Below are positions 1 through 64,000 of a DNA stretch of 64,000 nucleotides, piece after piece. Position numbers and translations under genes: made by a program. How positions within the stretch are numbered: the first letter of the stretch is position 1; every line of letters begins with the position of its first letter. The stretch is taken from positions 1 through 64,000 of the IMG/VR virus record IMGVR_UViG_3300017933_000003. One strand, 5' to 3'. The notes under the pieces were generated by a model. That model saw only the letters and a program-made list of their open reading frames with translations, had not been told where the DNA came from and made no database searches. Origin of the DNA: a virus (lineage: Duplodnaviria > Caudoviricetes).

Positions 1-129
1 ATCCTGCAATAGACAACATAACTATTCCATTAGTGCAATGGAACTATGCTTCCAAAGATCTTTTAATAAAGAAGTTGAAAATTTTAATACTCTTTTCGTA
101 AAGTAATTTACTACTATAATTAATCTAAA

Positions 130-540
130 ATGATAGACCCTAATTTGAAATGGCAAGTGCTACGAGCATATAAAGATGCAGCCACCCCACTTACAGCCTC
201 GCAAGTCAGTTCCATAATTGGATATCCTATTGCATCCGAAGTGCAAAAAGTAATTCACGCTCTTGCTCAAGAAGGTAGATTAAAACTCCACTATCCTGGT
301 GGTATTAAATATATGAAAAATGTAAGAGGCGGTTCAGCTAAATATGAGTATGTATCTCCCCAACCCATAACACCCGCGCAAGAATTACTTGACAAAGCTA
401 AAGTCTATCCTCCTCGTCCCATTGAAGATGTGCTTAAAGAAATCATGTCCGACGACGAGAAAGAGAATGCCTTAAAAACATCCCAAGATGGAACTCTTGA
501 AAACGGTTTAAGATTGATTGCCAGCATTCCTAATAAGTAA
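130..540 (+). CDS. hypothetical protein (possible winged-helix N-terminus)
   Basis: 136-aa ORF; no clear family motif. Confidence 0.55.
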   Translation: MIDPNLKWQVLRAYKDAATPLTASQVSSIIGYPIASEVQKVIHALAQEGRLKLHYPGGIKYMKNVRGGSAKYEYVSPQPITPAQELLDKAKVYPPRPIEDVLKEIMSDDEKENALKTSQDGTLENGLRLIASIPNK

Positions 541-541
541 A

Positions 542-1099
542 ATGATCCAACCTCCCCAAACTCTTTTTCATAAAGATACCTACTGTGGATGGTGCGGCAC
601 GCGCTATGCTGAACAGCAGTTGTATCCTCGCCGCTGTTTCCACTGCGGAAACGATACTTACCGTAATCCTATTCCGGTCGTGGTGCCCATCGTTCCTGTT
701 CCTTATCCTGGGTTCAGCATCTATAATCGCAAGCACCCCACCCAATGGTTGATCCAACGACGCAATATTGATCCTCAAAAGGGCGGATGGTCTCTTCCAT
801 CAGGTTATGTCAATTATGCAGAGACTTGGCAGCAAGCGGTTGTCCGGGAACTGCAAGAAGAAATGGGCTTGCTGACCAAACCAGAAGACTTTGAAGTCTT
901 GGAAGTAGTTAATGCGACCAATAATAATATGCTGATCTTCTGCTTTCACAAGGACGGAGTCAAGGAAGAAGATATTCACTTCACCTCAAACGAAGAGGTA
1001 AGTGAGATTCAACTCATTACTAACCCATATAAGATTGAGTTATGCTTTCCTTCCCACAACGAGCAGCTGCGCAAGTTTTATGATTCGCTGGATTGGTGA
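542..1099 (+). CDS. Nudix hydrolase with N-terminal zinc ribbon
   Basis: CGWC...CFHC ribbon; Nudix box GYVNYAETWQQAVVRELQEEMGL; start placed at ATG 542. Confidence 0.85.
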   Translation: MIQPPQTLFHKDTYCGWCGTRYAEQQLYPRRCFHCGNDTYRNPIPVVVPIVPVPYPGFSIYNRKHPTQWLIQRRNIDPQKGGWSLPSGYVNYAETWQQAVVRELQEEMGLLTKPEDFEVLEVVNATNNNMLIFCFHKDGVKEEDIHFTSNEEVSEIQLITNPYKIELCFPSHNEQLRKFYDSLDW

Positions 1100-1200
1100 G
1101 CTTATTCCTGTTATAGAAATTACCCCGCCCCTTCTGACCAAGTCTCCTGTGCCCGCCAGGCAATAACTTCTACAATTCAATTATTAGAATTACACTACCC

Positions 1201-1228
1201 TTGACACATCAAGTGTAAAAATTATATT
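1201..1228 (+). promoter_or_regulatory. sigma70-like promoter
   Basis: TTGACA-16 nt-TATATT upstream of the ORF at 1238; the same pattern recurs at several other sites. Confidence 0.6.
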
Positions 1229-1237
1229 GGAGCAGTT

Positions 1238-1510
1238 ATGACTTTCAAAGAAAATATGGTTCGAGAATTGAACGAAAAAAGATTACAGTCATTAGAACAG
1301 CTGATTAGCGATGCTAATGCTCGTGGTCATCGCTATCTCAAAATCGAGATGGAAGAGGGCGCGGATGTAGTGCATAAATGGCTCTTTAGCTATAGACTAC
1401 TTCCTACTGGACAAGCAGTGTGGGATAAATTGGTCAGCCTGGGATTTCAACCCGAATTTACTTGGGGTGGTGATTGGGCGGGTCCTCCTGGCATTCATAT
1501 TGGGTGGTGA
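1238..1510 (+). CDS. hypothetical protein
   Basis: 90-aa ORF with GGAG RBS. Confidence 0.6.
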   Translation: MTFKENMVRELNEKRLQSLEQLISDANARGHRYLKIEMEEGADVVHKWLFSYRLLPTGQAVWDKLVSLGFQPEFTWGGDWAGPPGIHIGW

Positions 1511-1513
1511 GAT

Positions 1514-2599
1514 ATGTCCTGGCAAGATAAGCTAAAAGAAGCTAACATTAATATCCATTATGTTGCCACAGGAGGTGGAGCTAATTTTCAAGGTGAGCTT
1601 TGGAGCGAACCGGGTAGTTCTGCCTATTTTTCTGGTGCTTCCTTCCCTTATTCTCCCGAAGAACAAGCAGAGTTTCTGGGATTTATGCCGGAACACTTCT
1701 GTTCTGAAGGGGCAGCAGTGGATTTAGCCTCCGCGGCTTATATGAAAGCCTATCAGTTCGGTGGTAAAAACCCAGTGGGATTAGCTCTCACCGCTTCGGT
1801 GGCTTCCGAAAAAGAACATCGAGGCGATCATCGTATTTATAGCGCTATCATGACCAATGATAGAATGATAACGGCTCATCATACTCTAACCAAAGGGATA
1901 GGTGCCCGGCGGCGAAGCCAAGATAATATCGAGTGTGATACTTTGGCTTTCTATACTCTAATAGATGGCTTGAATGGTCCCAAAGGTCGTGAATACAAGG
2001 ATGCCACTTCCCTGGCTACCGAGAGGTTTTTCAAGAGACCTTTCTTTACTGCCAACGGCAAGAGGTTGCAAGAATACGATATTGGATATCATACCGCTTT
2101 GATGCCGGGCGCTTTTAACCCTCCGCATGATGGACATTTTGGCACCGCCGATTATATGTGGCGCGACTATCGTTATGATGTGGTGTTTGAGATTACTGCT
2201 AAACCGCCCCACAAGGAAGCTCTAACCGTGCAGCAATGTTTGCAGCGTGCCAAACTGTTGCAGGGTCATGATCGACTCTTTACGGTAGCCGATCCTTATT
2301 ATTTGGATAAGGCACGCGCCCATCCCGGCGTGCCTTTGGTGTTGGGCGCCGATGCCATGCTACGTTTGTTGGATCCCAAGTGGGGAAAGTCAGCCACTCC
2401 GACTCTGCAAGAATTTAATCGTCTGGGAACTGAACTCTTTATCGTGGGCAGGGAAATAGATGGCAAGTTTATCGAGGTGGGTGATATTACCAATAGCTTG
2501 GTCTTCCCAAACGAGCGAAGCATGTTCGAGCGTATTGCCCATCCCGTGCGAGGGGAGTGGCATGTTAGTTCTACCGAGATTAGGAATAAGACGATATAA
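1514..2599 (+). CDS. CinA/PncC-like domain fused to an HxGH nucleotidyltransferase (NadD-like)
   Basis: N-terminal VATGGG...PGSSAYF...ALTAS resembles the CinA C-terminal fold; C-terminal PGAFNPPHDGH and VSSTEIR motifs. Confidence 0.7.
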   Translation: MSWQDKLKEANINIHYVATGGGANFQGELWSEPGSSAYFSGASFPYSPEEQAEFLGFMPEHFCSEGAAVDLASAAYMKAYQFGGKNPVGLALTASVASEKEHRGDHRIYSAIMTNDRMITAHHTLTKGIGARRRSQDNIECDTLAFYTLIDGLNGPKGREYKDATSLATERFFKRPFFTANGKRLQEYDIGYHTALMPGAFNPPHDGHFGTADYMWRDYRYDVVFEITAKPPHKEALTVQQCLQRAKLLQGHDRLFTVADPYYLDKARAHPGVPLVLGADAMLRLLDPKWGKSATPTLQEFNRLGTELFIVGREIDGKFIEVGDITNSLVFPNERSMFERIAHPVRGEWHVSSTEIRNKTI

Positions 2600-2610
2600 T
2601 ATTTAATTAT

Positions 2611-2727
2611 GTGAGGGTGGTGGAAGGGCGTACACGAGCAGAACCCATAGTGTGTTTATGCGTTCTGCTTATGTTAGATAATCACACTATCTAAACATTG
2701 CTGGTTCGATTCCAGCCCCTCACACCA
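2611..2727 (+). tRNA. atypical 117-nt tRNA-like RNA (Leu-type body, anticodon undetermined)
   Basis: GTGAGGG/CCCTCAC acceptor + ACCA; Leu-like D arm; GCTGG-TTCGATT-CCAGC T arm; extended anticodon arm and 30-nt variable arm. Confidence 0.75.
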
Positions 2728-3498
2728 ATTATCGTATATTTTCTTTTTACGATTCAAATAAATTGTAGCATTGTGATAAATAAAATCACAGATATTTTTT
2801 ACATCTGTCTTTTTGCTTATGCGAAATGCTGTAGTTCCCTTATGATTAAGATTTATTATTTTTGGTTTGAAGCTGGTTAAACAATTTATTTCTAATATTT
2901 TTTTATATGTTGCAATGAATGCAGATGAACCGATTATATCAAATGTAATTCCACCGTTTTTATTAGTAAATAATGAACCATCGCCGTCAAAATATCCTCG
3001 CATAAAATGATTAACCAAAGGATGCTGTATAAGCCAATATGGAAAAGTGTAAATTAAACTTTTACGAGGGACAATATTGAAGCGAGACAATTCATCACAT
3101 ATTTTATTACTTGTGATGACGATTCCATATGTATGATATTTGCCGTTCGCATTTCTGTTAATATTTCCAGTAAAATTAAGTAAATTTTTCATTTTTTCTA
3201 AATGTAAAATGTCCTTTTCGGATAGAAAAAGTCTCACTTCTAATGATGATCGAAGATCATTAATACATCCATCAGCGGCAATAAATCCAGCAATATAAAA
3301 AGAGTTTTCAGTTTCCGTAGAAAAGAAGCCTTCATCAACTTTATGGAACTTTCTTTTATTATACTTAATATTAAGTGAATGTATCTTACTATGAATAGTT
3401 GCCCCTGAAACATTATATTTTAATGCAATTTTTTGCATGCTCTGTAATTCGTCATAGTCTCTTTGTAAGTCAGCCGGAGATATAGTAAAAGTTTTCAT
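2674..3498 (-). CDS. LAGLIDADG homing endonuclease with N-terminal HTH
   Basis: YIAGFIAADGCI and FMRGYFDGDGS motifs. Confidence 0.85.
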   Translation of the reverse strand: MKTFTISPADLQRDYDELQSMQKIALKYNVSGATIHSKIHSLNIKYNKRKFHKVDEGFFSTETENSFYIAGFIAADGCINDLRSSLEVRLFLSEKDILHLEKMKNLLNFTGNINRNANGKYHTYGIVITSNKICDELSRFNIVPRKSLIYTFPYWLIQHPLVNHFMRGYFDGDGSLFTNKNGGITFDIIGSSAFIATYKKILEINCLTSFKPKIINLNHKGTTAFRISKKTDVKNICDFIYHNATIYLNRKKKIYDNWCEGLESNQQCLDSVII

Positions 3499-3522
3499 AC
3501 TATGAATATATCAAGAGTTTAT

Positions 3523-3906
3523 ATGTTTTGTGTATCTAATTTAGTGCATCCACAATACGGTAAAGTAGTTTTCATCCAACGTGCTGAAGAGGGCAATATC
3601 GAAACCCCTTTCTTTGCCATGCAGGCAGCTCTCAAAAATAAACGTTTATGGAAAGCAGAAGGAGCTAAAAACGTTAGGTTCCTGGTGATAGACCAGATTA
3701 TGACGCTTTCTCAAATCAATCGGTGGATACATGAAGAGTATCAAGGTCTTCCAAAATGTGCTAACTGCGCCAAAATACTTCATGGAGACGTGCATACGCA
3801 TCAGCTTGGTGGCGATAGTTTATTCTGCTCACCAGATTGCTCGGGTCAAGACTATCATACGCAGATGGAAAAGTTAAAGGATGAAGAGGAAATAGATTAC
3901 TTATGA
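3523..3906 (+). CDS. hypothetical protein with C-terminal zinc finger
   Basis: CANC...FCSPDC; start placed at ATG 3523 (track start 3502). Confidence 0.6.
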   Translation: MFCVSNLVHPQYGKVVFIQRAEEGNIETPFFAMQAALKNKRLWKAEGAKNVRFLVIDQIMTLSQINRWIHEEYQGLPKCANCAKILHGDVHTHQLGGDSLFCSPDCSGQDYHTQMEKLKDEEEIDYL

Positions 3907-4157
3907 AAGTATTTGATATTTTAAAGCTCAAAGATGGTATTAAGGTTGTATGCGGAGAAAGCTTGTGGGACGATAATATCACTCATAAAGTAGATGACAT
4001 TTTGGTATGTGGTGAGAAACGATGGCAAGTAGTGTCTGTAGATCATCTCCATCAAGGATGTTTTGGTGTTCCAACTACGCGATGGCATGCTTTGCAATTA
4101 CAGCCAATTGGTCATAGCGATCTTCCAAACATAGATGATATCTTGGTGAAAATATGA
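3903..4157 (+). CDS. hypothetical protein
   Basis: 84-aa ORF, ATGA overlap with the upstream gene. Confidence 0.6.
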   Translation: MKVFDILKLKDGIKVVCGESLWDDNITHKVDDILVCGEKRWQVVSVDHLHQGCFGVPTTRWHALQLQPIGHSDLPNIDDILVKI

Positions 4158-4459
4158 TTACTTCTGAAGATCCCAGTCTCGGAATGGGAGCCACCATCCA
4201 TATTGGATCGGATCGAGTGGCTGCCACCATAATTCAAATTACCCACAACTATAAAAGGATAGTGCTACAAGAAGATATGGCTACTCGAACTGACCAAAAT
4301 GGTATGTCGGAATCGCAAACATATACATATCAACCTGATTTTAATGGAAAGTTATGGTATGCTTCCAAACGTAAAGATGGTCGATGGCGTGTTTCGGGCG
4401 GTAATTACTTACTTGTTTCTTTGGGAGTGAGAAACTCTTACTACGATTACTCTTTCTAA
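4154..4459 (+). CDS. hypothetical phage protein
   Basis: 101-aa ORF, ATGA overlap. Confidence 0.6.
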   Translation: MITSEDPSLGMGATIHIGSDRVAATIIQITHNYKRIVLQEDMATRTDQNGMSESQTYTYQPDFNGKLWYASKRKDGRWRVSGGNYLLVSLGVRNSYYDYSF

Positions 4460-4511
4460 TTTGCCGGATATATGATACTGTAGCATTAATTGTGCCACGT
4501 AGGAGAAAAAG

Positions 4512-4739
4512 ATGTCCAAGAAAGTTGCCAAGAAGCCAGCCAAGAAGGCTGTTTCCACCAAGAAACAAACCAAGAAGCCTGTCAAGAAGACGGCTGCTGC
4601 CAAGAAACCAACCACTCGTAAGCCGCGCAAGACGGCGGTTGCTGCGGCTCCCGTTCAGGATGTAGCGGTGAAACCGGTAGTGGATCCTTCTGGTGTCGTG
4701 ATGATTACACCAGTAGTGCCTGACGTAGTTAATTCCTGA
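4512..4739 (+). CDS. Lys/Ala-rich histone H1-like basic protein
   Basis: repeated AKK/KKP units; AGGAG RBS. Confidence 0.65.
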   Translation: MSKKVAKKPAKKAVSTKKQTKKPVKKTAAAKKPTTRKPRKTAVAAAPVQDVAVKPVVDPSGVVMITPVVPDVVNS

Positions 4740-4744
4740 GTTTT

Positions 4745-5398
4745 ATGTTTGTGTTATCTTTGGTGCGACAGCTGTGTGCTGATAAGCTGCCTGTCCAGCC
4801 TGATGTGCGCCAAGGGTCGGGCGCGGATGGAGAAGTGTTCTCTATTAAGGATGATCCACATAAGGTTCTCAAATTGAGCGTATTGTATGGACGACCGGGT
4901 CAAAGTGCTGACCGACCCTTTCGGGTAATACAAAAAGTATTGGAGACTATTCAAGCGGAACGCCCCAGCGCTTATGTGCAGCTGTATCAACATGGATACC
5001 TAGGCACTTATTCACGTCAGATGCATGTACGCCCCCGTGGTCGTGTTAAGCAGGATTTTATTCTTTACTATTATCTGATGGATAAATTATACCCTATTAC
5101 CGAAGACGAAGGGAAAGTATTTCATTCCATTTTGTCGCATGAGGATAGGAATATTAAGAAAGATTTTTCTCCCGACAAAATTCGAGAAATGTTGCAAGGG
5201 ATGAGTCGCGGACTTGATTTTGATACAGAAAAGGTTATCTTATTCTGTCGGAATATTAAGCGGGCGGAACAAGAGATAGGAGTGTTGCACGGAGATATTT
5301 CTCCGCGTAATATTATGAGAAATATGGAAGGACAATTCAAATTAATTGACGTGGATAGATGTGAAATTGTCGCCCCTCGTCGCAGCTCTTCAAATTAA
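4745..5398 (+). CDS. protein kinase-like enzyme
   Basis: GSGADGEV Gly loop, VLK lysine, HGDISPRN catalytic loop, LIDVD in place of DFG. Confidence 0.75.
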   Translation: MFVLSLVRQLCADKLPVQPDVRQGSGADGEVFSIKDDPHKVLKLSVLYGRPGQSADRPFRVIQKVLETIQAERPSAYVQLYQHGYLGTYSRQMHVRPRGRVKQDFILYYYLMDKLYPITEDEGKVFHSILSHEDRNIKKDFSPDKIREMLQGMSRGLDFDTEKVILFCRNIKRAEQEIGVLHGDISPRNIMRNMEGQFKLIDVDRCEIVAPRRSSSN

Positions 5399-5481
5399 AA
5401 ACTTTCGAAGGGGCTTGCGCCCCTAATTTACTTGATTATATTATTCTGGATTCCTTTTACTTCCCATAGGAGATTTATATT

Positions 5482-5778
5482 ATGCAAAGCACCAAGACTC
5501 GCAACGAGATCAAACAACTAGCTCAGACGATGGAGACCCTCGCACATGAGGTGCAAGTTCGTTTGGATGCCGGTTCCGATATTCTTACACTGGCCAACGA
5601 ACTGGTTCGCAACAGCAGCACTTTCGTTTTTACTTTGGGCGAGATGTATGCCTTAGAGCAAGCGGGTTCCACCAGGACCCGTACGGCTCGTAAGGTCAGC
5701 AGTGGCAGCACCACTTCCACCTCTCGCAACTACCACAACCTCCGCGACAACCTGGGACGCTTTACGCGTAAGGTTTGA
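5482..5778 (+). CDS. hypothetical protein ending in an RDxxGRF motif
   Basis: AGGAG RBS downstream of a TTGCGC-16-TATATT promoter-like site. Confidence 0.65.
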   Translation: MQSTKTRNEIKQLAQTMETLAHEVQVRLDAGSDILTLANELVRNSSTFVFTLGEMYALEQAGSTRTRTARKVSSGSTTSTSRNYHNLRDNLGRFTRKV

Positions 5779-6017
5779 TGCCGTTATCAGATCACTTTCA
5801 CCGTGGTTTGCAAGCCATCGCAGCAGCTTGCTTGCTGATTCTTGGCAACGTCTTCATTTGCTTTACTGTCGCGTTTGTAGTGGAGATCGAGCTAATTGCC
5901 AGCGGTTGTAATCGATATGTAGCTTTACTTTTAGCCATCCTGACAGGCATTGTTTGCAACACATATGTCGTGTTCAATCATAAAATCAGGAACTTTATCA
6001 AAAACCAGAGGAGCTAG
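5775..6017 (+). CDS. small membrane protein
   Basis: two hydrophobic segments. Confidence 0.55.
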   Translation: MMPLSDHFHRGLQAIAAACLLILGNVFICFTVAFVVEIELIASGCNRYVALLLAILTGIVCNTYVVFNHKIRNFIKNQRS

Positions 6018-6022
6018 AATCC

Positions 6023-6412
6023 ATGACTGATCCAGTAGAATCTTTCTTAGATAATCAAAGACCGTTACTTAAATTAGTAGATGAAATGCTTGATGAGTGG
6101 AAGAGTGAAACCTGCTATCAGGTGCCTCAACTACTTTTGAATATGGGAGCGCGTTTGAACTGGAACTCGGAACAGCTCCGCAAATTCGACCCCATCGTTC
6201 GAGCTTATCTTAAAGACCATCCAGTGTGGTATGTCACTCGTGGCGCCCACGGTGGTATTATGAAGAGGGCAGAACATAACAAGAAAGAAGCTGATAAAGC
6301 TGCCAAGGAAGCTGCTAAGCAAGCGCTGAAAGCCCAGTTGGAAGCTAAAGCTACTGCCGTTATTTCTGTCTCTTCTGTCCCAGCTAACGGACAAGACAAT
6401 ACCAATACGTAA
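6023..6412 (+). CDS. hypothetical protein, YVTRGxxGG family (paralog of 36459)
   Basis: WYVTRGAHGGI followed by a Lys/Ala-rich tail. Confidence 0.65.
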   Translation: MTDPVESFLDNQRPLLKLVDEMLDEWKSETCYQVPQLLLNMGARLNWNSEQLRKFDPIVRAYLKDHPVWYVTRGAHGGIMKRAEHNKKEADKAAKEAAKQALKAQLEAKATAVISVSSVPANGQDNTNT

Positions 6413-6459
6413 CATCATCAAGCTGGTAAGTTGAATCGTGCCAGCTTGACTATTTAGGA

Positions 6460-7032
6460 GTGATCATGAAAAGGCTATTGTTTTTGTCTGTGGTGCTGAT
6501 GACAGGCGTGATGGCATGTTCTTCTTGCGCCAAGAAAAGTCAAACGAGTGCCCAACCAGATGTTGCTACTTGTACTGATGCCAGCTGTCCTATCAAGCTT
6601 CCGGAAGCTGGCACAGAGACAGTTAATGATGTCATCCAAGAGGATAATTGGCAATTCACTTTGCCCGGCTCTGGATGGGTTTCGGTCAAGCCACCCGATG
6701 ATACTATCAAGGTGATCTTTGCCAACCAGGAGACCAACACCATCGTCTTCTTGGCTAAAGACCCTACCACACAAACTTCCAGCGAGTACATCATCAATGC
6801 TCTACGCTCTTTCAAGGCAGCTGGCACTCTGATACAATCAGCCCAGCAAGTGTCCATTACTGACACCAACTTCATTATGGTGACGGCGCAAGGAGAGACT
6901 CGAAAAATCTGGACTTGGATTTCGGTGCAGAAAGGTTTTGGATACATTTTTACCTGTGCCGCAGATAACTCGAATGCCGATACCGGTGCCCAGCGTTGCC
7001 AGGATATCGCCAACACCCTACAAATTCGATGA
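6460..7032 (+). CDS. putative lipoprotein (PsbP/DcrB-like fold possible)
   Basis: hydrophobic signal peptide ending VMAC; WQFTLPGSGW segment. Confidence 0.55.
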   Translation: MIMKRLLFLSVVLMTGVMACSSCAKKSQTSAQPDVATCTDASCPIKLPEAGTETVNDVIQEDNWQFTLPGSGWVSVKPPDDTIKVIFANQETNTIVFLAKDPTTQTSSEYIINALRSFKAAGTLIQSAQQVSITDTNFIMVTAQGETRKIWTWISVQKGFGYIFTCAADNSNADTGAQRCQDIANTLQIR

Positions 7033-7035
7033 AGC

Positions 7036-7920
7036 ATGGATAAAGTTCTCTTCATCGATGGTCATAATTTCATTTGGCGTGCTAATACTACTTTCGGTGG
7101 TCCAGTTAAGCATGAACTAATGAATGATAGGTGTTCGTGCAAGTCTCCGTGGAACATGGAGAATAACTTCTGTTATGGTGAGACCTACAATGTCATCTTT
7201 AACTTCTTTCGTAATCTACGCCCTATTATCGAACAATTCTCGCCAGAAAAATGTTTTTTCATTTTAGAGGGGCGACCACAGTTTAGATATGATCTATATG
7301 CCGATTACAAAGCCAATCGTTTGATCAAGACGGCTTCACGTCAAGATGATCAAGATAGATTTATGACTAATCTTCCAGTTATTGTGGATATGCTCAAACA
7401 TCTTCCCATCACTCAGGCACGCGCGCAGGCGTATGAGTGTGATGATACAATTGCCTCGATGTGTGAAAACCTGAAGACGGAAGACCTAACTATCATCAGT
7501 TCGGATACTGATTATATTCAACTTATTCAAAAGGGTTATCCTTCCATTCAGATTTACAACCCCATCAAGAAGACTTATATGCAAGCGCCCACCTATCCAT
7601 ACGTGGTGTGGAAAAGTATAGCAGGTGATAAATCAGACAATATTCCCGCGCTCCTCAAACCCAAGAAAGCGGTCGAGACCGCCAGTAGTCCAATACTATT
7701 CCAAAAGTTTTTGGAAACAGAAGAGAATAGGGCTAATTTTAGCATCAACCGTCAGTTGATAGAGTTTAGAGCGGTTCCGGCAGAAGAAATTGAGATACAA
7801 GAAGGGGAAAGGAACTTTCAATTCTTGTATGATGTATTCTCTCAAATGAAGTTCGAAAGTATTATTCGTCCCGATGCTTGGAAAAGATACGTCAAAACTT
7901 TTGATTGCATCAAGTATTAG
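7036..7920 (+). CDS. 5'-3' exonuclease / flap endonuclease (T4 RNase H, PolI N-terminal family)
   Basis: LFIDGHN, YKANR, ECDD, ISSDTDYIQL and GDKSDNIP motifs. Confidence 0.9.
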   Translation: MDKVLFIDGHNFIWRANTTFGGPVKHELMNDRCSCKSPWNMENNFCYGETYNVIFNFFRNLRPIIEQFSPEKCFFILEGRPQFRYDLYADYKANRLIKTASRQDDQDRFMTNLPVIVDMLKHLPITQARAQAYECDDTIASMCENLKTEDLTIISSDTDYIQLIQKGYPSIQIYNPIKKTYMQAPTYPYVVWKSIAGDKSDNIPALLKPKKAVETASSPILFQKFLETEENRANFSINRQLIEFRAVPAEEIEIQEGERNFQFLYDVFSQMKFESIIRPDAWKRYVKTFDCIKY

Positions 7921-7928
7921 GTGAGGAC

Positions 7929-8330
7929 ATGCGTAAGTTTATTGTTTATACTCGACCCCTTCCTGCTGGCTGCTGTCAGATTAGCACTGATGCTCCCGCT
8001 ATCGTAGAAGTTGAGGGAGAGATGATTACTCAATTGGAGGATCCTTCGGTGGGCTGGCTGCCTGAAAAGGCATTTAGATTTCGTATTACCAAACCCGATT
8101 TTCTCTACGAGCCGCAAGAAATTAAAAAGGCAGACGGTTCTAGAGAGAAAGTGATGGTTCCGCCAGTCTATCATAGTCATGCAGTTTATTACAACATCTA
8201 TCAAGCACAGGTAGCCGCAGAACGTGTGGTGCGGGAGGGTTTTGCCTTTGCCAAGCGCAAGACTGGAGCTGAATTTACTGAGGAAGACGTCAGAGCGAAA
8301 TTCTCCGAAATTCAAGAAGTTCTGCTGTGA
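7929..8330 (+). CDS. hypothetical protein
   Basis: GAGGA RBS before ATG 7929. Confidence 0.6.
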   Translation: MRKFIVYTRPLPAGCCQISTDAPAIVEVEGEMITQLEDPSVGWLPEKAFRFRITKPDFLYEPQEIKKADGSREKVMVPPVYHSHAVYYNIYQAQVAAERVVREGFAFAKRKTGAEFTEEDVRAKFSEIQEVLL

Positions 8331-8346
8331 TATATGAGATGATATA

Positions 8347-8940
8347 ATGAAAATATTTATCATCGGTTTGCCCAAAAGCGGACGTTCCACAGTAGCCAAA
8401 GCCATTACTGAACAGCTGCAAGCTTGCTATATTGATGCTATGTCGTGGGTTAAAACTACCTTTCGCCAAAAGAAGGGAGGAGAACATCCTCATCGATATG
8501 ATGATGATTATGAACATTTCCTTTCTATTAGGAGAATGGTTAATCCATATTTTGTCATTAATCATGTGCAAGATTTGCTGAAGTCTAATGAGTCGGAAAA
8601 GATTTTTGTTATTGATGGAATTGCCAGTCCCAAAGATTTTTCCGATTTATTTGATTACCGACAAGACGTAGTAGTCTTTTTGAATCGGACTGATGGCACT
8701 GCCGAGTTTAAGGATCATGAAAACATCGGCGTCTCTGTTATTAGAGATTATTGTTTTTGGCTATCCGCTGCCAACTTATTGCCCAGGCCTAAATGGTTAG
8801 AATACAACTTTAAGATTCCTGGTGAAGAATCAGATTTTGTTAAAGAACTAGGCTCTAAAAACAGTGTATTCATTGTGAGATCTATTACTAAGGTGATAGA
8901 TCATACCATGGTTCAGTTGAAAGATATATTAGGAGAATAA
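8347..8940 (+). CDS. P-loop nucleotide kinase-like protein
   Basis: IIGLPKSGRST Walker A variant; FVIDG Walker B. Confidence 0.6.
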   Translation: MKIFIIGLPKSGRSTVAKAITEQLQACYIDAMSWVKTTFRQKKGGEHPHRYDDDYEHFLSIRRMVNPYFVINHVQDLLKSNESEKIFVIDGIASPKDFSDLFDYRQDVVVFLNRTDGTAEFKDHENIGVSVIRDYCFWLSAANLLPRPKWLEYNFKIPGEESDFVKELGSKNSVFIVRSITKVIDHTMVQLKDILGE

Positions 8941-10118
8941 TGGACATTATATACACTGGAGAGGAAATGCCTCAATCCTTTACCAAGTCTATCTTTTTAG
9001 CTGGCCCAACTAGCAGGAACAAAGAAGTTCCATCGTGGCGCCCCGATGCTCTCAAATTGTTAGAAGACATGGGTTTTGATGGAACTGTTTTCGTGCCGGA
9101 AGATGCTAATGGTGAAGTGCATTTAGATTACGATCACCAAATAGAATGGGAAGAAAAACACCTCAACGCTGCCGATTGCATCGTCTTTTGGATTCCTCGC
9201 GATCTCTCACCAGATAGTGAAGGTTTTCCTAAGCGAGCTGCCTTCACTACCAATATTGAATGGGGAACTTGGGCAGATTCAGGTAAAGTAGTTCTCGGCG
9301 CCCCAGAAGATGCTGAGAAGATGGCGTATATCAAACATTATGCCGAGGAATATAGAGTTCCTTTTGCTGAAACTTTGACCGAGACGTTGAAAAACGCTAT
9401 GGATAAATTGGGTGAGGGTGAAGAACGCAGTGGAGGAGAGCGCTATGTTCCCCTGTTTATTTGGAAGTTAGACTCTTTTCAAAACTGGTATCAGGGGCAA
9501 AAAGGGGCAGGTAATGTATTAGAAACGGCTCGTCTTCTCTATACTTTCCGTCCTCGATTCAAGGATTTTGTATTTCTTTGGACGCTTAAAATTAAGATAT
9601 ATGTTTCATCTGAAGATCGTTTTAAAGAAAATGAGATAGTTATTTCTCGTCCTGATATTTCTTGTGTTATGCTTTATCATAAAGCTAGCTATTACAGAGA
9701 CACAGAGGTAGTTCTCATCAAGGAATTTCGCTCTCCCGCCTCTACATTCGATGGGTTCGTTCATGAGCTGCCCAGCGGTTCTGTCAGAAATTCAAAGGCA
9801 GACGAGGCGGCTGCGGTAGAAGAGCTGCTAGAGGAGACGGGATTTTATCTGGATCCCTCTCGTCTGAGAGTTGTCAATGTCAGGCAATTAGCCGGAACTT
9901 TCTCGGCGCATAAGGCACATGCGTATTGCGCGGATTTAACTGATGAGGAGTTGGAGTGGTTCAAATCTCAGAAGGATATTCCACATGGTGTAGAGAAAGA
10001 TTCTGAAAGAACCTTTGTGGAAGTCAAGACCATTCGAGAACTATTGAATACTAACTTAGTGGACTGGTCGACGCTTGGTATAATATTTTCTACTCTTTCC
10101 TCCCAAGGTTATCTGTAA
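8940..10118 (+). CDS. nucleoside 2-deoxyribosyltransferase-like domain fused to a Nudix domain
   Basis: IFLAGP...WR...EWE...ADCIVFW...TNIEWG N-terminal signature; ELPSG...EELLEETGF degenerate Nudix box. Confidence 0.75.
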   Translation: MDIIYTGEEMPQSFTKSIFLAGPTSRNKEVPSWRPDALKLLEDMGFDGTVFVPEDANGEVHLDYDHQIEWEEKHLNAADCIVFWIPRDLSPDSEGFPKRAAFTTNIEWGTWADSGKVVLGAPEDAEKMAYIKHYAEEYRVPFAETLTETLKNAMDKLGEGEERSGGERYVPLFIWKLDSFQNWYQGQKGAGNVLETARLLYTFRPRFKDFVFLWTLKIKIYVSSEDRFKENEIVISRPDISCVMLYHKASYYRDTEVVLIKEFRSPASTFDGFVHELPSGSVRNSKADEAAAVEELLEETGFYLDPSRLRVVNVRQLAGTFSAHKAHAYCADLTDEELEWFKSQKDIPHGVEKDSERTFVEVKTIRELLNTNLVDWSTLGIIFSTLSSQGYL

Positions 10119-10147
10119 GTGATCTGCTAACTGTTTCGCATACAGTT

Positions 10148-10312
10148 ATGTTCGACACTAATGATAAACAGACATTTCTTTTTAAATGTGATGAATGCCA
10201 AATGATAGTAAGCGTGGATTTAGAAGACGAAGCAGATATCACCGAGGCTCATGATGATAAAATGGTGCTGGCGTGCCCATGTGGCGGTAAATCTAAGGTG
10301 CTTCGTAATTAA
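10148..10312 (+). CDS. small zinc-ribbon protein (54 aa, not in the ORF track)
   Basis: manual translation MFDTNDKQTFLFKCDECQ...LACPCGGKSKVLRN*. Confidence 0.55.
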   Translation: MFDTNDKQTFLFKCDECQMIVSVDLEDEADITEAHDDKMVLACPCGGKSKVLRN

Positions 10313-10336
10313 AACATTTATATTTATAGGTAAGTT

Positions 10337-10900
10337 ATGAACAAAGATCAATTTATTGAGGCGTTATCTGCTTTGCGCCCAGCTTCTACCTTTCTCACTT
10401 TAAAAGGCTATCGCAATAGTGCAGATGAAGTAGCAGATTATAGTATAGCGTTCCACATTAGCTACAAGCGAGCCCTGGAAAAGAGCCTTGATTTTTTGGA
10501 GTCAGTGATACTACAAACCGCATTAGAAAGATTAGCTCGTGACGAGCTGGTAGAGTCTTTCCGTAAGTCTCTAATTAAAATAGAGGAAACTCTCATCGAA
10601 GATATTGAGGATGGTTACACGCGTTTCTTTGATGAAAATAATTTTCCTATTAAGGGTGTTAAATTGCATAATGCCACCGCCACTCTTCACTTATATGGTA
10701 ATGTGGTGCGTAAGCGTATTATTCAACCTGGCACCTATCCTCATGTCAATAGCAAGCCTTTAACCATCGCTAAGGAAAAATTGCGTTATTTGACATCGGT
10801 GGGTAAATTTCGTCAGTTCCGCGTCACTCCTCAGCAAGTGGAGAGGATTGCGGTTCAAAACCTTTCCCTCCTTCCGCCGAATGATAATTTGTTAATTTAA
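10337..10900 (+). CDS. hypothetical protein
   Basis: 187-aa ORF. Confidence 0.65.
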   Translation: MNKDQFIEALSALRPASTFLTLKGYRNSADEVADYSIAFHISYKRALEKSLDFLESVILQTALERLARDELVESFRKSLIKIEETLIEDIEDGYTRFFDENNFPIKGVKLHNATATLHLYGNVVRKRIIQPGTYPHVNSKPLTIAKEKLRYLTSVGKFRQFRVTPQQVERIAVQNLSLLPPNDNLLI

Positions 10901-10970
10901 TTAAATTGAACACCTATCAATAACGATATATACTCTCACGCAAGAGGGGAAAATATATTTTGGCACCAAT

Positions 10971-11071
10971 TGCCTCGACAATGGTTGAGCGTAATTCCTT
11001 ATCATTCGTATAAATTACACGCTCTTGACGTTGTAGCTACCGTGATTATAATGCGGTGCTTGACGAAGGCA
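10971..11071 (+). promoter_or_regulatory. structured 5' leader of the Ro60 gene
   Basis: TGCCT/AGGCA closing helix, GAGCGT-AATT/AATT-AC-ACGCTC and ACCGT/GCGGT hairpins; lies between a CGATATAT motif (10924) and the ATG at 11117. Confidence 0.45.
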
Positions 11072-11116
11072 TCGTCATTTTGTTGGAACTTTCTTCCAAA
11101 TAAAAGGAGTATTCAC

Positions 11117-12694
11117 ATGTCAAACAAGAATCTATTTTCGAACAAGAAGGCAACTGTGTCTCGTAAGGTGACTCGTGCAACTGACACGACTAATGAAGCA
11201 GGTGGAACTGCCTATAAGCTATCCGACAAGGCTGCTTTGGCGCAATACGCTCTGACTGGCACTTTCAACGGCACCTACTATGCTTCGGATGCAGAGCAGT
11301 TGAAGAAGACGCTCGAATTGGCTAACAAGGTCGATGTTAAGTTCGTTGCCAAGCTTGCCGTGTACGCACGTGAACAAGGCTTAATGAAAGATATGCCCGC
11401 CGTGTTAGCTGCAGTAGTGGCTAGCCGAGATACCGAATTGTTAGCTCAGATTTTTGATCGAGTGATTGATAACCCGAAGATGCTCCGCAACTTCGTGCAG
11501 ATCATTCGTTCAAGTGCGGTGGGTCGCAAGTCCTTTGGCACTCGTATCAAGCGATTGATTCAGAACTATTTGGAAAACTTGACCGACGAACAATTGTTTA
11601 AGGCTGACGTGGGTAACGATCCCAGCTTGCAGGACATTATTAAACTGGTTCACCCCAAGCCTTCTAACAAGAAACGTTCCGCCATGTATGGATATTTGCT
11701 GGACAAAGAATATAATGCTCGCGATTTAGCGCCTTTGGCTAAGGAGTTTGAGCGTTTCAAGAAGGAACTGTCTGGAGAGATTCCTGACGTTCCGTTTCAA
11801 ATGTTAACGGCATTACCGTTGACGGATAAGCACTGGAAGCAGATTGCTGATAATGCCACCTGGAATCAGACACGTATGAATTTGAATACGTTTGCACGTC
11901 ACAATGTATTGGTTGATCGTGATATGACGGTTAAGCTTGCCAAGCGTCTCTCTAACCCAGAGTCAGTGCGTAAGGCGAAGGTGTTTCCTTATCAGTTGTT
12001 TACTTCATATCTCAACATGGATACTACTATTCCTGCCAATTTGACCAATGCGTTGCAAGATGCTGCGGACTCAGCTTTGGATAATATTCCTGAGTTCTCG
12101 GGTAAGGTCTATGTCATGGTAGACACTTCCGGTTCTATGAGTTCTCCAGCCACGGGAAACCGTGGTTCAGTGACCACCAAAACTCGTTGTGTAGATGTAG
12201 CAGGACTCTTTGCTGCCGCTATCTTGCGTAAGAACCCTGATACGGAAATCGTTCCTTTCGATACACGTGTGCACGTGGACTTTCGTTTGAATACTCGTGA
12301 CTCTATTATGACCAACGCTCAAAAGTTGGCTTCTTTCGGTGGCGGTGGTACCGATTGTTCCGCTGCTTTGAAGTATGTCAACAGTCAGCTTAAGAAGGGC
12401 GACCTGGTTATCTATATTAGTGATAACCAAAGTTGGTTAGATTCGGGTTCCTCCTATTATCATGATGCTACGGCAACTATGAATGAGTGGAATAAGTTCA
12501 AAGCTCGCAACCCGAAGGCAAAGTTGGTGTGTATTGATATTCAGCCGTATGCTTCAACCCAGGCACACGATCGTGAAGATATACTAAATATTGGGGGATT
12601 TTCTGATACTTGCTTCGAAGTAATCAATAATTTTATGGAGATGGGATCCAACAAGGATCTTTGGATCAAAACCATCGAGTCCGTCACGCTCTGA
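11117..12694 (+). CDS. Ro60 / TROVE-domain RNA-binding protein with C-terminal vWA domain
   Basis: TNEAGGTAY, GTFNGTYY, MKDMP, LRNFVQIIRS, TRMNLNTF, VFPYQLF and VDTSGSMS (MIDAS) motifs; AAGGAG RBS before ATG 11117. Confidence 0.92.
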   Translation: MSNKNLFSNKKATVSRKVTRATDTTNEAGGTAYKLSDKAALAQYALTGTFNGTYYASDAEQLKKTLELANKVDVKFVAKLAVYAREQGLMKDMPAVLAAVVASRDTELLAQIFDRVIDNPKMLRNFVQIIRSSAVGRKSFGTRIKRLIQNYLENLTDEQLFKADVGNDPSLQDIIKLVHPKPSNKKRSAMYGYLLDKEYNARDLAPLAKEFERFKKELSGEIPDVPFQMLTALPLTDKHWKQIADNATWNQTRMNLNTFARHNVLVDRDMTVKLAKRLSNPESVRKAKVFPYQLFTSYLNMDTTIPANLTNALQDAADSALDNIPEFSGKVYVMVDTSGSMSSPATGNRGSVTTKTRCVDVAGLFAAAILRKNPDTEIVPFDTRVHVDFRLNTRDSIMTNAQKLASFGGGGTDCSAALKYVNSQLKKGDLVIYISDNQSWLDSGSSYYHDATATMNEWNKFKARNPKAKLVCIDIQPYASTQAHDREDILNIGGFSDTCFEVINNFMEMGSNKDLWIKTIESVTL

Positions 12695-12728
12695 AAAGAA
12701 TTGAACTTTAGACCAAAGCAAAAATACG

Positions 12729-12926
12729 ATGATCAGACAACTTCTCAAGCACATATTTTCTCTTTCCGAAAATAAAACCGATTCTACTTGGTGGGTTGGA
12801 CTTATCTGCTCTTCATGTGGAGAATCTTTAACGCAGGCACCAAATAGCTACTGTGGTCATTGTAAAAGAACTATCTGCGAGAAGTGTGGCTACATTCCAG
12901 GCGGATGTGGCTGGTGTGGAGGATGA
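12729..12926 (+). CDS. small Cys-rich zinc-finger protein
   Basis: four CxxC pairs in 65 aa. Confidence 0.55.
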   Translation: MIRQLLKHIFSLSENKTDSTWWVGLICSSCGESLTQAPNSYCGHCKRTICEKCGYIPGGCGWCGG

Positions 12927-13526
12927 ATGATTACCTTAGATAAACTTATTTTAGAAGCTAAACGAGCCGCCGAACTATCTTATTCCCCATACTCACACTT
13001 CCGTGTGGGTGCGTGTGTGGAAGTGGATGGAGACCTCTACTATAGCGGCACCAACATCGAAAACGCCTCTTATGGCTTGACCATTTGTGCGGAACGCGTA
13101 GCCATCTGCAAAGCCGTTTCTCACGGGCATACTAAGCTCAAGAGAGTGATTGTCTATGGTCCTTCTGAACAAGTTCGTACTGCACCTTGTGGTGCTTGCC
13201 GACAGTTCATTAAGGAGTTTGCCGACGAAGAAACTCGAATTCACTGCGTGTGTAACACTGACTCTACTATGGTTTTTACCATGGAAGAATTGCTGCCTAA
13301 GGCATTTGGACCCGAAAATTTGCTGAGGAGAAAGACGGAAGCTACTGCTATCTTGGACGCCCAAAGCACCCGAGATCCAGTTAGAGATTGTCGCTTCTGT
13401 GGGCAGTTTCCATGTCCCGATCATGCGCCATATTATGAAGAAATAGAAAGAAAACTTCAGGAAAGATTAAGGGAAATTCAAGCAGAAAAAGATTTTTTAG
13501 AGAAACCTGGCACGTCTACCTCTTAA
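12927..13526 (+). CDS. cdd: cytidine deaminase with C-terminal extension
   Basis: YSPYSHFRVGA, NIENASY, CAERVA and PCGACRQ motifs. Confidence 0.9.
   Translation: MITLDKLILEAKRAAELSYSPYSHFRVGACVEVDGDLYYSGTNIENASYGLTICAERVAICKAVSHGHTKLKRVIVYGPSEQVRTAPCGACRQFIKEFADEETRIHCVCNTDSTMVFTMEELLPKAFGPENLLRRKTEATAILDAQSTRDPVRDCRFCGQFPCPDHAPYYEEIERKLQERLREIQAEKDFLEKPGTSTS
13493..13499 (+). promoter_or_regulatory. candidate -1 ribosomal frameshift slippery site T TTT TTA
   Basis: in phase with cdd (GAT TTT TTA); the -1 frame opens the GIY-YIG ORF; CGTCTAC/GTAGACG hairpin downstream. Confidence 0.6.
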
Positions 13527-13747
13527 AATGTGTAGACGGCACTCTGTATACCGGTATCACTAATAATTTAGATAGAAGAATTAAACAACATAACAAGGGT
13601 CGCGGCGCAAAATATACACGTGGTCGTGGTCCCGTTACCCTGGTTAAGTCCTTCCAATGCCTCAATAAAAGTGATGCTCTCAAATTAGAATACAAAATCA
13701 AGAAACTATCAAAAGATGAGAAATTGAGTTATATAGACTCAATATGA
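13499..13747 (+). CDS. GIY-YIG nuclease, UPF0213/YhbQ-like; no ATG/GTG/TTG start (not in the ORF track)
   Basis: manual translation WHVYLLKCVDGTLYTGITNNLDRRIKQHNKGRGAKYTRGRGP...ALKLEYKIK; its TGA overlaps the next ATG (ATGA). Confidence 0.85.
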   Translation, partial: RETWHVYLLKCVDGTLYTGITNNLDRRIKQHNKGRGAKYTRGRGPVTLVKSFQCLNKSDALKLEYKIKKLSKDEKLSYIDSI

Positions 13748-14208
13748 GTAAAGATATCGATAATCTTCTTAGATGGCTTCAAATTCGTGAAGAAAATGGT
13801 ATTGCTTTTCCTTCTGGTTTATCCCAATTTAATGCCGACATTGGACACTCAGCCTTATTGAACCGCTTAATGGAAGGTAAAGAGCCATTACCCATTGCCC
13901 CTCCGCGAGCCTATTCTTATCCTTGGTATCATCTCATTGAGGATGGATATGGTTACCCTTACGAAGTATGGGAGGCGCCTAAAGAATTTAGCACCGAATA
14001 TAATGCTCTCATTATTGAACAGTGCCTTTGTTGGAAAGTTTTAGAAAAAATTTCCGATAACGAATGGATTGTTACCTATTCCTATCAAAATAGAAAAGAA
14101 ACAAAATGGCACCCTGATAGGTGGCACGTATATCAAATAGGCTCTCGTATCCCACAGCATCCCGACCAAAGATCTTCCAATAAATTATGGAAAATAGAGA
14201 AGCTATGA
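13744..14208 (+). CDS. hypothetical protein
   Basis: 154-aa ORF. Confidence 0.6.
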   Translation: MSKDIDNLLRWLQIREENGIAFPSGLSQFNADIGHSALLNRLMEGKEPLPIAPPRAYSYPWYHLIEDGYGYPYEVWEAPKEFSTEYNALIIEQCLCWKVLEKISDNEWIVTYSYQNRKETKWHPDRWHVYQIGSRIPQHPDQRSSNKLWKIEKL

Positions 14209-14260
14209 GATGAGGATATATTTAGGGTTGACTAAAACTTTTACCTTAGGATTTTATAAA

Positions 14261-14968
14261 ATGACCAAACCCAATTTTACATCTATCAACGTCGTGATCG
14301 ATCGCTCTGGCTCTATGTCCAGTTTGCGGCAAGACACCATCGGCTCTTTTAATAGCTTTCTTCAAGAACAAAAGGTAGTACCAGGTGAGTGTGTTTTTAC
14401 TCTCTGCACTTTTAGTGACGACTATCATTTGGTGCATGATTTCGAAAAGATTGCCAACGTCCCCGAACTTACAAAGGCTACTTATCGTCCAGGTGGAAAT
14501 ACCGCTCTTTTGGACGCTTTTGGTGCCACTATTGATGAAGTAGGTCGTAAGCTTGCCGCTATGCCCGAAGGAGAGAGACCCGACAAGGTGCTCTTCTTGG
14601 TCATCACTGACGGACAGGAGAACAGCAGCAGCCGTTATACTCGCGATCAAATCAAGAGCATGGTGGAACATCAACGCTCTGTTTATTCGTGGGAATTTGT
14701 CTTTGTTGGCGCGAACATCGATGCCTTTACTGTGGGCACTAGTCTTGGTTTTACCGGACAAAATTCGGTAGGTTATGTTCCAACAGCGGCTGGCACCAAT
14801 AGTTTGTACGGCAGTATTTCCAGCAATACTACTGCTTACCGTTCCAGCAAATCTTCTTTGTCTCCTGATTTCTTTAGTCAGACTGGAATTACTCCTACTA
14901 CTCCGGCTCCTGCCGCTCCGGTTGTCCCCACGACTCCGGACACTAGTGGCAGCACCCCATCTAAGTAA
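14261..14968 (+). CDS. vWA domain protein
   Basis: VIDRSGSMS MIDAS, GNTALLDA and VITDGQEN motifs; Pro/Thr-rich tail. Confidence 0.85.
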   Translation: MTKPNFTSINVVIDRSGSMSSLRQDTIGSFNSFLQEQKVVPGECVFTLCTFSDDYHLVHDFEKIANVPELTKATYRPGGNTALLDAFGATIDEVGRKLAAMPEGERPDKVLFLVITDGQENSSSRYTRDQIKSMVEHQRSVYSWEFVFVGANIDAFTVGTSLGFTGQNSVGYVPTAAGTNSLYGSISSNTTAYRSSKSSLSPDFFSQTGITPTTPAPAAPVVPTTPDTSGSTPSK

Positions 14969-15178
14969 ATGTGCGCCGTCTCTGTTATCTACGATATGTT
15001 CGCTAAACAACCAGATACTTGGTTCAATAAGGAGCGTATTGAGTTGTTCTATGATATGATAATTGCTGCTCGAACCTTTGATGTTGAATCGGGACAGCCG
15101 GATTGTGAAGATCTGGAAAAGGCTAAATTAGAAGAGCGCATTGCTGAGTTAGAGGCGCAATTAACCAATAAAGAGTAA
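14969..15178 (+). CDS. hypothetical protein
   Basis: 69-aa ORF with coiled-coil end. Confidence 0.5.
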   Translation: MCAVSVIYDMFAKQPDTWFNKERIELFYDMIIAARTFDVESGQPDCEDLEKAKLEERIAELEAQLTNKE

Positions 15179-15179
15179 A

Positions 15180-15650
15180 ATGACGAAATTTAAAATTCGA
15201 GGACCCGAAAAAGTGGTTCTCGATAAGGTAAGTGACGAAACTTGGCAACAAGTTTCCCGACTAAGGAATGATTATATCTCCTGTCTTAAATTGGCTACAG
15301 AGACTGATTCCAAAAAAGAAGATACTTATCTAAGAGCAGAAGCTACCAAAGCTTTAACAGAGTTACGACAAATTTGTCCGCATCAGCACTGTGTATGCTT
15401 ATGCTCTGAATATAATGGTTCATATAGTATGGATTATGATGATAAGCACAGGGAACATAGAATATGTTTATGTTGTGGGGTTGAGGAATATGCGTGGAAT
15501 CCTGATTGGACAATATTAAAGGTGGAACCCTTTTCGAGATTTGAAGGTAAGTTTCCAGATCAAATTAAATATCCACTATCATATCTACTGTCAGAGGCTA
15601 CAGATATAGCAGAGTCACAAGGATATAATTATTTTGGATACAGAAGGTAA
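15180..15650 (+). CDS. hypothetical protein
   Basis: 156-aa ORF with CPH...CLCC motif. Confidence 0.6.
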   Translation: MTKFKIRGPEKVVLDKVSDETWQQVSRLRNDYISCLKLATETDSKKEDTYLRAEATKALTELRQICPHQHCVCLCSEYNGSYSMDYDDKHREHRICLCCGVEEYAWNPDWTILKVEPFSRFEGKFPDQIKYPLSYLLSEATDIAESQGYNYFGYRR

Positions 15651-15654
15651 AAAG

Positions 15655-16200
15655 ATGATAAAGGCAATTTACCCAGGTTGTTTTGATCCTATAACTTGGG
15701 GACATTTGGATATTATCCGGCGTAGCATGCAGTTCTGTGATCAATTAGTGATCGCGGTGGGCGTTAATTCTGCCAAGAAACCTTTCTTCTCCACAGAAGA
15801 GCGTATGAAGCAAATTGATACGGTAGTTAATAATCATATGGACTTCTTGGTTTCTACCAACATTACGGTCACTTCTTTTGAAGGTCTTTTAACTGATTAT
15901 GCCAAACTAATTAGTGCCAAGATTCTTATTCGTGGCATTAGATCTGTTTCTGACTTCGAATACGAAATCACTATTGCTAATGCTAACAAGATCTTGGCGC
16001 CCAATATCGAAACGGTTTTTCTACCCACCAGCCCTAACCTGGCGGTGGTTTCTTCCTCGGCAGTCAAAGAAATCGGCAAATATGGCGGACCTTTGTCCCA
16101 TTTTGTTCCGCCCGAAATTGAGAAGGCGGTGAAGACAAAGTTTGGTTTTGCTGAATCTCCCGCCACTGGATTTATAAAATACGGCGACCCACAAAAGTAA
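15655..16200 (+). CDS. coaD: phosphopantetheine adenylyltransferase
   Basis: AIYPGCFDPITWGHLDII, IRGIRSVSDFEYE, VSSSAVKEI. Confidence 0.92.
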   Translation: MIKAIYPGCFDPITWGHLDIIRRSMQFCDQLVIAVGVNSAKKPFFSTEERMKQIDTVVNNHMDFLVSTNITVTSFEGLLTDYAKLISAKILIRGIRSVSDFEYEITIANANKILAPNIETVFLPTSPNLAVVSSSAVKEIGKYGGPLSHFVPPEIEKAVKTKFGFAESPATGFIKYGDPQK

Positions 16201-16215
16201 AAATTAGCCAGGGTG

Positions 16216-16244
16216 TTGACAGGGCGGTCAAGTGGGATTATATT
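16216..16244 (+). promoter_or_regulatory. sigma70-like promoter
   Basis: TTGACA-17 nt-TATATT ahead of the HNH gene and RNA array. Confidence 0.65.
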
Positions 16245-16291
16245 GCTTTGATATTCGAGGGGAAAGTTAGGCATAAATCGATAATTTTGTT

Positions 16292-16798
16292 ATGAAGTGT
16301 TCTCGATGTGATAGGAACGATCTTACTGAAGAAGATTTTTATAAAACTTCAAGTGGATATCTTTATTCTTTCTGTAAAGTTTGTCATAATAAACAGAGCG
16401 CTAAGGCAAAGAAAGCCAGGTATCAGCTTCCTGAAAATAAAATTAAGATGTCTCAAAAAGCTAAGCGGGCGAGACAAAATCCTGAAAAACGAGCAAATGT
16501 AATTTTTACAGATTCAAAAAGTTCTGACAAAAAACATAATAGAGAGTTCGATCTAACAGTAGATTTTATTAAGGAAATTATTAGCGCAGAATGTTCTTAT
16601 TGTGGTGAAACTGAATTGCAAATGACAGTGGATAGAATAGATAATAATATTGGTCATTTACAAAACAATGTTGTGGCTTCCTGTATTAGATGTAATTTAA
16701 TAAGAAAAGCGATGCCATACGAAGCTTGGCTGTGTCTATTGCCGGGTTTGAGAGAAGCGAGGGAGAAAAAATTATTTGTCGATTGGTTGGGTAAATAG
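16292..16798 (+). CDS. HNH-type homing endonuclease
   Basis: CSYCG...TVDRIDNNIGH...NVVASCIRCN. Confidence 0.8.
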   Translation: MKCSRCDRNDLTEEDFYKTSSGYLYSFCKVCHNKQSAKAKKARYQLPENKIKMSQKAKRARQNPEKRANVIFTDSKSSDKKHNREFDLTVDFIKEIISAECSYCGETELQMTVDRIDNNIGHLQNNVVASCIRCNLIRKAMPYEAWLCLLPGLREAREKKLFVDWLGK

Positions 16799-16821
16799 GT
16801 GATATAATAATATTTATACAT

Positions 16822-16904
16822 GGGAAGGTAGCTCAGTGTCAGAGCGCAAGGCGTCCGCAAGGAAAACCTTGAGGTCGGTGGTTTGATTCCATCCCTTCCC
16901 ACCA
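16822..16904 (+). tRNA. tRNA-like gene with a GNRA hairpin inserted in the anticodon loop (Phe-like)
   Basis: GGGAAGG/CCTTCCC+ACCA; GCTC/GAGC D arm; CAAGG/CCTTG stem encloses the 15-nt loop CG-TCC-GCAA-GGA-AAA. Confidence 0.75.
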
Positions 16905-16964
16905 AGCTGAATGCAGATGTGATTACATCGGAAAAATGCAAAATCTCATCAACTCTTGTCAGCT
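16905..16964 (+). ncRNA. Y-like stem-loop RNA, copy 1
   Basis: AGCTGA-ATGC-A-GATGTGAT-TACAT...ATCTCATC-AAC-TCTTG-TCAGCT. Confidence 0.6.
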
Positions 16965-16969
16965 TTTAT

Positions 16970-17064
16970 GCACCGATAGCTCAGTGTTAGAGCAGCTGGT
17001 CAATGTCCGAATAAAAACGGATAAACTTGCAGGTCGTGTGGTTCAACTCCCGCTCGGTGCCCCA
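16970..17064 (+). tRNA. tRNA-like gene with a hairpin inserted in the anticodon loop (identity undetermined)
   Basis: GCACCGA/TCGGTGC+C+CCA; D and T arms present; TGTCCG/CGGATA hairpin inside the anticodon loop. Confidence 0.7.
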
Positions 17065-17104
17065 CTTATGGCTTGATTCATGTAAAAGTGAATTGTGCCA
17101 CCAC

Positions 17105-17162
17105 ACCGAATGCCAGTAGGATTACATACCATAAAAAACAAATCTTACTAACTATTGTCGGT
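17105..17162 (+). ncRNA. Y-like stem-loop RNA, copy 2
   Basis: ACCGA-ATGC-C-AGTAGGAT-TACAT...ATCTTACT-AAC-TATTG-TCGGT. Confidence 0.55.
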
Positions 17163-17164
17163 AT

Positions 17165-17250
17165 GGAGTAGACGAGTCATCGGTAGACTCACCAGTCTGT
17201 AAAACTGGCGCCTTTGTGCACTGTGGGTTCGAATCCCTCCTGCTCCACCA
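17165..17250 (+). tRNA. tRNA-Tyr(GUA)
   Basis: cloverleaf; CCAGT-CTGTAAA-ACTGG; long variable arm; CCA. Confidence 0.92.
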
Positions 17251-17298
17251 TCCAGTTCTAAACTGGTTTGTTCGATGACAACTTAATAACTTTTCGTT

Positions 17299-17420
17299 CG
17301 GCGATTAGTACAGTCTGGTAGTACGCTTGTTTTGGCTTGTTAATCATAAATAGTGATGGAATATTCGCTACTTATGACAAGTACAAGAGGTCAGAGGTTC
17401 GAATCCTCTATCGCCGACCA
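17299..17420 (+). tRNA. tRNA-Pro(UGG) with a 45-nt hairpin insertion 3' of the anticodon
   Basis: CGGCGAT/ATCGCCG+ACCA; CTTGT-TTTGG-[17336-17380]-GT-ACAAG. Confidence 0.8.
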
Positions 17421-17559
17421 ACTAGTTTAGCTTCTTTATAGTTTACCTATAAACGTGAGATTACTGAACCTCACCACTTTGTGATGCTTAGCATGATAAA
17501 AGCCAAATTATAATTGTGGTACTGGTCAACACGCCAGTGAGCTGAATGAATGTGTTAAT

Positions 17560-17634
17560 CAGAGTGTGGTGTAAGGATAGCATGAGCCGCTTGGAACGGT
17601 TCGGAATTCCGTTTGACTCGGATCACTCTGACCA
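17560..17634 (+). tRNA. tRNA-Pro(UGG)
   Basis: CAGAGTG/CACTCTG; AGCCG-CTTGGAA-CGGTT; CCA. Confidence 0.85.
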
Positions 17635-17921
17635 CTCTATTTCGAAAAGGTACGTAGTAATTAAGTTTACCGGGGTAGAGCGTTTGCTAAGTATCAATTT
17701 ATGCAAGTTAGTAAACTTGTGGTGTAGTTCCATTTCTACTCCCTAATATGCAATGGACCAATTAGAGGCTGAACTCTAATAGCGTAATCGGATGCGCTTG
17801 ATATTCCGATTGGCGGCGGGAAGATAGTATAATAGCTATCCCTCCTGAGATTGTTAATTGCTCATTAACTAATTAACTTGCAGCCCAGAGCTTCGAGGCG
17901 CAGAATATCGAAGCTGCTTAT

Positions 17922-17998
17922 TCCTGCTTAGCTCAGTGTTAGAGCATCATCCGTTATGGGGTGAAGGTCGGTCGGTTCAATTCCACCAGTGGGAGCCA
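17922..17998 (+). tRNA. Asn-like tRNA with an aberrant 8-nt anticodon loop
   Basis: TCCTGCT/AGTGGGA+G+CCA; TCATC-CGTTATGG-GGTGA. Confidence 0.6.
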
Positions 17999-18001
17999 TA
18001 T

Positions 18002-18121
18002 GTTTCAATAGCTTAAGAGTTAAGTAGGCAAGATGATTATTCGCGCGAAACAAGTCTTGCCGAAGGTAGAGCGCCCTTATTCAATAGGGAGATGGAGGTT
18101 CGAATCCTTCTTGAGACACCA
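18002..18121 (+). tRNA. tRNA with a hairpin inserted in the D loop; best-fit anticodon UCA (possible opal suppressor)
   Basis: GTTTCAA/TTGAGAC+ACCA; GGCAAGA/TCTTGCC hairpin within the D loop; CCCTT-ATTCAAT-AGGGA. Confidence 0.65.
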
Positions 18122-18199
18122 GGAAACAAATGCCCGAAAGGGATTACATTTTTATTAGTAAAGCGACATGTTTTCCGAATCGATGATATATGTCATAGT

Positions 18200-18745
18200 A
18201 TGAGCACGAAGAAATGCACTCAATGCGGTATTGAAAAAGAATTTTCGGAATTTAGCCCGAAAGGTAATGGTAAATACGCCAGTCGATGTAAAATTTGTAT
18301 CGCCGCTAATAAACGCGTAAAATATGTTAGGCACCCAGGGGCGACCCGTCCTCCTGTTTTAGAAGGAGATACTAAGCGGTGTCGAATCTGTTTAGAAGTG
18401 AAAGATATAAGTGAGTTTTATTCTAATAATGGATGTGGCACCCATAGAAATGAATGCAAATCTTGCCTAATAGACAAAAGAAAAAAGAAATACGATCAAA
18501 CGCGCCAAATTTTATGGAACTATCTAAAAGAGCATCCGTGTGTAGATTGTAGTGAAGACGATCCGCTCGTTTTGGAATTTGACCATATTTCGAATAAATT
18601 TCAAGAAATTAGTGATCTAATAAGAAATGGATATAATGTAGAAACGATTTTCAAAGAGATTGAAAAGTGTGAAGTAAGATGTGCCAATTGTCATCGCAGA
18701 AAAACTGCGATTCAACTCAATTGGTATAAAGATGTGCAAAAGTAA
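18200..18745 (+). CDS. HNH homing endonuclease with zinc-ribbon repeats
   Basis: CVDC...LEFDHI...CEVRCANCH; start ATG 18200. Confidence 0.82.
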   Translation: MSTKKCTQCGIEKEFSEFSPKGNGKYASRCKICIAANKRVKYVRHPGATRPPVLEGDTKRCRICLEVKDISEFYSNNGCGTHRNECKSCLIDKRKKKYDQTRQILWNYLKEHPCVDCSEDDPLVLEFDHISNKFQEISDLIRNGYNVETIFKEIEKCEVRCANCHRRKTAIQLNWYKDVQK

Positions 18746-18750
18746 TTAAC

Positions 18751-18820
18751 GTCGTTGTAGCATAACCTTCAATGCAGGGGACGCCTAATATGTGTGGTGT
18801 AAATCCCACCAACGGCGCCA
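18751..18820 (+). tRNA. tRNA-like RNA lacking a normal anticodon arm
   Basis: GTCGTTG/CAACGGC+G+CCA; GCAT/ATGC D stem; GTGG-TGTAAAT-CCCAC T arm; only AGG-GGACG-CCT between them. Confidence 0.6.
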
Positions 18821-18821
18821 A

Positions 18822-18879
18822 AGATTCCGGTTCTGGTGAAAGTGCGCACAAGGTTGGTTCGATTCCAACACGGATATCT
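18822..18879 (+). ncRNA. minihelix-like element (acceptor-like stem plus T arm)
   Basis: AGATTCCG/CGGATATCT and GTTGG-TTCGATT-CCAAC. Confidence 0.4.
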
Positions 18880-18910
18880 AGGCAATATGATGCATAGTAT
18901 TGCCGCCTAT

Positions 18911-18985
18911 TCCTAAGTACCATAAGAGCAATGGACCTCGCTGTTAACGAGTTATATGTGGGTGCAACCCCTACCTTAGGAGCCA
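18911..18985 (+). tRNA. tRNA-Asn(GUU)
   Basis: TCCTAAG/CTTAGGA+GCCA; loop CTGTTAA; T-loop TGCAACC. Confidence 0.88.
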
Positions 18986-19687
18986 TTATATGAGCGATAA
19001 TGCTAATTGATTTTTTCTTGGCATAGATAGTTTATGTTCAGGGTAGTATAGCCAAGTTAATAATTTTTGGGCATTTGAATCATTAAATTGTAGTCGATAT
19101 TGATTGCAAGTCGCAATGACCTCTTTACCTCTAATGATTGAGTTTTTTGGACTCAATGTAATTATGTGGCAGCTAATATTACTTGGTATTAGTGATGATA
19201 TTTGTTCAATAAATATTTTTGAGGCAGAACACAAATATATTGTTCTTTTAGTATACCAGTATTCTTTATTGTTTTTAACTTTCTTATATGGGCACGAGGT
19301 AATTGATCCGTCCCCATCAATTAGTCCTCGGATAAAGTCTCGATGATATTTTTCTGGTATCGTTTTTTCTAATAATAAAGTTTTAGATTTGCGTGGAGTG
19401 CACCCATAAGATATGAGCCAACTCATAGCATCAATATCCGAAACTTCTATTGCGCAGCAATTAAGTCGGTCGTATAATGGCTTGTTAGGACAAATAATAT
19501 CTCGGATATTTTCAATCCAATCTCTATCTTTAGATATTATACTAAAGGAGACGTGATGCTTGGTATCGTTGATATTACCGTCCGTCATATACGCGCCCAA
19601 TAAATAAAATGAGACATCGTCTTCACGAAGAAACACATCAGAGTTAACGATATATTTTCTGACAGTAGCTTTTTTCATAAGTTCCAT
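18986..19687 (-). CDS. LAGLIDADG homing endonuclease
   Basis: YLLGAYMTDGNI and FIRGLIDGDGS; start placed at ATG 19687 with AGGAG RBS (track start 19708). Confidence 0.85.
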   Translation of the reverse strand: MELMKKATVRKYIVNSDVFLREDDVSFYLLGAYMTDGNINDTKHHVSFSIISKDRDWIENIRDIICPNKPLYDRLNCCAIEVSDIDAMSWLISYGCTPRKSKTLLLEKTIPEKYHRDFIRGLIDGDGSITSCPYKKVKNNKEYWYTKRTIYLCSASKIFIEQISSLIPSNISCHIITLSPKNSIIRGKEVIATCNQYRLQFNDSNAQKLLTWLYYPEHKLSMPRKNQLALSLI

Positions 19688-19766
19688 AGTGGCTCCTAAA
19701 ACATACACTCGAACTAATATATCAGGCTATGCATAGATTTTCTACCCCAAGAAAGGTAAAATTAAC

Positions 19767-19931
19767 ATGAGCGCACGTAATGATGCTAATTGGATTATCA
19801 GCGCCTCGACTGGTGTGCCAGATCCCCGCACTAGTCAAATTCTTAGGAAAGCTGGTGAAGCTATTTTAAATCTTGTTAGAGATTTGGAAGATGCTCAAAA
19901 TGAAATTGAGTCTCTCAAACGAAAAGTGTAA
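19767..19931 (+). CDS. small hypothetical protein (54 aa, not in the ORF track)
   Basis: MSARNDANWIISAS...EIESLKRKV*; AAGGT RBS. Confidence 0.5.
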   Translation: MSARNDANWIISASTGVPDPRTSQILRKAGEAILNLVRDLEDAQNEIESLKRKV

Positions 19932-19945
19932 GCTTAACTTAGGTT

Positions 19946-20118
19946 CCCAATAACCTTTTAATATTGGGTGGTGCCCCTCTAACGAGGGCGGGTTTCCAAT
20001 AACCTTAATGTTGGATGGTGGAGGCGAACAATCGTTCGCCCTTTTATTATCTCCTCTGCCCAATCTGATTGGGCTATCTTCGGATAGAAAACAGGCTGAA
20101 ATAATGCTTGAGAGGAGA
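19946..20118 (+). ncRNA. structured intergenic RNA with a repeated hairpin and a multi-branch junction
   Basis: four hairpins followed by a TCTCCTCT/AGAGGAGA-closed junction containing a UUCG loop. Confidence 0.5.
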
Positions 20119-20137
20119 CTATTTTTATGGTGGAACA

Positions 20138-20326
20138 ATGACTATCAGTGATGGAAGTCGTGAGTTAAAGCCTGGCAATGTGTTCTATGTGGGAACCGAT
20201 GAAGGAGAAACGGTTAAGTTTCAATTCCTCCGATATCTCAACGAAGAACAAACTAAAGCCGAAGTGGAGTTCCTGTCTGGTCCTAATAAGGGTTTGACTA
20301 CTATCATGGAAAAAGAGCTTAATTGA
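20138..20326 (+). CDS. hypothetical protein
   Basis: ATG 20138 with GGTGGA RBS. Confidence 0.55.
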   Translation: MTISDGSRELKPGNVFYVGTDEGETVKFQFLRYLNEEQTKAEVEFLSGPNKGLTTIMEKELN

Positions 20327-20333
20327 AAAATAT

Positions 20334-20405
20334 CTCCTCCTCGTATAACCAATACGCTGCCCTCTAAAAGCAGAAATCAAGGTTAAAATCCCTGGGAGGG
20401 GACCA
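20334..20405 (+). tRNA. tRNA with CUA anticodon (amber suppressor)
   Basis: CTCCTCC/GGAGGGG+ACCA; CTGCC-CTCTAAA-AGCAG; T-loop TTAAAAT. Confidence 0.7.
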
Positions 20406-20492
20406 GTCTGTGTATGGTGTAATTAGCACTCTAAATAAGGTTCGATTCCTCTTTCACGCGCAATTTGATGAAGTCGTGATATATAATATTAT

Positions 20493-21386
20493 ATGAAACC
20501 AGATTTCGAGACAAATTGTGGATTTTGTGGAAAACTTTTTATCGTCAAAAGAAAAAGTTATCTCGATCAAATTAGACGAAACAGTAATCATACTTTTTAT
20601 TGTAGCGACGAATGTCGTCGTGAAAAAGCTAAGACAGGACAATATATAAATTGTCTTATTTGTGGCAAAGAAGTTTATAAAAAACTAAATGAAATAGAAG
20701 CGGGCGCCCGCTTTTGTTCCTCATCTTGCGCAGCCCAATATAATAATCAAATCAGATTAACTACAAAAGGCAAACTTAAAAACTTAATTTGTGCCAAATG
20801 TGGTTGTGAGTATATAGGCTCAATTCATACTCCTACATCAACAGGGTTATGTGATTTGTGTGGTAGTGAGTCTAATTGTATTGATTGTGGTGCAATAATT
20901 CACGGGAGTTCTGGCATAAAATATTGTGATTTTTGTAGAACAAAAATAGTTTCTACTAAAATTAAAAACAGAATTAATAATGGAACTTTATTTTCTAAAG
21001 CAATTAAATGTGAATATATGTTCAATGATAAAAAGATAAGGTGCGATTCCAAATTAGAGTATGTCTGTCTGACTTATTTTCAATCCACATATGATGTGTT
21101 AGATATGAAAAGGGCGGATATGGTAATTGCATATATCTTTGATGAAAAAATATGTCATTACTATCCTGATTTTGAGATCTCTTTAAAAGATGGAACCAAA
21201 TATCTCATAGAATGTAAGGGCGTGGTGGGCAAAAAATTATCAGATAAGTGGCACGATTATAATAAAAAAGCAGTAGAGAAGAAAAAAGTTTTAGAAAAAT
21301 GGTGCCAAGAAAACGGATATATACCGTTTTGGTTCGATCAACAACGGCATAATAAGATATATAAAAACACGAAAATAGATGCGTAG
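20493..21386 (+). CDS. zinc-finger repeat protein with a TnsA-like PD-(D/E)xK endonuclease domain
   Basis: multiple CxxC/CSxxC; DSKLEY...YYPDF...LIECKG. Confidence 0.75.
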   Translation: MKPDFETNCGFCGKLFIVKRKSYLDQIRRNSNHTFYCSDECRREKAKTGQYINCLICGKEVYKKLNEIEAGARFCSSSCAAQYNNQIRLTTKGKLKNLICAKCGCEYIGSIHTPTSTGLCDLCGSESNCIDCGAIIHGSSGIKYCDFCRTKIVSTKIKNRINNGTLFSKAIKCEYMFNDKKIRCDSKLEYVCLTYFQSTYDVLDMKRADMVIAYIFDEKICHYYPDFEISLKDGTKYLIECKGVVGKKLSDKWHDYNKKAVEKKKVLEKWCQENGYIPFWFDQQRHNKIYKNTKIDA

Positions 21387-21452
21387 GACTTCAGCAAATC
21401 CATCACATTGTCAATGTGAACCAAGCGGGGGCAGCACCCGTCGCATCTGCCA
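21377..21452 (+). tRNA. tRNA-Asp(GUC)
   Basis: AGATGCG/CGCATCT+GCCA; TCACA-TTGTCAA-TGTGA; T-loop GGCAGCA; overlaps the upstream stop codon. Confidence 0.85.
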
Positions 21453-21458
21453 AATTAT

Positions 21459-21533
21459 CCGCCATAACGAGCCGGTAGCTCTGTCGGGTCTTATAAATCT
21501 GACGGTCAGGTTCAACTCCTGAATGGCGGACCA
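21459..21533 (+). tRNA. tRNA-Ile(UAU)
   Basis: CCGCCAT/ATGGCGG+ACCA; loop CTTATAA. Confidence 0.8.
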
Positions 21534-21598
21534 GACGAATGCTCGATTGGGATTACATTACTTCAATGAACAAACATCTCAGTCAAAATCTTGTCGTC
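21534..21598 (+). ncRNA. Y-like stem-loop RNA, copy 3
   Basis: GACGA-ATGC-TC-GATTGGGAT-TACAT...ATCTCAGTC-AAAA-TCTTG-TCGTC. Confidence 0.62.
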
Positions 21599-21601
21599 AA
21601 T

Positions 21602-21675
21602 GGCACTTTAGTTCAATGATAGAACAGACCGCTGAAGACGGTCGGACAACAGTTTGATTCTGTTAGGTGCCACCA
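21602..21675 (+). tRNA. tRNA-Phe(GAA)
   Basis: GGCACTT/AGGTGCC; GACCG-CTGAAGA-CGGTC; CCA. Confidence 0.9.
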
Positions 21676-21690
21676 TAAGGTAATATTAAG

Positions 21691-21912
21691 ATGGCGATCG
21701 ATATCGGAAGAATAGCATACCAAAAATATTTCCAATCAATGGATGGGATGACGGAAGATGTTCGCGGTCTTATAAGTTGGGAAGATTTATCTCGAAGAGA
21801 GAAGGATGCTTGGAGACACGCTGCCGTAGCAGTTGCCCAATATTTAGACGAAGAGAGAAAAAGATACGAATCAGAAAAAGACGAAGATAGCGCAGGTTTT
21901 GAAATAGGATAA
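21691..21912 (+). CDS. hypothetical protein
   Basis: 73-aa ORF between tRNAs. Confidence 0.55.
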   Translation: MAIDIGRIAYQKYFQSMDGMTEDVRGLISWEDLSRREKDAWRHAAVAVAQYLDEERKRYESEKDEDSAGFEIG

Positions 21913-21928
21913 TATCGCATAATATAAT

Positions 21929-22004
21929 CGACCATTCGTCCAACGGTCTAAGACGCGGCTCTGATAAAGCCGAGACACAAGTTCAACTCTTGTATGGTCG
22001 ACCA
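21929..22004 (+). tRNA. tRNA-Ile(GAU)
   Basis: CGACCAT/ATGGTCG; CGGCT-CTGATAA-AGCCG; CCA. Confidence 0.9.
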
Positions 22005-22005
22005 C

Positions 22006-22209
22006 ATGAAATATAGTGTATGGCACAAACAATATCGCTCATACGTAGAGTACGATGATGAGACGGGAACGTTCTTCGATCCTTTTTTGAAAAAGAATTT
22101 AAAAGTTTCTTTCAAGCCCATCAGTTATCAATTAACAATTGATAAAAGAAATTGGATTGTGCAATATAATCCTTTAACAGGTAAAGAGTTCAGAAGAATT
22201 GCCCTATGA
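22006..22209 (+). CDS. hypothetical protein
   Basis: ATG immediately after the tRNA; ATGA overlap with the next gene. Confidence 0.5.
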   Translation: MKYSVWHKQYRSYVEYDDETGTFFDPFLKKNLKVSFKPISYQLTIDKRNWIVQYNPLTGKEFRRIAL

Positions 22210-22769
22210 AATTTTGTTATAAATGCAATTCTGAAAAAGATGAAAGTGCTTTTAGCAAAGATAAAAATAGTCCAGACGGATTACAATCTCAATGCAAAGA
22301 ATGTTTCAAGTTATACAAAAAGCAATATCATAAAAGTAATAAAGATAAAGCGGGTCAATATAAGAAATCATATTACGCTAATAACAAGCGTTCAGTATTA
22401 GATTACAATAATCAATATTACAAGGACAAAAGAAAAAATGATCCATCTTTTAGATTGCGAGATATAATTTCTTCGGCAGTCAATAGGGCTTTACGCGGCA
22501 AAAAGGGTGGCAAATCATTTTTACAGCATGTTCCTTATTCTATGGATGAATTGAAGGCTCATCTCGAAAAGCAATTTGAACCCTGGATGAATTGGAACAA
22601 TCATGGAAAGTTTTCGCCAATTAAGAGAACTTGGCAGATAGATCATATCATTCCGCAAAGTAAATTGCCTTATTTTAATATGACTGATGATAATTTTCAA
22701 AAGTGCTGGGCTTTGAGTAATTTACGACCTTTAGAATCTTTCATTAATCTTAAAAAGAGTAATAAATAA
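22206..22769 (+). CDS. HNH homing endonuclease
   Basis: CYKC...CKEC; WQIDHIIP...CWALSNLRPL. Confidence 0.82.
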   Translation: MKFCYKCNSEKDESAFSKDKNSPDGLQSQCKECFKLYKKQYHKSNKDKAGQYKKSYYANNKRSVLDYNNQYYKDKRKNDPSFRLRDIISSAVNRALRGKKGGKSFLQHVPYSMDELKAHLEKQFEPWMNWNNHGKFSPIKRTWQIDHIIPQSKLPYFNMTDDNFQKCWALSNLRPLESFINLKKSNK

Positions 22770-22799
22770 AAATTACATTAACTATTTGGATATTAAATT

Positions 22800-23066
22800 A
22801 TGAGAAAGTTCAAACCCTATTTAGAAATTATTATCAATTACGAAGGTGGTCAAGATTCCAATTTAGACTATCGTTTGACAGAATACGCCTGGAAGTTTGA
22901 TGGAGAACAGGGTGGTTCTGGTTTTTCTTTTGTGAATGGAATGCGCGACATTAGTTTCGAATTCTCTACTATCAAAAATGCTGTTGCTTTCGTTAAAGCT
23001 GCCAAGAGATTCAAGAGGGTCATCTCTGTCACTTCTCGATCGGTGCTGACTCGAGATGATGGATAA
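22800..23066 (+). CDS. hypothetical protein
   Basis: 88-aa ORF. Confidence 0.55.
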   Translation: MRKFKPYLEIIINYEGGQDSNLDYRLTEYAWKFDGEQGGSGFSFVNGMRDISFEFSTIKNAVAFVKAAKRFKRVISVTSRSVLTRDDG

Positions 23067-23089
23067 TTAGAGATTTAGGAGATAAAAAT

Positions 23090-23548
23090 ATGGGTTGGTT
23101 TGGGTATAGTCTTTATGATGGTGATGATACACAATCGCTGCATATAGATTTTATTAAGTGGGCTATTCCTCAAGTATCCGAAGATACAATTTTTGGGTGG
23201 CTACATTACCGAAAAACAAAAATACCAGCAGGATATTTTTTACAATTCAGAAAAGGCGTTCCTAACCTTTTAAAGAAAATAAAAGCCCCTAAAAACAAAC
23301 TTAATTGGAATGAAGATAAAGCTATTGAATGGCAGATGTTATTGGCGTTATTTGTCGATAATAACTTAATAGTTCCTCATAAAGTTCTGGTATATGGTAT
23401 GTTAGCCTGTTATTATCTATTGGGAGAACATTCTGCTGACTTTCGTGAGCCAAGTAAACGAAGAGCAGTCATTAGAAGATTTATGAAAAAAGTAGATAGT
23501 CTATTTTGTTCTGTTAAGGCTCGTAGAGAAATATCTAAATATATTTGA
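23090..23548 (+). CDS. hypothetical protein
   Basis: AGGAG RBS; 152 aa. Confidence 0.6.
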   Translation: MGWFGYSLYDGDDTQSLHIDFIKWAIPQVSEDTIFGWLHYRKTKIPAGYFLQFRKGVPNLLKKIKAPKNKLNWNEDKAIEWQMLLALFVDNNLIVPHKVLVYGMLACYYLLGEHSADFREPSKRRAVIRRFMKKVDSLFCSVKARREISKYI

Positions 23549-23664
23549 AAACGTTGGGGATAAAACCAACCGGCTGCAATCTGGGAAGTTTTGATAAAGA
23601 TTCTATGCAGAGAATGGCATAAAGTTGAGAGAGATTTGAAACCTCGTTCTCGTACCCAATATAT

Positions 23665-23738
23665 GGGTTCATAGCTTAATGGTAAAGCAACCGGCTCTTA
23701 CCCGGTCGATTAGGGTTCGATTCCCTGTGGACCTACCA
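23665..23738 (+). tRNA. tRNA-Lys(CUU)
   Basis: cloverleaf; ACCGG-CTCTTAC-CCGGT; CCA. Confidence 0.9.
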
Positions 23739-23749
23739 AATTATTAAAA

Positions 23750-24007
23750 GTGAAAGTCAATATGAAAAAAGATAAACCCAACAAAAAGCAACAGGCTATG
23801 ATGGATTTTCTAGCTCTAATTGAGACAGAAGGTCTTCATTATGGTTTGGTTCATCATGGATGTAAAGATGAATTAAAGGCTCTTAAGGACGATGATTTGA
23901 CAGAATTGGTCACTCAACTTAAAACTGTCACGCGTAAGATTGAGGCTAAAATTGAAAAATATGAAGAAGAGGTGGCTCCTTTCTTAAATGATGATTCAGA
24001 TTTTTAA
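23750..24007 (+). CDS. hypothetical protein
   Basis: 85-aa ORF. Confidence 0.55.
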   Translation: MKVNMKKDKPNKKQQAMMDFLALIETEGLHYGLVHHGCKDELKALKDDDLTELVTQLKTVTRKIEAKIEKYEEEVAPFLNDDSDF

Positions 24008-24029
24008 AATCTAATTGTATAGGGAGAGT

Positions 24030-25706
24030 ATGGATACGGTTGCTAAATTCTTAATCGAATATCTTTATTCTAAAAATATAGATACGTATTTTGGAATACC
24101 GGGCGGACCTATTGGTTATTTATTTGATGCTCTATATAGAACTTCCGGCACGACTTTAATAGAGTCTAGACACGAAACGGCAGCCTTGTTTGAAGCTATT
24201 GGATATTATAAAACTACTGGAAAAATTCCTGTTGTATTAGTGACAGCGGGTCCAGGCATTACCAATTCATTAACGGGTATGGCTTCCGCTAAAGCTTTGC
24301 GTGTCCCAGTGTTACTTCTTTGTGGTGATACGGCTTGGGAAAAACAAAATCATATTCTTTTGCAGACGGGCGGTCCCGAAGGGATTGATATTGAAAGAAC
24401 TTTTGCGCCCCATACCGATCACATTATTAGACATCATAACCCGATCGATGTGGTGCAAGAGATAGCTAATCTCCTAAATACTAGAAACAATCTATCTCCT
24501 TCTATTTGCGTTTTGCCACATAATATTAGTAGTGCAAGAGTAAAGAAACCTATTGTGAGTGATGTAATTTGTAAATCAAATTACAAAGGCAGCCACTCCC
24601 GAATAGATAAAAAAATTCTGCAACACATCGCTTCTTTTTTGCAAGAAGCTACGCATCCGTTAGTGGTGGTGGGATATGGTGCTCGCACCTCCGTAAAAGA
24701 AGTTACTCAATTCATTAGTAATGTTGAGGTGCCGTTCGTTACCACACCGCAAGCTAAAGGATTAATTTCTGAAACTCATAAATTATCTTTGCGCCATGCT
24801 GGGATTGGAGCTTCACAGTGGGCACGAAAGTATATTAAAAATACGCCTGATGTGGTGATAGCTCTGGGCACCGACCTAGATGATTGTGCTGTTGGCACTA
24901 CAGAGTTTATTGGTAAAAAGACCAAATTAATTCATATTGACATTAATAGCCGAGTTTTTAATCGTAAATATAAAACCGAAATTGCCATCCAGTCTAGTAT
25001 TAAAAACTTTTGCCAAGAATGGAAAAAATTAAAGTATAAAAATTCCACTAATCAATGTATTGATTTGGAACATTTGAAAAATGGTTCCGCTTTTGATGTT
25101 CCCTATTTTAAAAAAGATAATAGTTTACCTATAGCGCCGCATCGTGTTTTAGGAGATTTAGAAGATTCATGTCCTCCCAATGTTAGATTTGTTACTGATA
25201 TTGGAGAACATATGTTATTTAGTGTACATTACCTAACTATTAAAGAAGAAAATCAATTTTCTATCGATTTAGGATTAGGTTCTATGGGATCGGGCATTTG
25301 CCAATCTATTGGTATGTGTTTAGGAGATAGAAGACCTACTATTTGTATTTGTGGTGACGGTTGTTTCCAAATGCATGGTATGGAAATCTTAACTGCTATT
25401 AAGCACAAACTTCCTATTATTTTTGTCATTTTTAATGATGCTCGCTATAATATGGTGAGTTATGGTTTTCAGTTTTCCTTTGGATTAAAGCGATCACCGG
25501 GGCAAACCGATATTATTGATTTTGTTAAGATAGGCGAAGCTTTAGGAATTAAAAGTCTTCGTATTGAAGAGGGTGGTAAAATTAATGCACCCATGATCAA
25601 ATCATTATTTGATAATGCTCCTTGTCTTTTGGATGTTCGCATAAATAAAGATATTCATATTAAAGGTGCCGGTCGTAATGAAGTGTTAAAACAGATGGGG
25701 GAATAA
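24030..25706 (+). CDS. thiamine pyrophosphate-dependent enzyme (acetolactate/acyloin synthase family)
   Basis: FGIPGG, RHETAA, VTAGPGITN, DIGEHM, GSMG and GDGCFQM...NDARYNMV motifs; AGGGAG RBS. Confidence 0.9.
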   Translation: MDTVAKFLIEYLYSKNIDTYFGIPGGPIGYLFDALYRTSGTTLIESRHETAALFEAIGYYKTTGKIPVVLVTAGPGITNSLTGMASAKALRVPVLLLCGDTAWEKQNHILLQTGGPEGIDIERTFAPHTDHIIRHHNPIDVVQEIANLLNTRNNLSPSICVLPHNISSARVKKPIVSDVICKSNYKGSHSRIDKKILQHIASFLQEATHPLVVVGYGARTSVKEVTQFISNVEVPFVTTPQAKGLISETHKLSLRHAGIGASQWARKYIKNTPDVVIALGTDLDDCAVGTTEFIGKKTKLIHIDINSRVFNRKYKTEIAIQSSIKNFCQEWKKLKYKNSTNQCIDLEHLKNGSAFDVPYFKKDNSLPIAPHRVLGDLEDSCPPNVRFVTDIGEHMLFSVHYLTIKEENQFSIDLGLGSMGSGICQSIGMCLGDRRPTICICGDGCFQMHGMEILTAIKHKLPIIFVIFNDARYNMVSYGFQFSFGLKRSPGQTDIIDFVKIGEALGIKSLRIEEGGKINAPMIKSLFDNAPCLLDVRINKDIHIKGAGRNEVLKQMGE

Positions 25707-25708
25707 AG

Positions 25709-26773
25709 ATGGCTAAAATAATAGGATTAGGAAGATTCTTTCCAGAAAAAGTAAGAAAAAATTCGGATTGGAGTCCTGAATTGATTAAATCGTTTCAAGA
25801 TCATCTCAAGAGGGATTTATTAGATATTGTTGATCACGGTCTTCACAAAGATATAGATCAATTTTCTCTAGATAATATCCAAAGAGAAAAATCGGATCCG
25901 TTTCTTGGAGCTAGTGAAAGAAGAGTAGTTTCAGATCATATGACTTCTTATGATTTAGATTTTGAAGTAAGTAAAATTGCTATTCAAGGTTTTGATCCCG
26001 AAAATATAGGTGCCGCCTTTTCTTACTCATTTATGCCTGATCGAATTGGTTTACCTTCGGCGGGTGTAGTTGCCAACCTCTTAGGAATGAAAAATGCCTT
26101 CGGTTGTCATATTGAAACTGCCTGTTCATCGCAAATACTTCAAATTAAATTAGCTACCGCTTTAGTGGATTCTGGGGTAGTATCCGGAGTGCTCTTAATG
26201 GCTTCCAACCTTATGACTCGTGGTTTACTGATGGGACACCCCGCCTCTCCTGGTATTGGCGATGCCGCCACAGCAATTCTAATTGGACCAGATACTAACG
26301 AAGGACATAAAATCATCAACACTTTTAGCCGCACCCATGGGGAATATAAAGATGCCGTGGTGTGGAGAAGAAAACATGATGAGAATCAAAATTGGTGGAA
26401 ATCTGGGGGAGATTTTTATTTAGGAAGCTATGATAGTGACAAGGCTCGTGAGTTAGTGCAAATCACTGCCAAGTGCGGCGCAGACACTATTTCGTCTGCC
26501 TTGCAAGAGGTAGGAATGTCTGTTAAGGATTTGAATTTTGTTGTATCGGTTCAGCCTCGAAAATGGATCAATACAGCTATCACTCGACTCTTGGGTATGC
26601 CGGATGAAAATTCTATCGAAACCTACGAGCAGTATGCTCACATTGGCTGCTGTGGTCCGGTGGTCAATTTGATTGAAGCCGATCTACAAGGTAAGATTAA
26701 AAAGGGTGATGTAGTTGCTTTGTATGCTCAAGGTGCTGGATTTACTAGAAGCGCTTCGATTATTGAGTGGTAA
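25709..26773 (+). CDS. 3-oxoacyl-ACP synthase III (FabH)-like condensing enzyme
   Basis: IIGLGRFFP...VRKN, ETACSS catalytic Cys, GDAATAILIG and GAGFT motifs. Confidence 0.85.
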   Translation: MAKIIGLGRFFPEKVRKNSDWSPELIKSFQDHLKRDLLDIVDHGLHKDIDQFSLDNIQREKSDPFLGASERRVVSDHMTSYDLDFEVSKIAIQGFDPENIGAAFSYSFMPDRIGLPSAGVVANLLGMKNAFGCHIETACSSQILQIKLATALVDSGVVSGVLLMASNLMTRGLLMGHPASPGIGDAATAILIGPDTNEGHKIINTFSRTHGEYKDAVVWRRKHDENQNWWKSGGDFYLGSYDSDKARELVQITAKCGADTISSALQEVGMSVKDLNFVVSVQPRKWINTAITRLLGMPDENSIETYEQYAHIGCCGPVVNLIEADLQGKIKKGDVVALYAQGAGFTRSASIIEW

Positions 26774-26775
26774 TT

Positions 26776-27585
26776 ATGTTCACTTTTATGCTATTAATAT
26801 TAGCACTTCTTACTCCCTCCCCGCAACCTAAGGTAATACTGGTTACTATTGATGGAGTAATGTGGCAAGATATTTACAGCAGTAATGCTCGGTTAATTGT
26901 TCCTAATTTGTATCTTGATTTTGTGCAGCAGGGAATTGCGGTTGGTAAAATGTCTCCCATGTTTGCCGCTGGTCCCATGCATATTTCTTTGCCTGGTTAT
27001 TTAGAGATTACTCGAGGACATCCTTCCAAAGATTGCCAACGTAACGATTGTCATCCCACTATCGATAGAAGTATTTTTCAGCTTTTTTCAAGCTCCGCGT
27101 TCTTTGCGTCATGGAAAACCATCCAGCGCACCATTCCTGCTAATGTCAACGTTTATACTGACAATGGTCCTCAATATCGTTGGGATGTAAATACCATCAG
27201 TATAGCTGATGAGTATCTTAAGACCAACACCCCAGAGTTTTTGTGGGTGGCTCTTGGAGACACTGATGAATGGGCGCATGCCAATGATCATACACGCTAT
27301 TTGGCGGCTCTCACTGCTGCTGATAAATATATTCGTTCCTTGGTAGTCAGATATCCTAATACCACTATTATCGTGACCACCGATCATGGTCGTAGCAGTA
27401 ATTTTCGAGACCATGGAATAGATTCTGCTTCAGGAAGAGTGTGGTTGATGATGCGTGGTCCCAGTGTTCCACATAAAGGTTTGGTTGCTGCTAACTATTT
27501 GAGTCTTTCTAATATTTATGATACAATGTCAGAGATACAGTCTGGAAATCATTCGAATAATTCTATTCTTACAAGGATTCAATGA
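26776..27585 (+). CDS. alkaline phosphatase superfamily metalloenzyme with N-terminal signal
   Basis: VILVTIDG, SLPGY, DTDEWAH and VTTDHG motifs. Confidence 0.8.
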   Translation: MFTFMLLILALLTPSPQPKVILVTIDGVMWQDIYSSNARLIVPNLYLDFVQQGIAVGKMSPMFAAGPMHISLPGYLEITRGHPSKDCQRNDCHPTIDRSIFQLFSSSAFFASWKTIQRTIPANVNVYTDNGPQYRWDVNTISIADEYLKTNTPEFLWVALGDTDEWAHANDHTRYLAALTAADKYIRSLVVRYPNTTIIVTTDHGRSSNFRDHGIDSASGRVWLMMRGPSVPHKGLVAANYLSLSNIYDTMSEIQSGNHSNNSILTRIQ

Positions 27586-28178
27586 AGACAACAATTATTA
27601 ATTTATATGGTGGTCCGGGTTGTGGTAAAAGTACCTCAGCAGCCTATCTTTTTTATCTATTGAAATGCGCAGGAGAAAATGCCGAATTAGTTAGAGAATA
27701 TGTCAAGGATTGGGCATATGAATCTCGTAAGTTTTCTGCTTATGACGAAATCTATTTTTTGGGTAAACAAGTGCGCCATGAAAGTATGTTGTTCGGTAAA
27801 GTAGATTACATTGTCACCGACGCTCCAGTGTACATGACAGCCTACTATGCTTCCATCTATTGCAGTCCCACTCTGGCTAAAGGTGTTAAGGCTACTGCCC
27901 AAGCTTTCTATCAGCAGGTAGCCGAGGATGGTCATCAGCATCTGCACATCATGTTGAATCGTATTCGACCCTATGCTCAAGAGGGTCGATATCAAAACGA
28001 AAGCCAAGCTCATGCGGTCGACGATGGTGTAGGAGATATGCTGCGCACCCAAGGTATTAGTTTTATTCTTGCCGATCCCAGCGAAGAATCTTTACGGAGA
28101 GCGCTGGAGCATTGTAAAAAAATGCGCCACAACGCCGGCATGTTAGATTCTGCCCGAACCCTTGACACGGAATCGTAG
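27582..28178 (+). CDS. P-loop kinase (NadR-type / thymidylate-kinase-like)
   Basis: INLYGGPGCGKST; VREYVK; IVTDAP. Confidence 0.75.
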   Translation: MKTTIINLYGGPGCGKSTSAAYLFYLLKCAGENAELVREYVKDWAYESRKFSAYDEIYFLGKQVRHESMLFGKVDYIVTDAPVYMTAYYASIYCSPTLAKGVKATAQAFYQQVAEDGHQHLHIMLNRIRPYAQEGRYQNESQAHAVDDGVGDMLRTQGISFILADPSEESLRRALEHCKKMRHNAGMLDSARTLDTES

Positions 28179-28189
28179 AAGATTACCTT
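28162..28189 (+). promoter_or_regulatory. sigma70-like promoter
   Basis: CCCTTGACA-16 nt-TACCTT. Confidence 0.45.
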
Positions 28190-28195
28190 ACTTCC

Positions 28196-28615
28196 ATGAT
28201 CGACTCTCTAAAAGACCTGGGAATTACCGGGGAAGAAGAAATAGAACAGCTTAATCTCATCTTCCAAGAGAAGCTAGGAATTAGCTTTAATCAAATGGTA
28301 GGGATGTTAGAAACCGTTTTGATCCAGCGAGCCGATGAGGTAGCGTCGGATTTTCTGGTGATGACTGCTTTTGGAGATTACGGTAAGCTGTTAGAAGACC
28401 AACCAAAAATGGCGCAATTTTTGCGTCAAGAAGCTTCTCAAAAAGATAATTGGAAGCTAACCTATGTTGGTTCCAGTCGCGACCCTCAGTTGCCCAACAT
28501 GATTGAAGTATTGTTTGGTAACATAGCGGTGGATGAGGGAGAGTCTTTAAAAGGTTATGTTTTCCTAAATTATGCTGGCAAAATTCTTCATGTCTTTGTG
28601 CAAGGTGATCCTTAA
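28196..28615 (+). CDS. hypothetical protein
   Basis: 139-aa ORF. Confidence 0.6.
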   Translation: MIDSLKDLGITGEEEIEQLNLIFQEKLGISFNQMVGMLETVLIQRADEVASDFLVMTAFGDYGKLLEDQPKMAQFLRQEASQKDNWKLTYVGSSRDPQLPNMIEVLFGNIAVDEGESLKGYVFLNYAGKILHVFVQGDP

Positions 28616-28650
28616 ACCTGCGCATTTCTTGATGTAATACATACACTAAT

Positions 28651-28733
28651 GGGTCCGTCGTCTAGTGGCTATGACAGCGGTCTTTTAAACCGTCGCTTCG
28701 GCATCGTGGGTTCGAGTCCCACCGGACCTACCA
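28651..28733 (+). tRNA. tRNA-Lys(UUU) with a class II-type variable arm
   Basis: GGGTCCG/CGGACCT+ACCA; GCGGT-CTTTTAA-ACCGT; variable arm C-GC-TTCG-GC-ATC. Confidence 0.85.
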
Positions 28734-28749
28734 TTTAAAGAAAGTAATT

Positions 28750-28959
28750 ATGAATTGGCTGCAAAAACTATTTCATTTTCATCAATGGGAGAAGACTTAT
28801 AGTTATACTTCTTTGAGGGATGCGTTTGCTAATCCGCCTGGAGTAATAGATCGTTCTGGCATCGTGACCATCGGTGAGAAGTGTTTTTGCGGTGAGACTC
28901 GTAGTAAAATGACGGTTTACGCTAAAGATGGTCGTGTTGAAAAAGAGTCTATTATCTAA
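28750..28959 (+). CDS. hypothetical protein
   Basis: 69-aa ORF. Confidence 0.5.
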   Translation: MNWLQKLFHFHQWEKTYSYTSLRDAFANPPGVIDRSGIVTIGEKCFCGETRSKMTVYAKDGRVEKESII

Positions 28960-29027
28960 AAGAAAACTTTGCCAATAAAGCGGTATATTTGTGTAGGGAT
29001 TTGAAGTCCTTAAAATAGGAGATAATC

Positions 29028-29213
29028 ATGTCTAGTTTTTTGCTCTTTGTAATGGTTGCCGCAATCTTTGTGCATACTTTTCTCAATTTCCTTTTGGGAG
29101 TATATTCCAAGGTAGTCTCTAAGGCTTCCGGAGTGGGCGCTGCTGTTTATTCCGTGGAAGAATTCTTCGCCAAGATTTTTGCTGGAGTGTTCAACTGGTT
29201 TAAACACCTCTAA
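29028..29213 (+). CDS. small membrane protein
   Basis: AGGAG RBS; hydrophobic N-terminus. Confidence 0.55.
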   Translation: MSSFLLFVMVAAIFVHTFLNFLLGVYSKVVSKASGVGAAVYSVEEFFAKIFAGVFNWFKHL

Positions 29214-29274
29214 AATTCCGATTAGGAATTAATCAATAGAGCATGAACTTGAATGGGCAGGCTCTATCTAAGCT

Positions 29275-29712
29275 ATGAAAGTAATTAGCTATTTATTTTT
29301 CTATTTATTATTTTTAGTTATCTTTATTGGGTGGTTGCCCCAAGATAATTTTAATATAATAGCCAATATAATGACCAATTTTATTTCTAGTGGATTTACT
29401 TTGATTAGTGTCTTAACCCTCTTATGTGCTTTTATACCAGTGATAATCAACCTATTTACTTTTCCATCAGCCTGTGATGATGTATTGGATGATCAATTTT
29501 TTTATGGATCATCCCCTCAAACAAATTGGAGTTCCCTTTCTGATAAAAGAATTGATGGCGGTATTCATGTGATAGCTTTTTGGTGGCTCCGTCATAAAAA
29601 GATTATACAGGGTGAGAGGCGCGCTTATTGGGCAGGTCCCAACTATAAAAAATATCGAGATAAACAAAATAAAAAATGGGAGAAATTTAATTCTCCGCCC
29701 AGTGCTCGATAG
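29275..29712 (+). CDS. membrane protein
   Basis: two hydrophobic segments. Confidence 0.5.
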   Translation: MKVISYLFFYLLFLVIFIGWLPQDNFNIIANIMTNFISSGFTLISVLTLLCAFIPVIINLFTFPSACDDVLDDQFFYGSSPQTNWSSLSDKRIDGGIHVIAFWWLRHKKIIQGERRAYWAGPNYKKYRDKQNKKWEKFNSPPSAR

Positions 29713-30187
29713 CATGACAGTTGCAACATAAGACTTCAAGATTATCATCCGCATCGTTCATGCGATTACGATCTTTATGATGAACGATGATAGCCGCTTC
29801 GTGTTTGTCATAGCCGCAACGTTCACATTTTTTAGGACGCCCATCCGTAAAAAATACTTTACGACGATATGTATTATCAGCTCGACCTTTGCCATAATGG
29901 GGTGGCATAATTTCTTGAATACCGCCGACACGTTGAGCGGTGTCTTTGTGTTCGCGACAACAAAAGTAAAGTTTTGATTTAGATGCGGCTTGTCTTGATA
30001 GATTTAAGTAAAACCCTTTATTACAATAAGCGCACTTGACATTTGGTTCTGGTGGTATTATATTTTTGCTCTTGTATTCTCCGGAACATTTTCGAGAACA
30101 AAATTTTCCAAAACCCCTTTTAATTTCCTTGTTTTCGATATAAGTTTCTTTTCCGCAGTTCAAGCAGTTAATCTTTGTTGTAGCCAT
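29687..30187 (-). CDS. HNH endonuclease with zinc fingers
   Basis: CLNC, FCSRKC, CERCG...IVHHKDRNRMN...NLEVLCCNCH; start placed at ATG 30187. Confidence 0.8.
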   Translation of the reverse strand: MATTKINCLNCGKETYIENKEIKRGFGKFCSRKCSGEYKSKNIIPPEPNVKCAYCNKGFYLNLSRQAASKSKLYFCCREHKDTAQRVGGIQEIMPPHYGKGRADNTYRRKVFFTDGRPKKCERCGYDKHEAAIIVHHKDRNRMNDADDNLEVLCCNCHAIEHWAEN

Positions 30188-30268
30188 AGTGGAAATACCT
30201 TTCTTTGGGCAAAGTCGCCCTATTCCACTATAACAATATATGCATAGCTTGTTATAAGTATTAATAAC

Positions 30269-30342
30269 GGGGCGCGAGTAGGATACGAATACGGCACGCT
30301 TGCACCGTGCAAGACGGGGAGGGTAACCCCGGCGCTCCACCA
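30269..30342 (+). tRNA. tRNA-Ala(UGC) with a non-canonical T-loop
   Basis: GGGGCGC/GCGCTCC with G3:U70; GCACG-CTTGCAC-CGTGC; T-loop AGGGTAA. Confidence 0.8.
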
Positions 30343-30352
30343 ACAAAGTTAT

Positions 30353-30426
30353 GGGGTCGTGATATAACGCGATTATGGATCCTCGGCAGGGATCTCACAC
30401 GGGTTGGACTCCCGTCGACTCCACCA
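30353..30426 (+). tRNA. tRNA-Ala(GGC), divergent
   Basis: GGGGTCG/CGACTCC with G3:U70; GATCC-TCGGCAG-GGATC; weak D arm. Confidence 0.72.
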
Positions 30427-30498
30427 TAACTCGCAGTAAGCCATTTCAGTGATCACATTTTGGCTTACTTGATCGAGTAAAATCTTGAGCTGATATAT

Positions 30499-30649
30499 AC
30501 AGCCAGCAAGTCCTAGACATGACTTGAATTCGGAAACTGTCTGGTTATACCCTGCAATTTCGAAATAATCCTTGCTGGCTGTCTTATCGCAGCGCTGAAA
30601 CGAAGAGCTGGCATAGACAAGGAACCAAGTGAAAGTCTTGGGCAGGGTA
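30499..30649 (+). promoter_or_regulatory. structured 5' leader with a potential pseudoknot over the RBS
   Basis: 12-bp ACAGCCAGCAAG/CTTGCTGGCTGT stem; TACCCTGC (30548) complementary to GCAGGGTA (30642). Confidence 0.45.
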
Positions 30650-30653
30650 CCAT

Positions 30654-31046
30654 ATGGATAATAAGAAACCCGTAACAACTACCACGCTCACGCTGGGACA
30701 AAGGTTCGCAGATTGGGTGGCACAAATTGTTCGTTCTTGGTTTTTTGTTGTTTGTCAAATCATCTTCATTGCGGGGTGGATTTGGTGGGTGCACCATTTC
30801 CCATCTACCACTTTAGATAATCATTCTTATGATATATTGAGATTGATTCTCACTATTGAATCCTCTTTCATTGGTTCCATTATCTTGATGAGTCAACATC
30901 GACAATCAGAAAGGGATCGACGTATCATTTATAATGACTATATTCTCGATCATCGCATTTATAAAGAGGTGCGAGAAATTCGCCCGATGGTGGAAGATAT
31001 CCACAAGAAAACAGGAGAATGTCTGAACCAACCTGGCAATAATTAA
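30654..31046 (+). CDS. DUF1003-like membrane protein
   Basis: LGQRFADWVAQIVRSWFF...LILTIES...IILMSQHRQ. Confidence 0.75.
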   Translation: MDNKKPVTTTTLTLGQRFADWVAQIVRSWFFVVCQIIFIAGWIWWVHHFPSTTLDNHSYDILRLILTIESSFIGSIILMSQHRQSERDRRIIYNDYILDHRIYKEVREIRPMVEDIHKKTGECLNQPGNN

Positions 31047-31061
31047 GAATAATGGGTATAT

Positions 31062-31135
31062 TCGGGTGTCGTCCAATGGTAGGACCGCAGACTTTGAATC
31101 TGTTTACGGGAGTTCGATCCTCTCCACCCGAACCA
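31062..31135 (+). tRNA. tRNA-Gln(UUG)
   Basis: cloverleaf; loop CTTTGAA; CCA. Confidence 0.9.
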
Positions 31136-31139
31136 TTAT

Positions 31140-31213
31140 TGGGGACTAACACAATGGTAGTGTGAACGACTCTGACTCGTTTTATGGGAGTTCGATCCTC
31201 TCGTCCCCAACCA
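31140..31213 (+). tRNA. tRNA-Gln(CUG)
   Basis: cloverleaf; loop CTCTGAC; CCA. Confidence 0.9.
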
Positions 31214-31224
31214 TATAAAAATTA

Positions 31225-31301
31225 TGCAGATGAGAGAAACGGTTTCCTCGCGAGGTTCATACCCTTGAGACATCAGGTTCGACTCCTGCTATCTGCTACC
31301 A
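31225..31301 (+). tRNA. tRNA-Met(CAU), possibly initiator-like
   Basis: CGAGG-TTCATAC-CCTTG; unpaired 1:72; CCA. Confidence 0.75.
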
Positions 31302-31335
31302 CGAAGTTCAGTGAATTATTTGGCATCACTGAACC

Positions 31336-31656
31336 ATGTTTCAAGTTTGGTCTAAAGTCAAAGTCATAGCTTCCGATCTTGTTGGTGATTCTAACACCAA
31401 ATATTATGGAAATGCGAAGCTTGCAATAATCAGTTATAGTACTGGAACATTTAGACGCGTCGGATCTTCTGGATTTTCTAGAAAGAGACTTACTTTAAGG
31501 ATGAGAAAATCTGAGTTCAAATTCCATAATAGTCAAGAGGCTAGATTTGAAATTTACACTCCTGATGAGGAATTTCTAATTACTAGGTGGGGCGCAGTTG
31601 TTCAAGCATATAGGAACACTGTGATAGTAGAGTTGGAGCCAGTTAATTTATATTAA
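31336..31656 (+). CDS. hypothetical protein
   Basis: 106-aa ORF. Confidence 0.55.
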   Translation: MFQVWSKVKVIASDLVGDSNTKYYGNAKLAIISYSTGTFRRVGSSGFSRKRLTLRMRKSEFKFHNSQEARFEIYTPDEEFLITRWGAVVQAYRNTVIVELEPVNLY

Positions 31657-32376
31657 ACCAATAGACCGATAACTATAGTATCGAATAATGGACTTTGCTT
31701 TATTTTGCTTCCTGTTAAGAACTATTTTATATTTCCCACCATAAATTTGTTCGGCAAATTTTTTACAATGCTGCCCTCCTATAGACATTTGGTATAGTTG
31801 ATTTTTGGCGGTGATTATATCTCCATTCATCATTTTATGATCTTGCATTTTTACTTCGTAAATATGAGACATGATATCATATGTTTCTAATAATGTTTTT
31901 TGCATCGAATATATAAATGATTTACTGGCAGAATATAATTGTGCCCTTGGTTCTAAATATCCGTTTGATCTATGAGAGAGTGAGATAGAACCATCTCCAT
32001 CCCAGCATCCTCGAATAAAGTCAGACAAATAAATATTAGGTAATTGTGGAAATTGAACAGTTAATGTTTTATTAGGAGTACAATTGTTAGCAACTAACCA
32101 TTCTCCTATTTTAGTGTTATGTAATCTAAGTCGTAAACATTTGCTATTTGTAGCAGGAACTAAAGGTAAATTTTTCCCACATAATTTAGATAGTTTTTTA
32201 ATCCAATTATGATCTGCAGATTTTAGTTCACAGCTATAATAGATTTTATCAATAGAGTGTGATTTTTGATATGAGACATTTCCGTCAGTAATAAAAACAC
32301 CTAGCAAATAATATGAAATGTCATTTTCGTTTGTAAATGATTTTATGTTATAAATAAATTTATTATTATTTGTCAT
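31648..32376 (-). CDS. LAGLIDADG homing endonuclease
   Basis: YLLGVFITDGNV and FIRGCWDGDGS. Confidence 0.85.
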   Translation of the reverse strand: MTNNNKFIYNIKSFTNENDISYYLLGVFITDGNVSYQKSHSIDKIYYSCELKSADHNWIKKLSKLCGKNLPLVPATNSKCLRLRLHNTKIGEWLVANNCTPNKTLTVQFPQLPNIYLSDFIRGCWDGDGSISLSHRSNGYLEPRAQLYSASKSFIYSMQKTLLETYDIMSHIYEVKMQDHKMMNGDIITAKNQLYQMSIGGQHCKKFAEQIYGGKYKIVLNRKQNKAKSIIRYYSYRSIGLI

Positions 32377-32420
32377 ATTCCGTTCTCCTGGACCATATAC
32401 TAATATATCGTCATATTAGC

Positions 32421-32963
32421 ATGACAGGAGAAAATAAATTCAAAGTGTATGGACCGTACCGTCGTCAGTCTGATGGTCGTTCTATTGTTGTCGTAGTTGA
32501 TGATAATGGTGATACGCAAACTATTTCCTACCCAAAATGGTTGTTGGAAATGCAATTGGGACGTAAATTAGATCCCAATACCGAGACCGTGGATCACTGG
32601 GACTCTAATAAAGAGAACAATGATTTATCTAATCTTCGTATTGTTCCTCGTGAAGAGCATTCTGCTAATGATACGCGTCGAGTCAAACCTGTCAAATTTA
32701 ATTGTGCTTGGTGTAAAAAGGAATTTGAAAGGTCTCCTCGTTTAGTGAGAGATAAGGCTCGCAAAAATAAAGCGGGCCCCTTCTGTTCTAGGAAGTGTGC
32801 GGGTCAATATAGCCGCAAGTTACAACTCAAACTGATCGATAAGTTTGATACACAACCAGTTGTAGATAGTGAATATTACAAGAAGAAATATGTTAAAGCT
32901 TACGCTCCGCTGATTAGTAGTGATGATTTGATTGATTATTTGTGCGACGTGTGGGACGAGTAA
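32421..32963 (+). CDS. HNH endonuclease
   Basis: ETVDHWDSNKENNDLSNLRIVPREEH; CAWC, FCSRKC; start ATG 32421. Confidence 0.8.
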   Translation: MTGENKFKVYGPYRRQSDGRSIVVVVDDNGDTQTISYPKWLLEMQLGRKLDPNTETVDHWDSNKENNDLSNLRIVPREEHSANDTRRVKPVKFNCAWCKKEFERSPRLVRDKARKNKAGPFCSRKCAGQYSRKLQLKLIDKFDTQPVVDSEYYKKKYVKAYAPLISSDDLIDYLCDVWDE

Positions 32964-32982
32964 TTTTACAAAATCGTCGCCC

Positions 32983-33010
32983 TTGACTCCGTCCCCGGAA
33001 TGATTATATT
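32983..33010 (+). promoter_or_regulatory. sigma70-like promoter
   Basis: CCCTTGACT-16 nt-TATATT. Confidence 0.55.
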
Positions 33011-33054
33011 TTCGATGTATTTAATTGATTCTCATTTTTCAAAAGGAATAAACC

Positions 33055-33567
33055 ATGTCTGATAAGGTAACTATTGCGCAAGCTTTACGCCGAATTAAGA
33101 AACTCAAGGGGCAAATTGCGGAACATAGCACCCGTGCTCAACAAGGTGTCAGTTATGTTCAGGGTAAGACTCCTGCTTTCCGTTTTGCGGAAGCTGTTAA
33201 TGCTTTGCGTACAGCTCGCCAAGAGATGCTAGATTTGGAAGCTAGGGTTGCCTTAGCTAATGCTAAGAAGACGGTGACTAATGCCCTGGGCAATAAGATT
33301 ACGCTAGCTCAAGCTATTCGTCAGCTTCAAGAGTGGAAAGGAGAAATTGCCTTTCTTCGTAGTTTGAATCTGCGTTCAGAAATAGTTCGTGAGCGCGAGC
33401 AGAATTGGGATGAAGAGCAGATGAAGCACATCACTCGTGTTATGGAAGTGGCTTATGTGTCTGACCTTACTGAACAGGAGCGTGATGTCCAGATCAAATC
33501 TTTTCAAGATGCATTTGAAGATTTGAATAACCTCGTTGAGGAAGCTAACCACACGGTGTTGGTCTAA
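33055..33567 (+). CDS. coiled-coil protein (DIP1984-like)
   Basis: TIAQALRRIKKLKGQI...ITLAQAI...IEEAN-like architecture; AAGGA RBS. Confidence 0.55.
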   Translation: MSDKVTIAQALRRIKKLKGQIAEHSTRAQQGVSYVQGKTPAFRFAEAVNALRTARQEMLDLEARVALANAKKTVTNALGNKITLAQAIRQLQEWKGEIAFLRSLNLRSEIVREREQNWDEEQMKHITRVMEVAYVSDLTEQERDVQIKSFQDAFEDLNNLVEEANHTVLV

Positions 33568-33593
33568 AGATTCGCCCACAAGGGGCAAAGGAC

Positions 33594-33903
33594 TAGGGTA
33601 CGGAACGTAGCACCTAGGTAACTGGGATCCCTCCTCCAAAGGAAATGTCCTCGGACATTTAATTGGAACCGTTGTTATCTTCGGATACCAACAATAAACA
33701 AAGGCGCCCTGAAGGCATTACTTCGCTATCGATGCCGATAAAACCATCCAGCAATAATAAGCTGGTTAGCTGTTAGCAATTATAGCATCTGTAGCACTCA
33801 GCCCTGATAGGCAACCCCGAAAGGGTTGCGATGGGTAAGCAATGAGTTCTAAGCAGGAAGCATTTGTTCACCAGCTTACTAACGTACGAAACTTCGTACC
33901 CTA
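33594..33903 (+). ncRNA. about 310-nt highly structured RNA of unknown class
   Basis: 11-bp closing helix TAGGGTACGGA/TTCGTACCCTA; UUCG and GAAA tetraloop hairpins. Confidence 0.6.
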
Positions 33904-33916
33904 TTATTTTTATACT

Positions 33917-33966
33917 TGAATGAAGTTAGCTGGGCAATCGCTGGATAACTAGAGGAAAGTTCATTG
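33917..33966 (+). repeat. truncated duplicate of the RNase P RNA 5' end
   Basis: AGCTGGGCAATCGCT...AGAGGAAAGTTC versus AGCTCGGGTAATCGCT...AGAGGAAAGTAC at 33985-34022. Confidence 0.6.
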
Positions 33967-33977
33967 AATAATAAAAT

Positions 33978-34339
33978 GTAGAGTAGCTCGGGTAATCGCT
34001 ACATAATATGTAGAGGAAAGTACGGGCTTTATAGGACAAGATGCTGGTTAACGACCAGATACAGTAATGTAATGGAAAGTGCAACAGAAAATACAACGCC
34101 AACTGATAAGACCTAGTCTTATAAAGGGCAAGTGTGAAAAGGCGAGGTAATAGCTCACCGCATTTACAGTGATGTAAATGGCAAGTGCAAACCCCATCTA
34201 AAGCAAGGCAAACAGTAAACGCTTGAGGGCTGTCCGTCCAATGTTTACGGGTTGCTGCTTGAGTCAATAAGTAATTATTGACCTAGATTAATGATTGCCT
34301 GATTTTATACACAGAACCCGTCTTATAGGGCTGCTCTAC
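33978..34339 (+). ncRNA. rnpB: RNase P RNA (bacterial type A-like)
   Basis: GAGGAAAGTACGGGC and ACAGAACCCGTCTTA P4 strands with a compensatory A-U pair; P1 GTAGAGTAGC/GCTGCTCTAC; AACAGAAA, GGTAA and AAACCC...AGCAAG conserved blocks. Confidence 0.92.
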
Positions 34340-34754
34340 TTTTTCTATAATTAATAATGGCTGTTACTGCAATTTTAGTTTCCTCAACTGTAAGAAAATT
34401 ATTTCTTATTGAATTGCATTGTTTACAACAAGGTAAAACGTTATCAACAGTATATCCTTTAGTATTATCTATTCTGTCTAATCCAGATCCATATTTAGAT
34501 TTTGCAGCAAAGAAGTCTTCACAATAATAACAAGGTTTAGAAATCAATTTTGCATATTCATCAATAGTAATTGCCCACTCTTTATGAATTTTAATGCCTC
34601 TTTGTTTAGATTTTGCAAAACGAGATCCAATTTTTTGTTGTTGTTTAGATGCAGCCTCTTTGACTTGTGGTGTTTGTTGGTAACATTTTTTACATATTGG
34701 ACCAGTATACCACTGATAGCTTTCGTGTGTTCCGCATTTAATGCACGCTTTCAT
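34323..34754 (-). CDS. HNH-type homing endonuclease
   Basis: CYYC...GLDRIDNTKGYTVDNVLPCCKQCN. Confidence 0.82.
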   Translation of the reverse strand: MKACIKCGTHESYQWYTGPICKKCYQQTPQVKEAASKQQQKIGSRFAKSKQRGIKIHKEWAITIDEYAKLISKPCYYCEDFFAAKSKYGSGLDRIDNTKGYTVDNVLPCCKQCNSIRNNFLTVEETKIAVTAIINYRKSRAAL

Positions 34755-34817
34755 ATATTGAAATATATCAGCAATATCATCATTTTAAATGAAAAAAGAA
34801 TCGTTATTAGGTGTCAC

Positions 34818-35315
34818 ATGAAAAATAAAAATCCCATCACTAAAGGACCCATCACCAAGGGACTTGTAGTCGATTGGCAAGAAGCTCGCGAGAAAGCCGA
34901 TCAACTTGAAGATAAAATAACTGATCGACTTGATTACGTTATTCAAACTATTTTTGACGCCTTTGGCGTTATATTATACACCTGGTATTTTGGTGATGCA
35001 GCACAAGGAGAATTAGGTTCTCTCACTTGGGATGAACCAGAAATATTTATGGTTTGGGACGCTTCATCTCATGAAGAATTTATCATCCTCGACAGAGATG
35101 GGAACGAATTGATAATGGAAGGATCGGTACCTACCCGTTGGCTCTTCCAATCTTTCGAAGAAGAGCTAAGAGACGGCAAAAGAAAATATGAGGAGCAGGA
35201 GTCAGCTCGATTGGCGAAAGTTCTTTCTGTTAAGGAAGCTACTAAAAAGTTAGCTGCCAGTGCCAAAAAGAAGTTGACCAAAGAAGAGCTAGCAGCCATC
35301 AAGAAAACTTTATGA
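34818..35315 (+). CDS. hypothetical protein
   Basis: start placed at ATG 34818; ATGA overlap with the next gene. Confidence 0.6.
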   Translation: MKNKNPITKGPITKGLVVDWQEAREKADQLEDKITDRLDYVIQTIFDAFGVILYTWYFGDAAQGELGSLTWDEPEIFMVWDASSHEEFIILDRDGNELIMEGSVPTRWLFQSFEEELRDGKRKYEEQESARLAKVLSVKEATKKLAASAKKKLTKEELAAIKKTL

Positions 35316-35950
35316 AAATCAAACTAGCTTACCCTAAAATACCTGATACCTTGCATTGTCCACTTAAAAACTGTATAGCATTTGAGAAGATAGATGGAAC
35401 GTGTTTGCATTTTGTCTGGTCTCCTGAACATGGTTTCCACAGTTTTGGAACTCGAAGGGATCGATTCACTTATATTGATGCTAGCTTTGCTCAGTTTCAT
35501 CAGGATCATCCCGGGCTGAACGGGTTGGAACCAGCCTTCCAGAAAATCGAGCAGCCACTGTCAGATTTTCTGATCAAAAATTACTATAGCACCAAAGAAG
35601 TTATCATCTTCACCGAATTCCACGGACCTCACTCTTTTGCTGGCACCCACAACCTTAAAGAGGAAAAGAAGCTGACCCTCTTCGATGTGCAGGTAGATGG
35701 GGCGATGCTGGCGCCAGATGAATTTATAAAACTGTTTGAGCCCTTTGGCGTCCCCAAGGTGGTCTTTCGGGGAAAGTTCACTGGGCAGCTCTTTATGGAT
35801 GTGCGCAGCGGCAAGTATCCCGTTGCTGAAGGTGTGGTGGTTAAAGGCATGGTAGATGGTCAAGTCTATATGGCTAAGATAAAGACGAACGCTTATTTGG
35901 CAAAATTGAAGAATCAATTTAAGGATAATTGGCGAGAATATTGGGAATAA
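35312..35950 (+). CDS. ATP-dependent RNA ligase-like nucleotidyltransferase (Rnl2-like core)
   Basis: motif I EKIDG, III FTEFHG, IIIa LFDV, IV EGVVVK, V AKIK. Confidence 0.78.
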   Translation: MKIKLAYPKIPDTLHCPLKNCIAFEKIDGTCLHFVWSPEHGFHSFGTRRDRFTYIDASFAQFHQDHPGLNGLEPAFQKIEQPLSDFLIKNYYSTKEVIIFTEFHGPHSFAGTHNLKEEKKLTLFDVQVDGAMLAPDEFIKLFEPFGVPKVVFRGKFTGQLFMDVRSGKYPVAEGVVVKGMVDGQVYMAKIKTNAYLAKLKNQFKDNWREYWE

Positions 35951-35952
35951 TC

Positions 35953-36228
35953 ATGGCGATGGATGAAACACATGCTTTGGCGGCAGCTATCATAACTGGT
36001 AGTAAAATTCAGCTAAAACTGCAAGATAAAACTTTAGTAGCCGAAGTTATTTCTGCTACCATCCATTGCAACCATAGCACCGGCTCTTTTGACGGTTCCG
36101 TCAATTTCTTAATAGAAGGTGAACGGTATGCCAAGATTGAAGCTTTCTACAATATGTGGGTGCAAGGTTGGGAGCCTGTAAAGCCAAATGAGTATTTAGC
36201 TTATTTAGGTGGTTGTAATGCAACATAA
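35953..36228 (+). CDS. hypothetical protein
   Basis: 91-aa ORF from ATG 35953. Confidence 0.5.
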   Translation: MAMDETHALAAAIITGSKIQLKLQDKTLVAEVISATIHCNHSTGSFDGSVNFLIEGERYAKIEAFYNMWVQGWEPVKPNEYLAYLGGCNAT

Positions 36229-36386
36229 TCTTCGTGGATAACGTAGATCAACAGCGACAGTCCCCAACGGTTGTCGTCAGCGATGAAGCTATCTTTTTTG
36301 CTGTTTCTGATGGTAGAGCAACGCCAAGATGTAAGCATCTTGGTCGATGACCTTGGGGCTCCACAATTATTTTTAATTGATTCGCG

Positions 36387-36414
36387 TTGACACTCTCCAA
36401 GCTGTGTATATAAT
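36387..36414 (+). promoter_or_regulatory. sigma70-like promoter
   Basis: TTGACA-16 nt-TATAAT. Confidence 0.6.
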
Positions 36415-36458
36415 TACTAATATACATGAGGCACATCCTCTAATTTTGGAGAATTACT

Positions 36459-36782
36459 ATGAACGCAGATATTGAAACTATGGTTACCAGTGCTAAGGCA
36501 GCTTTTGAAGCAGCCCAACGCATCATTGATGGGATGAAGGATCGCGAACGCATTCAACTTAAAGATTTAGCAAAAGATGTAGGTTTAGCTTTAGCATTAG
36601 ATCCAAAAGAAGTGTTTGGGTTTGTTTATCATTTTGCCCACAATAATGGCAGCGCCTATGTTACTCGTGGCAAGAATGGTGGCGTCATTAAAGGCGTTAA
36701 ACCAGTTAAAGTTGTAAAGGTCAAGAAAGTTAAGGCAGCTCCTGTTATCGTATCTACCGATGACACTGACACTCAGTCATGA
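36459..36782 (+). CDS. hypothetical protein, YVTRGxxGG family (paralog of 6023)
   Basis: AYVTRGKNGGV followed by a Lys-rich tail; GGAG RBS. Confidence 0.65.
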   Translation: MNADIETMVTSAKAAFEAAQRIIDGMKDRERIQLKDLAKDVGLALALDPKEVFGFVYHFAHNNGSAYVTRGKNGGVIKGVKPVKVVKVKKVKAAPVIVSTDDTDTQS

Positions 36783-37105
36783 GTAAAGACCGAGAGCTTC
36801 TGGCTCAATTACTTAAATCATGGGCACAGAATCATACTACTGGATATATTGTGGCGGATACTGCCCTGGGTGACCGAGGCGTTAGTAATACGGGAGCATT
36901 TTTTACTTGGTTAGTTCGAGAGACGGACTGCCACATTGAACTAGTTGACTTGCTCAACCGACTAGAAGAGTACGTGGAGAGTATCCGCCGTCGTAAAGGA
37001 ATGGACGGAATGTTCTGCTGCAAATGCGGTCAATTCTATGATTTTGCGGAAGCCAACCAAGAGGATGGCTCCATGATTTGCTATTCTTGTAGACATAGGA
37101 CTTAA
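36779..37105 (+). CDS. hypothetical protein with C-terminal zinc ribbon
   Basis: CCKC...ICYSC. Confidence 0.6.
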   Translation: MSKDRELLAQLLKSWAQNHTTGYIVADTALGDRGVSNTGAFFTWLVRETDCHIELVDLLNRLEEYVESIRRRKGMDGMFCCKCGQFYDFAEANQEDGSMICYSCRHRT

Positions 37106-37106
37106 A

Positions 37107-37565
37107 ATGAGTAAAGAGCAAGAAAAATTAGAGGCTATCAATTATGAATTGGGTGCTATGATTCAGTGGTTGGAAGATCGTATTTCTTATATTGAAGAGA
37201 GCGTGGGAATTCCTTTTGGTCTGGAATATTATCAAGAGATGCTGTCCAAATTAGTTTTAGTGAGGCGCGGCAACTATCCAAACCTCGAAAATATATTTCG
37301 TTTTCATGACGCCAAAGTATCCAAATTGTTAGACCGTATTGATCGGCTCGAAGAAGAGCCCATAAAAGAGAGTATGAAGTCTGATACTATTAAAGCCGCG
37401 ATTCTTTTAATTCAAGAGGGACGCACCTTAGCTCTTCAAGGAGAATATGGTTCTCGAGATTTAGAATATACAGATGTTCGAGAGCGCTTTGATGCTGCTA
37501 TTAATCTTCTGCAAAAACTGGTAAATGATTCTGATAATAACGCCAGTCCTATTACTAAAGAATAA
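37107..37565 (+). CDS. hypothetical protein
   Basis: 152-aa ORF. Confidence 0.6.
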   Translation: MSKEQEKLEAINYELGAMIQWLEDRISYIEESVGIPFGLEYYQEMLSKLVLVRRGNYPNLENIFRFHDAKVSKLLDRIDRLEEEPIKESMKSDTIKAAILLIQEGRTLALQGEYGSRDLEYTDVRERFDAAINLLQKLVNDSDNNASPITKE

Positions 37566-37575
37566 TAGTATTGAG

Positions 37576-38115
37576 ATGGCAACAAAACTAGAAATTGAAA
37601 AGAAGTTCCTGGTTAAACTTCCACAATCTTGGTCAGATTTGGCGGAGATGTTTGATGACATTGTGGATGTTAAGCGTATCATTCAACAATATCTCACCCC
37701 AAAAAATGGCGAGCCGGCATCCAGGGTTAGGAAGACGGTGGAAGGTTTGGAAGGGCAAACCAAGACTGTATATCATTTCAATCAGAAAAAGCCCACGGGT
37801 GATACTGGCACCCACGAAGAGACAGAACGAGAAATTTCTGAAAAGGAATATCAAAAATATCTCAAAAACGCTAACCCCAGTAAATGCGCCGTGGAAAAGA
37901 CTCGTTTCGTTTTCAATTGGCATGATCAAGTCTTCGAATTAGATTTGTTCAAAGGTCATCTCAAAGGATTGGCTATTCTGGAAATTGAGCTGGACGACAA
38001 GGATGATAAGGTAGAGCTGCCACCTTTCTTGAGGGTTATCAAGGAAGTAACCAAGGATAAGCGTTTTACTAATTTCGCGTTAGCCGATAAAAAGTTGCAA
38101 CAGAGAAACAGCTAA
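37576..38115 (+). CDS. CYTH-domain (triphosphate tunnel metalloenzyme) protein
   Basis: LEIEKKFLV, VEKTRF, FELDLF and LAILEIEL motifs. Confidence 0.88.
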   Translation: MATKLEIEKKFLVKLPQSWSDLAEMFDDIVDVKRIIQQYLTPKNGEPASRVRKTVEGLEGQTKTVYHFNQKKPTGDTGTHEETEREISEKEYQKYLKNANPSKCAVEKTRFVFNWHDQVFELDLFKGHLKGLAILEIELDDKDDKVELPPFLRVIKEVTKDKRFTNFALADKKLQQRNS

Positions 38116-38137
38116 TAACACGATATATAAAGACTAC

Positions 38138-38213
38138 GTCGCAGTACCAAAATGGCTACTGGCTGTGGTTGCAACCCACATGTTTGTCCGTTCGATTCGG
38201 ACCTGCGACTCCA
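38138..38213 (+). tRNA. tRNA-Cys(GCA)
   Basis: GTCGCAG/CTGCGAC+U73+CCA; TGTGG-TTGCAAC-CCACA. Confidence 0.9.
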
Positions 38214-38217
38214 TAAT

Positions 38218-38307
38218 GGAAGGTAAATTGCGTGGGACGCAACCGTGCCTGGAAAGTACGCGGCACCTATAAAAGGGTGTTCGGATCGAGACCGATGCCT
38301 TCCTCCA
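38218..38307 (+). tRNA. tRNA-Ser(GGA)
   Basis: long variable arm; loop CTGGAAA; T-loop ATCGAGA. Confidence 0.85.
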
Positions 38308-38983
38308 ATATAATTTTTACTTGTTCCCATCGTTTATTTTTGAGAACTTTGTTCAAATATTTGTCATTTTGACAGTCTAGCTCGAATAGTTTGATACCTA
38401 GATCAGAACACTTATCTCGTTTTTCTTGATCGAGTTTTTGGATCTGCGCCAACTTCGTCTGCCCATAAATAGGTTGATAATGTAGGACGCCGTTGATTTG
38501 AATAGCTAATTTGAGAGTGGGAAAATAAAAGTCCAGCTCTGACCCGATGATACTTTTTGAATTGCATTCAAATGATAGGTTAGGGAAAACAATTTTGACC
38601 TGATCTTCAATATATTGCTCTATTTTCGAACGACGCGTACCATATTCTTTGTTTCGATTATTGAAGACAGCTGCACATGATTTACTACAAAAATGATTGC
38701 CGCTTTTGCTTTTATTCATTTGGCTAATGAGTTTCTCGAATAGAATTCCGCAATTAGTGCAAGTCAATTTTTGAGATGTAGATTCATAATTGTAAAGGCA
38801 CTTACGAGAGCAGAAAAACTTTTTATTTCGTCGCAGCCCTCGCAAAATTTCGCATTGTGCCTTATAATGTAGCTCACCGCACTGAGCGCATTTTATAAGA
38901 TAGCACAGTCGTTTGCCGTTTGACATCTCCATTTCTTTGGTATCAAATACCTGTAAGTTTTGCATGATATAAGTTGAGTCCAT
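38267..38983 (-). CDS. zinc-finger + PD-(D/E)xK-like endonuclease (paralog of 48642)
   Basis: FCSRKC, FCSKSC; RRSKIE...ELDFYFP...AIQINGVLHY. Confidence 0.75.
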   Translation of the reverse strand: MDSTYIMQNLQVFDTKEMEMSNGKRLCYLIKCAQCGELHYKAQCEILRGLRRNKKFFCSRKCLYNYESTSQKLTCTNCGILFEKLISQMNKSKSGNHFCSKSCAAVFNNRNKEYGTRRSKIEQYIEDQVKIVFPNLSFECNSKSIIGSELDFYFPTLKLAIQINGVLHYQPIYGQTKLAQIQKLDQEKRDKCSDLGIKLFELDCQNDKYLNKVLKNKRWEQVKIILEEGIGLDPNTLL

Positions 38984-39054
38984 CCCAGATATATATCAGC
39001 GAATCACGATCTTTCCGCAAAGAAAAGATCGTCATATTTAGGTATAATATGTAT

Positions 39055-39147
39055 GGAAGGCAAATCCGCCAGGGCTGCGGAGCTAGTCTTGAAAACTAGT
39101 CGTCCCTTTAATCGGGGATGCGTTTCGATTACCGCTACCTTCCTCCA
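39055..39147 (+). tRNA. tRNA-Ser(UGA)
   Basis: CTAGT-CTTGAAA-ACTAG; long variable arm; CCA. Confidence 0.88.
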
Positions 39148-39180
39148 AACGTATCAATAACAGGATATAAGTAGTATTAT

Positions 39181-39264
39181 GGAAGATGAATCGGTCGGGG
39201 ACCGAGCCTCTTTGCTAAAGAGTGCGTACCTTATGGGTATGGGAATCAAGATCTCCGTCTTCCG
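39181..39264 (+). tRNA. tRNA-Ser(GCU)
   Basis: GGAAGAT/GTCTTCC+G; anticodon GCT; T-loop ATCAAGA; no encoded CCA. Confidence 0.8.
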
Positions 39265-39272
39265 TCAGATAC

Positions 39273-39346
39273 AGGGGTATCGTCTAATGGTAAGACTGCC
39301 GCCTCCAAAACGGCTAATGTGGGTTCGATTCCTACTACCCCTGCCA
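39273..39346 (+). tRNA. tRNA-Trp(CCA)
   Basis: AGGGGTA/TACCCCT+GCCA; loop CTCCAAA. Confidence 0.9.
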
Positions 39347-39353
39347 GATTAAG

Positions 39354-39662
39354 ATGACACAGAAAGTTTGTCAGGAAGTCTATAAGCAAGAGGGCTGCCC
39401 TGATCGCCATTGCACATTAGATTACTATCACGTTGGTTGCTGTGAAGACGAAACAGGTTTTATGTTTATCGTCGAGCATCTACCTTTGGGTTTCAAGGTA
39501 TATTGGCCGGACCATCTAGGTAATGGACCAAGTGGGTATCCTATGAACAACCCAGCCTTCGATAAGGCTGCCCAAAAGGTGCTCGACGAACGTAAAGAAG
39601 ATATTGAACAGGCTGAAGATTTTTTGAAAGTGTTAGGTAATAACCTTCGACGATTGAAATAG
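39354..39662 (+). CDS. hypothetical protein
   Basis: 102-aa ORF. Confidence 0.55.
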   Translation: MTQKVCQEVYKQEGCPDRHCTLDYYHVGCCEDETGFMFIVEHLPLGFKVYWPDHLGNGPSGYPMNNPAFDKAAQKVLDERKEDIEQAEDFLKVLGNNLRRLK

Positions 39663-39683
39663 ATCATATTCAGGAAAGAAAAT

Positions 39684-40304
39684 ATGCTACCTCCCAAAGA
39701 TGAAGATCCAACCCTGTGGTCCTTAAAATTTCAATACCAACAGCGAGACTGGTTCTATGATGTTGGGTATGATCAATTTGGTCGTCCCGTGTTATACGTT
39801 AAGTATGAGTGCCCAGAAACTATCTGGGATATCCCAGATCGTTGGGATGGCAAACAGTTGCTGGTGCACTTTGCACCCAGTGCTCCCAATTGGAAGAGCG
39901 ATTATGTTAGCGTAGAGTCTACCTCTCGTCTACCTGTAGCGGTATCGTTCTCTCCCAAGGTTTTTATCGAAGCTGCTAAAACAGCTCAAACCAAAGGTAT
40001 CGATACTGGATTCGTTGGAGCTATGGATGCTGAAGGGATAGCAATATTGGATCGGTTGGCAGAGCAGGAAGAAGCAGAGCGAGAGCGTGAGCTGGAACTG
40101 AGTGTTCGAGCACTGACTGACGAACTGGATCGGTTGGAACGGATCTGCGGTAGTAATATCTTGCAGGACATTTTCTATGAAGTCCAGGATGGTAAGAACG
40201 CTGTCACCAACCTATCTGCCAAATTCCCTGAGGTTCGTCAAAGGATGGAGAAGTTGCATGCCAAGTATGGCTTCGATATTATCTACGAGGAGTTGGATGG
40301 CTGA
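39684..40304 (+). CDS. hypothetical protein
   Basis: 206-aa ORF. Confidence 0.6.
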   Translation: MLPPKDEDPTLWSLKFQYQQRDWFYDVGYDQFGRPVLYVKYECPETIWDIPDRWDGKQLLVHFAPSAPNWKSDYVSVESTSRLPVAVSFSPKVFIEAAKTAQTKGIDTGFVGAMDAEGIAILDRLAEQEEAERERELELSVRALTDELDRLERICGSNILQDIFYEVQDGKNAVTNLSAKFPEVRQRMEKLHAKYGFDIIYEELDG

Positions 40305-40524
40305 TTGCGTTCTACGTCACGATTTTTCCTGTCTCCACGCAGGTAAAGTCTGTGCTTGGGATAGCTATGATTATAGCGATCCAAAAACCAAATTGGTAAC
40401 TCATTTGGAACCAGGCACTTCAGCTAAGATAATCTCCAGGAAGTTTCCTGGAATCTTGGTGAAAATTAGTGACGGAACCCAATATTGGGTATGTGAATGG
40501 GATGTTTATAAAATCGGTGGGTAA
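40297..40524 (+). CDS. small hypothetical protein (SH3-like possible)
   Basis: GAGGAG RBS before ATG 40297. Confidence 0.55.
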   Translation: MADCVLRHDFSCLHAGKVCAWDSYDYSDPKTKLVTHLEPGTSAKIISRKFPGILVKISDGTQYWVCEWDVYKIGG

Positions 40525-40541
40525 GTGCAAAGGAGTTAAAA

Positions 40542-41060
40542 ATGACGAATGTTAAAACGATTTCCAAAAATAGAATAAGCGAACTATTGGAATTATTTTC
40601 CAACGGCGATAATGCTGATTTCAAATTAGAACTATTCGATGGTCTAATGCTATCTAAAAGAAGCTTAGTAGAAGCAAAGGTTCAAATAGACCGATGGAAT
40701 ACGGTTACTACACAATGGATTTTTCATAGCTCAAAAGAGCAAATGGTTATTTCTCTTTTTGAGAAAGATAATGTAGAAAATTTAAATACTAGCGGGATCA
40801 AGGAAGCCTTAAAGGTAGTTGTTAAATATTCCACTGCCTTAGATCTCAATAAGAATGTAGATGACTTAACAGGGGAAGAATTAAAGTCTCTTTTCAAAAT
40901 AAATAATTCTTCGTTCCGAATTTGGGGAGCTGATGTGATTTTTACGGACAATATCGATCCTCATATGGGTATTGGGCTATCCGTAAATAACGATGATACT
41001 TTACGCCCTAATGATAGTGGGAAATTAGCTAATAGCATTGTCGTTTTTGATATACCATAA
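40542..41060 (+). CDS. hypothetical protein
   Basis: AAGGAG RBS; 172 aa. Confidence 0.6.
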   Translation: MTNVKTISKNRISELLELFSNGDNADFKLELFDGLMLSKRSLVEAKVQIDRWNTVTTQWIFHSSKEQMVISLFEKDNVENLNTSGIKEALKVVVKYSTALDLNKNVDDLTGEELKSLFKINNSSFRIWGADVIFTDNIDPHMGIGLSVNNDDTLRPNDSGKLANSIVVFDIP

Positions 41061-41071
41061 TTTGGAGAAAT

Positions 41072-41428
41072 ATGGGAACCGAAAAGAAACTCATCCGCAA
41101 GAATTTTCGAGACGCTGTGTTCAAGCGTGATGGGCATATGTGTGCCATGTGCGGCACGACTTCTGCGATCTGGCAAGCCGCACATAAAATTCCTATTACT
41201 ATTGAGACTTGTCTCGACGCCCATCACATAAGCGATCGAAATTTGCTCCCTAATGGCGGATACGTTCTCGAGAACGGCATTTCTCTCTGCCCCGACTGTC
41301 ATCTAAAAGCCGAAGAGTTTCATTCTACTGGGGCAGCCCATCCTGGTTATGCTCCCGAGGATTTGTATAAAGTAATCAACTCTACATATGAAATAGCGGT
41401 GGAAGCAAGCAAAAAATTGAAATCTTGA
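41072..41428 (+). CDS. HNH endonuclease
   Basis: VFKRDGHMCAMCG...LDAHHI...NGISLCPDCH. Confidence 0.82.
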   Translation: MGTEKKLIRKNFRDAVFKRDGHMCAMCGTTSAIWQAAHKIPITIETCLDAHHISDRNLLPNGGYVLENGISLCPDCHLKAEEFHSTGAAHPGYAPEDLYKVINSTYEIAVEASKKLKS

Positions 41429-41546
41429 TATAGGTTATTATAGGGTTGTCTTCTAATAAAAAGGCATTTCTATATCCCAATTACTATAGGAGGAATTCAC
41501 TACTTTTTCTTTTCACGCTCAACTCTTATCATATTGGAGTAGCATT

Positions 41547-41906
41547 ATGACTATCAACGACTTGAAAGTTCTAACACTAATTGACACAAAAAACTCTAAC
41601 GACCAAGATGAGGAATTTAATATCCCGATCGATATCTCTGACATTATTAGCATTTGCAGAGAATATAATAAGTTAGGATGGCAAATTCAACAACAAGTAG
41701 AGAATATTCTAGAAGTCGGTATGGAAGAGTCCATTAAAACTGGATACGTGAAAAAAGAAGCTTTACCTCTTATCAAGAATTTTTTGCGTCAGCTTTCTAA
41801 CAATCCTTACTTCGGCGATGCAGTAAGCCAGGCACACGATGTCATTAAGTTGATCCAGAAATATGAACAAGAGCATGGCATTATCTATGTTTCTAGTTTT
41901 AATTAA
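41547..41906 (+). CDS. hypothetical protein
   Basis: GGAG RBS; 119 aa. Confidence 0.6.
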   Translation: MTINDLKVLTLIDTKNSNDQDEEFNIPIDISDIISICREYNKLGWQIQQQVENILEVGMEESIKTGYVKKEALPLIKNFLRQLSNNPYFGDAVSQAHDVIKLIQKYEQEHGIIYVSSFN

Positions 41907-41939
41907 AGCCGATTAAAGAAATTTCCGATATATGGGAGA

Positions 41940-42386
41940 GTGAACACTCACTCTCCCATTTTTGGTATCATGAACGATTTATTTGACAAAGAAGAACACG
42001 CTAAGAACCTGTATGTCATCAAGCATAAGCTGGGCGACCTAAAAAAGGTGCCCTATGGGAATCATTTTGAGTGGCAGATCGGGCACTACGTGGTTAAGAT
42101 ATTCTGTGCCAAGCATGGCGATCCCTCCCCACTATTTATTACACAGTGTGAAAAGGTGGACGTTCATGTCTATGAAGTGTCACGTCGTGAGGGCAAAGAG
42201 CAAGAAAAGTTGCTCGACCTACTAAATGAGCCCCTGTTCAAAAACTACAAACCCATTCAATACAACACCATCCAAACCCCTAATGGAACCATCAATTTGA
42301 GTGATGGTTCTGAAATTCCCATTACTTATCTTTGTGAATTAATTCGTTATCTACATCGTTTAGCTAATTTGTCTGTTTTTATGTGA
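41940..42386 (+). CDS. hypothetical protein
   Basis: GGGAG RBS; GTG start. Confidence 0.6.
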   Translation: MNTHSPIFGIMNDLFDKEEHAKNLYVIKHKLGDLKKVPYGNHFEWQIGHYVVKIFCAKHGDPSPLFITQCEKVDVHVYEVSRREGKEQEKLLDLLNEPLFKNYKPIQYNTIQTPNGTINLSDGSEIPITYLCELIRYLHRLANLSVFM

Positions 42387-42580
42387 GGTATATCATGTTG
42401 AAGGAAGATATTTATAGCCTACAAACCATCGTCCGTGAATACGGAACCAAAGGAGCGGTAGCTGGGCTGATGGTAGCCTTGCAACGGTATGCGGATGAAA
42501 TGTCTGATTTGGGACTGAAGGAGAAGGCGATTCAGGCTGCCAATATGGCAGATGTGTTACGTGATATCAACGACGAGTAA
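42383..42580 (+). CDS. hypothetical protein
   Basis: 65-aa ORF. Confidence 0.5.
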   Translation: MRYIMLKEDIYSLQTIVREYGTKGAVAGLMVALQRYADEMSDLGLKEKAIQAANMADVLRDINDE

Positions 42581-42601
42581 AACAGAGATATAGGTAGTAG
42601 T

Positions 42602-43102
42602 ATGCTTGCAATTCTCATCACCGTCATCATCACCTTTTTTGTTGGCAGTTTGTTTGGTTATGTCGTCCATTATTCTTTGCATCAGTCTTGGATGGGCAGG
42701 TTTAATGATGCTCATATGACACATCACCTGAAGTTATATCCACCCAGTGATTATGTCTCGGATAAGTATCGAAATGCTGGTAAGGACAATACTGTTATTA
42801 TTTTTGGATTGGCTGCGGTGCCCATCTTTGCGGTCCCTGTCGTTTTAGGAATATTACATATGTTACCATTAACACTAGTGATTACCTCACTAATTGTTAT
42901 GTCAATTATGAGTTTGCTACATAGCTATCTACATGACTCCTTTCACATTAGGAACCATTGGCTACATCGTGTGCCAGGAATAGGTAAGCTGTTTTCCCAT
43001 TGGGTTCATATTCATTGGCTACATCATGTCGATATGGACACTAACTATGGGATATTCATTTTCTTTTTGGATAGATTGTTTGGAACCTATTGGTCTGATT
43101 AA
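42602..43102 (+). CDS. fatty acid hydroxylase / sterol desaturase family membrane enzyme
   Basis: His boxes HYSLH, HMTHH, HSYLHDSFH and HWLHH; ends NYGI...DRLFGT. Confidence 0.82.
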   Translation: MLAILITVIITFFVGSLFGYVVHYSLHQSWMGRFNDAHMTHHLKLYPPSDYVSDKYRNAGKDNTVIIFGLAAVPIFAVPVVLGILHMLPLTLVITSLIVMSIMSLLHSYLHDSFHIRNHWLHRVPGIGKLFSHWVHIHWLHHVDMDTNYGIFIFFLDRLFGTYWSD

Positions 43103-43113
43103 CGGAGATTACT

Positions 43114-43620
43114 ATGAATGACCGAATCGACCCTAGTGGCGGACTTTTTACCGTTGACTGTGAGTGTGGCACCACCTTTGTAGTAGAGGATATTGTATGC
43201 CCCTCTTGTCATAAGATGAAGGGAACACTCAAGTTGCATATTCCCAAGTTCCTAACCAGAGTCTATACGTTCTCGGAGGAAGATCAAGACGATGATGCCT
43301 TGGATGTTATCTTTGATGTCTTCTGGAACTTACACAACAAGTTCGATATCATGAATGATATCCTGGGTCAGCTTGACTTCAATAAACTTAATGAGAATTT
43401 GATGGTAGGCTTGATGACGCAAACCTTCAAATATGCTCAACAAGTTCCGAACCATAAAATATTGTGCGACAAGTCGGAAGCTCGTATGAGAGAGCAGGGA
43501 GCCGACGATAAGTTAATTCATGACCTAGTGGATCCTTATCGTGTTGATGCTGAGAAATACTGGAAGGATATGGAAGCTTTCGGCGCCCCCGAATGGCTAA
43601 CCGGTCCCAAACCACAATGA
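43114..43620 (+). CDS. hypothetical protein
   Basis: N-terminal CEC...CPSC; 168 aa. Confidence 0.6.
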   Translation: MNDRIDPSGGLFTVDCECGTTFVVEDIVCPSCHKMKGTLKLHIPKFLTRVYTFSEEDQDDDALDVIFDVFWNLHNKFDIMNDILGQLDFNKLNENLMVGLMTQTFKYAQQVPNHKILCDKSEARMREQGADDKLIHDLVDPYRVDAEKYWKDMEAFGAPEWLTGPKPQ

Positions 43621-43647
43621 AGTTAGGAATACTTCTACATCCTAATT

Positions 43648-44067
43648 ATGAATAGCAATATGCTACTTCTGTTGTGCGTCTTATTGTGGGGCACCACGAC
43701 CTTTCTGCAAAGGTTATCTGCGGACCACATGTCGCCTATTGTAATACAGACAGTAGTAGCGTTAGGGTTCGTTATATTTGTTCCAATTGCCTTTCATATG
43801 GAAGGTGGATTCTCCAATATTAGATGGTCTCCTTTAAGTATTGGTCTCAGTTTGACCGCAACGGCTTTATCTATTTGTGGTAACGTAGTCTTTTATTCTG
43901 TTCTAAAAGGCAGTAACCATACCGGTTCGATGGCTATGTTTCTGTGCCTTTATCCGATTTGGACATTAGTATTATCAGTTATATTTTTGCACGAAGCTTT
44001 TACTGTGTCCAAAATTATTGGCATCGTAGCCATGATAATAGGAACAATTTTCTTGAGTTTGGGGTAA
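43648..44067 (+). CDS. EamA/DMT-family transporter domain protein
   Basis: five hydrophobic helices; LWG...LYPIWTLVLSVIFLHE...KIIGI. Confidence 0.8.
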   Translation: MNSNMLLLLCVLLWGTTTFLQRLSADHMSPIVIQTVVALGFVIFVPIAFHMEGGFSNIRWSPLSIGLSLTATALSICGNVVFYSVLKGSNHTGSMAMFLCLYPIWTLVLSVIFLHEAFTVSKIIGIVAMIIGTIFLSLG

Positions 44068-44070
44068 TTT

Positions 44071-44574
44071 GTGCTAACTATTATCTTCTCCGAAGGACAG
44101 ACTAATAACCTGTTTCTCAAGTTTTTTCGACCCTTTGTCCATAAATATCGCTCTACTCATGTCTCTTTCGGCATCGAAGTAGGAGACAAGCCATACATTT
44201 TCCACATGTCTTATAAGGGTGCTATTAGGACGCCTCGTGACCGATTTTTAATTAAAAATGACATCGTGAAGGAGTATCGTATCCTGCCTGACCTTTCGGA
44301 AGAGTTGCAAGAGCACCTCAAATATTTGGGTAAAGCCAAGTATAATCATTTCTCTGCCATAGTGCATTTCGCTACTTTGCTCTTTCATCCACTCAAATTA
44401 TTACTGATGTTCTTTAAGATTAGAAATGGGTTTTATTGTAGTAATTTTGCTCGTCAATTAGATAAAAATAATAAAATTAAATCTTGGAGAAATATTAATA
44501 TACACTGGGCATCAGTCGATGAATTACAAGTAATTTGTGAAAGCAGCCCAGAATTCATGGATATTACTAACTAA
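44071..44574 (+). CDS. permuted papain-like (NlpC/P60, YiiX-like) protein
   Basis: STHVSF His precedes KYN...FYCSNF Cys. Confidence 0.55.
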   Translation: MLTIIFSEGQTNNLFLKFFRPFVHKYRSTHVSFGIEVGDKPYIFHMSYKGAIRTPRDRFLIKNDIVKEYRILPDLSEELQEHLKYLGKAKYNHFSAIVHFATLLFHPLKLLLMFFKIRNGFYCSNFARQLDKNNKIKSWRNINIHWASVDELQVICESSPEFMDITN

Positions 44575-45124
44575 TTGTAGTACATCTTTCTTTAATTAGC
44601 ACTTGTGCTACAAGATGCATTTCTTTGACTGATAGATTATTACTTCTAACGGAATTACAAAAACTTCCACATGGTTGTACATTATCAGGAGTGTATCCTT
44701 TAGTATTATCAATACGATCTAAATTACAACCAGCGATTGTTTTATCACACAATAAACCATTACAATAAATACAGGGCAAATCACATAGATCAGTAAATTG
44801 TTGGAGTGTTAACGACATTTCTCGCCGTATCTTTTTACAGCGTTTAATTAATGCGCTATATCGACCTTTGATAGATGTGTATCGTTTCTTATTTTGAGTA
44901 GTCATAGAAAACTTGTATGATTCAGTTTCTTTATAAATTTCGTGATATTTCTTTTTGCGCCTGCGTTGTTCGGGCTTCTTTTCGAATGCTCGATGGTATG
45001 CTTTGGCACATTCTTTACAGGCGCCCGCTCGTTTATTTTGATCATACCATAGTGGATTGAAATCTTCTATTGGAAGATCTTTCTTGCATTTAATACAAAT
45101 TTTTGTGATGTCCATGTTTATCAT
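44567..45124 (-). CDS. HNH-type homing endonuclease
   Basis: CIYC...NLDRIDNTKGYTPDNVQPCGSFCN. Confidence 0.82.
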   Translation of the reverse strand: MINMDITKICIKCKKDLPIEDFNPLWYDQNKRAGACKECAKAYHRAFEKKPEQRRRKKKYHEIYKETESYKFSMTTQNKKRYTSIKGRYSALIKRCKKIRREMSLTLQQFTDLCDLPCIYCNGLLCDKTIAGCNLDRIDNTKGYTPDNVQPCGSFCNSVRSNNLSVKEMHLVAQVLIKERCTTIS

Positions 45125-45181
45125 GCGTTATTATTAGCACAGTGGTTATTAATAATTGCGCTAACTCTTAACCGACTTATA

Positions 45182-45511
45182 TCACTGTTTTTTAGATTTT
45201 TTCTTGGGTTTCCCGCCCATATTTTTATAAACCGAATAAACGACCGCCCATGGTTCCTCATACTTCTTCCAGTATTTCTTGACCGCTTTCTTCGCCTTGT
45301 CCCAAGTCTTTTCGCTAGCAATAGAACCGGGTGGATTATGGGGTTTGAAGGTGGGAGCGGTGCCGTTCTCTTTGATTAGGCGGCGTTCTTCCTCCGTGAT
45401 CCATTTGATGTCTTTAGCCTTCTTATCCTCGGGAGCGTGTTCCTCGTAGTGATGTTCAGCTAATTTGATAGCGAATTGTTCTGCTAGTTCGGCTACTTTT
45501 GCAAAGCTCAT
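45182..45511 (-). CDS. hypothetical basic protein (ChaB-like C-terminus possible)
   Basis: WDKAKKAV...WAVVYSVYKNMGG. Confidence 0.5.
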   Translation of the reverse strand: MSFAKVAELAEQFAIKLAEHHYEEHAPEDKKAKDIKWITEEERRLIKENGTAPTFKPHNPPGSIASEKTWDKAKKAVKKYWKKYEEPWAVVYSVYKNMGGKPKKKSKKQ

Positions 45512-45534
45512 ACTTGTAATGTAAGGATAGTAAT

Positions 45535-46167
45535 ATGTTAGATAAACCCGCTATTATAGGCTGTGACGAAGTAGGTTATGGGTGTTTAGCTGGTCCTTTG
45601 GTGGTAGTAGGTATTAGGGCGCCCAAGGACTGGCACCTGGAGGGACTTAATGATTCCAAGAAATTATCAGCCAAGAAACGCGAAGCTATGGCTGACAAGA
45701 TGAATGACTTAATCGTGGATGGTTCTATTACCTGGGCATTAGCGGAGCGTTCCAATGTTGTTATCGATAAGTTTGGAGTGGCAGTAGCTCTCAAAGATGC
45801 TTATGTGGAGGTATTTCACCAACTCTATCAGTCGGACAGTTTAATAATTAGCGACGGAATCTTAAAATTTGACGAGCTGGGCGTGGATGGTTATGATATT
45901 CAGTCTCTAATAAAAGCCGACACCAAGATCCCGCAGGTGATGGCTGCCAGTATTTTGGCGAAGGTGTATCGTGATGGTAAGATGAAAATTTTACATGAAC
46001 TTCATCCTATGTACGGATGGAATAAAAATGTGGGGTATGGCTCTGCTACTCACTTGCAAGCTATTGAAAAGTATGGACCTTCTCCTTTACATAGGTTTTC
46101 TTACGCTCCGATGCGTAATATGAAACTGACTGATCCCCGCCAATGCTTACTACCTTTCAGTAAATGA
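45535..46167 (+). CDS. rnhB: ribonuclease HII
   Basis: GCDEVGYGCLAGP, LNDSKKLS, IKAD, AASILAKVYRD, YGWNKNVGYG and HRFSY motifs. Confidence 0.92.
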   Translation: MLDKPAIIGCDEVGYGCLAGPLVVVGIRAPKDWHLEGLNDSKKLSAKKREAMADKMNDLIVDGSITWALAERSNVVIDKFGVAVALKDAYVEVFHQLYQSDSLIISDGILKFDELGVDGYDIQSLIKADTKIPQVMAASILAKVYRDGKMKILHELHPMYGWNKNVGYGSATHLQAIEKYGPSPLHRFSYAPMRNMKLTDPRQCLLPFSK

Positions 46168-46262
46168 TGTTATATAGGAAATAACAATGTACGTCCCTAT
46201 CTGGCTAATTATTATCTTTTTGTTACTAGCTTTTTGCTAATATTTTCGTATGGAAATATTGT

Positions 46263-46334
46263 GGCGGTGCCTATTGGATAGGCGGTCGTTTCATACGCGA
46301 CCTATTGTGAGTTCGATTCTCACCTCCGCTACCA
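46263..46334 (+). tRNA. tRNA-Met/Ile2(CAU)
   Basis: GGTCGT-TTCATAC-GCGACC; canonical T arm; CCA. Confidence 0.78.
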
Positions 46335-46339
46335 ACCAT

Positions 46340-46413
46340 GGGCGGTTAGTTAAATGGTATAACATATCCTTTACACGGATAATTCAGGGGTTCGATTCCC
46401 TTACTGCCTACCA
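46340..46413 (+). tRNA. tRNA-Val(UAC)
   Basis: cloverleaf; loop TTTACAC; CCA. Confidence 0.9.
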
Positions 46414-46414
46414 G

Positions 46415-46519
46415 GTTTAATGATAGTTAGGGGAGCGCCCCGTTGTATAGCTGGGACTTGGTAAAGCTATCTGAACACGAAAGCCTGTCGCCGAGCCAAT
46501 TAAGTGCAGGTCATTAAAC
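46415..46519 (+). ncRNA. structured RNA between two tRNA-Val genes
   Basis: GTTTAATGA/TCATTAAAC closing stem with internal ATAGCT/AGCTAT and CCTG/CAGG helices. Confidence 0.5.
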
Positions 46520-46522
46520 TAT

Positions 46523-46596
46523 GGGCGATTAACTCAATGGTAGAGTGCTAGCATGACTCGCTAGTTACAGGGGTTCGATTCCCTTATCGCCTACCA
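46523..46596 (+). tRNA. tRNA-Val(GAC)
   Basis: cloverleaf; CTAGC-ATGACTC-GCTAG (unusual A32 and U37); CCA. Confidence 0.85.
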
Positions 46597-46736
46597 AATG
46601 AAATGGTATAAGTTTTGTGCCTTTTGTGATTTCATGGGCAACCAGCATCAATCTCATTGCGTTTTCTATAAAGCCATGAGAGCAGCCTTATGGTCTCCTA
46701 ATGGAGTCTATGTCGCCTTGGATGCAAGGAGAGCTA

Positions 46737-46952
46737 ATGAGCACGGTTGAAAACTACGATGGTCTCTGCGGCATCATTCATCTCGCTGCTTCTTCTAGCA
46801 AGCAGGTTAGGTGCAATTATGAGTTAGGTCATCATGGTCCTCACTCTTGGGCGAACAAGAAGGTAGCTTACCACATCTGTGGTTGTACCGAGGATAGATG
46901 GTACGAAGAGAAACAATTCATCGCTTCTGTTATGGCTAGTATCAAAAAGTAA
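46737..46952 (+). CDS. small hypothetical protein
   Basis: AGGAGAG RBS before ATG 46737; Cys/His-rich. Confidence 0.5.
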   Translation: MSTVENYDGLCGIIHLAASSSKQVRCNYELGHHGPHSWANKKVAYHICGCTEDRWYEEKQFIASVMASIKK

Positions 46953-46971
46953 TCCTTTATTGGAGATTTTA

Positions 46972-47313
46972 ATGACTAAAGAAGAGTTTTATGAACTGAT
47001 TAAGCAGTGGTCTCATGATACCTGCTTTTTGTCGTATCATGACACCCAGCATGAAGCTTATCTCAAAGCCCTACAGGCTGGGGAAGAAATTATTCCTTGG
47101 GCACTAGAGAGATTGAAGGACAGTATTGGTCATGATAGTGGGAACACCATGGATCGTGACAACTCTCCGTGGTTTACCGTCTGCCTATTGGGCGATCTGA
47201 GCAAAGGTGAATGTTTGGCTACTATGCCTCGCGAGTATGCCGGTAGGCTGGTCAAGATTAGAGAACACATCCTCCAGTGGGGCGAGTCTAAAGGCTTCAT
47301 TAAGCTATCATAA
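46972..47313 (+). CDS. hypothetical protein
   Basis: GGAG RBS before ATG 46972. Confidence 0.55.
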   Translation: MTKEEFYELIKQWSHDTCFLSYHDTQHEAYLKALQAGEEIIPWALERLKDSIGHDSGNTMDRDNSPWFTVCLLGDLSKGECLATMPREYAGRLVKIREHILQWGESKGFIKLS

Positions 47314-47319
47314 ACAAAA

Positions 47320-47345
47320 ATGCCAGATGATTGTTCACCTGGCAT
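47320..47345. terminator. hairpin between convergent genes
   Basis: ATGCCAG/CTGGCAT stem preceded by an A-run. Confidence 0.5.
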
Positions 47346-47392
47346 TCCCGTATTGATTGACTCCGAAACACTATATCACGCGTTTTCTGGAC

Positions 47393-48331
47393 TCACAAGA
47401 TTGACCATGTAAGTGCAAGAGCATTGAATGCCCAAGTATCATTGGCTGCTTGTCCCGTGGTAGCATCAATACCGCCGAACAGAATAGTTCTGCTAGATTG
47501 AGAATCATAAGCTAATTGAGCACCAATACGACCAGATGGTCCGGCGCCAATAGCCGCCTGAGTCCAAGTAGTTCCGTTGTAAACCCAAGTCTCTGGCAAG
47601 TAATTGTATTCGTTCTCACCGCCAAACATGACGTATAGACCACCGTGAGAGTCATAAGTCATAGCAGCATTGCTTCTAACAGAAGGAGAGGCGGTCGGAG
47701 TTTGCTGAGCCCACGTGGTTCCGTTAAAGATCCAGGTGTCATTGAATTGGCTGTTGGATCCTTGACCACCAAAGAGAACGATACCTAAAGGACCGGTAGA
47801 CATAGCATGATAGACACGAGCGTTGGGACCTGCTCCATTAGCTACGCTCACTTGAGACCAATTAAGACCACTGCCGTCCCAGATCCAGGTTTCATTTAAG
47901 TAAACGCCGTTACCAGCTCCACCAAAACCACCGAACATGACGGTGCCAATACCAGCAATAAAGCCAGCTTTAGCGCCGAAACGACCAAATGGGGTAACGG
48001 TTGGGGATCTCTTGGTCCAAGCCGTTCCGCTCCAAGTCCAGGTATCTTGAAAGATTTGACCAGAAGCACCACCCGCACCACCGTACAACATAACGTTATA
48101 ACCATCATATACGAAGGTCATTTGGGTGCGACCGGGTAGTGGTCCATTAGCATCAATTAGGGTAGTGCCAGTGTTAGTCCAGTCATTTACGTTTCCGTTA
48201 AACGTCCAGGTTTCATTTAGAAAGTTGGAGAAGGCAGGATAGTTGCCGGTATCCATTAGAACGAGATAGCCGTCAGCATCCGGACCAGCCATACCAGAGA
48301 AAGAGCAACGAAGTGGGGAGTGTGCAGTCAT
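47393..48331 (-). CDS. Kelch-repeat beta-propeller protein
   Basis: five repeats of (ML/VL)(Y/F)GG...(D/E)TW(x)(W/F/Y)(D/N/S)G...W. Confidence 0.85.
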   Translation of the reverse strand: MTAHSPLRCSFSGMAGPDADGYLVLMDTGNYPAFSNFLNETWTFNGNVNDWTNTGTTLIDANGPLPGRTQMTFVYDGYNVMLYGGAGGASGQIFQDTWTWSGTAWTKRSPTVTPFGRFGAKAGFIAGIGTVMFGGFGGAGNGVYLNETWIWDGSGLNWSQVSVANGAGPNARVYHAMSTGPLGIVLFGGQGSNSQFNDTWIFNGTTWAQQTPTASPSVRSNAAMTYDSHGGLYVMFGGENEYNYLPETWVYNGTTWTQAAIGAGPSGRIGAQLAYDSQSSRTILFGGIDATTGQAANDTWAFNALALTWSIL

Positions 48332-48465
48332 ATTATCCTCTTATTAAAAGTCAATCAAAACTTCAATACTTAAACCTATGGCATAAAAGTGATAGAATAT
48401 TTTCAAGGATTTTGTTAATAATTTCCTTTTTAATATCGGGGCATAAGCTGATATAAATGATACAC

Positions 48466-48540
48466 GCTTCTGTAATTCAGTGGTAGAATGCTGCGCTTCC
48501 AACGCAGACGTCGCTGGTTCGAATCCAGTCGGAAGCTCCA
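48466..48540 (+). tRNA. tRNA-Gly(UCC)
   Basis: canonical cloverleaf; U73; CCA. Confidence 0.93.
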
Positions 48541-48541
48541 G

Positions 48542-48656
48542 GACGAATGCAGATAGAATTACATTGGATAAAGTTGGGCGCAAGCCTGGCGAGATAGTTC
48601 AAGCCTATCAACAGTTCCGTGAGGAATTGAAAACAATTTTATCAATTCTTGTCGTC
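48542..48656 (+). ncRNA. Y-like RNA, copy 4 (long form with T-arm-like module)
   Basis: GACGA-ATGC-A-GATAGAAT-TACAT...ATTTTATC-AAT-TCTTG-TCGTC enclosing GGC-GCAA-GCC, GATAG-TTCAAGC-CTATC and AGTTCC-GTGA-GGAATT. Confidence 0.65.
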
Positions 48657-49409
48657 TATAAGCGGAATTAGTTCAGCAGTAGAATGCAACATTGCCAATG
48701 TTGATGTGATGGGGGCAGCACCCATATTCCGCTCCAATTTTTCAGAGATAATGCTCTTAATTATATCGAAATACTTTTTTGAAGATTTTTCCTTGAAGTA
48801 ATTTTCACGAGACACATCAATAATAACAAGTTCAATTCCTCTTTCGATGCAGGCTTGAAACTTTCTGTTGTCATTGTTTTGAATAGATGCTAACTTTTCT
48901 ACACCATATATTGGTTCATAATGGAAGATACCGTTCAATTCAAAAGCAAGATTAAGAGAGGGAACATAAATATCGAGTTCGGCATTGATAACTTCTTTGC
49001 TGTTAAAAAGTATTTTAAGATTGGGTAATTGACTAGTTAGTTGTATTTCTAACCAAGCCTCCAATTTAGAACGCCTATTTCCTTTTATTTTATGTGTATT
49101 ATTATATTTTGCCGCGCAGCTTCGTGAGCAAAAATGATTTGGAGAGTTTTTAATTTGATTAGGAAGTTTTTCAAACATTATTTTACACTGTAAACACTCT
49201 ACTTTTTGTTTAGTAATTGCTGCCTGCGCAGCACATTTATGAGAACAATAAATTATCTTCTCGTGATTATGTTCACCAAACTTACTTTGTATTACATTCT
49301 TGGGGCGAGTAAAAGAAATGTGGCATTGTGGGCATTCTAAAGTGACGATAGTGCCAGATTGTAGTGAGTTGATATAAGTCATGAACTCGGGAGTATTGAT
49401 GGGTAGCAT
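48642..49409 (-). CDS. zinc-finger + PD-(D/E)xK-like endonuclease (paralog of 38267)
   Basis: YCSHKC, FCSRSC; RRSKLE...ELDIYVP...AFELNGIFHY. Confidence 0.75.
   Translation of the reverse strand: MLPINTPEFMTYINSLQSGTIVTLECPQCHISFTRPKNVIQSKFGEHNHEKIIYCSHKCAAQAAITKQKVECLQCKIMFEKLPNQIKNSPNHFCSRSCAAKYNNTHKIKGNRRSKLEAWLEIQLTSQLPNLKILFNSKEVINAELDIYVPSLNLAFELNGIFHYEPIYGVEKLASIQNNDNRKFQACIERGIELVIIDVSRENYFKEKSSKKYFDIIKSIISEKLERNMGAAPITSTLAMLHSTAELIPLIDDKN
48662..48736 (+). tRNA. tRNA-Gly(GCC)
   Basis: GCGGAAT/ATTCCGC+TCCA; loop TTGCCAA; T-loop GGCAGCA. Confidence 0.88.
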
Positions 49410-49482
49410 AATAGAGATATATCATCATATTAGTAGAAATTAGATTTTCTATTCCTAGTGTCCGCTCCATTTTATATTATAA

Positions 49483-49899
49483 ATGTTTAAGTTAGTTAGA
49501 CAGCAACACAATAATGGTTGTGTGCCGGCTGCCATTGCCACTATTACTGGAATTCCGTATCAGGATGCATTGAAGGCAGTTTATCATGCCAAAAGACCCA
49601 AAGAATGGGATCACCATGGCACTAAACACAAAGACATGCTGCGCGCCTTAGATCGTCTTGGTTTGAAATATCGAGAACGATATTATTTAGTTCCTTTCTC
49701 TCAATTACGTAGTAACGCCATTATTATAGTAGAACACTCCATTTATGGACCGCCAGGTCATCGCTCTCATGTGGTGGTATGGGATTATGAACAGCAACGT
49801 ATTTTAGATCCTTATCCTTCACCCACGCGCCATATGAAGCGCCACTTGCCACAAACTTCTTATCAAAAGGCAGCCCAATTTATTATAGATGTGAAATAA
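49483..49899 (+). CDS. C39-like cysteine peptidase domain protein
   Basis: RQQHNNGCVPAAIA...SHVVVWD...ILDP. Confidence 0.7.
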   Translation: MFKLVRQQHNNGCVPAAIATITGIPYQDALKAVYHAKRPKEWDHHGTKHKDMLRALDRLGLKYRERYYLVPFSQLRSNAIIIVEHSIYGPPGHRSHVVVWDYEQQRILDPYPSPTRHMKRHLPQTSYQKAAQFIIDVK

Positions 49900-49900
49900 A

Positions 49901-49930
49901 AACCTCGACCTCCATAAGAAAGTCGAGGTT
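49901..49930. terminator. hairpin between convergent genes
   Basis: AACCTCGAC/GTCGAGGTT 9-bp stem. Confidence 0.55.
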
Positions 49931-49950
49931 AATATTTTTAGTTTCTATTA

Positions 49951-50676
49951 TTATTTGGAAGTTCGACTACCGCGTGAAAAATCTTTTTTCTTGGTGTCGC
50001 GTCTCCACTGGGGCATTGCTTCTCCAAAGATTTGTGTTTCTGTTCCAGGACCACCAGTTCGTTGAATAGCATATCCTCCAGGAAGAATGGTGAATGGAGC
50101 CTTCAAGCTATTGAGATAGTTAAGTGGAGCATTTTGAGGCAAAGAAGCATAAGGATTAAAGAAGTTTGGGAAAACGAAATCGCTGACCGAAACATTCACT
50201 CCATTGACCATAATACCATATCCAACTTGTTCCACCGGATCGCACATTTCTTGACACCAAGAAGTTGTTCCATTATCACAAAATACATTGGTAAATCGAT
50301 CCATGAAGGTTTCTAATACCTCATGACTCAAAGTGGCAGACACAGTATACTGTCCGGGATTAGCGGGATTGAAGTTTAGGACTGCTCCACCGTTAGTCAA
50401 AATGGGTTGACACATGATGTATCCGTCAATTTTGCCACTAGTTTCTTCTTGATGGAAACCTAAAGCACCGGCTACTTGAGCATCGCTATCTATGATATGA
50501 ATCAACCAAGCATATCCAGGAACTGTGTTTTTGTTTGGATAGAATTTAATTGGTATGGATTTCTGATTCCATGCGGGCGCGAAATGAAGATCTAACTGAA
50601 TCTGAATGGCTTGACACATAGTATTAACTTGATCATTAGTTACCATAGTAGATTCGTTGATAACGGCAATTAACAT
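49951..50676 (-). CDS. putative zincin-like metallopeptidase
   Basis: GALGFH...TLSHEVLE...EMCDPVE motif. Confidence 0.55.
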   Translation of the reverse strand: MLIAVINESTMVTNDQVNTMCQAIQIQLDLHFAPAWNQKSIPIKFYPNKNTVPGYAWLIHIIDSDAQVAGALGFHQEETSGKIDGYIMCQPILTNGGAVLNFNPANPGQYTVSATLSHEVLETFMDRFTNVFCDNGTTSWCQEMCDPVEQVGYGIMVNGVNVSVSDFVFPNFFNPYASLPQNAPLNYLNSLKAPFTILPGGYAIQRTGGPGTETQIFGEAMPQWRRDTKKKDFSRGSRTSK

Positions 50677-50825
50677 ATTGTCCTCCTAGCAATTATTTCT
50701 TAAACATATGATCTATTATGAGTAGTAGTGGATAAATACTTTTCTCGAACGAGATGTGGTCGGGAGAGTTATATGAGAGAGGGTTGCGCAAGTGTCGGGA
50801 GCCTTTATGAAAAATTGGACACCCC

Positions 50826-50854
50826 TTGACATTCAATTTTCTAAGATTTACCTT
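50826..50854 (+). promoter_or_regulatory. sigma70-like promoter of tsf
   Basis: CCCTTGACA-17 nt-TACCTT; AGGAGG RBS follows. Confidence 0.5.
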
Positions 50855-50876
50855 ATACTACTAGGAGGAAACTATT

Positions 50877-51788
50877 ATGAGCAACACCGATCTGATCAAA
50901 GAGCTGCGTGCGTTGACCCAAGCTGGTATGAAGGACTGCAAAGAAGCTTTAGAGGAAGCCGGATGGGACCTACAGAAAGCTGTAGATATCGTCAAGGTCA
51001 AGGGACTCAATATTGCAGATGGTCGTAGTGGTCGTGTTGCTTCTGAAGGTCGTGTAGTCATTGTAGATAATGGTAAGGGTAAATGGGCTACTATGGTAGA
51101 AGTTAATTGCCAAACCGACTTCGTAGCTAATAGCGAAGGTTTCATTGCTTTTGCTAATGATGTTGCTGTTGGCGTAGCTCAAGTAATGTTTGCATGTTCG
51201 GATCCTAGCAAATTTGATGTAGGAGCTTTTGAAGACGCTCGTAAGGCTGTTGTTGCCTCTACTAAAGAGAATGTGGTGGTTCGTCGATGGTGGGGAGAAG
51301 AATCTTTGGACCCTTCTGTGAGGGTATTCTCTTACACTCACTCCAATAATAAACTAGGAGTTTTGTTGAGTCTAAAAGCTCCAAGTGAAATGGCAGCGCA
51401 TCATGAAGATTTCATTAAGTTGGGCGAGGAACTAGCGATGCAGGTTGCTGCTATGAACCCGCTAGCCGTTTCTGTGGATCGTTTGGCTCCAGAGGAAGTC
51501 GCTCGTCAGAAGACTATTTTCGAGACACAGCTTCAAGAAATGAACAAGCCACAAGCTGCTTGGCCCAAGATTATGGAAGGCAAAATGCGCAAGTGGAACA
51601 CTGAGGTATGCCTTTTGGAACAGGAGTCGGTGGTTGTTCCTAAGACTACCGTTGAACAAGTTATAAAGAGTGTTAGTGCCAAAGTTGGTGGCGAAATTAC
51701 CATTGTGAATTTCGTGCGCTGCCAAGTCGGTGAAGGTATCGACAAGAAACAAGACAACCTCGCTGAGGAAGTCGCTAAGATGATGTAA
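50877..51788 (+). CDS. tsf: translation elongation factor Ts
   Basis: IKELRALTQAGMKDCKEAL, EVNCQTDFVA, AMQVAAMNP, CLLEQ, FVRCQVGEGI. Confidence 0.95.
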   Translation: MSNTDLIKELRALTQAGMKDCKEALEEAGWDLQKAVDIVKVKGLNIADGRSGRVASEGRVVIVDNGKGKWATMVEVNCQTDFVANSEGFIAFANDVAVGVAQVMFACSDPSKFDVGAFEDARKAVVASTKENVVVRRWWGEESLDPSVRVFSYTHSNNKLGVLLSLKAPSEMAAHHEDFIKLGEELAMQVAAMNPLAVSVDRLAPEEVARQKTIFETQLQEMNKPQAAWPKIMEGKMRKWNTEVCLLEQESVVVPKTTVEQVIKSVSAKVGGEITIVNFVRCQVGEGIDKKQDNLAEEVAKMM

Positions 51789-51796
51789 GGTGTAAA

Positions 51797-52081
51797 ATGG
51801 ATACTCAAATTTTATTAGACAAGTTAACAAAGGCTGTATCTTTTCAGTTCAAAGATGATAAGACTTCTCCTGGCGTGACCGTCTCCGCCCTCAAAAAGGG
51901 TTATTACTGCTCCGTGGTTCGCTATACTGGCGCTATCGCTAAGGGCAAAATAGTAGTGTGTTCAGCTCGTGGCGATACTCTTGACCAAGCTTTACAGGGC
52001 GCGGCTAAGGAGTTTCTAACTAAGATTAATATGCAGCCCGATCCTGTTCAGCAGTTGGATACCTTGGTGCGGAGCTCCTAA
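51797..52081 (+). CDS. hypothetical protein
   Basis: 94-aa ORF. Confidence 0.6.
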   Translation: MDTQILLDKLTKAVSFQFKDDKTSPGVTVSALKKGYYCSVVRYTGAIAKGKIVVCSARGDTLDQALQGAAKEFLTKINMQPDPVQQLDTLVRSS

Positions 52082-52449
52082 TGAATCGTGAAGACCTTCT
52101 TAGAGAGATGCGAACCAGTATTGGAACCCAGGCACCCCTCGTCTTTTTCGAGAAAATGACAGATCTATTAGGGCTATTGTTTGATCGTATTGATGAGTTG
52201 GAAGAAACCGTGAGTCAGCTTAAAACCCGCAGTGCTTTATCCATTCAGTGGGAGCCTAAGGTGGCGTCTGATATGCTCGCTAAAGAAATTGAGAAGCTTA
52301 AAACAGCCGATCGAGACACCTATGCTCTTGAGATTGCCACTCTTCGTCGAGCCTATGCTGAAAATATAATAACCCAAGAATATGTCGATTTCTGTCGTTT
52401 CTGGCAAGACAATTTAGGCTATCATCCTTTCTTGGATTACGACCGATGA
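52081..52449 (+). CDS. hypothetical protein
   Basis: 122-aa ORF, translationally coupled. Confidence 0.6.
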   Translation: MNREDLLREMRTSIGTQAPLVFFEKMTDLLGLLFDRIDELEETVSQLKTRSALSIQWEPKVASDMLAKEIEKLKTADRDTYALEIATLRRAYAENIITQEYVDFCRFWQDNLGYHPFLDYDR

Positions 52450-52733
52450 ATGCGTTGGCAGCTTTCAAACGAGCCCTCTTCTACATATCGAGTGTGTGTT
52501 CTTCACGAACGCTCAACAAACCTGGTGCAATTATCGAAAGACTATCTGACAATGACCGTCTGGAATTGAGAAAGCTCAAATCATCCGATATCGATGGTAG
52601 CGTCGAAAGAATAGACGACTTGAAGTATTTTGTTGGTTCAGACGAGTATTATCGGAATAAAGAGTTTGAGAAGGATTGTTTAGAGTTCGATAAAAAAATC
52701 GCAAAAGGGATTCCTACACCAAAGAAATACTAA
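52446..52733 (+). CDS. hypothetical protein
   Basis: ATGA overlap. Confidence 0.55.
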   Translation: MNALAAFKRALFYISSVCSSRTLNKPGAIIERLSDNDRLELRKLKSSDIDGSVERIDDLKYFVGSDEYYRNKEFEKDCLEFDKKIAKGIPTPKKY

Positions 52734-52898
52734 TGAACTTATTTGGACGTGTTAAGGTTAAAGAAACTCTTAGAATCTCTAAAAAAGATTTGTATAAGCT
52801 ATTGGATGAGAATCGACACATGCAAAGACAAATTGCAGAATTACAAGCCGATAACACCAGGCTACTTTTGGAAAATCGAGAACTAAGGAATGTAACTC

Positions 52899-53132
52899 AT
52901 GGATAATGATTTGGAGGCGATGACTCTCGAAGAGCTCAAGGTAGAAATCAAAAAACTTCGAGCCGGAATTAGACAGCATCGTGACGCCTCGATGCACGAT
53001 CTTTGTTGGTATGTCCCTGAATTGTGGAACTTATTGCCCGAGAAGGTCGAGCCGCAGCCCCAAGTTCCGCCGACTGAAGAGTTCTTACAGTGCTGTCAGA
53101 TTTATCGTAAATCTTTGGACAAAAAAGTATAG
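52899..53132 (+). CDS. hypothetical protein
   Basis: AAGGA RBS; 77 aa. Confidence 0.6.
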   Translation: MDNDLEAMTLEELKVEIKKLRAGIRQHRDASMHDLCWYVPELWNLLPEKVEPQPQVPPTEEFLQCCQIYRKSLDKKV

Positions 53133-53158
53133 CAATCCTAGGTATATAGTTAGTATAC

Positions 53159-53230
53159 TCAGGGTTCGACTAATGGTAGGTCGTCATTTTCCGAAGATGC
53201 AAAATGTGGGTTCGAATCCCACACCCTGAA
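53159..53230 (+). tRNA. tRNA with CCG anticodon (Arg) on a Gln-like body
   Basis: TCAGGGT/ACCCTGA+A; loop TTCCGAA; canonical T arm; no encoded CCA. Confidence 0.7.
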
Positions 53231-53273
53231 CAAAATTAACTTTTAATGTATATGGATAACGAAGCATTAATGT

Positions 53274-54185
53274 ATGGCTAAGAAAATTATAATTTTAGAT
53301 GAAGAAAAATTTGAAATTAAAAGTTTGTATCAACAAGGTTTAACGATTAAAGAAATTGCCTCTCAATTTGGAATTGAAAAGAGGAATATTTCTAAAATTC
53401 TTAAAGGGTTAACGAAAACTGGTCGATTCGTAGGAATGACTGTAAATGATATTTTTACAGAAAACTCTACCTACAATAGAACCAATCTAAGAACAAGAGT
53501 TTTAAAAGAAAAATTAATTGATTATGTGTGCGCTATTTGTAATATTAATGGATATTGGAATAATAAAGAACTTAAACTTCAAATTGATCATATCAATGGT
53601 ATCGCCACAGATAATAGAATCAACAATTTAAGATTTTTGTGTCCAAATTGTCATTCACAGACTGAAACTTTTGGTACTAAAAATAGTGCCACAAATAAAA
53701 AGAATAAAATATTTGAGTTTCCTCTTGCCGAATTAAAACTAATTATTAGATCCTCAAAGAGTTTTAGCGAAATAGTTAAAAATATAGGTATGCCAGTTCA
53801 TGGGGATTGTTTTAGATATCTTAAACAAGTTATAGTAGAAAATAACATAGATATTTCTCATATAACTATGCGATATCAAACGCAAAGAAATAAAAATTAT
53901 GATATCCCAACAGATCAATTGTTAGTAGCAGATTCAACATATCATTCAAAAACAGTTAAAGATAGAATAATCAAAGAACATTTATTATTTAATAAATGTT
54001 CTTTATGTGGTCTTGTCCCATGGTGGAATAATAAAGAATTAATTTTGCAGCTTGATCATATAAACGGCAAAAACAATGATCATAGGTTGGAGAACTTACG
54101 ATTGTTATGTTATAATTGTCATTCTCAAACCGATACATTTATGCTTGGAGCGCGTCGTTTGGCAGCCAAAAAAAATGATATTTAA
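53274..54185 (+). CDS. tandem double-HNH endonuclease with N-terminal HTH
   Basis: LQIDHING...NLRFLCPNCHSQT and LQLDHING...NLRLLCYNCHSQT. Confidence 0.85.
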   Translation: MAKKIIILDEEKFEIKSLYQQGLTIKEIASQFGIEKRNISKILKGLTKTGRFVGMTVNDIFTENSTYNRTNLRTRVLKEKLIDYVCAICNINGYWNNKELKLQIDHINGIATDNRINNLRFLCPNCHSQTETFGTKNSATNKKNKIFEFPLAELKLIIRSSKSFSEIVKNIGMPVHGDCFRYLKQVIVENNIDISHITMRYQTQRNKNYDIPTDQLLVADSTYHSKTVKDRIIKEHLLFNKCSLCGLVPWWNNKELILQLDHINGKNNDHRLENLRLLCYNCHSQTDTFMLGARRLAAKKNDI

Positions 54186-54585
54186 ATCAATTGGTAAAGT
54201 TGTTTATTCGCCAAGAACTCATCTTGCCTCAAGTGAGAATTGGGCGGCAGTTTTATGTGATGACAATATGTCTGCCTATTACAGGCATTTATATGAGATG
54301 GAATATCCATATCTTAATGGTGGACGAAGCATTAAATTAACACGTCCGATCTGGGGCGCTCATATCAGTTTTATTCGAGGATTTGAGAAATATAATCCCA
54401 AACTATGGCGTATGGATGAAGGCAAACTAATTGAGTTTGAGTACGAAGGCGGCGTTATAGACAACGGCGAATACTACTGGCTTAAGGTTCATTGCTCCTA
54501 TTTAGGAGATCTTCGGGAGAAGCTAGGACTTCGTCGTGAACCTAGGTTTGGATTTCATCTTACTATCGGAAGAACCACAGAATAA
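54175..54585 (+). CDS. 2H phosphoesterase family protein
   Basis: two Hx(S/T) motifs, AHISF and FHLTI; start placed at ATG 54175. Confidence 0.75.
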   Translation: MIFKSIGKVVYSPRTHLASSENWAAVLCDDNMSAYYRHLYEMEYPYLNGGRSIKLTRPIWGAHISFIRGFEKYNPKLWRMDEGKLIEFEYEGGVIDNGEYYWLKVHCSYLGDLREKLGLRREPRFGFHLTIGRTTE

Positions 54586-54587
54586 CA

Positions 54588-55256
54588 ATGTTAGACTACA
54601 ACGCATTCAATCTTTATTTAATTCGTCATGGACAATCCGTCGTAAATGTTCTTCCTGATCAAATGGGTCAATCTCCTGATGTTCCTCTCACTGATCGTGG
54701 CAGAGAACAAGCTAATTTATTGAAGCAGCGATTTATGAAAGAGGGTACCGCTTTTCTTCATGTCTTTTCTTCTCATTACACGCGCGCCTTAGACACCGCC
54801 AAGATCGTGACTCATCCTCATGAAGACATAATTCAAATTCATCAAGACTTGCGAGAATATAGCGCGGGTAATTGGGAAGGATCCAAGCGTAGCGAAATTC
54901 TAACGCCTCAAACCGTAATGCGTATGGGCTATATGACCAATGCGTTTCAACCGTCTGGTGGCGAATCTATGAACCAAGTAGAGCGCCGCGTATCTCAATG
55001 GATGGAAGAGGAAATCCTTTACAATCCATTAATTCAACATGAGGCTACTGTCCTTCGTGACCGCGGTTTTTCTAAAATGAACATCGCTATCTTTAGTCAC
55101 GGTATGACTATCAAGTGCTTACTACATCACATTATGGGCTTCGATAAGAGTTTTACGTGGAAGCTTACCTTAGAGAATACTTCGATTAGTAAGTTAGTCT
55201 TTGGAGAGGAAGGGTGGAGATTGATTACGATTAATGACCATGCTCATTTACTATAG
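54588..55256 (+). CDS. histidine phosphatase (phosphoglycerate mutase family)
   Basis: LIRHGQS, LTDRG, RALDTA, LRE, GGES and FSHG motifs. Confidence 0.9.
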   Translation: MLDYNAFNLYLIRHGQSVVNVLPDQMGQSPDVPLTDRGREQANLLKQRFMKEGTAFLHVFSSHYTRALDTAKIVTHPHEDIIQIHQDLREYSAGNWEGSKRSEILTPQTVMRMGYMTNAFQPSGGESMNQVERRVSQWMEEEILYNPLIQHEATVLRDRGFSKMNIAIFSHGMTIKCLLHHIMGFDKSFTWKLTLENTSISKLVFGEEGWRLITINDHAHLL

Positions 55257-55264
55257 GAGTTTGA

Positions 55265-55783
55265 ATGGGTGCTCAAGAGAGAAAAAGGCAGAAACGCATT
55301 CGAGAATATGTCATCAATCGAGATGGTTCATTATGCTGTTACTGTGATAAAGTTCTTACTGATGAAACAGTGACTTTAGAACATATCGTACCTGATAGTA
55401 AGAGGGGAACATTTAACACTACTAATTTAACTATAGCTTGCGCAGAATGCAACAATCGTCGAGGTAACAAACCATTCTTTGAGTATTGTAAGCAATTTAG
55501 TTGGGGTGAAGAAAAATTAGGTAAGTACAAAAGATTGTACTTCAATAATTTAAGAATCAAAGTTCTTAATATAGCTAAAGAAGAATGTCTGCAAGATGAT
55601 GAAGTGGTTCCATATATCATCATCAAAAAGGCTTGTCATGTTTTAAAAATCAAAAGCATGGACTTTTCGGACTATGAAAAGATGTATCAGTTCGAGATTA
55701 GGTTTGACGAGGCGTGTGATCGTAAAAAGATCAAGTATTGCTTTGAGCAATTAATTCGAATTATCGAAGCAGATAGCGAGTGA
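55265..55783 (+). CDS. HNH endonuclease
   Basis: RDGSLCCYC...TLEHIVP...NLTIACAECNNRRG. Confidence 0.82.
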   Translation: MGAQERKRQKRIREYVINRDGSLCCYCDKVLTDETVTLEHIVPDSKRGTFNTTNLTIACAECNNRRGNKPFFEYCKQFSWGEEKLGKYKRLYFNNLRIKVLNIAKEECLQDDEVVPYIIIKKACHVLKIKSMDFSDYEKMYQFEIRFDEACDRKKIKYCFEQLIRIIEADSE

Positions 55784-55807
55784 TATATCTACTGCAAGGA
55801 GTTTATT

Positions 55808-56098
55808 ATGAAAATATTTCCAATTAGAGATCAAGTGGTTGTGACGAAAGAAAAGGATGAAGAAAAGAAGTCTCCTGGTGGTATTATTCAGGTTATTGTT
55901 AGTAGTCCTAAACATGTGTCTGGTACGGTAGTTGCGGTCGGTTCAGGACGTGTTACTATGAGTGGTAATATTGTCCCTTTGGAGTTACAGCTCGGCGACC
56001 AGGTGTTGTTCAATCCCAACATGGCAACTGAGGTAACTGATGATACCGGCACTTTCTTTGTGATTAGGGAAGATGCTGTTCTTTCTACATTACGATAA
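55808..56098 (+). CDS. groES: co-chaperonin GroES-like protein
   Basis: PIRDQVVV...SPGGII...GTVVAVGSG...GDQVLF...IREDAVL. Confidence 0.88.
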   Translation: MKIFPIRDQVVVTKEKDEEKKSPGGIIQVIVSSPKHVSGTVVAVGSGRVTMSGNIVPLELQLGDQVLFNPNMATEVTDDTGTFFVIREDAVLSTLR

Positions 56099-56146
56099 TG
56101 GCAAGAACAGTAGTCAATAAGTATTATATTCTACGCATAATCTAGT

Positions 56147-56917
56147 ATGACTTTAGAGGGATATAATATGCAAAGAATTAAATGTGCAGACTGCAAAACA
56201 ACATCCGCTAAAAAATATGTAAGAGGATATTGTATTATTTGCTATAACAGGCTGTTAAAAAACGGTGCCTTATCTAAAATAGACAAGAATATACCAAAAA
56301 TTATTACTAACCATCAATTACAGATTATAAATGGTTTAATGTTGGGCGATGGTCATCTTGAAAGAAGATCGCCTACTCATAATACTATATTGCGAGTGGA
56401 ACGCTCAATTAAAGATGAGGATTATTTACGAGATAATTATAAATCATTTGAGGATTTCTGTGCATCCTCGCCGCGATTCCGAAAGAAAAATGGTGTACTG
56501 AGATTTATTAATTTTGCCACTCGAAGTGTTCCTGTATTTAACCATTTACATGATAAATGGTATAACAAAAAAACAAAGATTGTTCCTAGTGATATTAATT
56601 TAACTCCACTAACCTGTGCTATTTGGTTTTGTGATGATGGTTTCTTTCACAGGGCACGAGGTTATCTGCTAATGAAACTATGCACACACTCTTTCACTTT
56701 TGATGAAGTAGAAAGATTGGCAAATATTTTATCCAATAAATTATGTTGTCATTTTAGTCCGATTGCAATGCATAAGGATGAATCCACATATTACACTATA
56801 AATGGTGCAGGTCCGGCAGCTCGTAATTTTTATGATTACATACAAGAATGTTTTCCACTATCAATGTCAAGAAAAATAGATAATTTTAACATTCATAAGA
56901 TATGCGTCAAATATTGA
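56147..56917 (+). CDS. LAGLIDADG (type 2) homing endonuclease
   Basis: INGLMLGDGHL and AIWFCDDG...LCTHSFT. Confidence 0.85.
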   Translation: MTLEGYNMQRIKCADCKTTSAKKYVRGYCIICYNRLLKNGALSKIDKNIPKIITNHQLQIINGLMLGDGHLERRSPTHNTILRVERSIKDEDYLRDNYKSFEDFCASSPRFRKKNGVLRFINFATRSVPVFNHLHDKWYNKKTKIVPSDINLTPLTCAIWFCDDGFFHRARGYLLMKLCTHSFTFDEVERLANILSNKLCCHFSPIAMHKDESTYYTINGAGPAARNFYDYIQECFPLSMSRKIDNFNIHKICVKY

Positions 56918-57023
56918 TATGCCCGTCATGTTTAAAATCAAGTCAAGAGCTTGGTTGGAGAAGTTGAGAGAATATTGTAAGGGCGATGAAAGATTGTTTG
57001 AAAGGCTATCTTAAAAGGATACT

Positions 57024-58196
57024 ATGAGTAAGAAAATTAATTGGTCAGAGTTGACGCGACAATATTATACCAAGGTAGGAGAGCATTTTGACTTCTCACC
57101 TATGCGTATTGGTGGCGCTACGCTGACAGAAAATATCCTTCAAGAAGCTAAAGGAAATCTTTCCGAAATGGAAATATCCGGCTCCATTGAAGAAGATGAA
57201 AAGGATGAAGACGGTTTACGCTATTTACAAAAAATAGAAAAATTAGGTGGGCGTTTGCTTCATAAGTGGATGGGCAATAATTTTTCTACGGCAACCTTTT
57301 TGTTCGATCATGGCATTGTTCGAATTGAAGTCAGTATTAATTTTCTTAAGGCTCATGCCATCTCGACTGATGAAAAGTTTGTCACCAAGTTACAAAAAGA
57401 GATTTCTTCTGAGTTTTTGCCAGACATACAAGAAGGGCATATTTTTGCTATTGTACGCCAAGGTCAAAATCTTAACATTAGTTCTATTGGTAATGCTTCA
57501 GTTCCTTTGGTAGTTGGCAATTATACTAAAACAGTATTAACAGACTACAAGTATGCGATTAAAGACTTAAAGACGGCAAATCCATCGGGTCGTATTGTCA
57601 TTATGGAAGGGGAGCCGGGAACGGGTAAAACTCATTTAATTCGTGCTTTATTGACCGAAGTGCTAGATGCAATGTTTGTGTTAATTTCACCAGAAATGGT
57701 ACCTTCTTTAGCGGGTCCAGATCTTCTACCGTTACTGTTACAAAATAAACAAGCTTATGCTTTGAATGGTCCCATCGTTTTGGTATTGGAAGATGCAGAT
57801 CGTTGTCTAATAACTCGCGGAGGTGACAATATTAACTCTATTCAATCATTACTGAACTTAGGAGATGGTATTGTAGGTTCTCTATTAGATCTTCGTATCG
57901 TAGCCACTACCAACGCTAAAAAATTGGAAATGGAAGCCGCTATCTTGCGTCCGGGTCGCCTTAGTAAACGTATGGAAGTTGGTCCTTTGGACTTTAACAC
58001 GGCTCGCGGTGTCTTCAAGAGGCTACTACCAGAAACAGCTTATCCTGATAAATTACTAGTAGAACCGCACCTGGATGTTTTCAAAATGACTTTAGCGGAA
58101 GTGTATTCCTTAGCTCGTACTCACGGTTGGGAACCAGCAGTACGTGTAGCCAAAAAGAAAAACCTTCAGAAAAATTCAGCGTATTGGGATGATTGA
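57024..58196 (+). CDS. AAA+ ATPase
   Basis: GEPGTGKT Walker A; VLEDAD Walker B; ATTN; AILRPGRL. Confidence 0.9.
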   Translation: MSKKINWSELTRQYYTKVGEHFDFSPMRIGGATLTENILQEAKGNLSEMEISGSIEEDEKDEDGLRYLQKIEKLGGRLLHKWMGNNFSTATFLFDHGIVRIEVSINFLKAHAISTDEKFVTKLQKEISSEFLPDIQEGHIFAIVRQGQNLNISSIGNASVPLVVGNYTKTVLTDYKYAIKDLKTANPSGRIVIMEGEPGTGKTHLIRALLTEVLDAMFVLISPEMVPSLAGPDLLPLLLQNKQAYALNGPIVLVLEDADRCLITRGGDNINSIQSLLNLGDGIVGSLLDLRIVATTNAKKLEMEAAILRPGRLSKRMEVGPLDFNTARGVFKRLLPETAYPDKLLVEPHLDVFKMTLAEVYSLARTHGWEPAVRVAKKKNLQKNSAYWDD

Positions 58197-58240
58197 TTAG
58201 GGCATAAATCGACAGTTTAGTAATAACTGTCGGAGGACTA

Positions 58241-58486
58241 ATGCAACAGGGTGAATTAATCGTAACCGGTACTAATAGTATTGAAATCCCGCTACATCGT
58301 TTGATATATCCTGGTGAAGTGCATGTTCATTTCAAGGATAATGGTCTGGAACCAGTTCCTTGTGACCCGGGTAATGTTGATACGTTAGAATATGAAATCA
58401 GGAATAATTCTCTTGGCATCTTTATTCTTGTAATTAATTGGTCTGTTTCCAGTGTCCGAGAAATTAAGTGGCACGTTTCATATTGA
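58241..58486 (+). CDS. small beta-rich protein (tandem paralog 1)
   Basis: MQQGELIVTG...PVPC...INWSVSSVREIKW. Confidence 0.65.
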   Translation: MQQGELIVTGTNSIEIPLHRLIYPGEVHVHFKDNGLEPVPCDPGNVDTLEYEIRNNSLGIFILVINWSVSSVREIKWHVSY

Positions 58487-58495
58487 GGTAATATC

Positions 58496-58786
58496 ATGCA
58501 ACATGGGCAATTAACAGTAACTGGAAAGGATTCAACCAGTATCTTATTATTAGGTTTTCCTCGTGATGTGAATGTTCGTTTTGTTGAAATCGATCCTGTT
58601 CCATGTAACCCTCATCATCACCACCACCACGATCATTTGCATTACAGGATAGAAAAGGTAGATGAGGATTCTAGGCATCATCATGAGCCTGGACACCACC
58701 ATCATGATCGTCAATTTTACCTCTTTATTGAGTGGGAGGTGTCTGGTGTACGCGAAATTCGTTGGTCCGTCCATTTTAATAGGTAA
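58496..58786 (+). CDS. small beta-rich His-rich protein (tandem paralog 2)
   Basis: MQHGQLTVTG...PVPC-poly-His...IEWEVSGVREIRW. Confidence 0.65.
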   Translation: MQHGQLTVTGKDSTSILLLGFPRDVNVRFVEIDPVPCNPHHHHHHDHLHYRIEKVDEDSRHHHEPGHHHHDRQFYLFIEWEVSGVREIRWSVHFNR

Positions 58787-58788
58787 CA

Positions 58789-59754
58789 GTGAAAGTCCTT
58801 GTATATGGTTTTTATCACCAAGGAAATTTGGGGGATGATTTTTTTATTGAAGTTTTTAAGTTTTTGTTTCCTAATTACGAATTAATTTTCACAGAAATTA
58901 TTGATTCAGACAAATTAAAAGATGTAGATGCCGTTTTCTTTGGGGGCGGCTCTTTTCTTTTGGATCGTCCGAACATAACTTCAGATGCATTAAAGGCGCT
59001 CAAATACAAAAAGATATTATATATTGGTGTAGGGGTTGAAGCTGAAATCCATCCTATTCATGTGGAATTAATGTCACGTGCATTATTGATTGCTACACGT
59101 TCTATAGATAAAGTAGAATGTCTAAAACTCATTAATCCAAATATCAAATATATTCCAGATTTAGTGTATTCTTTACAGAATAAAGTAATACTATCTCAGA
59201 AAACTAATCATTCAGTTCTAATTATGCCTAATATGGTGGTTGTTCCGCAACGATCTAATCCGCATTGGCAACATGCGGCATGGGCTTACTTCAAATCAGA
59301 ATTTACTCAATTTTTAGATTGGTTGGTTGAGAACAATTATCACCCACACCTCTTTCCGATGTGTCGTGCAGCCGAGATAGACGATGAGTGGGCAGCTTCT
59401 GAACTCATCGGTCACATGGAACACCGTCACCAAGCACACTCTAACCCCATTCTTCCTGTTGGGTTTGCAGCTGCTACAGCTTTGGTTTCTCGCTATAAAA
59501 TTGTGGTGACCCAACGTTTTCATGGTATAGTTCTATCTGAAATGACCCGCACACCTTACTTAGCCATTCATCATCACGATAAGTTAAAACTATGTCAGCC
59601 TAATGAAGGAAAATTTTTATCTTATTATAATAGCTCCAAACATAGTCTTATCGATGCTTTTAATCAAGCACTTGTGATGAATTATAGAGACATTCTGCCA
59701 ATAAAAACCTCTATCTTTAAAGAGTTAGTTGACGAGGTAACAAATCTTTTATGA
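58789..59754 (+). CDS. polysaccharide pyruvyl transferase family protein
   Basis: YGFYHQGNLGDD, FGGGSFL, PDLV and TQRFHG motifs. Confidence 0.85.
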   Translation: MKVLVYGFYHQGNLGDDFFIEVFKFLFPNYELIFTEIIDSDKLKDVDAVFFGGGSFLLDRPNITSDALKALKYKKILYIGVGVEAEIHPIHVELMSRALLIATRSIDKVECLKLINPNIKYIPDLVYSLQNKVILSQKTNHSVLIMPNMVVVPQRSNPHWQHAAWAYFKSEFTQFLDWLVENNYHPHLFPMCRAAEIDDEWAASELIGHMEHRHQAHSNPILPVGFAAATALVSRYKIVVTQRFHGIVLSEMTRTPYLAIHHHDKLKLCQPNEGKFLSYYNSSKHSLIDAFNQALVMNYRDILPIKTSIFKELVDEVTNLL

Positions 59755-59770
59755 TATGGGTTGGTAGAGC

Positions 59771-61051
59771 ATGGCACGCTTTGTCGGAGTCAAAAATAAT
59801 CGTATTTGCATAGTATCAGATAAACCGTTCAGCAATGATGGTTTGCAGGTGTTAGAAATACCACCCGAGTTATCTGACGTGAATGCTGCTGACCTAATCA
59901 TTAGATGTAAAGTGAAAGATGGTATAATCAAGTGTAAAACTTTCAAGAAGGCTGCCAAACAAATGAAGGTTGCTTTAGTGGGTAATTGGAAGATGCGCTG
60001 TGGAATCGCTACTTACTCCGAAAACTTATGGAGCGAAGTCGTTAAACATGTAGGCGGTTTCAAACTTTTTATCGAGAAAAATGATCTGCCAACCGGCGAT
60101 GTTCATCAAATTGGCACACAATTGATACCAGATAGTCAAGTTTCCGCGTGCTGGAAACGCGGTGAGTCACTCAAGCAACTCATTGCTGAATTAAAAGAAT
60201 ATGATCCCGATATCATTTGGATCCAACATGAATTTGGGCTGTGGCCTAATGCCGCATATTGGTTGTCAATGATGTCTCAGCTGTCTGACTATCGTGTTAT
60301 TGTTACTATGCACTCAGTTTTTCATCATCGAGATAAGACTATTGTTGAAGCGGCTATGCCAGAAATTGTAACTCATTTGGAAGGTGGTAAGAGACTTTTA
60401 CAAGAAGAGAAGGGTATTACTTCTAAAGTGCACGTTATCCCTCATGGTTGCCAGCCATTTAATAACGAGAGGTTATGGAATTTCTATAAGTCTGATAAAA
60501 CTTTCCTGCAATTTGGTTTCGGTTTTCGTTACAAAGGTTGGGAGAATGCGGTTATGGCTACCGCTATCCTGGCTAAAAAATATCCCGAGGTTTTTTTCAC
60601 GGGACTATTTTCCGATTCTCCTTATGCTAAAACGGAACATCAGATTTACTTTAGCGAGTTGATGCAGTTGGCAGATCGGCTCGATATACGGAATAATATC
60701 GCTATTTTACGTGGTTATCAATCAGATGCCTCTTTAGATAGTTTCTTGCGTACTAATCAAGCTACCATCTTTCCGTACGTCTCTTCTCCCGAACATGAGG
60801 TTTTTGGTGCTTCTGGTGCCGCACGCATGGCAATGTCCAAAGGATTACCAGTAGTTACTTCTTCAGTCAATCACTTTTCTGATTTGCCCACCTTACAAGC
60901 CGATACGCCTGAACAATTAGCTAATGCACTGGAATATATCTTTACTGTACCAGGTGCTAAAGAAGCACAGGTAAAAAAGCAAATTGCCTATCTTGATGAT
61001 AACACTTGGGAAAAGTGCGCTTTGCGCTATATTAAGATCTTCGAGGAATGA
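59771..61051 (+). CDS. glycosyltransferase family 4 (GT-B)
   Basis: CGIATYS, IQHEFG, TMHSV, FGFGFRYKG and SGAARMAMSKGLPVVTS. Confidence 0.85.
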   Translation: MARFVGVKNNRICIVSDKPFSNDGLQVLEIPPELSDVNAADLIIRCKVKDGIIKCKTFKKAAKQMKVALVGNWKMRCGIATYSENLWSEVVKHVGGFKLFIEKNDLPTGDVHQIGTQLIPDSQVSACWKRGESLKQLIAELKEYDPDIIWIQHEFGLWPNAAYWLSMMSQLSDYRVIVTMHSVFHHRDKTIVEAAMPEIVTHLEGGKRLLQEEKGITSKVHVIPHGCQPFNNERLWNFYKSDKTFLQFGFGFRYKGWENAVMATAILAKKYPEVFFTGLFSDSPYAKTEHQIYFSELMQLADRLDIRNNIAILRGYQSDASLDSFLRTNQATIFPYVSSPEHEVFGASGAARMAMSKGLPVVTSSVNHFSDLPTLQADTPEQLANALEYIFTVPGAKEAQVKKQIAYLDDNTWEKCALRYIKIFEE

Positions 61052-61129
61052 AATTAACGATAAAAAACGATATGACCTATGAAATTAATGATATATAGAG
61101 GTTAGGACCCAAATTAACCTCGGTAAAAC

Positions 61130-61768
61130 ATGTTCTGTATCATTTATAAAATTGTTAACCTTCGGAACAAGAAACTCTATATAGGGCAGACTTGGTCATC
61201 CTTATCTCATCGATGGGGACAGCATATCTCGTCTAAAAGATGCCTCAAATTAGCTAACGCTATCGACAAATATGGCGTTTCTAATTTTAGCATAGAACTT
61301 ATCACCATAGCTCATACACAAGAGATGGCTGATTGGCTTGAAGATTATTTTATCAATAAATTTGATACTATTAAATTAGGGTACAATATTCGAGGTGGTG
61401 GCAGTCGTGGAAAACTTTCACAAGCAACCCGACAGAAAATATCTATTGCTAATACTGGTAAAAAATTTACAGAAGCAACAAAGATGAAATGTTCTTTAGC
61501 TCGTAAAGGCAAGTTAGGTCCAAATAAAGGAAAGATGATACCATTAAGTCCTGGTGCGGGCACACCCAAAGGAACAAAACCGTGGAATACGGGCACTAAA
61601 GGTGTTGTAGTTGCTTGGAACAAAGGTAGAAATAGTAATGATCGTTTGTTTACTGAAGAACAGGAACTTGTGATAGCGAAGGATGAAAGATCATCCAGAG
61701 TTTTAGCTAAGGAATATGGCGTATCTCGCTCTCACATTCTAAATATAAGGAAGCGCCATAAGGAGTAA
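61130..61768 (+). CDS. GIY-YIG homing endonuclease with NUMOD3-like repeats
   Basis: IIYKIVN...LYIGQT; GYN; TRQKISIANTGKK. Confidence 0.88.
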   Translation: MFCIIYKIVNLRNKKLYIGQTWSSLSHRWGQHISSKRCLKLANAIDKYGVSNFSIELITIAHTQEMADWLEDYFINKFDTIKLGYNIRGGGSRGKLSQATRQKISIANTGKKFTEATKMKCSLARKGKLGPNKGKMIPLSPGAGTPKGTKPWNTGTKGVVVAWNKGRNSNDRLFTEEQELVIAKDERSSRVLAKEYGVSRSHILNIRKRHKE

Positions 61769-61770
61769 TA

Positions 61771-62748
61771 ATGAGTAATTACGAATTAAATGTGATAAGC
61801 CACCATCAAGATTTTAATGGCAAATCACTTAGAAAATATTATGTGAATGGTATTGACACGGTGGGAGCTTACGGTAATGAGCCGTTTTCTATCGTATTTA
61901 AAAACAATACTTGGCAGAAGGTACAAGTAGTTATTAGTGTTGATGGGACTGATGTTTTTACTGGTAAACGTGCCAGCACCGAACCAAATAATAAAATGTG
62001 GGTAGTTAATCCATGTTCTAAATTGGAACTTTCTGCCTGGTGTGAAAATGATTTTGGTGGCGCTTCTTTCGTATTTACCAGCGCTGATAATAGTGTTGCC
62101 ATCCATACTCATGGCGATCTCTCCAGTCGTGGTATCATCGCTGCTGCCGTTTTCGTGGAAGGACATGTTGAGCCACAGAGATTAGATCGGCACTATCATT
62201 ATCACTACGATTATACTTGGCCCAATTTCTGGATCAACTATCCATATACTACTATCGGCACTCTCAGCTCTCAGTATACTGGCTCTATTACCTCCCCAAC
62301 CTGGACTATCTATAATAATACCAATACTACTGGCGTTGTCAGTCAAAATAATGCTATCAATTTAGGTAATATCGGTCACAACTCTGCTACTTTTGATTCT
62401 TGCGAAGTCGGTGAGGCAATGCCCGCTGCTTCTGAGATGAGTGGAACCAGAGCTAGACAATCACTAGAAAGTTTAGTAGCCGTAGGCGCTGGACAACATG
62501 TGGATCAAAAAATCTCTTATGTTCAGGGTTTGATTAAACCAGTCTTTACTGAGACGGTTAGAGTTAAATATGTTTGGTGGGATACATTAGTGGAAATGTT
62601 AAGACAAAATAATGTGCCGACTGCTCATCCATCGGGTTTCCCAGCAGATGGTGATAAACATCATCATATCAACTTGTGTAGTACTCCCAGATTGCCAAAG
62701 CATGGAAGTTTTACTCGTTCGGTGCAGCCCGTTTATCAAAGAGTATAA
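61771..62748 (+). CDS. conserved hypothetical protein
   Basis: 325-aa ORF; VVISVDGTDV...GIIAAAVFVE block. Confidence 0.65.
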   Translation: MSNYELNVISHHQDFNGKSLRKYYVNGIDTVGAYGNEPFSIVFKNNTWQKVQVVISVDGTDVFTGKRASTEPNNKMWVVNPCSKLELSAWCENDFGGASFVFTSADNSVAIHTHGDLSSRGIIAAAVFVEGHVEPQRLDRHYHYHYDYTWPNFWINYPYTTIGTLSSQYTGSITSPTWTIYNNTNTTGVVSQNNAINLGNIGHNSATFDSCEVGEAMPAASEMSGTRARQSLESLVAVGAGQHVDQKISYVQGLIKPVFTETVRVKYVWWDTLVEMLRQNNVPTAHPSGFPADGDKHHHINLCSTPRLPKHGSFTRSVQPVYQRV

Positions 62749-62773
62749 ATTCACTTATTCCTAATCATTTACG

Positions 62774-62803
62774 AAGGCAGCGTCGTTCGGGCGCTGCCTT
62801 TTT
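62774..62803 (+). terminator. rho-independent terminator
   Basis: AAGGCAGCG/CGCTGCCTT stem followed by a T-run. Confidence 0.75.
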
Positions 62804-62819
62804 ATTATTACCGTCTCCC

Positions 62820-62847
62820 TTGACAGGTGAGTTGTAGAAATTAACTT
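62820..62847 (+). promoter_or_regulatory. sigma70-like promoter
   Basis: CCCTTGACA-16 nt-TAACTT. Confidence 0.45.
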
Positions 62848-62867
62848 GAAGCTGTAGGAGAAATACC

Positions 62868-63005
62868 GTGCTTGTTTGGATCGTAATACTGGTCTTCAAC
62901 TTATATTTCGCTTTTATTCTGGCAGGAAGCTGGGAAGCAATCGTTAGTTTGATGTTTGTTGCCCTGGCGACGTATTACATCATCCAAAATGTTCGACGAA
63001 AATAG
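62868..63005 (+). CDS. small membrane protein (45 aa, not in the ORF track)
   Basis: AGGAG RBS, GTG start, two hydrophobic stretches. Confidence 0.5.
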   Translation: MLVWIVILVFNLYFAFILAGSWEAIVSLMFVALATYYIIQNVRRK

Positions 63006-63077
63006 CGTGGGCATAACGATATATATTCTTTGAACCCAGAGAGGGTTCACGAAAACTGAATTCACGGAGAGTGAAAA

Positions 63078-64000
63078 ATGGAAAGTACATTTCAATACGA
63101 ATTTTCGATCTTTATCGGTCGCTTCCAGCCATTCCACCTAGCTCATTACGAGTTAGTTAAAGAGGCGCTGAAGTTAGCCAGGACAGCCATCGTGGTGATT
63201 GGTAGCTACAAGAGAGCGCCATCACCCAAACATCCCTTCTCGGGTGAGGAACGCGAAGCTATGATGCGCGCTGCCCTGACATCAGAAGAGAATGGGCGTG
63301 TCAAAGTTATCTTTATGCACGACTATCTATACAACGACAATATGTGGTTGGCAGATGCTGCGCAGAAGGTGTTGGAACTAACCGACGACTCTGAGAGTAT
63401 TGTGCTGGTGGGTCATGATCATGACGACACCTCCTACTATTTAGAGCAGTTTCCACAGTGGCAGAAGCATTTGGTCCCCAACTTGGATCACTTTCCACAT
63501 GCCACAGAAATTCGATATCTGTATTTTACGCATGACGTTCAATACAAGAAGCTACTTCATTCTAAAACCATGGAGTACTTGGAAGCCTTCAAAAGAACAG
63601 ATAAATTCAAAGGACTCAAAGCTTATTTCGATGCGGTGCGAGCCAGCAAGGCGGAATGGTCAGGGGCACCTTATCCTCCCATTTTTCACACTGTAGACGC
63701 TGTGGTTATCAAGTCGGGACATATTTTATGTGTTCGTCGCGGCAAGGCTTACGGTGGCGGGCAAATCGCTCTGCCCGGAGGCTTCCTTAATGAGAGAGAG
63801 TACATCAAAGTGGGAGCACTGCGAGAGTTGAAGGAAGAAACTGCTATCGCTCTAGATAAGAAGGTTTTGTCTGCCGCTGTCAAAGCAGAGCATGTCTTCG
63901 ACCATCCCGACCGTTCGGAGCGTGGTCGCACCATTACTACCGCCTACTTCATCGACTTGGGGAATGGTCCACTGCCTAAGGTGAAGGGTAGTGATGATGC
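63078..64000 (+). CDS. bifunctional NMN adenylyltransferase / ADP-ribose Nudix hydrolase (NadM-Nudix), truncated by the window end
   Basis: manual translation FIGRFQPFHLAH, HPFSGEER, TVDAVV, ALPGGF...ALRELKEET. Confidence 0.9.
   Translation, partial: MESTFQYEFSIFIGRFQPFHLAHYELVKEALKLARTAIVVIGSYKRAPSPKHPFSGEEREAMMRAALTSEENGRVKVIFMHDYLYNDNMWLADAAQKVLELTDDSESIVLVGHDHDDTSYYLEQFPQWQKHLVPNLDHFPHATEIRYLYFTHDVQYKKLLHSKTMEYLEAFKRTDKFKGLKAYFDAVRASKAEWSGAPYPPIFHTVDAVVIKSGHILCVRRGKAYGGGQIALPGGFLNEREYIKVGALRELKEETAIALDKKVLSAAVKAEHVFDHPDRSERGRTITTAYFIDLGNGPLPKVKGSDD

What the first reader, a model, noticed from the sequence alone, without database searches (positions are those of the whole stretch)
2611..2727. 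Giant tRNA-like RNA whose two extended arms could form a kissing interaction
Seen in sequence: a Leu-type body has an intact acceptor, CCA, D arm and T arm. Its anticodon arm is extended to AGCAGAAC-C-CATAG-TGTGT-TTATG-C-GTTCTGCT, and its variable arm is 30 nt long. The tip of the first arm (ATAGTGTG) is the exact reverse complement of the tip of the second (CACACTAT), giving 8 bp. No 7-nt anticodon loop can form. Inference: this is a chargeable but non-decoding tRNA mimic, such as a nuclease decoy, aminoacyl donor or ribosome modulator, or a precursor needing a new kind of splicing.
Basis: partly seen in the sequence, partly recalled or inferred. Interest (0 to 1): 0.72.

Follow-up and report, generated by a model that had tools for sequence, protein, structure and literature searches.

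The report
Phage tRNA-Leu mimic with kissing arms
This is a real, conserved gene of a group of very large bacteriophages for a 117-base RNA that keeps the body of a leucine tRNA but replaces the anticodon end with two long hairpins whose tips base-pair with each other, so it looks like a tRNA to enzymes yet cannot read codons.

Summary
Window 2611-2727 (+) has a 7-bp acceptor stem, A73-CCA, a 3-bp D arm, a T arm and two long hairpins (2637-2669 and 2670-2699). Their tips carry an exact 8-nt reverse complement (2647-2654 / 2683-2690).

It is not a chance feature. I found 28 distinct homologues in huge-phage contigs (about 0.27-0.5 Mb). There is one copy per genome, always just downstream of the same PncC/NMN-adenylyltransferase-like gene.

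All helices covary. The loop-loop complementarity is kept in every member with at least 13 different sequence pairs, including swapped polarity (permutation test 0/20000).

The body is a paralogue of the phages' own tRNA-Leu genes, which are the next-best hits of the family model. Neither loop conserves an anticodon, and no excision restores a Leu anticodon loop.

No Rfam family reaches its curated threshold, and I found no paper describing it.

Best reading: a non-decoding tRNA-Leu mimic, processed like a tRNA and possibly leucylated by the host enzyme, with its anticodon end locked by a kissing helix.

Open points:
- whether the loops pair within one molecule or between molecules (as in phi29 pRNA);
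- what the RNA binds;
- whether it is expressed (no RNA data available).

Interest is high. I class it as a new variant of tRNA mimic.

The parts
2611..2617 (+). acceptor stem, 5' strand
   Evidence: Pairs with 2717-2723. 7/7 pairs are kept in all 28 homologues, and 6 of 7 show compensatory changes.
2620..2635 (+). D arm (3-bp stem; loop with A14, A15, G18 G19, A21)
   Evidence: 100% paired in homologues and invariant tertiary bases. Nearly the same as the D arm of the phages' canonical tRNA-Leu.
2637..2669 (+). hairpin 1, at the place of the anticodon arm (lower helix, mismatch or internal loop, upper helix, loop)
   Evidence: Fold. The lower helix is 98.6% paired and the upper helix 92.1% paired across 28 sequences. 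All 10 pairs show changes on both sides.
2647..2654 (+). kissing segment 1 (ATAGTGTG; the loop plus part of the upper helix)
   Evidence: Exact reverse complement of 2683-2690. The equivalent loop in every homologue is complementary to its own hairpin 2 loop.
2670..2699 (+). hairpin 2, at the place of the variable arm (30 nt)
   Evidence: Fold. 9 pairs, all with changes on both sides, 87% paired.
2683..2690 (+). kissing segment 2 (CACACTAT)
2700..2716 (+). T arm (5 bp, loop TTCGATT)
   Evidence: 100% paired in homologues. G53, T54, T55, C56, A58 and C61 are invariant.
2717..2727 (+). acceptor 3' strand, discriminator A73, CCA
   Evidence: A73 is invariant. CCA is encoded in 21 of 28 copies; the others end ACAA or ACTA.
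1514..2599 (+). upstream PncC / NMN-adenylyltransferase-like gene (synteny anchor; not shown to be functionally linked)
   Evidence: Pfam CinA plus CTP_transf_like. In relatives the RNA lies about 10-800 nt downstream of this gene.
2674..3498 (-). LAGLIDADG homing endonuclease gene. It was inserted after the RNA, and its last ~18 codons are antisense to the T arm and acceptor. It is not part of the RNA family.
   Evidence: Pfam LAGLIDADG_3 and LAGLIDADG_1; translation. Absent at this spot in L002 and L003.

Best explanation
The element is the gene of a conserved, single-copy RNA of about 117 nt that derives from tRNA-Leu and does not decode. It belongs to one clade of huge phages.

Shown:
- It keeps the acceptor stem, A73(-CCA), the D arm, the T arm and the universal tertiary bases of an L-shaped class II tRNA.
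- The anticodon arm and the variable arm are replaced by two long hairpins of fixed size, about 15-6-15 nt and 10-6-10 nt.
- The loops of these hairpins are complementary over 5-8 bases in every member, and the loop sequences co-vary.

Inferred:
- It is transcribed inside a gene string like the phage's ordinary tRNAs. It is cut out by RNase P (the phage carries its own RNase P RNA) and by 3' processing.
- It folds into a tRNA-like L that tRNA-binding proteins can recognise. This possibly includes the host leucyl-tRNA synthetase, which in E. coli needs A73 and the D/T-loop core but not the anticodon or variable arm.
- The loop-loop helix locks the anticodon end. The RNA therefore cannot read codons and offers no single-stranded anticodon loop.
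- It therefore most likely works as a stable tRNA-Leu mimic: a decoy or sponge for a tRNA-binding host or phage factor, or a tRNA-shaped scaffold that carries the kissing module.

I take the pairing to be within one molecule (about 2:1 over pairing between molecules).
For: Anatomy.

Homologues:
- 28 distinct copies were found at the syntenic place in IMG/VR, JGI and Logan contigs.
- Family model R1 scores members at 87-125 bits, with one divergent copy at 52 bits. Every other tRNA of the window scores 36 bits or less.
- A 100%-complete 481-kb relative has a single copy.

Nested structure: RNAalifold finds compensatory changes in 26 of 30 pairs.

Full structure including the pseudoknot:
- 93.2% of cells are paired, against 71.7% in shuffles and about 40% when partners are slid.
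- 36 of 40 pairs change on both sides.
- No shuffle out of 500 reaches the observed values.

Loop-loop pairing:
- There are 18 string types. The mean Watson-Crick run is 5.8 in the same molecule and 3.3 across types (permutation test 0/20000).
- Within the near-identical core clade, single positions flip in a compensatory way. Columns 47-87 read UA in 15 sequences and CG in 9. Columns 44-91 read GC in 21 and AU in 2.

tRNA-Leu origin:
- The next-best R1 hits in relatives are tRNA-Leu genes with anticodons CAA, UAG, CAG and GAG.
- They have almost the same D arm.

LeuRS requirements come from PMC9976931, read. A73, the A15-U48 pair, G18G19 and the D/T-loop pairs are needed, while variants without the anticodon and variable arms are still charged. 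A73, A14, A15, G18G19, the base before the T stem, T54, T55, C56 and A58 are invariant or nearly so in the family.

Other context:
- RNase P RNA lies in the window at 33980-34341, 281 bits.
- Ordinary tRNAs sit in the same tight ORF-tRNA-ORF slots.
Against: - There is no expression data. No RNA run holds the region.
- Charging is untested. The E. coli LeuRS determinant A20a is G in most members.
- The relatives encode no LeuRS and no Leu/Phe-tRNA transferase, so no dedicated partner is visible.
- The neighbouring small ORFs have no informative family.
- No target of a 'decoy' has been identified.
- My rough geometry argument is inference only. Closing a 13-bp arm and a 10-bp arm of one molecule through a 6-bp helix needs sharp bends at the internal loops, so pairing between molecules is a serious alternative.
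Confidence: 0.55

Rival explanations
1. The RNA is the same, but the two loops pair between molecules ('hand in hand', as in phi29 packaging RNA). This would give closed dimers or rings, or chains, of tRNA-like units that present several acceptor ends.
For: - Covariation cannot distinguish pairing within a molecule from pairing between molecules.
- Most loop pairs are not palindromic.
- Arm lengths are tightly conserved.
- By my geometric reasoning, coaxial stacking of arm, kissing helix and arm between two cores needs no sharp kink, whereas closure within one molecule does (inference).
- Precedent from my own knowledge: phi29 pRNA loop covariation was first read as a pseudoknot and later shown to be intermolecular.
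Against: - Most covariation-supported loop-loop pairings in natural RNAs are intramolecular. An example is the L2-L3 pair of the lysine riboswitch, cited from my own knowledge.
- Purine-rich internal loops are conserved in both arms and could act as the hinges needed for closure within one molecule.
- Assembly between molecules requires high RNA concentration.
Confidence: 0.3
2. It is a leucine carrier. After charging by host LeuRS it donates leucine to a non-ribosomal acceptor, such as a protein N-terminus, a cell-wall or lipid molecule, or a peptide. The locked anticodon end keeps it off the ribosome.
For: - A73, the CCA end and the LeuRS-relevant core are retained.
- The design is non-decoding.
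Against: - No Leu/Phe-tRNA transferase was found in three relatives, one of them complete.
- No aminoacyl-tRNA-using enzyme family was recognised among the neighbouring genes.
- Charging is untested, and A20a is not conserved.
Confidence: 0.08
3. It acts in cis as a tRNA-shaped punctuation or control element of the operon. It would direct RNase P/Z cleavage between the NMN-adenylyltransferase-like gene and the next gene, or control translation of the next gene, whose start codon abuts the CCA in several relatives.
For: - The element sits tightly between two ORFs. The gap is 9-15 nt upstream and 0-15 nt downstream.
- The phage has its own RNase P RNA.
Against: - Ordinary tRNAs of the window occupy identical slots, so the position is not special.
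- A mere cleavage signal would not need two long arms with covarying loop-loop pairing.
- In L004, L011 and L031 the element lies several hundred nt from the upstream gene.
Confidence: 0.1
4. It is a precursor of a decoding tRNA-Leu that carries short introns in the anticodon and variable regions. The loop-loop pairing would help an unknown splicing machinery.
For: - ARAGORN in intron mode forces a call of 'tRNA-Gln(ctg), 20-nt intron'.
- The same phage has other tRNAs with inserts in the anticodon loop.
Against: - The ARAGORN model has a mismatched stem and a non-Leu anticodon on a Leu body.
- In no member does a single excision give a 7-nt loop with U33 and a Leu anticodon. The anticodons that could result differ between members (sequences).
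- There is no bulge-helix-bulge motif.
- The inserts are too small for group I introns, and no intron family matched.
- Both arms are under selection as helices along their whole length.
Confidence: 0.03
5. It is a decaying tRNA pseudogene or a phage attachment-site remnant, and the complementarity is chance.
For: Standard tRNA finders miss it.
Against: - 28 homologues have compensatory changes in every helix and in the loop-loop pairing.
- The tertiary bases are invariant.
- Length is conserved at 117-123 nt.
Confidence: 0.01

Closest known systems
Canonical class II tRNA-Leu of the same phages
   Same: Acceptor 7 bp, T stem 5 bp, A73, 3-bp D stem. The D loop is almost identical, and G18G19 and the T loop are shared. 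The element lies in the same kind of slot between ORFs. tRNA-Leu genes are the next-best hits of model R1 at 47-56 bits.
   Different: There is no 5-bp anticodon stem with a 7-nt loop and no Leu anticodon. The arm at the anticodon position is about 35 nt and the 'variable' arm about 28 nt, roughly twice normal. The two loops pair with each other.
Bacterial Y RNA YrlA (tRNA-like domain tethered to a Ro60-binding stem)
   Same: It is a non-decoding RNA that mimics the tRNA acceptor, D and T core. This phage clade also encodes Ro60 and Y-like stems.
   Different: In YrlA the RNA ends lie in the Ro-binding stem and the acceptor-like helix is closed (my own knowledge; bioRxiv 10.1101/312249, listed). 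Here the acceptor is open with A73-CCA, there is no Ro-binding motif, and Rfam YrlA does not match the locus.
tmRNA tRNA-like domain and plant-virus 3' tRNA-like structures
   Same: These are tRNA mimics with a chargeable acceptor end and no functional anticodon arm.
   Different: tmRNA carries a tag reading frame and pseudoknots and is charged with alanine. ARAGORN finds no tmRNA here. Viral tRNA-like structures are the 3' ends of RNA genomes and are built from pseudoknotted acceptor stems. This element is a free-standing tRNA paralogue of a DNA phage.
phi29 packaging RNA (pRNA)
   Same: It is a phage RNA of about 120 nt. Two of its loops are mutually complementary and co-vary between relatives.
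   Different: pRNA is not tRNA-like. It pairs between molecules to form a ring on the prohead of small phi29-like phages (my own knowledge). Here the context is a huge phage, the body is a tRNA, and whether pairing is within or between molecules is unknown.
Intramolecular kissing loops of multi-helix RNAs (lysine riboswitch L2-L3, purine riboswitch L2-L3)
   Same: Two neighbouring arms of one junction are tied together at their tips by Watson-Crick loop-loop pairs, six in the lysine riboswitch (my own knowledge).
   Different: Those are cis-regulatory ligand sensors in mRNA leaders, and one arm uses a K-turn to reach the other. Here no K-turn consensus is evident and the scaffold is a tRNA.

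Membership tests
canonical tRNA (Rfam RF00005 / ARAGORN) | 7-bp acceptor stem, D arm, T arm with T-loop consensus, conserved tertiary bases | tested here: met
canonical tRNA (Rfam RF00005 / ARAGORN) | 5-bp anticodon stem with a 7-nt loop and a conserved anticodon | tested here: not met
   Not called by ARAGORN. Loops are 5-10 nt long and no anticodon is conserved.
canonical tRNA (Rfam RF00005 / ARAGORN) | score at or above the Rfam gathering threshold (29 bits) | tested here: not met
   No RF00005 hit at the locus. The only clan hit is tRNA-Sec at 24.5 bits.
tRNA-Leu (bacterial class II) | A73, 3-bp D stem, G18G19, A15-U48-type core, long extra arm | tested here: met
   Invariant columns. The D arm matches the phage tRNA-Leu. 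tRNA-Leu genes are the next-best hits of R1. A20a is not conserved.
tRNA-Leu (bacterial class II) | Leu anticodon (NAG or YAA) in a 7-nt loop | tested here: not met
   sequences
tRNA-Leu (bacterial class II) | leucylation by LeuRS | not testable with these tools
   Literature requirements were read. An aminoacylation assay is needed.
tRNA-Sec (RF01852) | gathering score of 47 bits; 8/5 or 9/4 acceptor/T helices; 6-bp D stem; UCA anticodon | tested here: not met
   24.5 bits. The helices are 7/5, the D stem is 3 bp, and there is no UCA.
tmRNA | tRNA-like domain plus a tag-peptide reading frame and pseudoknots | tested here: not met
   ARAGORN finds no tmRNA. The element is 117 nt and has no reading frame.
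Y RNA / YrlA | Ro60-binding stem motif; ends of the RNA in that stem | tested here: not met
   No YrlA match at 2500-2850 even at E up to 10. By contrast, 16904-16968 gives a YrlA-like hit.
intron-containing pre-tRNA (group I or bulge-helix-bulge type) | a group I core or a 3-4-3 bulge-helix-bulge motif; excision restores a normal anticodon loop | tested here: not met
   No intron family matched. The internal loops are symmetric and purine-rich, and no excision gives U33 plus a Leu anticodon. The ARAGORN intron call is inconsistent.
   Native gels, AUC or trans-complementation of loop mutants are needed.

The most novel reading that the evidence does not exclude
The two complementary loops pair between molecules. 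These tRNA-Leu mimics would then self-assemble into closed dimers or small rings, a natural RNA nanostructure. Such an assembly would present several tRNA elbows and (leucylatable) acceptor ends at once, acting as a multivalent trap or platform for a tRNA-binding host defence or translation factor.
Probability: 0.25. Interest if true: 0.92.

Novelty: new variant of a known kind. Interest (0 to 1): 0.78.

Why it matters
tRNA mimics are known, for example tmRNA, YrlA and viral tRNA-like ends. A conserved tRNA paralogue whose anticodon arm and variable arm are both enlarged and tied together by a covarying loop-loop helix has not, as far as I could find, been described.

- It shows that huge phages evolve dedicated non-decoding tRNAs in addition to their large sets of ordinary tRNAs.
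- It points to an unknown tRNA-directed interaction, which could be a host defence, a synthetase, a processing enzyme or the Ro60/Y RNA machinery.
- It gives structural biologists a compact natural kissing-loop design on a tRNA scaffold.
- The covariation data make the structure directly testable with a 117-nt transcript.

Tried and rejected
Searches that gave nothing useful:
- blastn of window 1-8000 against INPHARED phages: no match.
- Single-protein pattern scans of IMG/VR and JGI metagenomes with the upstream protein: no confirmed relatives. The alignment-based scans then worked.
- Exact T-arm/acceptor pattern in IMG/VR: none.
- D-arm pattern in IMG/VR: only three contigs already known.
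- D-arm pattern in GTDB genomes: one hit, inside a GC-rich coding region of a Flavobacteriales MAG. It is not a family member, since R1 finds nothing there.
- The distant relative LR745208 (39% protein identity) has no element after the gene. G004 and G005 lack it genome-wide.

Expression and population data:
- No RNA holder is listed among public runs. All 13 holders are wetland DNA metagenomes.
- Laying contigs of four runs showed no variants, no joints and no allele lacking the homing endonuclease.

Context and partners:
- Pfam on ten neighbouring small ORFs: nothing informative.
- LeuRS domain and Leu/Phe-tRNA transferase: absent from three relatives.

Earlier notes and literature:
- Earlier-notes lookup by sequence: nothing.
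- Literature searches found no description of this RNA. A catalogue of about 10,000 candidate viral structured RNAs (PMC10690425) and a review of non-canonical tRNAs (PMC7609411) do not describe it in the passages I searched. I could not check the catalogue's full motif list.

Readings considered and rejected: intron-containing pre-tRNA, tRNA-Sec, tmRNA, YrlA, pseudogene (see membership tests).

Method note: the MAFFT and Infernal alignments put the loops of divergent members out of register. The pseudoknot count (81% paired) is therefore an underestimate. The register-free run test was used alongside it.

Full report
**What is in the window**

Positions 2611-2727 on the + strand read as a tRNA-like gene.
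- A 7-bp acceptor stem (2611-2617 with 2717-2723), followed by A73 and CCA.
- The usual two bases, T and G, at positions 8 and 9.
- A D arm with a 3-bp stem (2620-2635).
- Two long hairpins (2637-2669 and 2670-2699).
- A standard T arm (2700-2716).

The first hairpin has 8 bp, a C/C mismatch, 5 bp and a 5-nt loop. The second has 5 bp, a bulged A, 5 bp and a 7-nt loop. ATAGTGTG (2647-2654) is the exact reverse complement of CACACTAT (2683-2690).

The strand folds into this shape with z = -4.2 against shuffles. ARAGORN in normal mode skips it while calling 18 other tRNAs. Rfam gives no hit at gathering thresholds and only a sub-threshold tRNA-Sec match of 24.5 bits against a cut-off of 47.

The only overstatement is that no 7-nt loop can form. 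The second hairpin of this copy does end in a 7-nt loop, but that is not conserved.

**Where the window comes from**

The window is the first 64 kb of a 79.6-kb virus contig, estimated at 18% complete. Features of the contig:
- More than 20 tRNA genes, all on the + strand.
- A bacterial-type RNase P RNA (33980-34341, 281 bits).
- A Ro60 homologue (10970-12694).
- Y-RNA-like stems.

The upstream gene (1514-2599) is a PncC / NMN-adenylyltransferase-like fusion. It has more than 400 homologues at 55-68% identity on contigs of up to about 490 kb. The window therefore belongs to a clade of huge phages. Thirteen wetland DNA metagenomes hold the region.

**Homologues**

The intergenic space after the upstream gene in the closest relatives already contained 117-nt look-alikes. 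Alignment-based scans of IMG/VR and JGI metagenomes, a simple acceptor/T-arm scanner and a covariance model (R1) raised the set to 30 loci and 28 distinct sequences.
- Members score 87-125 bits, and one divergent copy scores 52.
- All other tRNAs of the window score 36 bits or less.
- A 100%-complete 481-kb relative has exactly one copy. Two more distant huge phages, at 39% identity in the anchor protein, have none.
- Lengths are 117-123 nt. The arm layout is nearly constant, about 15-6-15 nt for arm 1 and 10-6-10 nt for arm 2.
- Seven copies end in ACAA or ACTA instead of ACCA, as expected for tRNA genes whose CCA is added after transcription.

**Structure and covariation**

RNAalifold recovers the acceptor, D, arm 1, arm 2 and T helices, with compensatory changes in 26 of 30 pairs. 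I then counted the full structure on the model-based alignment, including the upper helix of arm 2 and the loop-loop helix written as a pseudoknot.
- 93.2% of cells are paired. Column shuffles give 71.7%, and sliding the partners by 1-3 columns gives about 40%.
- 36 of 40 pairs change on both sides.
- No shuffle out of 500 reaches the observed values.

The loop-loop helix is 81% paired in that alignment, even though the loops of divergent members are out of register there. A register-free test asks for the longest Watson-Crick run between the loop of arm 1 and the loop of arm 2.
- The mean run is 5.8 within a sequence, 3.3 between sequences of different type and 3.3 after shuffling.
- None of 20000 permutations reaches the observed mean.
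- The pairs differ widely: GTGTAT/ATACAC, GTGCA/TGCAC, ATGCAT/ATGCAT, GTATGAT/ATCATAC, AGTGATG/CATCACT, TACAAT/ATTGTA, TGCTAT/ATAGCA and CCCTC/GAGGG.
- In L003 the polarity is swapped, with CACAA in arm 1 and TTGTG in arm 2.
- Within the core clade the rest of the RNA is almost identical. There, single positions of the kissing helix flip together, for example UA in 15 sequences against CG in 9 at one position.

**Origin**

In relatives, the next-best hits of the family model are 82-87-nt genes. ARAGORN calls them tRNA-Leu with anticodons CAA, UAG, CAG and GAG. Their D arms are almost identical to that of the element. The element is therefore a tRNA-Leu paralogue.

U8, A14, A15, G18 G19, A21, the base before the T stem, G53, T54, T55, C56, A58, C61 and A73 are invariant or nearly so. 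The L-shaped core is thus under selection. Neither loop conserves an anticodon.

Taking the lower 5 bp of arm 1 as an anticodon stem, no single excision yields a 7-nt loop with U33 and a Leu anticodon. What could result differs from member to member (sequences). ARAGORN's intron-mode call of 'tRNA-Gln(ctg) with a 20-nt intron' has a mismatched stem and does not fit a Leu body. I therefore reject the splicing reading.

**Likely mechanism**

Shown: the RNA has a tRNA-Leu-like core and a masked anticodon end.

Inferred, processing: it is probably processed like a tRNA. It lies 9-15 nt after the stop codon of the upstream gene and 0-15 nt before the next start codon. The ordinary tRNAs of the window sit in the same kind of slot, and the phage has its own RNase P RNA.

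Inferred, charging by host LeuRS is possible.
- According to the review read (PMC9976931), E. coli LeuRS needs A73, the A15-U48 pair, G18G19, A20a and the D/T-loop pairs.
- It does not need the anticodon or the variable arm, and truncated tRNA-Leu without both arms is still charged.
- All of these elements except A20a are conserved here.
- The relatives encode no LeuRS and no Leu/Phe-tRNA transferase. Any charging would therefore be by the host, and no dedicated acceptor enzyme is visible.

Best reading: a stable tRNA-Leu mimic that engages a tRNA-binding factor without decoding and without exposing an anticodon loop. This means a decoy or sponge, or a natural 'tRNA scaffold' for the kissing module. 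The identity of the partner is unknown.

Ro60 is present in the three searched relatives that have the element and absent from the two that lack it. With five records that also split by clade, this is only a hint.

**Pairing within or between molecules**

Covariation cannot decide this.
- By rough geometry (my inference), a 13-bp arm and a 10-bp arm leaving one core must bend sharply to let their loops form a 6-bp helix. The conserved purine-rich internal loops (GA/GA, AA/GA; AA/A) could be the hinges.
- Two or more molecules could instead join arm 1 to arm 2 coaxially and close into dimers or rings without sharp bends, as phi29 pRNA does.

I put the pairing within one molecule at about two to one, on the prior that most such pairings are intramolecular. 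Simple in vitro experiments would settle the question.

**Neighbouring mobile gene**

A LAGLIDADG homing endonuclease gene lies on the minus strand (2674-3498). It fills the space between the CCA and the next gene, and its last 18 codons or so are antisense to the T arm and acceptor. L002 and L003 lack it at this site, so it is a later insertion and not part of the RNA family.

**Novelty**

No Rfam 15 family reaches its curated threshold. Five full-text searches and three papers read found no description. Earlier notes of this scan hold no look-alike. I class it as a new variant of a known kind (tRNA mimic). It is a well-supported new RNA family with an unusual architecture and an open function.

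Noticed in passing
window 2674-3498 (-): A LAGLIDADG homing endonuclease gene is inserted exactly between the CCA end of the tRNA-like RNA and the start of the next gene (3502). Its C-terminal ~18 codons are antisense to the RNA's T arm and acceptor. L002 and L003 lack it at this site, and L002 has a related gene 1.6 kb further on.
   Followed up: partly
window 16822-16904, 16970-17064, 17299-17420: Three tRNA genes have good acceptor, D and T arms but oversize anticodon loops (15 nt, about 26 nt and 52 nt). Rfam tRNA scores are 54, 38 and 56 bits. ARAGORN intron mode gives doubtful anticodons.
   Followed up: partly
window 16904-16968 and about 17100-17163; Ro60 at 10970-12694: Y-RNA-like stems (YrlA model 29 bits, below its cut-off) start directly at tRNA CCA ends, and the phage encodes a Ro60 (TROVE plus vWA) protein. 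Ro60 is present in the three relatives' records that carry the kissing tRNA-like RNA and absent from the two that lack it (n = 5, confounded by clade).
   Followed up: partly
window 18002-18121 (+): A second 120-nt tRNA-like element has a 7-bp acceptor, a T arm, ACCA and two long inserts. It is not called by ARAGORN and gets 21.5 bits from Rfam tRNA over its 3' part (18054-18118). It scores only 27.9 bits with model R1, so it is not a member of this family.
   Followed up: partly
window 33980-34341 (+): Full-length bacterial class A RNase P RNA (281 bits) encoded by the phage.
   Followed up: no
L032:4426-4543: In the most divergent family member the D loop has AA where the others have G18G19, and the T loop reads TGTAAAT instead of TTCRANY. 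This is a possible compensatory change of the G19-C56 elbow pair to A-U.
   Followed up: no
L003, L007, L011, L030, L038, L032 (3' flank of the element): The start codon of the next gene follows the CCA end immediately (ACCA|ATG). Cleavage at the tRNA 3' end would therefore leave a leaderless mRNA. Other relatives have an AGG-type ribosome-binding site 8-9 nt before the ATG.
   Followed up: no
window 518-1099, 1514-2599, 8940-10118: A cluster of NAD-related genes: a NUDIX gene, the PncC / NMN-adenylyltransferase-like fusion, and a nucleoside 2-deoxyribosyltransferase-like plus NUDIX fusion.
   Followed up: no
L060, L061, L062 (relatives G001-G003): Relatives carry tandem clusters of four to five canonical tRNA-Leu genes covering anticodons CAA, UAG, CAG and GAG.
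   Followed up: partly

Follow-up and report, generated by a model that had tools for sequence, protein, structure and literature searches.

The window, by which we mean the whole stretch of DNA that was analyzed (64,000 nucleotides), corresponds to the initial 64 kb of an IMG/VR virus record, 79.6 kb long, to which CheckV assigns a completeness of 18%, and the record is thus a fragment of a very large (jumbo) uncultured phage. At the locus described here (Table 1), the 3' end of cdd, a cytidine deaminase gene, lies beside a GIY-YIG nuclease domain in the -1 frame relative to cdd, and no ATG, GTG or TTG occurs anywhere in that frame between 13439 and 13747. The frame closes on the gene for the 154-aa protein, whose ATG shares bases with the GIY-YIG stop (ATGA 13744-13747) and which is syntenic in two homologous loci, L028 and L115. 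The neighborhood also includes Ro60, RNA ligase and nucleotidyltransferase genes. By blastn, the region had no match among isolated phages; a search of IMG/VR found no close relatives of the window's cdd or of the downstream 154-aa gene, and PARG, which adjoins the domain in several of the loci considered below, is absent from the whole record.

Table 1. Positions of the features around the cdd/GIY-YIG junction, with the 0-frame junctions of the window and its relatives.
Feature	Position	Strand	Remarks
Ro60/TROVE-vWA protein	10970-12694	+	Gene order around cdd
Cys-rich protein, 65 aa	12729-12926	+	Between the Ro60/TROVE-vWA gene and cdd
cdd, 199 aa, 0-frame product	12927-13526	+	ATG 12927, TAA 13524-13526
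Cys/His-rich motif DCRFCGQFPCPDH in cdd tail	13386-13424	+	Kept in closest phage cdd homologs (alignment A1)
-1 frame open stretch, 102 codons + stop	13439-13747	+	Bounded by TGA 13436-13438 and TGA 13745-13747
PARG-like stretch of cdd tail	13456-13477	+	Matches L028 PARG 3' end, same frame (ERLREI vs ESFKEI)
ATT, sole near-cognate start in -1 frame upstream of domain	13466-13468	+	AGGA 3 nt upstream
Slippery heptamer T TTT TTA	13493-13499	+	0-frame GAT TTT TTA (13491-13499), X_XXY_YYZ phase
UPF0213-type GIY-YIG nuclease domain	13508-13723	+	PF01541 E=3e-20
7-bp hairpin CGTCTAC/GTAGACG, 12-nt loop	13513-13538	+	Arms 13513-13519 and 13532-13538; lineage-specific
0-frame stop TAA	13524-13526	+	27 nt (8 intervening codons) past slippery A-site codon TTA
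154-aa protein, no family match	13744-14208	+	First gene after GIY-YIG frame
VWA protein	14210-14968	+	After 154-aa gene
Window junction, 0 frame			GAT TTT TTA GAG AAA CCT GGC ACG TCT ACC TCT TAA
L028 junction, 0 frame			ATT TTT TTA GCG CAA CCT GGT ACG TCT ATA TTG TAA
L167 junction, 0 frame			ACT TTT TTA GAG ATA CTT GGC ACA TCT ATA TCT TAA
L168 junction, 0 frame			AGT TTT TTA GTC CAG TCT GGT ACG TTT ACA TCG TAA

The start-less domain is complete by profile, scoring 72.7 bits against PF01541 (cut-off 22.6) over profile positions 2-76 of 78, with its first Trp at 13508. The closest solved structure is the stand-alone UPF0213 protein BH0048 of B. halodurans (PDB 1zg2, E=1.5e-21); this protein and EF2693 of E. 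faecalis (PDB 1ywl, E=1.3e-13) are the same domain with the motif residues kept, but they are 96-107 aa long and initiate at a start of their own only a few residues ahead of the first strand, whereas the window copy has none. In an alignment of seven clade members including the window (A2), Y4, Y14, R24, H28 and E61 are invariant, and these cover the first-strand Tyr, the Tyr of YTG, the Arg of RR/KR-x-x-x-H and the Glu of LEYK; which residues of the GIY-YIG motifs are catalytic is known at the level of the family. Lacking both a start and a NUMOD or HTH module, the window copy does not meet the criteria for a free-standing GIY-YIG homing endonuclease. In the literature searched, we found no paper on the function of YhbQ/UPF0213 proteins.

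The upstream gene is a deaminase of the tetrameric type, matching PF00383 (E=1e-18) and scoring 146.1 bits against TIGR01354 (homotetrameric cytidine deaminase), above the equivalog cut-off of 113.65. Both zinc-ligand motifs, C-A-E and P-C-x-x-C, are present, as CAER (residues 54-57, 13086-13097) and PCGACRQ (residues 87-93, 13185-13205). The core occupies residues 1-132 and is followed by a C-terminal extension of 65 residues, within which the Cys/His-rich motif DCRFCGQFPCPDH may form a zinc ribbon, a role that is inferred only. Homologs 76-90% identical in the core occur in large uncultured phages that share this gene order, the nearest being that of L028 (90%).

Near its 3' end, cdd carries the heptamer T TTT TTA in the phase expected of a -1 slip site. 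An in-phase T_TTT_TTA is found 2 times in the 16,124 codons of the window and an in-phase X_XXY_YYZ of any kind 71 times, giving a chance of ∼10% that some slippery heptamer falls within the 23-codon zone and of ∼0.3% for the exact T TTT TTA. With odds of ∼10%, the window alone is merely suggestive, and the weight of the argument rests on its relatives. Two other heptamers of the window that are in phase with a long -1 ORF (at 60575 and, on the minus strand, at 19016) had no domain match and look like ordinary frame overlap. A sequence-only reading of this DNA had claimed that the -1 frame of cdd contains a complete UPF0213-type GIY-YIG domain with no ATG, GTG or TTG before its WHVYLL motif, that T TTT TTA lies at 13493-13499 where cdd reads GAT TTT TTA, and that the nuclease stop and the next ATG overlap as ATGA; each of these points held, and this anatomy, missing starts included, is shown.

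Three further loci of the same type were found on jumbo-phage contigs from different samples. In the first, which was recovered as an identical 8.4-kb locus in an ENA assembly (L028) and a Logan assembly (L029), a 306-aa PARG comes after cdd, and its 3' end overlaps, in the -1 frame, a GIY-YIG domain without a start codon. The other two, L167 and L168, came to light when the 120 best PARG homologs were inspected for C-termini with the out-of-frame tail F-L-x-x-x-G-T. The upstream gene is thus PARG in all three relatives and cdd in the window. One further PARG with a tail ending ...IFL (P0178) was not of the frameshift type. At all four loci (window, L028/L029, L167 and L168) T TTT TTA is in phase, the first Trp of the domain lies 15 nt from the start of the heptamer in the -1 frame, and the 0-frame TAA lies 27 nt past the TTA codon. 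The T run is T6 in the window, L167 and L168 and T7 in L028, and each would need one additional nucleotide for an in-frame fusion. In the relatives, the -1 frame is closed 7 (L028), 7 (L167) and 11 (L168) codons before the Trp, and the open -1 codons that remain before it include no ATG, GTG, TTG, CTG or ATH; independent initiation is therefore excluded there. Gene callers miss the domain in the window, L028 and L167, and the call in L168 is a truncated 67-aa piece from an internal ATG.

The conservation of the heptamer and of the frame exceeds what coding constraint would impose. The stretch TTTTTTAG is invariant at 8/8 positions across the four loci and the following 7 nt at 0/7, while third codon positions in the first 31 domain codons are invariant at 10/31. 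The codon before the T run specifies D, I, T or S, always with T at its third position, and the codon 3' of the heptamer, which specifies R or S, begins with AG in all four. Pairwise, the four domains are near saturation at synonymous sites (pS 0.62-0.81) and differ at 17-36% of non-synonymous sites, with a Nei-Gojobori dN/dS of ∼0.15 for the window and L028. All four are nevertheless full length, without stop or indel damage, and significant in Pfam (E 5e-18 to 1.6e-20); intact domains at near-saturated synonymous sites imply that the gene has not been silent since the common origin of the junction. The frameshift-type domains, at 51-69% mutual identity, are somewhat more diverged than the in-frame copies are among themselves, and this could reflect weaker constraint. 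Conservation of heptamer, phase and frame and intactness of the domains are shown. The frameshift type is represented by only four loci, however, and their junctions share a common origin and are hence not four independent inventions.

Nearly all of ∼150 other homologous loci from IMG/VR and metagenomes have an ATG, GTG or TTG at most a few codons from the first Trp, or else encode the domain as an in-frame C-terminal fusion, and no additional start-less domain in a -1 frame emerged when IMG/VR (50 loci) and metagenomes (80 loci) were scanned with a GIY-YIG profile. IMG/VR was also scanned twice for the junction as a DNA pattern; the 3 hits of one scan and the 44 of the other were due to chance, none having a GIY-YIG domain. 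Isolated phages match the domain at no more than 56% identity; an unannotated copy in Ralstonia phage RP13 (GTG start) and one in LR756508 (ATG start) were considered and set aside as not start-less. Within the syntenic clade we saw no free-standing GIY-YIG domain. In L026 and L027 a 195-196-aa protein, the ATG of which overlaps the cdd stop, carries GIY-YIG at residues 115-194, 70-72% identical to that of the window; L116 has the order cdd, PARG and such a two-domain protein, and in L115 a homing-endonuclease-like module precedes the UPF0213 domain as part of one in-frame fusion. The first 114 residues of the L026/L027 protein gave no match to any Pfam, NCBIfam or PHROG family. The nearest ESM Atlas clusters of this 114-aa domain are without Pfam assignments, and the automatic name of one, 'putative ADP-ribosylation/crystallin J1', is no more than a lead. 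These N-dom-GIY-YIG proteins (L026, L027, L116 and L003-L006) share the C-terminal module, at 70-72% identity, and its slot after cdd or PARG with the window, but differ in their in-frame ∼114-aa domain of unknown family and in having an ATG of their own that overlaps the upstream stop.

The relatives also bear on how the window came by its arrangement. In a tail-trimmed PARG protein tree, the PARGs of L028, L167 and L168 form a clade of four with that of L116 (support 0.96). Between L116 and L168, DNA identity is 94.8% from cdd across PARG to a point 52 nt 5' of the heptamer, past which the two are unrelated until the downstream genes, and this break indicates that PARG tail, heptamer and GIY-YIG were exchanged whole against PARG tail and two-domain gene. 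In the cdd tail of the window, 13456-13477 matches the PARG 3' end of L028 at 17/22 nt, a score reached by 3/2000 shuffles; no match was found to the PARG tails of L167 and L168. The window lineage thus probably descends from an ancestor of the type cdd-PARG-frameshift-GIY-YIG that lost the PARG body by in-frame deletion, an inference that depends on one short match to L028 only. An initial view, in which an L026-type gene had simply lost its N-domain to give the window arrangement, was dropped in favor of PARG-linked cassette descent once L028, L167 and L168 had been seen.

No conserved RNA stimulator was identified. The window hairpin folds at -12.1 kcal/mol (z=-1.9), as well as which 9/200 shuffles fold, and begins 10-13 nt 3' of the heptamer; the spacers of characterized frameshift sites are usually shorter (about 5-9 nt). 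A conserved downstream hairpin or pseudoknot was sought in the four loci, and the consensus fold reached only -3.1 kcal/mol without covariation; an SD-like upstream stimulator was likewise sought, and the purine runs found lay at inconsistent distances, with none shared. The sole candidate common to the four loci is the 0-frame stop, fixed 27 nt downstream. A study with E. coli reporters found the strongest shifting by trailing ribosomes at a spacing of 8-10 codons between the heptamer and a stop 3' of it; the effect, largest at 9 codons, was ∼2-fold (PMC6815119). The 8-codon stop spacing of the four loci falls within this range, but the engineered reporters used G_GGA_AAG and a slow UGA, whereas the loci have TAA; the fixed spacing as a stimulator by ribosome collision is thus a possibility raised by analogy, a hypothesis and not a finding. 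The heptamer itself is not a strong one in E. coli, in which efficient U-type motifs end in Y (H_HHU_UUY; U or C) and U_UUA tetramers gave only 1.8-3.6-fold over background despite a pseudoknot stimulator (PMC4066793). Because U_UUA is weak in E. coli, the slip rate is expected to be low, and possibly very low unless the unknown host differs. This rate is inferred; a low one might suit a nuclease.

We consider it likely (roughly 0.7) that a programmed -1 ribosomal frameshift yields a minority cdd-GIY-YIG fusion, with the reservation that there is no experimental or read-level evidence for it. Under this reading, most ribosomes on cdd would pass GAT TTT TTA, read eight further codons and end at TAA 13524 to give the 199-aa deaminase, while a minority would slip back one base on U_UUU_UUA, read AGA GAA ACC TGG... 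and add the 82 residues encoded by 13499-13744, GIY-YIG domain included, to give a fusion of 273 aa with the predicted junction ...AEKDFL|RETWHVYLLK. That junction (...KDFL-RETW) is the one expected of a tandem P- and A-site slip, in which tRNA-Phe would re-pair with a second UUU and tRNA-Leu would exchange UUA for UUU; were the P-site tRNA-Phe instead to slip with the A site empty and UUA awaiting its tRNA, the junction would read ...KDFF-RETW. Heptamer and nuclease together form a cassette, kept and exchanged by this phage clade and attached in the three relatives to the 3' end of PARG. The slipping itself is inferred, as is its putative purpose, a small fixed dose of tethered nuclease.

Transcriptional slippage, in which the polymerase would insert a further U while copying the T run (T6, or T7 in L028) and so bring some mRNAs into frame, accounts for the same minority fusion, and in its favor all four loci need exactly one more nucleotide, at a homopolymer. 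However, the runs of 6-7 nt are below the length criterion, characterized bacterial and phage slippage runs being ∼8-9 nt or more. Moreover, the 3' end of the run is fixed in X_XXY_YYZ phase and the next A (and G) is invariant, and a polymerase needs neither. We consider this explanation unlikely.

The domain may alternatively be a silent remnant that lost its N-terminal partner and its start by deletion and is untranslated, the T run being incidental. The two-domain protein of ∼200 aa with an ATG in L026, L027 and L116, of which only residues 115-194 are matched in the window, favors this view and implies that the deletion history is real, and so does the weakness of U_UUU_UUA as a motif in E. 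coli. Against it, the start-less design and the heptamer persist in four near-saturated lineages in which every copy is full length and Pfam-significant, whereas a dead gene would have gained stops or indels, and the cassette has passed between phages as a unit. A silent remnant thus also seems improbable.

An assembly or sequencing indel, with a real sequence one T longer encoding a plain in-frame 273-aa fusion, is suggested by the homopolymer at the junction and by the possibility, from its name alone, that L168 (contig_15562) comes from a long-read assembly. An identical error would be required in four datasets with runs of 6, 6, 6 and 7, though, and the L028 and L029 sequences agree in two assemblies; nor was any in-frame cdd-GIY-YIG or PARG-GIY-YIG fusion found among the 120 best cdd and 120 best PARG homologs. 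This makes the explanation very improbable. Equally hard to sustain is initiation at ATT 13466 to give a free 93-aa GIY-YIG protein: this codon is in frame with the domain and its short spacing from AGGA may be tolerable here, the GGAGGA of cdd likewise lying 3 nt before its ATG, but ATT starts are rare and weak, and with no near-cognate codon in the open -1 stretch of the three relatives it cannot be a shared mechanism.

The sequence-only reading had gone on to propose that most ribosomes make a 199-aa deaminase and a fraction a fusion of ∼273 aa, and this core is supported by the heptamer conservation in the three diverged relatives. It had named conservation of the heptamer in homologs as a test, which was passed in that heptamer, phase and start-less -1 GIY-YIG are all kept, and an independent start codon in homologs as a refutation, which is true only of the distant stand-alone homologs and not of the syntenic ones. 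The perfect 7-bp hairpin that it described is present, but as a stimulator it is unsupported, being neither conserved nor closer than 10-13 nt to the heptamer. Its further suggestion of a dedicated deaminase-nuclease for nucleotide scavenging or attack on host nucleic acid lacks support as to the partnership, which is unlikely because the partners in the relatives are PARG, the unnamed N-terminal domain and the homing-endonuclease-like module, and because the cdd tail seems to hold a PARG 3' remnant; the pairing with cdd seems secondary. Partners and neighbors may point to nucleic-acid repair or counter-defense rather than nucleotide scavenging, a tentative view in which both nuclease activity and function are inferred.

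Several known systems resemble a -1 frameshift at this junction in part. HIV-1 gag-pol uses the same U UUU UUA in the same phase to make a minority trans-frame product with an enzymatic domain; the window differs in belonging to a bacterial virus, in having no conserved stem-loop after the heptamer, and in that U heptamers ending in A are weak in E. coli. The lambda-like tail chaperone G/GT and other -1 sites of dsDNA phages likewise place an X_XXY_YYZ near the 3' end of a gene and produce a small fixed extended fraction, but the genes of the window are non-structural, the extension is a nuclease, and the upstream partner (PARG or cdd) is interchangeable. E. coli dnaX (A AAA AAG) also relies on a heptamer, for a -1 frameshift of the bacterial type; there an SD-like element and a hairpin assist and the slip truncates the product, whereas here no stimulator is conserved and the slip would extend it. 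In the literature searched, no paper describes a start-less GIY-YIG domain arranged behind cdd or PARG, and no close relative was found among isolated phages. The locus is likely to be a new case of -1 frameshifting, though not one shown experimentally.

A bolder reading, which we regard as unlikely, is that the cassette is a portable stress-sensing frameshift module that operates without an RNA stimulator, with the slip rate set by collision with a ribosome terminating at the TAA or by the supply of tRNA-Leu(UAA). If that were true, the nuclease dose would rise when host defenses damage tRNAs or stall translation. Besides Ro60 and an RNA ligase, the phage has at least 18 tRNA genes; 18 lie within the window, and tRNA-Leu(UAA) is not among them.

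The programmed frameshift that we favor would be a well-supported -1 case beyond those usual in phages (tail chaperones, capsid and IS elements), and it would show, in simple form, the HIV-type U UUU UUA at work in a bacterial virus without an obvious RNA stimulator. Because gene callers miss or truncate the domain, this nuclease is under-counted in jumbo-phage genomes. Through the slip, a metered share of a metabolic or ADP-ribose-processing enzyme would carry a nuclease domain, and the slip site and nuclease together, as an exchangeable cassette behind PARG or cdd, would constitute a natural form of modular recoding.

Automated annotation truncates or misses the GIY-YIG domain of the frameshift type, in which a start-less domain lies behind a slippery heptamer and a -1 slip is proposed. 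In one relative, L168, where the upstream gene is PARG, the public call begins only at an internal ATG, which leaves 67 aa without the first strand and its Tyr, and the domain is wholly uncalled in the window and in two other PARG-linked relatives (L028 and L167). An UPF0213-type GIY-YIG ORF also lies unannotated between ORF129 and ORF130 of an isolated phage, Ralstonia phage RP13, and its GTG start is three codons upstream of the first Trp of the domain.

Coordinates of the features described
Feature	Position	Source or evidence
Frameshift-type GIY-YIG, public gene call	L168:3897-4100	ENA ERZ25039540
RP13 UPF0213-type GIY-YIG ORF	L214:1489-1716 = LC554890.1 94459-94686	
~114-aa domain fused upstream of GIY-YIG	L026:4579-4920; L027:2928-3281; L116:4894-5265	
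Two-GIY-YIG protein, 273 aa	L115:4000-4821	Logan SRR21778115
PARG + GIY-YIG locus	L030:5046-6143	Logan SRR29078204
Second GIY-YIG gene, 212 aa, own ATG	window 61130-61768	PF01541 E=5e-11 at 61136-61369
cdd Cys/His tail motif	window 13386-13424	alignment A1
tRNA-Phe(GAA)	window 21602-21675	ARAGORN

The ~114-aa N-terminal domain of the two-domain proteins carries the motif LFRPVG..EL.LI..SGW..FPPRLP.QPIFYPV and matched no family in Pfam, NCBIfam or PHROG; the ESM Atlas clusters closest to it consist of bacterial proteins 110-118 aa long. In the relative L115, a homing-endonuclease-like GIY-YIG module is joined in frame to the UPF0213 domain, and because this module gives a second PF01541 match (with a weak NUMOD3 match), two GIY-YIG domains are present in one protein. 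Similar fusions, of ~200 aa plus the GIY-YIG domain, occur at IMG/VR loci L120, L121, L136, L138 and L141.

A third kind of start-less arrangement was seen in L030, whose GIY-YIG domain lies in the same frame as PARG, four codons past the PARG stop (TGA 5895-5897; TGA CTG TCC AAA CCG TGG), with no ATG, GTG or TTG available to it. This could reflect readthrough of the UGA, a restart at the CTG, or a nonsense mutation of recent origin.

The second GIY-YIG gene of the window, unrelated to the domain behind the cytidine deaminase gene (cdd), is probably a free-standing homing endonuclease.

Across this clade, phage cytidine deaminases keep the Cys/His tail DCRFCGQFPCxDH, and several relatives have a second motif, C-x-x-C...C-x-C, further along. 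Such a tail is atypical of tetrameric CDA.

ARAGORN identified 18 tRNA genes in the window (17165-53231) and found no tRNA-Leu(UAA) there. The presence of tRNA-Phe(GAA) and absence of tRNA-Leu(UAA) bear on how the slippery UUU UUA is decoded.

What the first reader, a model, noticed from the sequence alone, without database searches (positions are those of the whole stretch)
16905..48656. Four-copy family of Y-RNA-like stem-loops wedged between tRNA genes in a Ro60-encoding phage
Seen in sequence: four elements (16905-16964, 17105-17162, 21534-21598, 48542-48656) share one architecture. It is an outer stem ending in GA, then AUGC, an inner stem ending in AU, then UACAU, a variable A-rich region, the inner stem partner, AAN, U(C/A)UUG and the outer stem partner starting UC. 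The stems differ in sequence but keep pairing (AGCTGA/TCAGCT, ACCGA/TCGGT, GACGA/TCGTC), which is covariation. Three copies begin 0-1 nt after a tRNA CCA end and all four end 2-5 nt before the next tRNA, so RNase P and 3'-end processing would release them. Established: Ro60/TROVE proteins bind Y RNAs, and the metazoan site is GGUCCGA paired with CUUGAC. From memory (to be verified), bacterial Y RNAs carry a GNCGAAN(0-1)G-type 5' strand; GACGAAUG fits it exactly and the 3' CUUGUC resembles CUUGAC. Inference: the phage makes several Ro60 partner RNAs of different sizes from its tRNA precursors. They could act as gates, tethers or decoys in an RNA quality-control or anti-defence system. Single Ro60/Y pairs are known in some phages; a dispersed multi-copy family inside tRNA arrays may be undescribed.
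Basis: partly seen in the sequence, partly recalled or inferred. Interest (0 to 1): 0.9.

Follow-up and report, generated by a model that had tools for sequence, protein, structure and literature searches.

The report
Phage Y-RNA family inside tRNA arrays
A huge uncultured phage that encodes the RNA-binding ring protein Ro60 also carries four small RNAs, wedged between its tRNA genes, that share the conserved Ro60-binding "handle" of bacterial Y RNAs. Related phages carry up to about fourteen such RNAs, so this is a many-RNA version of a known RNA-protein particle.

Summary
Four + strand elements (16905-16964, 17105-17162, 21534-21598, 48542-48656) share a two-helix handle with invariant loop bases. 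A covariance model built from three copies found the fourth at E=5e-6 and nothing else in the 79.6-kb contig.

The handle is the YrlA/YrlB-type Ro60-binding stem: GNCGAAN0-1G, then YUAY, with ...CUUGUC on the 3' side. Rfam YrlA matches only the stem (29 and 24 bits; gathering 69). In a relative, the same handle closes a full tRNA-like YrlA (64.9 bits) 13 nt after the Ro60 gene.

Across about 50 related IMG/VR contigs there are 162 hits. In the 44 Ro60-oriented loci every hit lies on the Ro60 strand. All 13 pairs covary. Many elements start right after a tRNA CCA and end 2-10 nt before the next tRNA.

An unbiased motif scan of 2.9 million viral contigs returned 22 contigs. At least 16 carry Ro60, and the Ro60-less ones are fragments.

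ORF 11117-12694 is a full-length Ro60. Ro60 binding, expression and processing remain untested.

I class this as a new variant of a known kind. Phage Y RNAs, two or more Y RNAs per species, and co-transcription with a tRNA are all published. This scan has reported similar handle-sharing RNA arrays beside Ro60-like genes on other phage DNA.

The parts
11117..12694 (+). Ro60 (TROVE + vWA) gene, the presumed protein partner
   Evidence: Pfam vWA_Ro60 6.9e-16 and TROVE 2.8e-8. It aligns over residues ~19-509 with phage phiLo Ro60 9KOP, D. radiodurans Rsr 2NVO and human Ro60.
16905..16964 (+). Y-like copy 1 (60 nt, short hairpin type)
   Evidence: R1 82.7 bits, R2 72.5 bits. Rfam YrlA 29 bits, E=1.6e-4, over the handle only. 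It starts directly after the CCA of the tRNA at 16822-16904; 5 nt separate it from the next tRNA.
17105..17162 (+). Y-like copy 2 (58 nt, short hairpin type)
   Evidence: R1 79.4 bits, R2 69 bits. It follows the ACCA-ended hairpin 17069-17104 and ends 2 nt before tRNA-Tyr at 17165. The 'short Y before tRNA-Tyr' position is kept in 11 loci.
21534..21598 (+). Y-like copy 3 (65 nt, short hairpin type, 9-bp inner stem)
   Evidence: It was held out of R1 and still found at 35.4 bits, E=5e-6; R2 52.5 bits. It has the exact GACGAAUG motif. It lies between tRNA-Ile(UAU) CCA at 21533 and tRNA-Phe at 21602. Weak Rfam YrlB hit of 22.3 bits.
48542..48656 (+). Y-like copy 4 (115 nt): the same handle closing three hairpins, namely GCAA-capped, T-arm-like (5 bp plus UUCAAGC loop) and GUGA-capped
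   Evidence: R1 73.3 bits, R2 64.9 bits. Rfam YrlA 24 bits. Apex fold z=-3.1. It aligns with a conserved class of handle-V-T-AS RNAs of about 101-108 nt in 11 relatives. It starts 1 nt after the tRNA-Gly CCA and ends 5 nt before the tRNA at 48662.
18124..18150 (+). 5' half of a fifth handle (outer strand, AAUGC, inner strand, AUUACAUU), apparently interrupted
   Evidence: R2 partial match. The sequence lies 2 nt after ...ACACCA and is followed by an HNH-type ORF at 18200-18745. No matching 3' half was found within 1 kb.
16822..16904 (+). tRNA with encoded CCA whose 3' end abuts copy 1
   Evidence: Rfam tRNA 54.4 bits; ARAGORN with introns allowed; sequence.
16970..17064 (+). tRNA with a ~30-nt insert in the anticodon region, 5 nt after copy 1
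   Evidence: Rfam tRNA 38.2 bits with a 30-nt insertion.
17069..17104 (+). Stable hairpin ending ACCA (acceptor-stem-like minihelix) directly upstream of copy 2
   Evidence: MFE -12.4 kcal/mol, z=-3.3.
17165..17250 (+). tRNA-Tyr 2 nt after copy 2
   Evidence: ARAGORN.
21459..21533 (+). tRNA-Ile(UAU) whose CCA abuts copy 3
   Evidence: ARAGORN; sequence.
21602..21675 (+). tRNA-Phe 3 nt after copy 3
   Evidence: ARAGORN and Rfam.
48466..48540 (+). tRNA-Gly whose CCA precedes copy 4 by 1 nt
   Evidence: ARAGORN and Rfam 67.4 bits.
48662..48733 (+). tRNA 5 nt after copy 4
   Evidence: Rfam tRNA 45.9 bits.
33980..34341 (+). Phage-encoded bacterial type A RNase P RNA. This enzyme would cut at the 5' end of each downstream tRNA and so make the 3' ends of the Y-like RNAs.
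   Evidence: Rfam RF00010 281 bits, full length. Its role here is inferred.

Best explanation
The four elements are phage-encoded Y RNAs, the small RNA partners of the phage's own Ro60.

Each has a constant handle. The handle consists of a 5-6 bp terminal stem, an internal loop with invariant A-U-G-C on the 5' side and U-N-G on the 3' side, an 8-9 bp stem with a conserved G.U pair, and then UACAU. This handle is homologous to the Ro60-binding stem of bacterial YrlA and YrlB.

The handle closes a variable apex. In copies 1-3 the apex is only an A-rich loop (YrlB/Yrn2-like hairpin type). In copy 4 it is a partial tRNA mimic with V, T-arm-like and acceptor-stem-like hairpins and no D arm.

The elements have no room for promoters of their own. 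They are most likely transcribed within polycistronic tRNA precursors. RNase P cleavage at the next tRNA would leave a 2-5 nt 3' tail, and the nuclease that frees the upstream tRNA's CCA end would make their 5' end.

Bound to Ro60, they would act as known Y RNAs do: they gate the ring's cavity and, through different apical modules, tether it to different partners such as host PNPase.

Shown here: structure conservation, homology of the handle, genomic coupling to Ro60 and to tRNA junctions. Inferred: transcription, processing, Ro60 binding and function.
For: 1. Family in the window: held-out copy 3 scores 35.4 bits against 11.3 for the best background hit. R2 gives 52-72 bits against 14.6.

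2. Handle matches YrlA: the Rfam YrlA alignment covers GAAUGC, YUAC and ACUCUUGUC, with the 54-nt tRNA-like core replaced. The motif definitions are in PMC4201824.

3. Anchor in a relative: L045 11603-11745 starts 13 nt after the Ro60 stop and has full T, AS and D arms. It scores 64.9 bits (E=8.5e-15) on Rfam YrlA and is also found by my handle-only models at 41.1 and 50.5 bits.

4. Selection on structure: in 97 distinct hits, 97.7% of cells are paired, 13 of 13 pairs show double changes, and the covariation score is 0.871 against 0.085 or less for slid controls. An independent MAFFT plus RNAalifold run on 36 short forms predicts the same two helices, with 11 of 12 pairs compensated.

5. Selection on unpaired bases: A7, U8, G9, C10, U20-A21-C22-A23-U24, U52 and G54 are 94-100% invariant over 145 distinct sequences. 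That pattern is typical of a protein-binding site.

6. Strand: all 117 R1 hits in the 44 Ro60-oriented loci are on the Ro60 strand.

7. Coupling to Ro60 without conditioning on it: a motif scan of IMG/VR gave 22 contigs. Six were already known Ro60 contigs, and 10 of 15 others also encode Ro60, including all three that are at least 90% complete. The Ro60-less ones are 6-63% fragments. Only 211 of 50,697 reference phage records match this Ro60.

8. tRNA junctions: 42 of 150 hits start -1 to 3 nt from an ARAGORN tRNA end, against 0.73 expected. 53 of 150 end 1-10 nt before the next tRNA. 35 of 40 such junctions read CCA. Positions are syntenic, e.g. before tRNA-Tyr in 11 loci.

9. The protein partner is a full-length Ro60.

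10. Precedents: phiLo Ro60 binds two phage Y-like RNAs and recruits host PNPase (PMC12135203). D. radiodurans Yrn2 is co-transcribed with tRNA-Asp.
Against: There is no expression, end-mapping or binding evidence.

Rfam scores are far below gathering (29 and 24 bits against 69 for YrlA; 22 against 97 for YrlB).

Copies 1-3 lack the tRNA-like domain that defines YrlA.

The copies lie 4.2-35.8 kb from Ro60, not beside it.

The strict GNCGAAN0-1G string is present in only 32 of 145 family members, because three of its positions covary within the outer stem.

Nine of 37 non-redundant Ro60 loci gave no hit at E<=1e-3.

The large alignments were fitted to the model, which inflates pair counts somewhat.

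Co-occurrence with Ro60 could partly reflect shared ancestry within one phage lineage.
Confidence: 0.75

Rival explanations
1. The elements are cis-acting parts of the tRNA precursor and are never released as free RNAs. The handle would sit as the 3' trailer of one tRNA and the 5' leader of the next, recruiting Ro60 (or another factor) to the polycistronic transcript. There it would chaperone, check or time the maturation of the phage's many unusual tRNAs.
For: The handle starts 0-3 nt after CCA in 35 of 40 junctions and ends 2-10 nt before the next tRNA. That leaves almost no spacer for independent processing signals. Several neighbouring tRNAs carry long inserts. Ro60 is known to bind misfolded structured RNAs through their 3' ends (background in PMC4201824).
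Against: In other lineages the same handles form tandem arrays with no tRNAs between them, directly after Ro60. Examples are L026 (six copies), L038, L025 and L045. tRNA flanks are therefore not required. Known Y RNAs are stable free RNAs. RNase P cutting at the next tRNA would in any case detach the element on its 3' side.
Confidence: 0.1
2. The elements are tRNA-operon punctuation signals, that is structured spacers that guide or block processing nucleases. They would work without Ro60, and the resemblance to the Y RNA stem and the co-occurrence with Ro60 would come from shared descent within one phage lineage.
For: They sit tightly between tRNAs and keep syntenic positions. No binding data exist. 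All evidence for a link to Ro60 is genomic.
Against: The invariant unpaired bases match the published Ro60-recognition motif of YrlA and YrlB. The same handle closes a near-canonical YrlA beside Ro60 in L045. Handle arrays exist without tRNAs (L026). The motif tracks Ro60 across contigs whose Ro60 is only 43-56% identical. Most tRNA-tRNA spacers in the window lack the element.
Confidence: 0.1
3. The elements are a mobile or recombination-prone repeat, for example a homing-endonuclease target or a miniature mobile element, that has spread through the tRNA arrays.
For: The family is multi-copy and dispersed over 32 kb. One half-copy at 18124 abuts an HNH endonuclease gene. L017 has near-identical tandem copies at a 142-nt period.
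Against: The copies differ in stem sequence with compensatory changes rather than being near-identical. They are strictly strand-specific. Orthologous positions are kept across relatives whose Ro60 is 64-77% identical. There are no terminal repeats or target duplications in the flanks.
Confidence: 0.03

Closest known systems
YrlA (Rfam RF02553; Chen et al. 2014, PMC4201824), the Rsr/Ro60-bound tRNA-mimicking Y RNA of bacteria and mycobacteriophages
   Same: It has a terminal stem carrying GNCGAAN0-1G, an internal loop with AUGC, a second stem, YUAY at the start of the apical domain, and a 3' strand ...ACUUGUC. It is encoded in genomes with Ro60. Copy 4 and many relatives carry a T-arm-like hairpin in the same place and order (V, T, AS).
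   Different: Copies 1-3 have no tRNA-like domain at all, and copy 4 lacks the D arm. Scores are 24-29 bits against a gathering score of 69. The copies lie 4-36 kb from Ro60, inside tRNA arrays and abutting CCA ends. The window has four copies (relatives up to about 14 per locus), whereas YrlA occurs as one or two.
YrlB (Salmonella, M. smegmatis; Rfam RF02565) and D. radiodurans Yrn2, the hairpin-type second Y RNAs
   Same: They are short Ro60-bound hairpins with the same 5' motif and no full tRNA-like module. They coexist with a tRNA-like Y RNA. Yrn2 is co-transcribed with tRNA-Asp and Yrn1.
   Different: There is no sequence-level membership (22 bits against a gathering score of 97). The loop here is A-rich, whereas the published hairpins have pyrimidine-rich loops. 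The copy number is much higher, and the CCA-abutting placement is regular.
Thermus phage phiLo Ro60 with Yrl1/Yrl2 (PMC12135203, 2025; PDB 9KOP, 9L5Y)
   Same: A phage-encoded Ro60 with more than one phage-encoded Y-like RNA containing the CGAA motif in an internal loop between two stems. It was shown to bind and to assemble with host PNPase. The window's Ro60 aligns end to end with it.
   Different: phiLo has two RNAs directly upstream of Ro60 and no tRNA array context. The window's family is larger, dispersed and modular.
Phage T4 stable RNAs species 1 and 2 (rnaC, rnaD) in the tRNA gene cluster (from my own knowledge, not checked here)
   Same: They are small non-tRNA stable RNAs encoded between phage tRNA genes and released from the same precursors by tRNA-processing enzymes.
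   Different: T4 has no Ro60 and no Y-RNA handle. Their function is still unknown, and I did not compare sequences.

Membership tests
Y RNA in the broad sense (Ro60-bound small RNA) | The 5' and 3' ends pair into a stem that carries the conserved Ro60-recognition sequence | tested here: met
   The two-helix handle carries (G)NCGAAUG on its 5' strand. All 13 pairs covary across 97 distinct relatives.
Y RNA in the broad sense (Ro60-bound small RNA) | A Ro60 ortholog is encoded in the same genome | tested here: met
   ORF 11117-12694 is a full-length Ro60. An unbiased motif scan returns mostly Ro60-bearing contigs.
Y RNA in the broad sense (Ro60-bound small RNA) | Physical binding to Ro60 and Ro60-dependent stability | not testable with these tools
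   This needs EMSA, RIP or a Northern blot in a Ro60 mutant. No RNA run holds this DNA.
YrlA (RF02553) | GNCGAAN0-1G near the 5' end | tested here: met
   Copies 3 and 4 read GACGAAUG exactly. Copy 2 reads ACCGAAUG and copy 1 reads GCUGAAUG; each departs at one base that pairs in the outer stem.
YrlA (RF02553) | Conserved YUAY at the start of the apical (V) region | tested here: met
   UUAC is present in all four copies. U-A-C is invariant in 145 family members.
YrlA (RF02553) | tRNA-like domain with T arm, acceptor-like stem and D arm | tested here: not met
   Copies 1-3 have only a 14-22 nt loop. Copy 4 has a T-arm-like hairpin and two capped hairpins but no D arm. Full T-AS-D versions occur in the relatives L045, L043 and L025.
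YrlA (RF02553) | Score at or above the Rfam gathering threshold (69 bits) | tested here: not met
   29.0 bits for copy 1 and 24.0 bits for copy 4. No YrlA hit reaches gathering in 13 related loci. The best relative scores 64.9 bits.
YrlA (RF02553) | Encoded within about 4 kb of the Ro60 gene (search criterion of Chen et al. 2014) | tested here: not met
   Distances from the Ro60 stop are 4.2, 4.4, 8.8 and 35.8 kb.
YrlB (RF02565) | Score at or above the gathering threshold (97 bits) | tested here: not met
   Only copy 3 gives a hit, at 22.3 bits and E=0.55. The likeness lies in architecture, not sequence.
tRNA | Cloverleaf recognised by ARAGORN or Rfam RF00005 | tested here: not met
   No tRNA call overlaps any of the four intervals.

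The most novel reading that the evidence does not exclude
The handle may be a portable Ro60 docking tag that huge phages have copied onto many different RNA modules and wired directly into their tRNA precursors. The trailer of one tRNA and the leader of the next would then be a Y RNA. Ro60, with a tethered host exonuclease such as PNPase, would be loaded co-transcriptionally onto the pre-tRNA and would decide whether each phage tRNA is matured or destroyed. On this reading the phage carries a built-in tRNA quality-control or repair checkpoint, not a set of free regulatory RNAs.
Probability: 0.15. Interest if true: 0.8.

Novelty: new variant of a known kind. Interest (0 to 1): 0.55.

Why it matters
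Ro60/Y-RNA particles are conserved from bacteria to humans, and Ro60 is a major human autoantigen. What the Y RNAs do, beyond gating the ring and tethering it to PNPase, is still poorly understood.

A phage lineage that keeps one constant Ro60 handle and attaches it to 4-14 different apical modules per genome is a natural experiment in Y RNA modularity. The modules range from a bare loop to a T-arm minihelix, a full tRNA mimic and structured domains of 200-275 nt. Each module is a candidate adaptor for a different partner.

The family also shows that current annotation misses these RNAs. None reaches the Rfam threshold. The 2014 survey discarded candidates overlapping tandem tRNAs and looked only within 4 kb of Ro60. 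In the cultured Myxococcus phage Mx1, one element is annotated as a 40-aa hypothetical protein.

Mx1 offers a tractable system in which to test binding, processing and function.

Tried and rejected
- RNA evidence: no RNA holder was listed among the public runs. All 14 holders are wetland DNA metagenomes. I therefore laid no reads, and nothing can be said about expression.

- Megablast of 10900-18000 against reference phages gave no match.

- The sigma-70 promoter scan around the elements was no better than shuffles (23 against 19.9; 7 against 8.6). It gives no information on transcription units. One terminator-like hairpin follows tRNA-Tyr at 17252-17266.

- Rfam at gathering thresholds on 13 related loci gave no YrlA or YrlB hit.

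- I found no 3' half for the partial copy at 18124 within 1 kb.

- TROVE-less relatives: eight contigs related through the phage EF-Ts gene (52-70% identity, about 850 kb in total) hold neither Ro60 nor any handle hit. They are 7-47% fragments, so this shows only that the model gives no false positives there. It does not show that Ro60-less relatives lack the RNAs.

- Whole-record scans of five 360-480 kb relatives placed all 17 hits in or just beyond the fetched Ro60/tRNA loci. Only 150 first-look candidates per genome were scored, so absence elsewhere is not proven.

- Supplementary tables of Chen et al. 2014 are not held. The 2020 Annual Review and the paper I tried under PMC5062991 (which I believed to be Burroughs & Aravind 2016) are not held either. 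I could not check how many Y RNAs per phage those papers list.

- A mobile-element reading and a plain tRNA reading were considered and rejected (see the rival explanations and the membership test).

Full report
**What is in the sequence.**
Each has a 5-6 bp outer stem whose 5' strand ends GA. The loop bases AUGC(N) follow. Then comes an 8-9 bp inner stem ending (G/A)AU, then UACAU, then a variable apex, then the inner-stem partner. On the 3' side the loop reads AANU(C/A)UUG, followed by the outer partner starting UC.

Copies 1-3 are 58-65 nt with an A-rich apical loop. Copy 4 is 115 nt. Its apex folds into three hairpins: a 7-bp stem capped GCAA, a 5-bp stem with a 7-nt UUCAAGC loop (T-arm-like), and a 7-bp stem capped GUGA.

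The junctions are as stated. Copies 1, 3 and 4 begin 0-1 nt after an encoded tRNA CCA. The four end 5, 2, 3 and 5 nt before the next tRNA.

I make two corrections:
- Copy 2 follows a stable 32-nt hairpin that ends ACCA (17069-17104; z=-3.3), not a canonical tRNA.
- A fifth, partial copy exists. It is a clean 5' half at 18124-18150 that runs into an HNH endonuclease ORF. I found no 3' half.

**Is it more than chance?**
A covariance model built from copies 1, 2 and 4 (R1) found the held-out copy 3 at 35.4 bits (E=5e-6) in a filter-free scan of both strands of the window. The next best hit scored 11.3 bits. A broader model (R2, 57 sequences) gives 52-72 bits for the four and 14.6 for the next hit. 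It finds nothing in the last 15.6 kb of the contig.

The record is an IMG/VR virus contig of 79,652 bp with 18% estimated completeness. The genome is therefore probably about 440 kb, and more copies may lie outside the contig.

**What the handle is.**
Rfam's YrlA model aligns to copies 1 and 4 end to end at 29 and 24 bits (E=1.6e-4 and 2.3e-3 in short searches). It matches only the stem: GAAUGC, then UAC, then CUUGUC. Its 54-position tRNA-like core is replaced. These scores are well below the gathering score of 69.

Chen et al. [quoted passage not shown] Copies 3 and 4 read GACGAAUG, and all four read UUAC.

The decisive link comes from a relative. In locus L045 an RNA starts 13 nt after the Ro60 stop codon and has T arm, acceptor-like stem and D arm in the YrlA order. 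It scores 64.9 bits (E=8.5e-15) on Rfam YrlA. My handle-only models find the same RNA at 41.1 and 50.5 bits. The handle in the window is therefore the YrlA-type Ro60 stem.

**The family in relatives.**
The Ro60 protein has 44 related loci in IMG/VR at 39-77% identity, many on contigs of 250-480 kb. R1 gave 117 hits in them, every one on the Ro60 strand. R2 gave 162 hits at E<=1e-3 over 54 sources totalling 926 kb. The 150 best-aligned hits give up to nine per locus, and one 14-kb stretch (L060) holds about fourteen at E<=0.01.

Lengths run from 56 to 275 nt. I see these classes:
- bare hairpins;
- a conserved handle-V-T-AS class of about 101-108 nt, to which copy 4 belongs;
- full tRNA mimics;
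- long structured forms.

On the model-fitted alignment of 97 distinct sequences, 97.7% of cells pair. All 13 pairs show changes on both sides. The covariation score is 0.871 against 0.085 or less when partners are slid.

An independent MAFFT plus RNAalifold run on 36 short forms predicts the same two helices, with 11 of 12 pairs compensated.

The unpaired bases are under stronger constraint than the stems. A7-U8-G9-C10, U20-A21-C22-A23-U24, U52 and G54 are 94-100% invariant in 145 distinct sequences. One inner-stem pair is predominantly G.U: 75 of 97 distinct sequences and 12 of 12 in copy 4's length class. This is what a protein-binding surface looks like.

**Link to tRNA genes.**
Of the 150 best hits, 42 start -1 to 3 nt from an ARAGORN tRNA 3' end, against 0.73 expected for random placement. 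53 end 1-10 nt before the next tRNA. ARAGORN misses several of these odd phage tRNAs, so the true fractions are higher. 35 of 40 such junctions read CCA, and the 3' spacers are short and AU-rich.

Positions are syntenic. A short form sits just before tRNA-Tyr in 11 loci, including the window's copy 2. The 106-108 nt form sits before tRNA-Pro in six loci.

Other lineages have tandem handle arrays directly after Ro60 with no tRNAs between them, for example six copies in L026. The element therefore does not depend on tRNA flanks.

**Link to Ro60.**
ORF 11117-12694 carries the Ro60 vWA and TROVE domains. It aligns over almost its whole length with phage phiLo Ro60, D. radiodurans Rsr and human Ro60.

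To avoid conditioning on Ro60, I scanned all 2.9 million IMG/VR contigs for a 20-base handle pattern. That returned 23 stretches on 22 contigs. Six are Ro60 contigs already found. Of 15 others that could be searched, 10 encode Ro60, including all three that are at least 90% complete. The five without Ro60 are 6-63% fragments, and one of them is not a real handle by R2.

For scale, only 211 of 50,697 reference phage records match this Ro60.

Eight related fragments found through the phage EF-Ts gene hold neither Ro60 nor any handle hit. This shows specificity of the model but, because they are fragments, not absence.

**Cultured relative.**
The closest Ro60 in reference phages is in Myxococcus phage Mx1 at 51% identity. 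Mx1 has two handle RNAs in its tRNA array, about 11 kb upstream of Ro60. One has a T arm and a D-like arm (47 bits). The other starts 4 nt after tRNA-Ile and is overlapped by an annotated 40-aa hypothetical CDS.

**How it most likely works.**
Shown: a conserved structured RNA family, homology of its handle to the YrlA/YrlB Ro60 stem, and genomic coupling both to Ro60 and to tRNA junctions.

Inferred, step by step:
- The RNAs are transcribed within tRNA precursors.
- RNase P cutting at the next tRNA makes their 3' end. The phage encodes its own RNase P RNA at 33980-34341 (281 bits).
- The nuclease that frees the upstream CCA makes their 5' end.
- They bind the phage Ro60 through the handle.
- As in Deinococcus, Salmonella and phage phiLo, they gate the ring and tether it to partners such as host PNPase, with different apical modules selecting different partners.

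An RNA ligase gene lies 1 kb from the RNase P RNA. This fits an RNA repair or turnover setting, but it is context only.

**What is known and what is new.**
Already published:
- Ro60 with Y RNAs in 22 phages (Chen 2014);
- at least two Y RNAs per bacterial species, including hairpin forms without a tRNA-like domain;
- co-transcription of Yrn2 with tRNA-Asp in D. radiodurans;
- two Y-like RNAs bound by phiLo Ro60.

The jumbo-phage survey of Iyer et al. 2021 mentions TROVE with 'a tRNA-like partner' only.

In five full-text searches I found no description of large handle-sharing families, of systematic CCA-abutting placement inside tRNA arrays, or of the range of modules. The 2014 search discarded hits overlapping tandem tRNAs and looked only within 4 kb of Ro60, which would have hidden this family.

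I therefore class it as a new variant of a known kind. Earlier notes of this scan report similar handle-sharing RNA arrays beside Ro60-like genes in other phages. I did not test those.

**Limits.**
No RNA data exist for this DNA. Binding and processing are untested. The large alignments are model-fitted. The whole-genome RNA scans scored only part of their candidates. No complete Ro60-less close relative was available as a control.

Noticed in passing
window 33980-34341 (+): A complete bacterial type A RNase P RNA (Rfam 281 bits, full model) is encoded by the phage, with an RNA ligase family gene (PF09414) at 35312-35950 about 1 kb downstream.
   Followed up: partly
window 16970-17064, 17299-17417 and 16822-16904 (+): Several phage tRNAs carry long inserts in or near the anticodon arm (about 30 nt, about 45 nt and about 9 nt). 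The Rfam tRNA model spans them only by inserting these stretches, and ARAGORN misses two of them without its intron option.
   Followed up: no
window 17069-17104 (+): A stable 32-nt hairpin ends in ACCA (z=-3.3) and sits between a tRNA and Y-like copy 2. It looks like an acceptor-stem minihelix and may supply a tRNA-like 3' end for processing.
   Followed up: partly
window 18050-18910 (+): A tRNA-like sequence ending ACACCA (18050-18122) is followed by the half handle, then an HNH-type ORF (18200-18745; CxxC pairs and a ...CANCHRRK motif, but no Pfam hit), then further T-arm-like hairpins (18788-18877). It may be an RNA gene split by a homing endonuclease.
   Followed up: partly
window 48642-49409 (-): A 255-aa minus-strand ORF overlaps the 3' end of copy 4 and the whole tRNA at 48662-48733. 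It has only a sub-threshold zinc-finger match, so it is probably spurious or over-extended.
   Followed up: no
window 50877-51788 (+), 45535-46167 (+), 47393-48331 (-): The phage encodes elongation factor Ts (166 bits), RNase HII and a Kelch-repeat beta-propeller protein.
   Followed up: no
L035 12236-12368 (and its duplicate L036): Here the Y-RNA handle encloses a sequence that both ARAGORN (tRNA-Ile GAU) and Rfam (57.9 bits) call an ordinary tRNA. It is a handle-closed complete tRNA rather than a permuted mimic.
   Followed up: no
L017 14618-15100: Four short handle RNAs lie in tandem at a 142-nt period, and three have identical scores. This looks like a recent local amplification.
   Followed up: no
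L045 11604-12324 and L043 4987-5360: Phage tmRNA genes (66-69 bits) lie in the same RNA gene clusters. In L045 the tmRNA directly follows three handle RNAs after Ro60.
   Followed up: no
L072 608-709 (Myxococcus phage Mx1 OR576727.2, 45522-45623): The annotated 40-aa hypothetical protein WNM70101.1 overlaps a handle RNA (31 bits) that starts 4 nt after tRNA-Ile. The CDS is probably a mis-annotation.
   Followed up: partly
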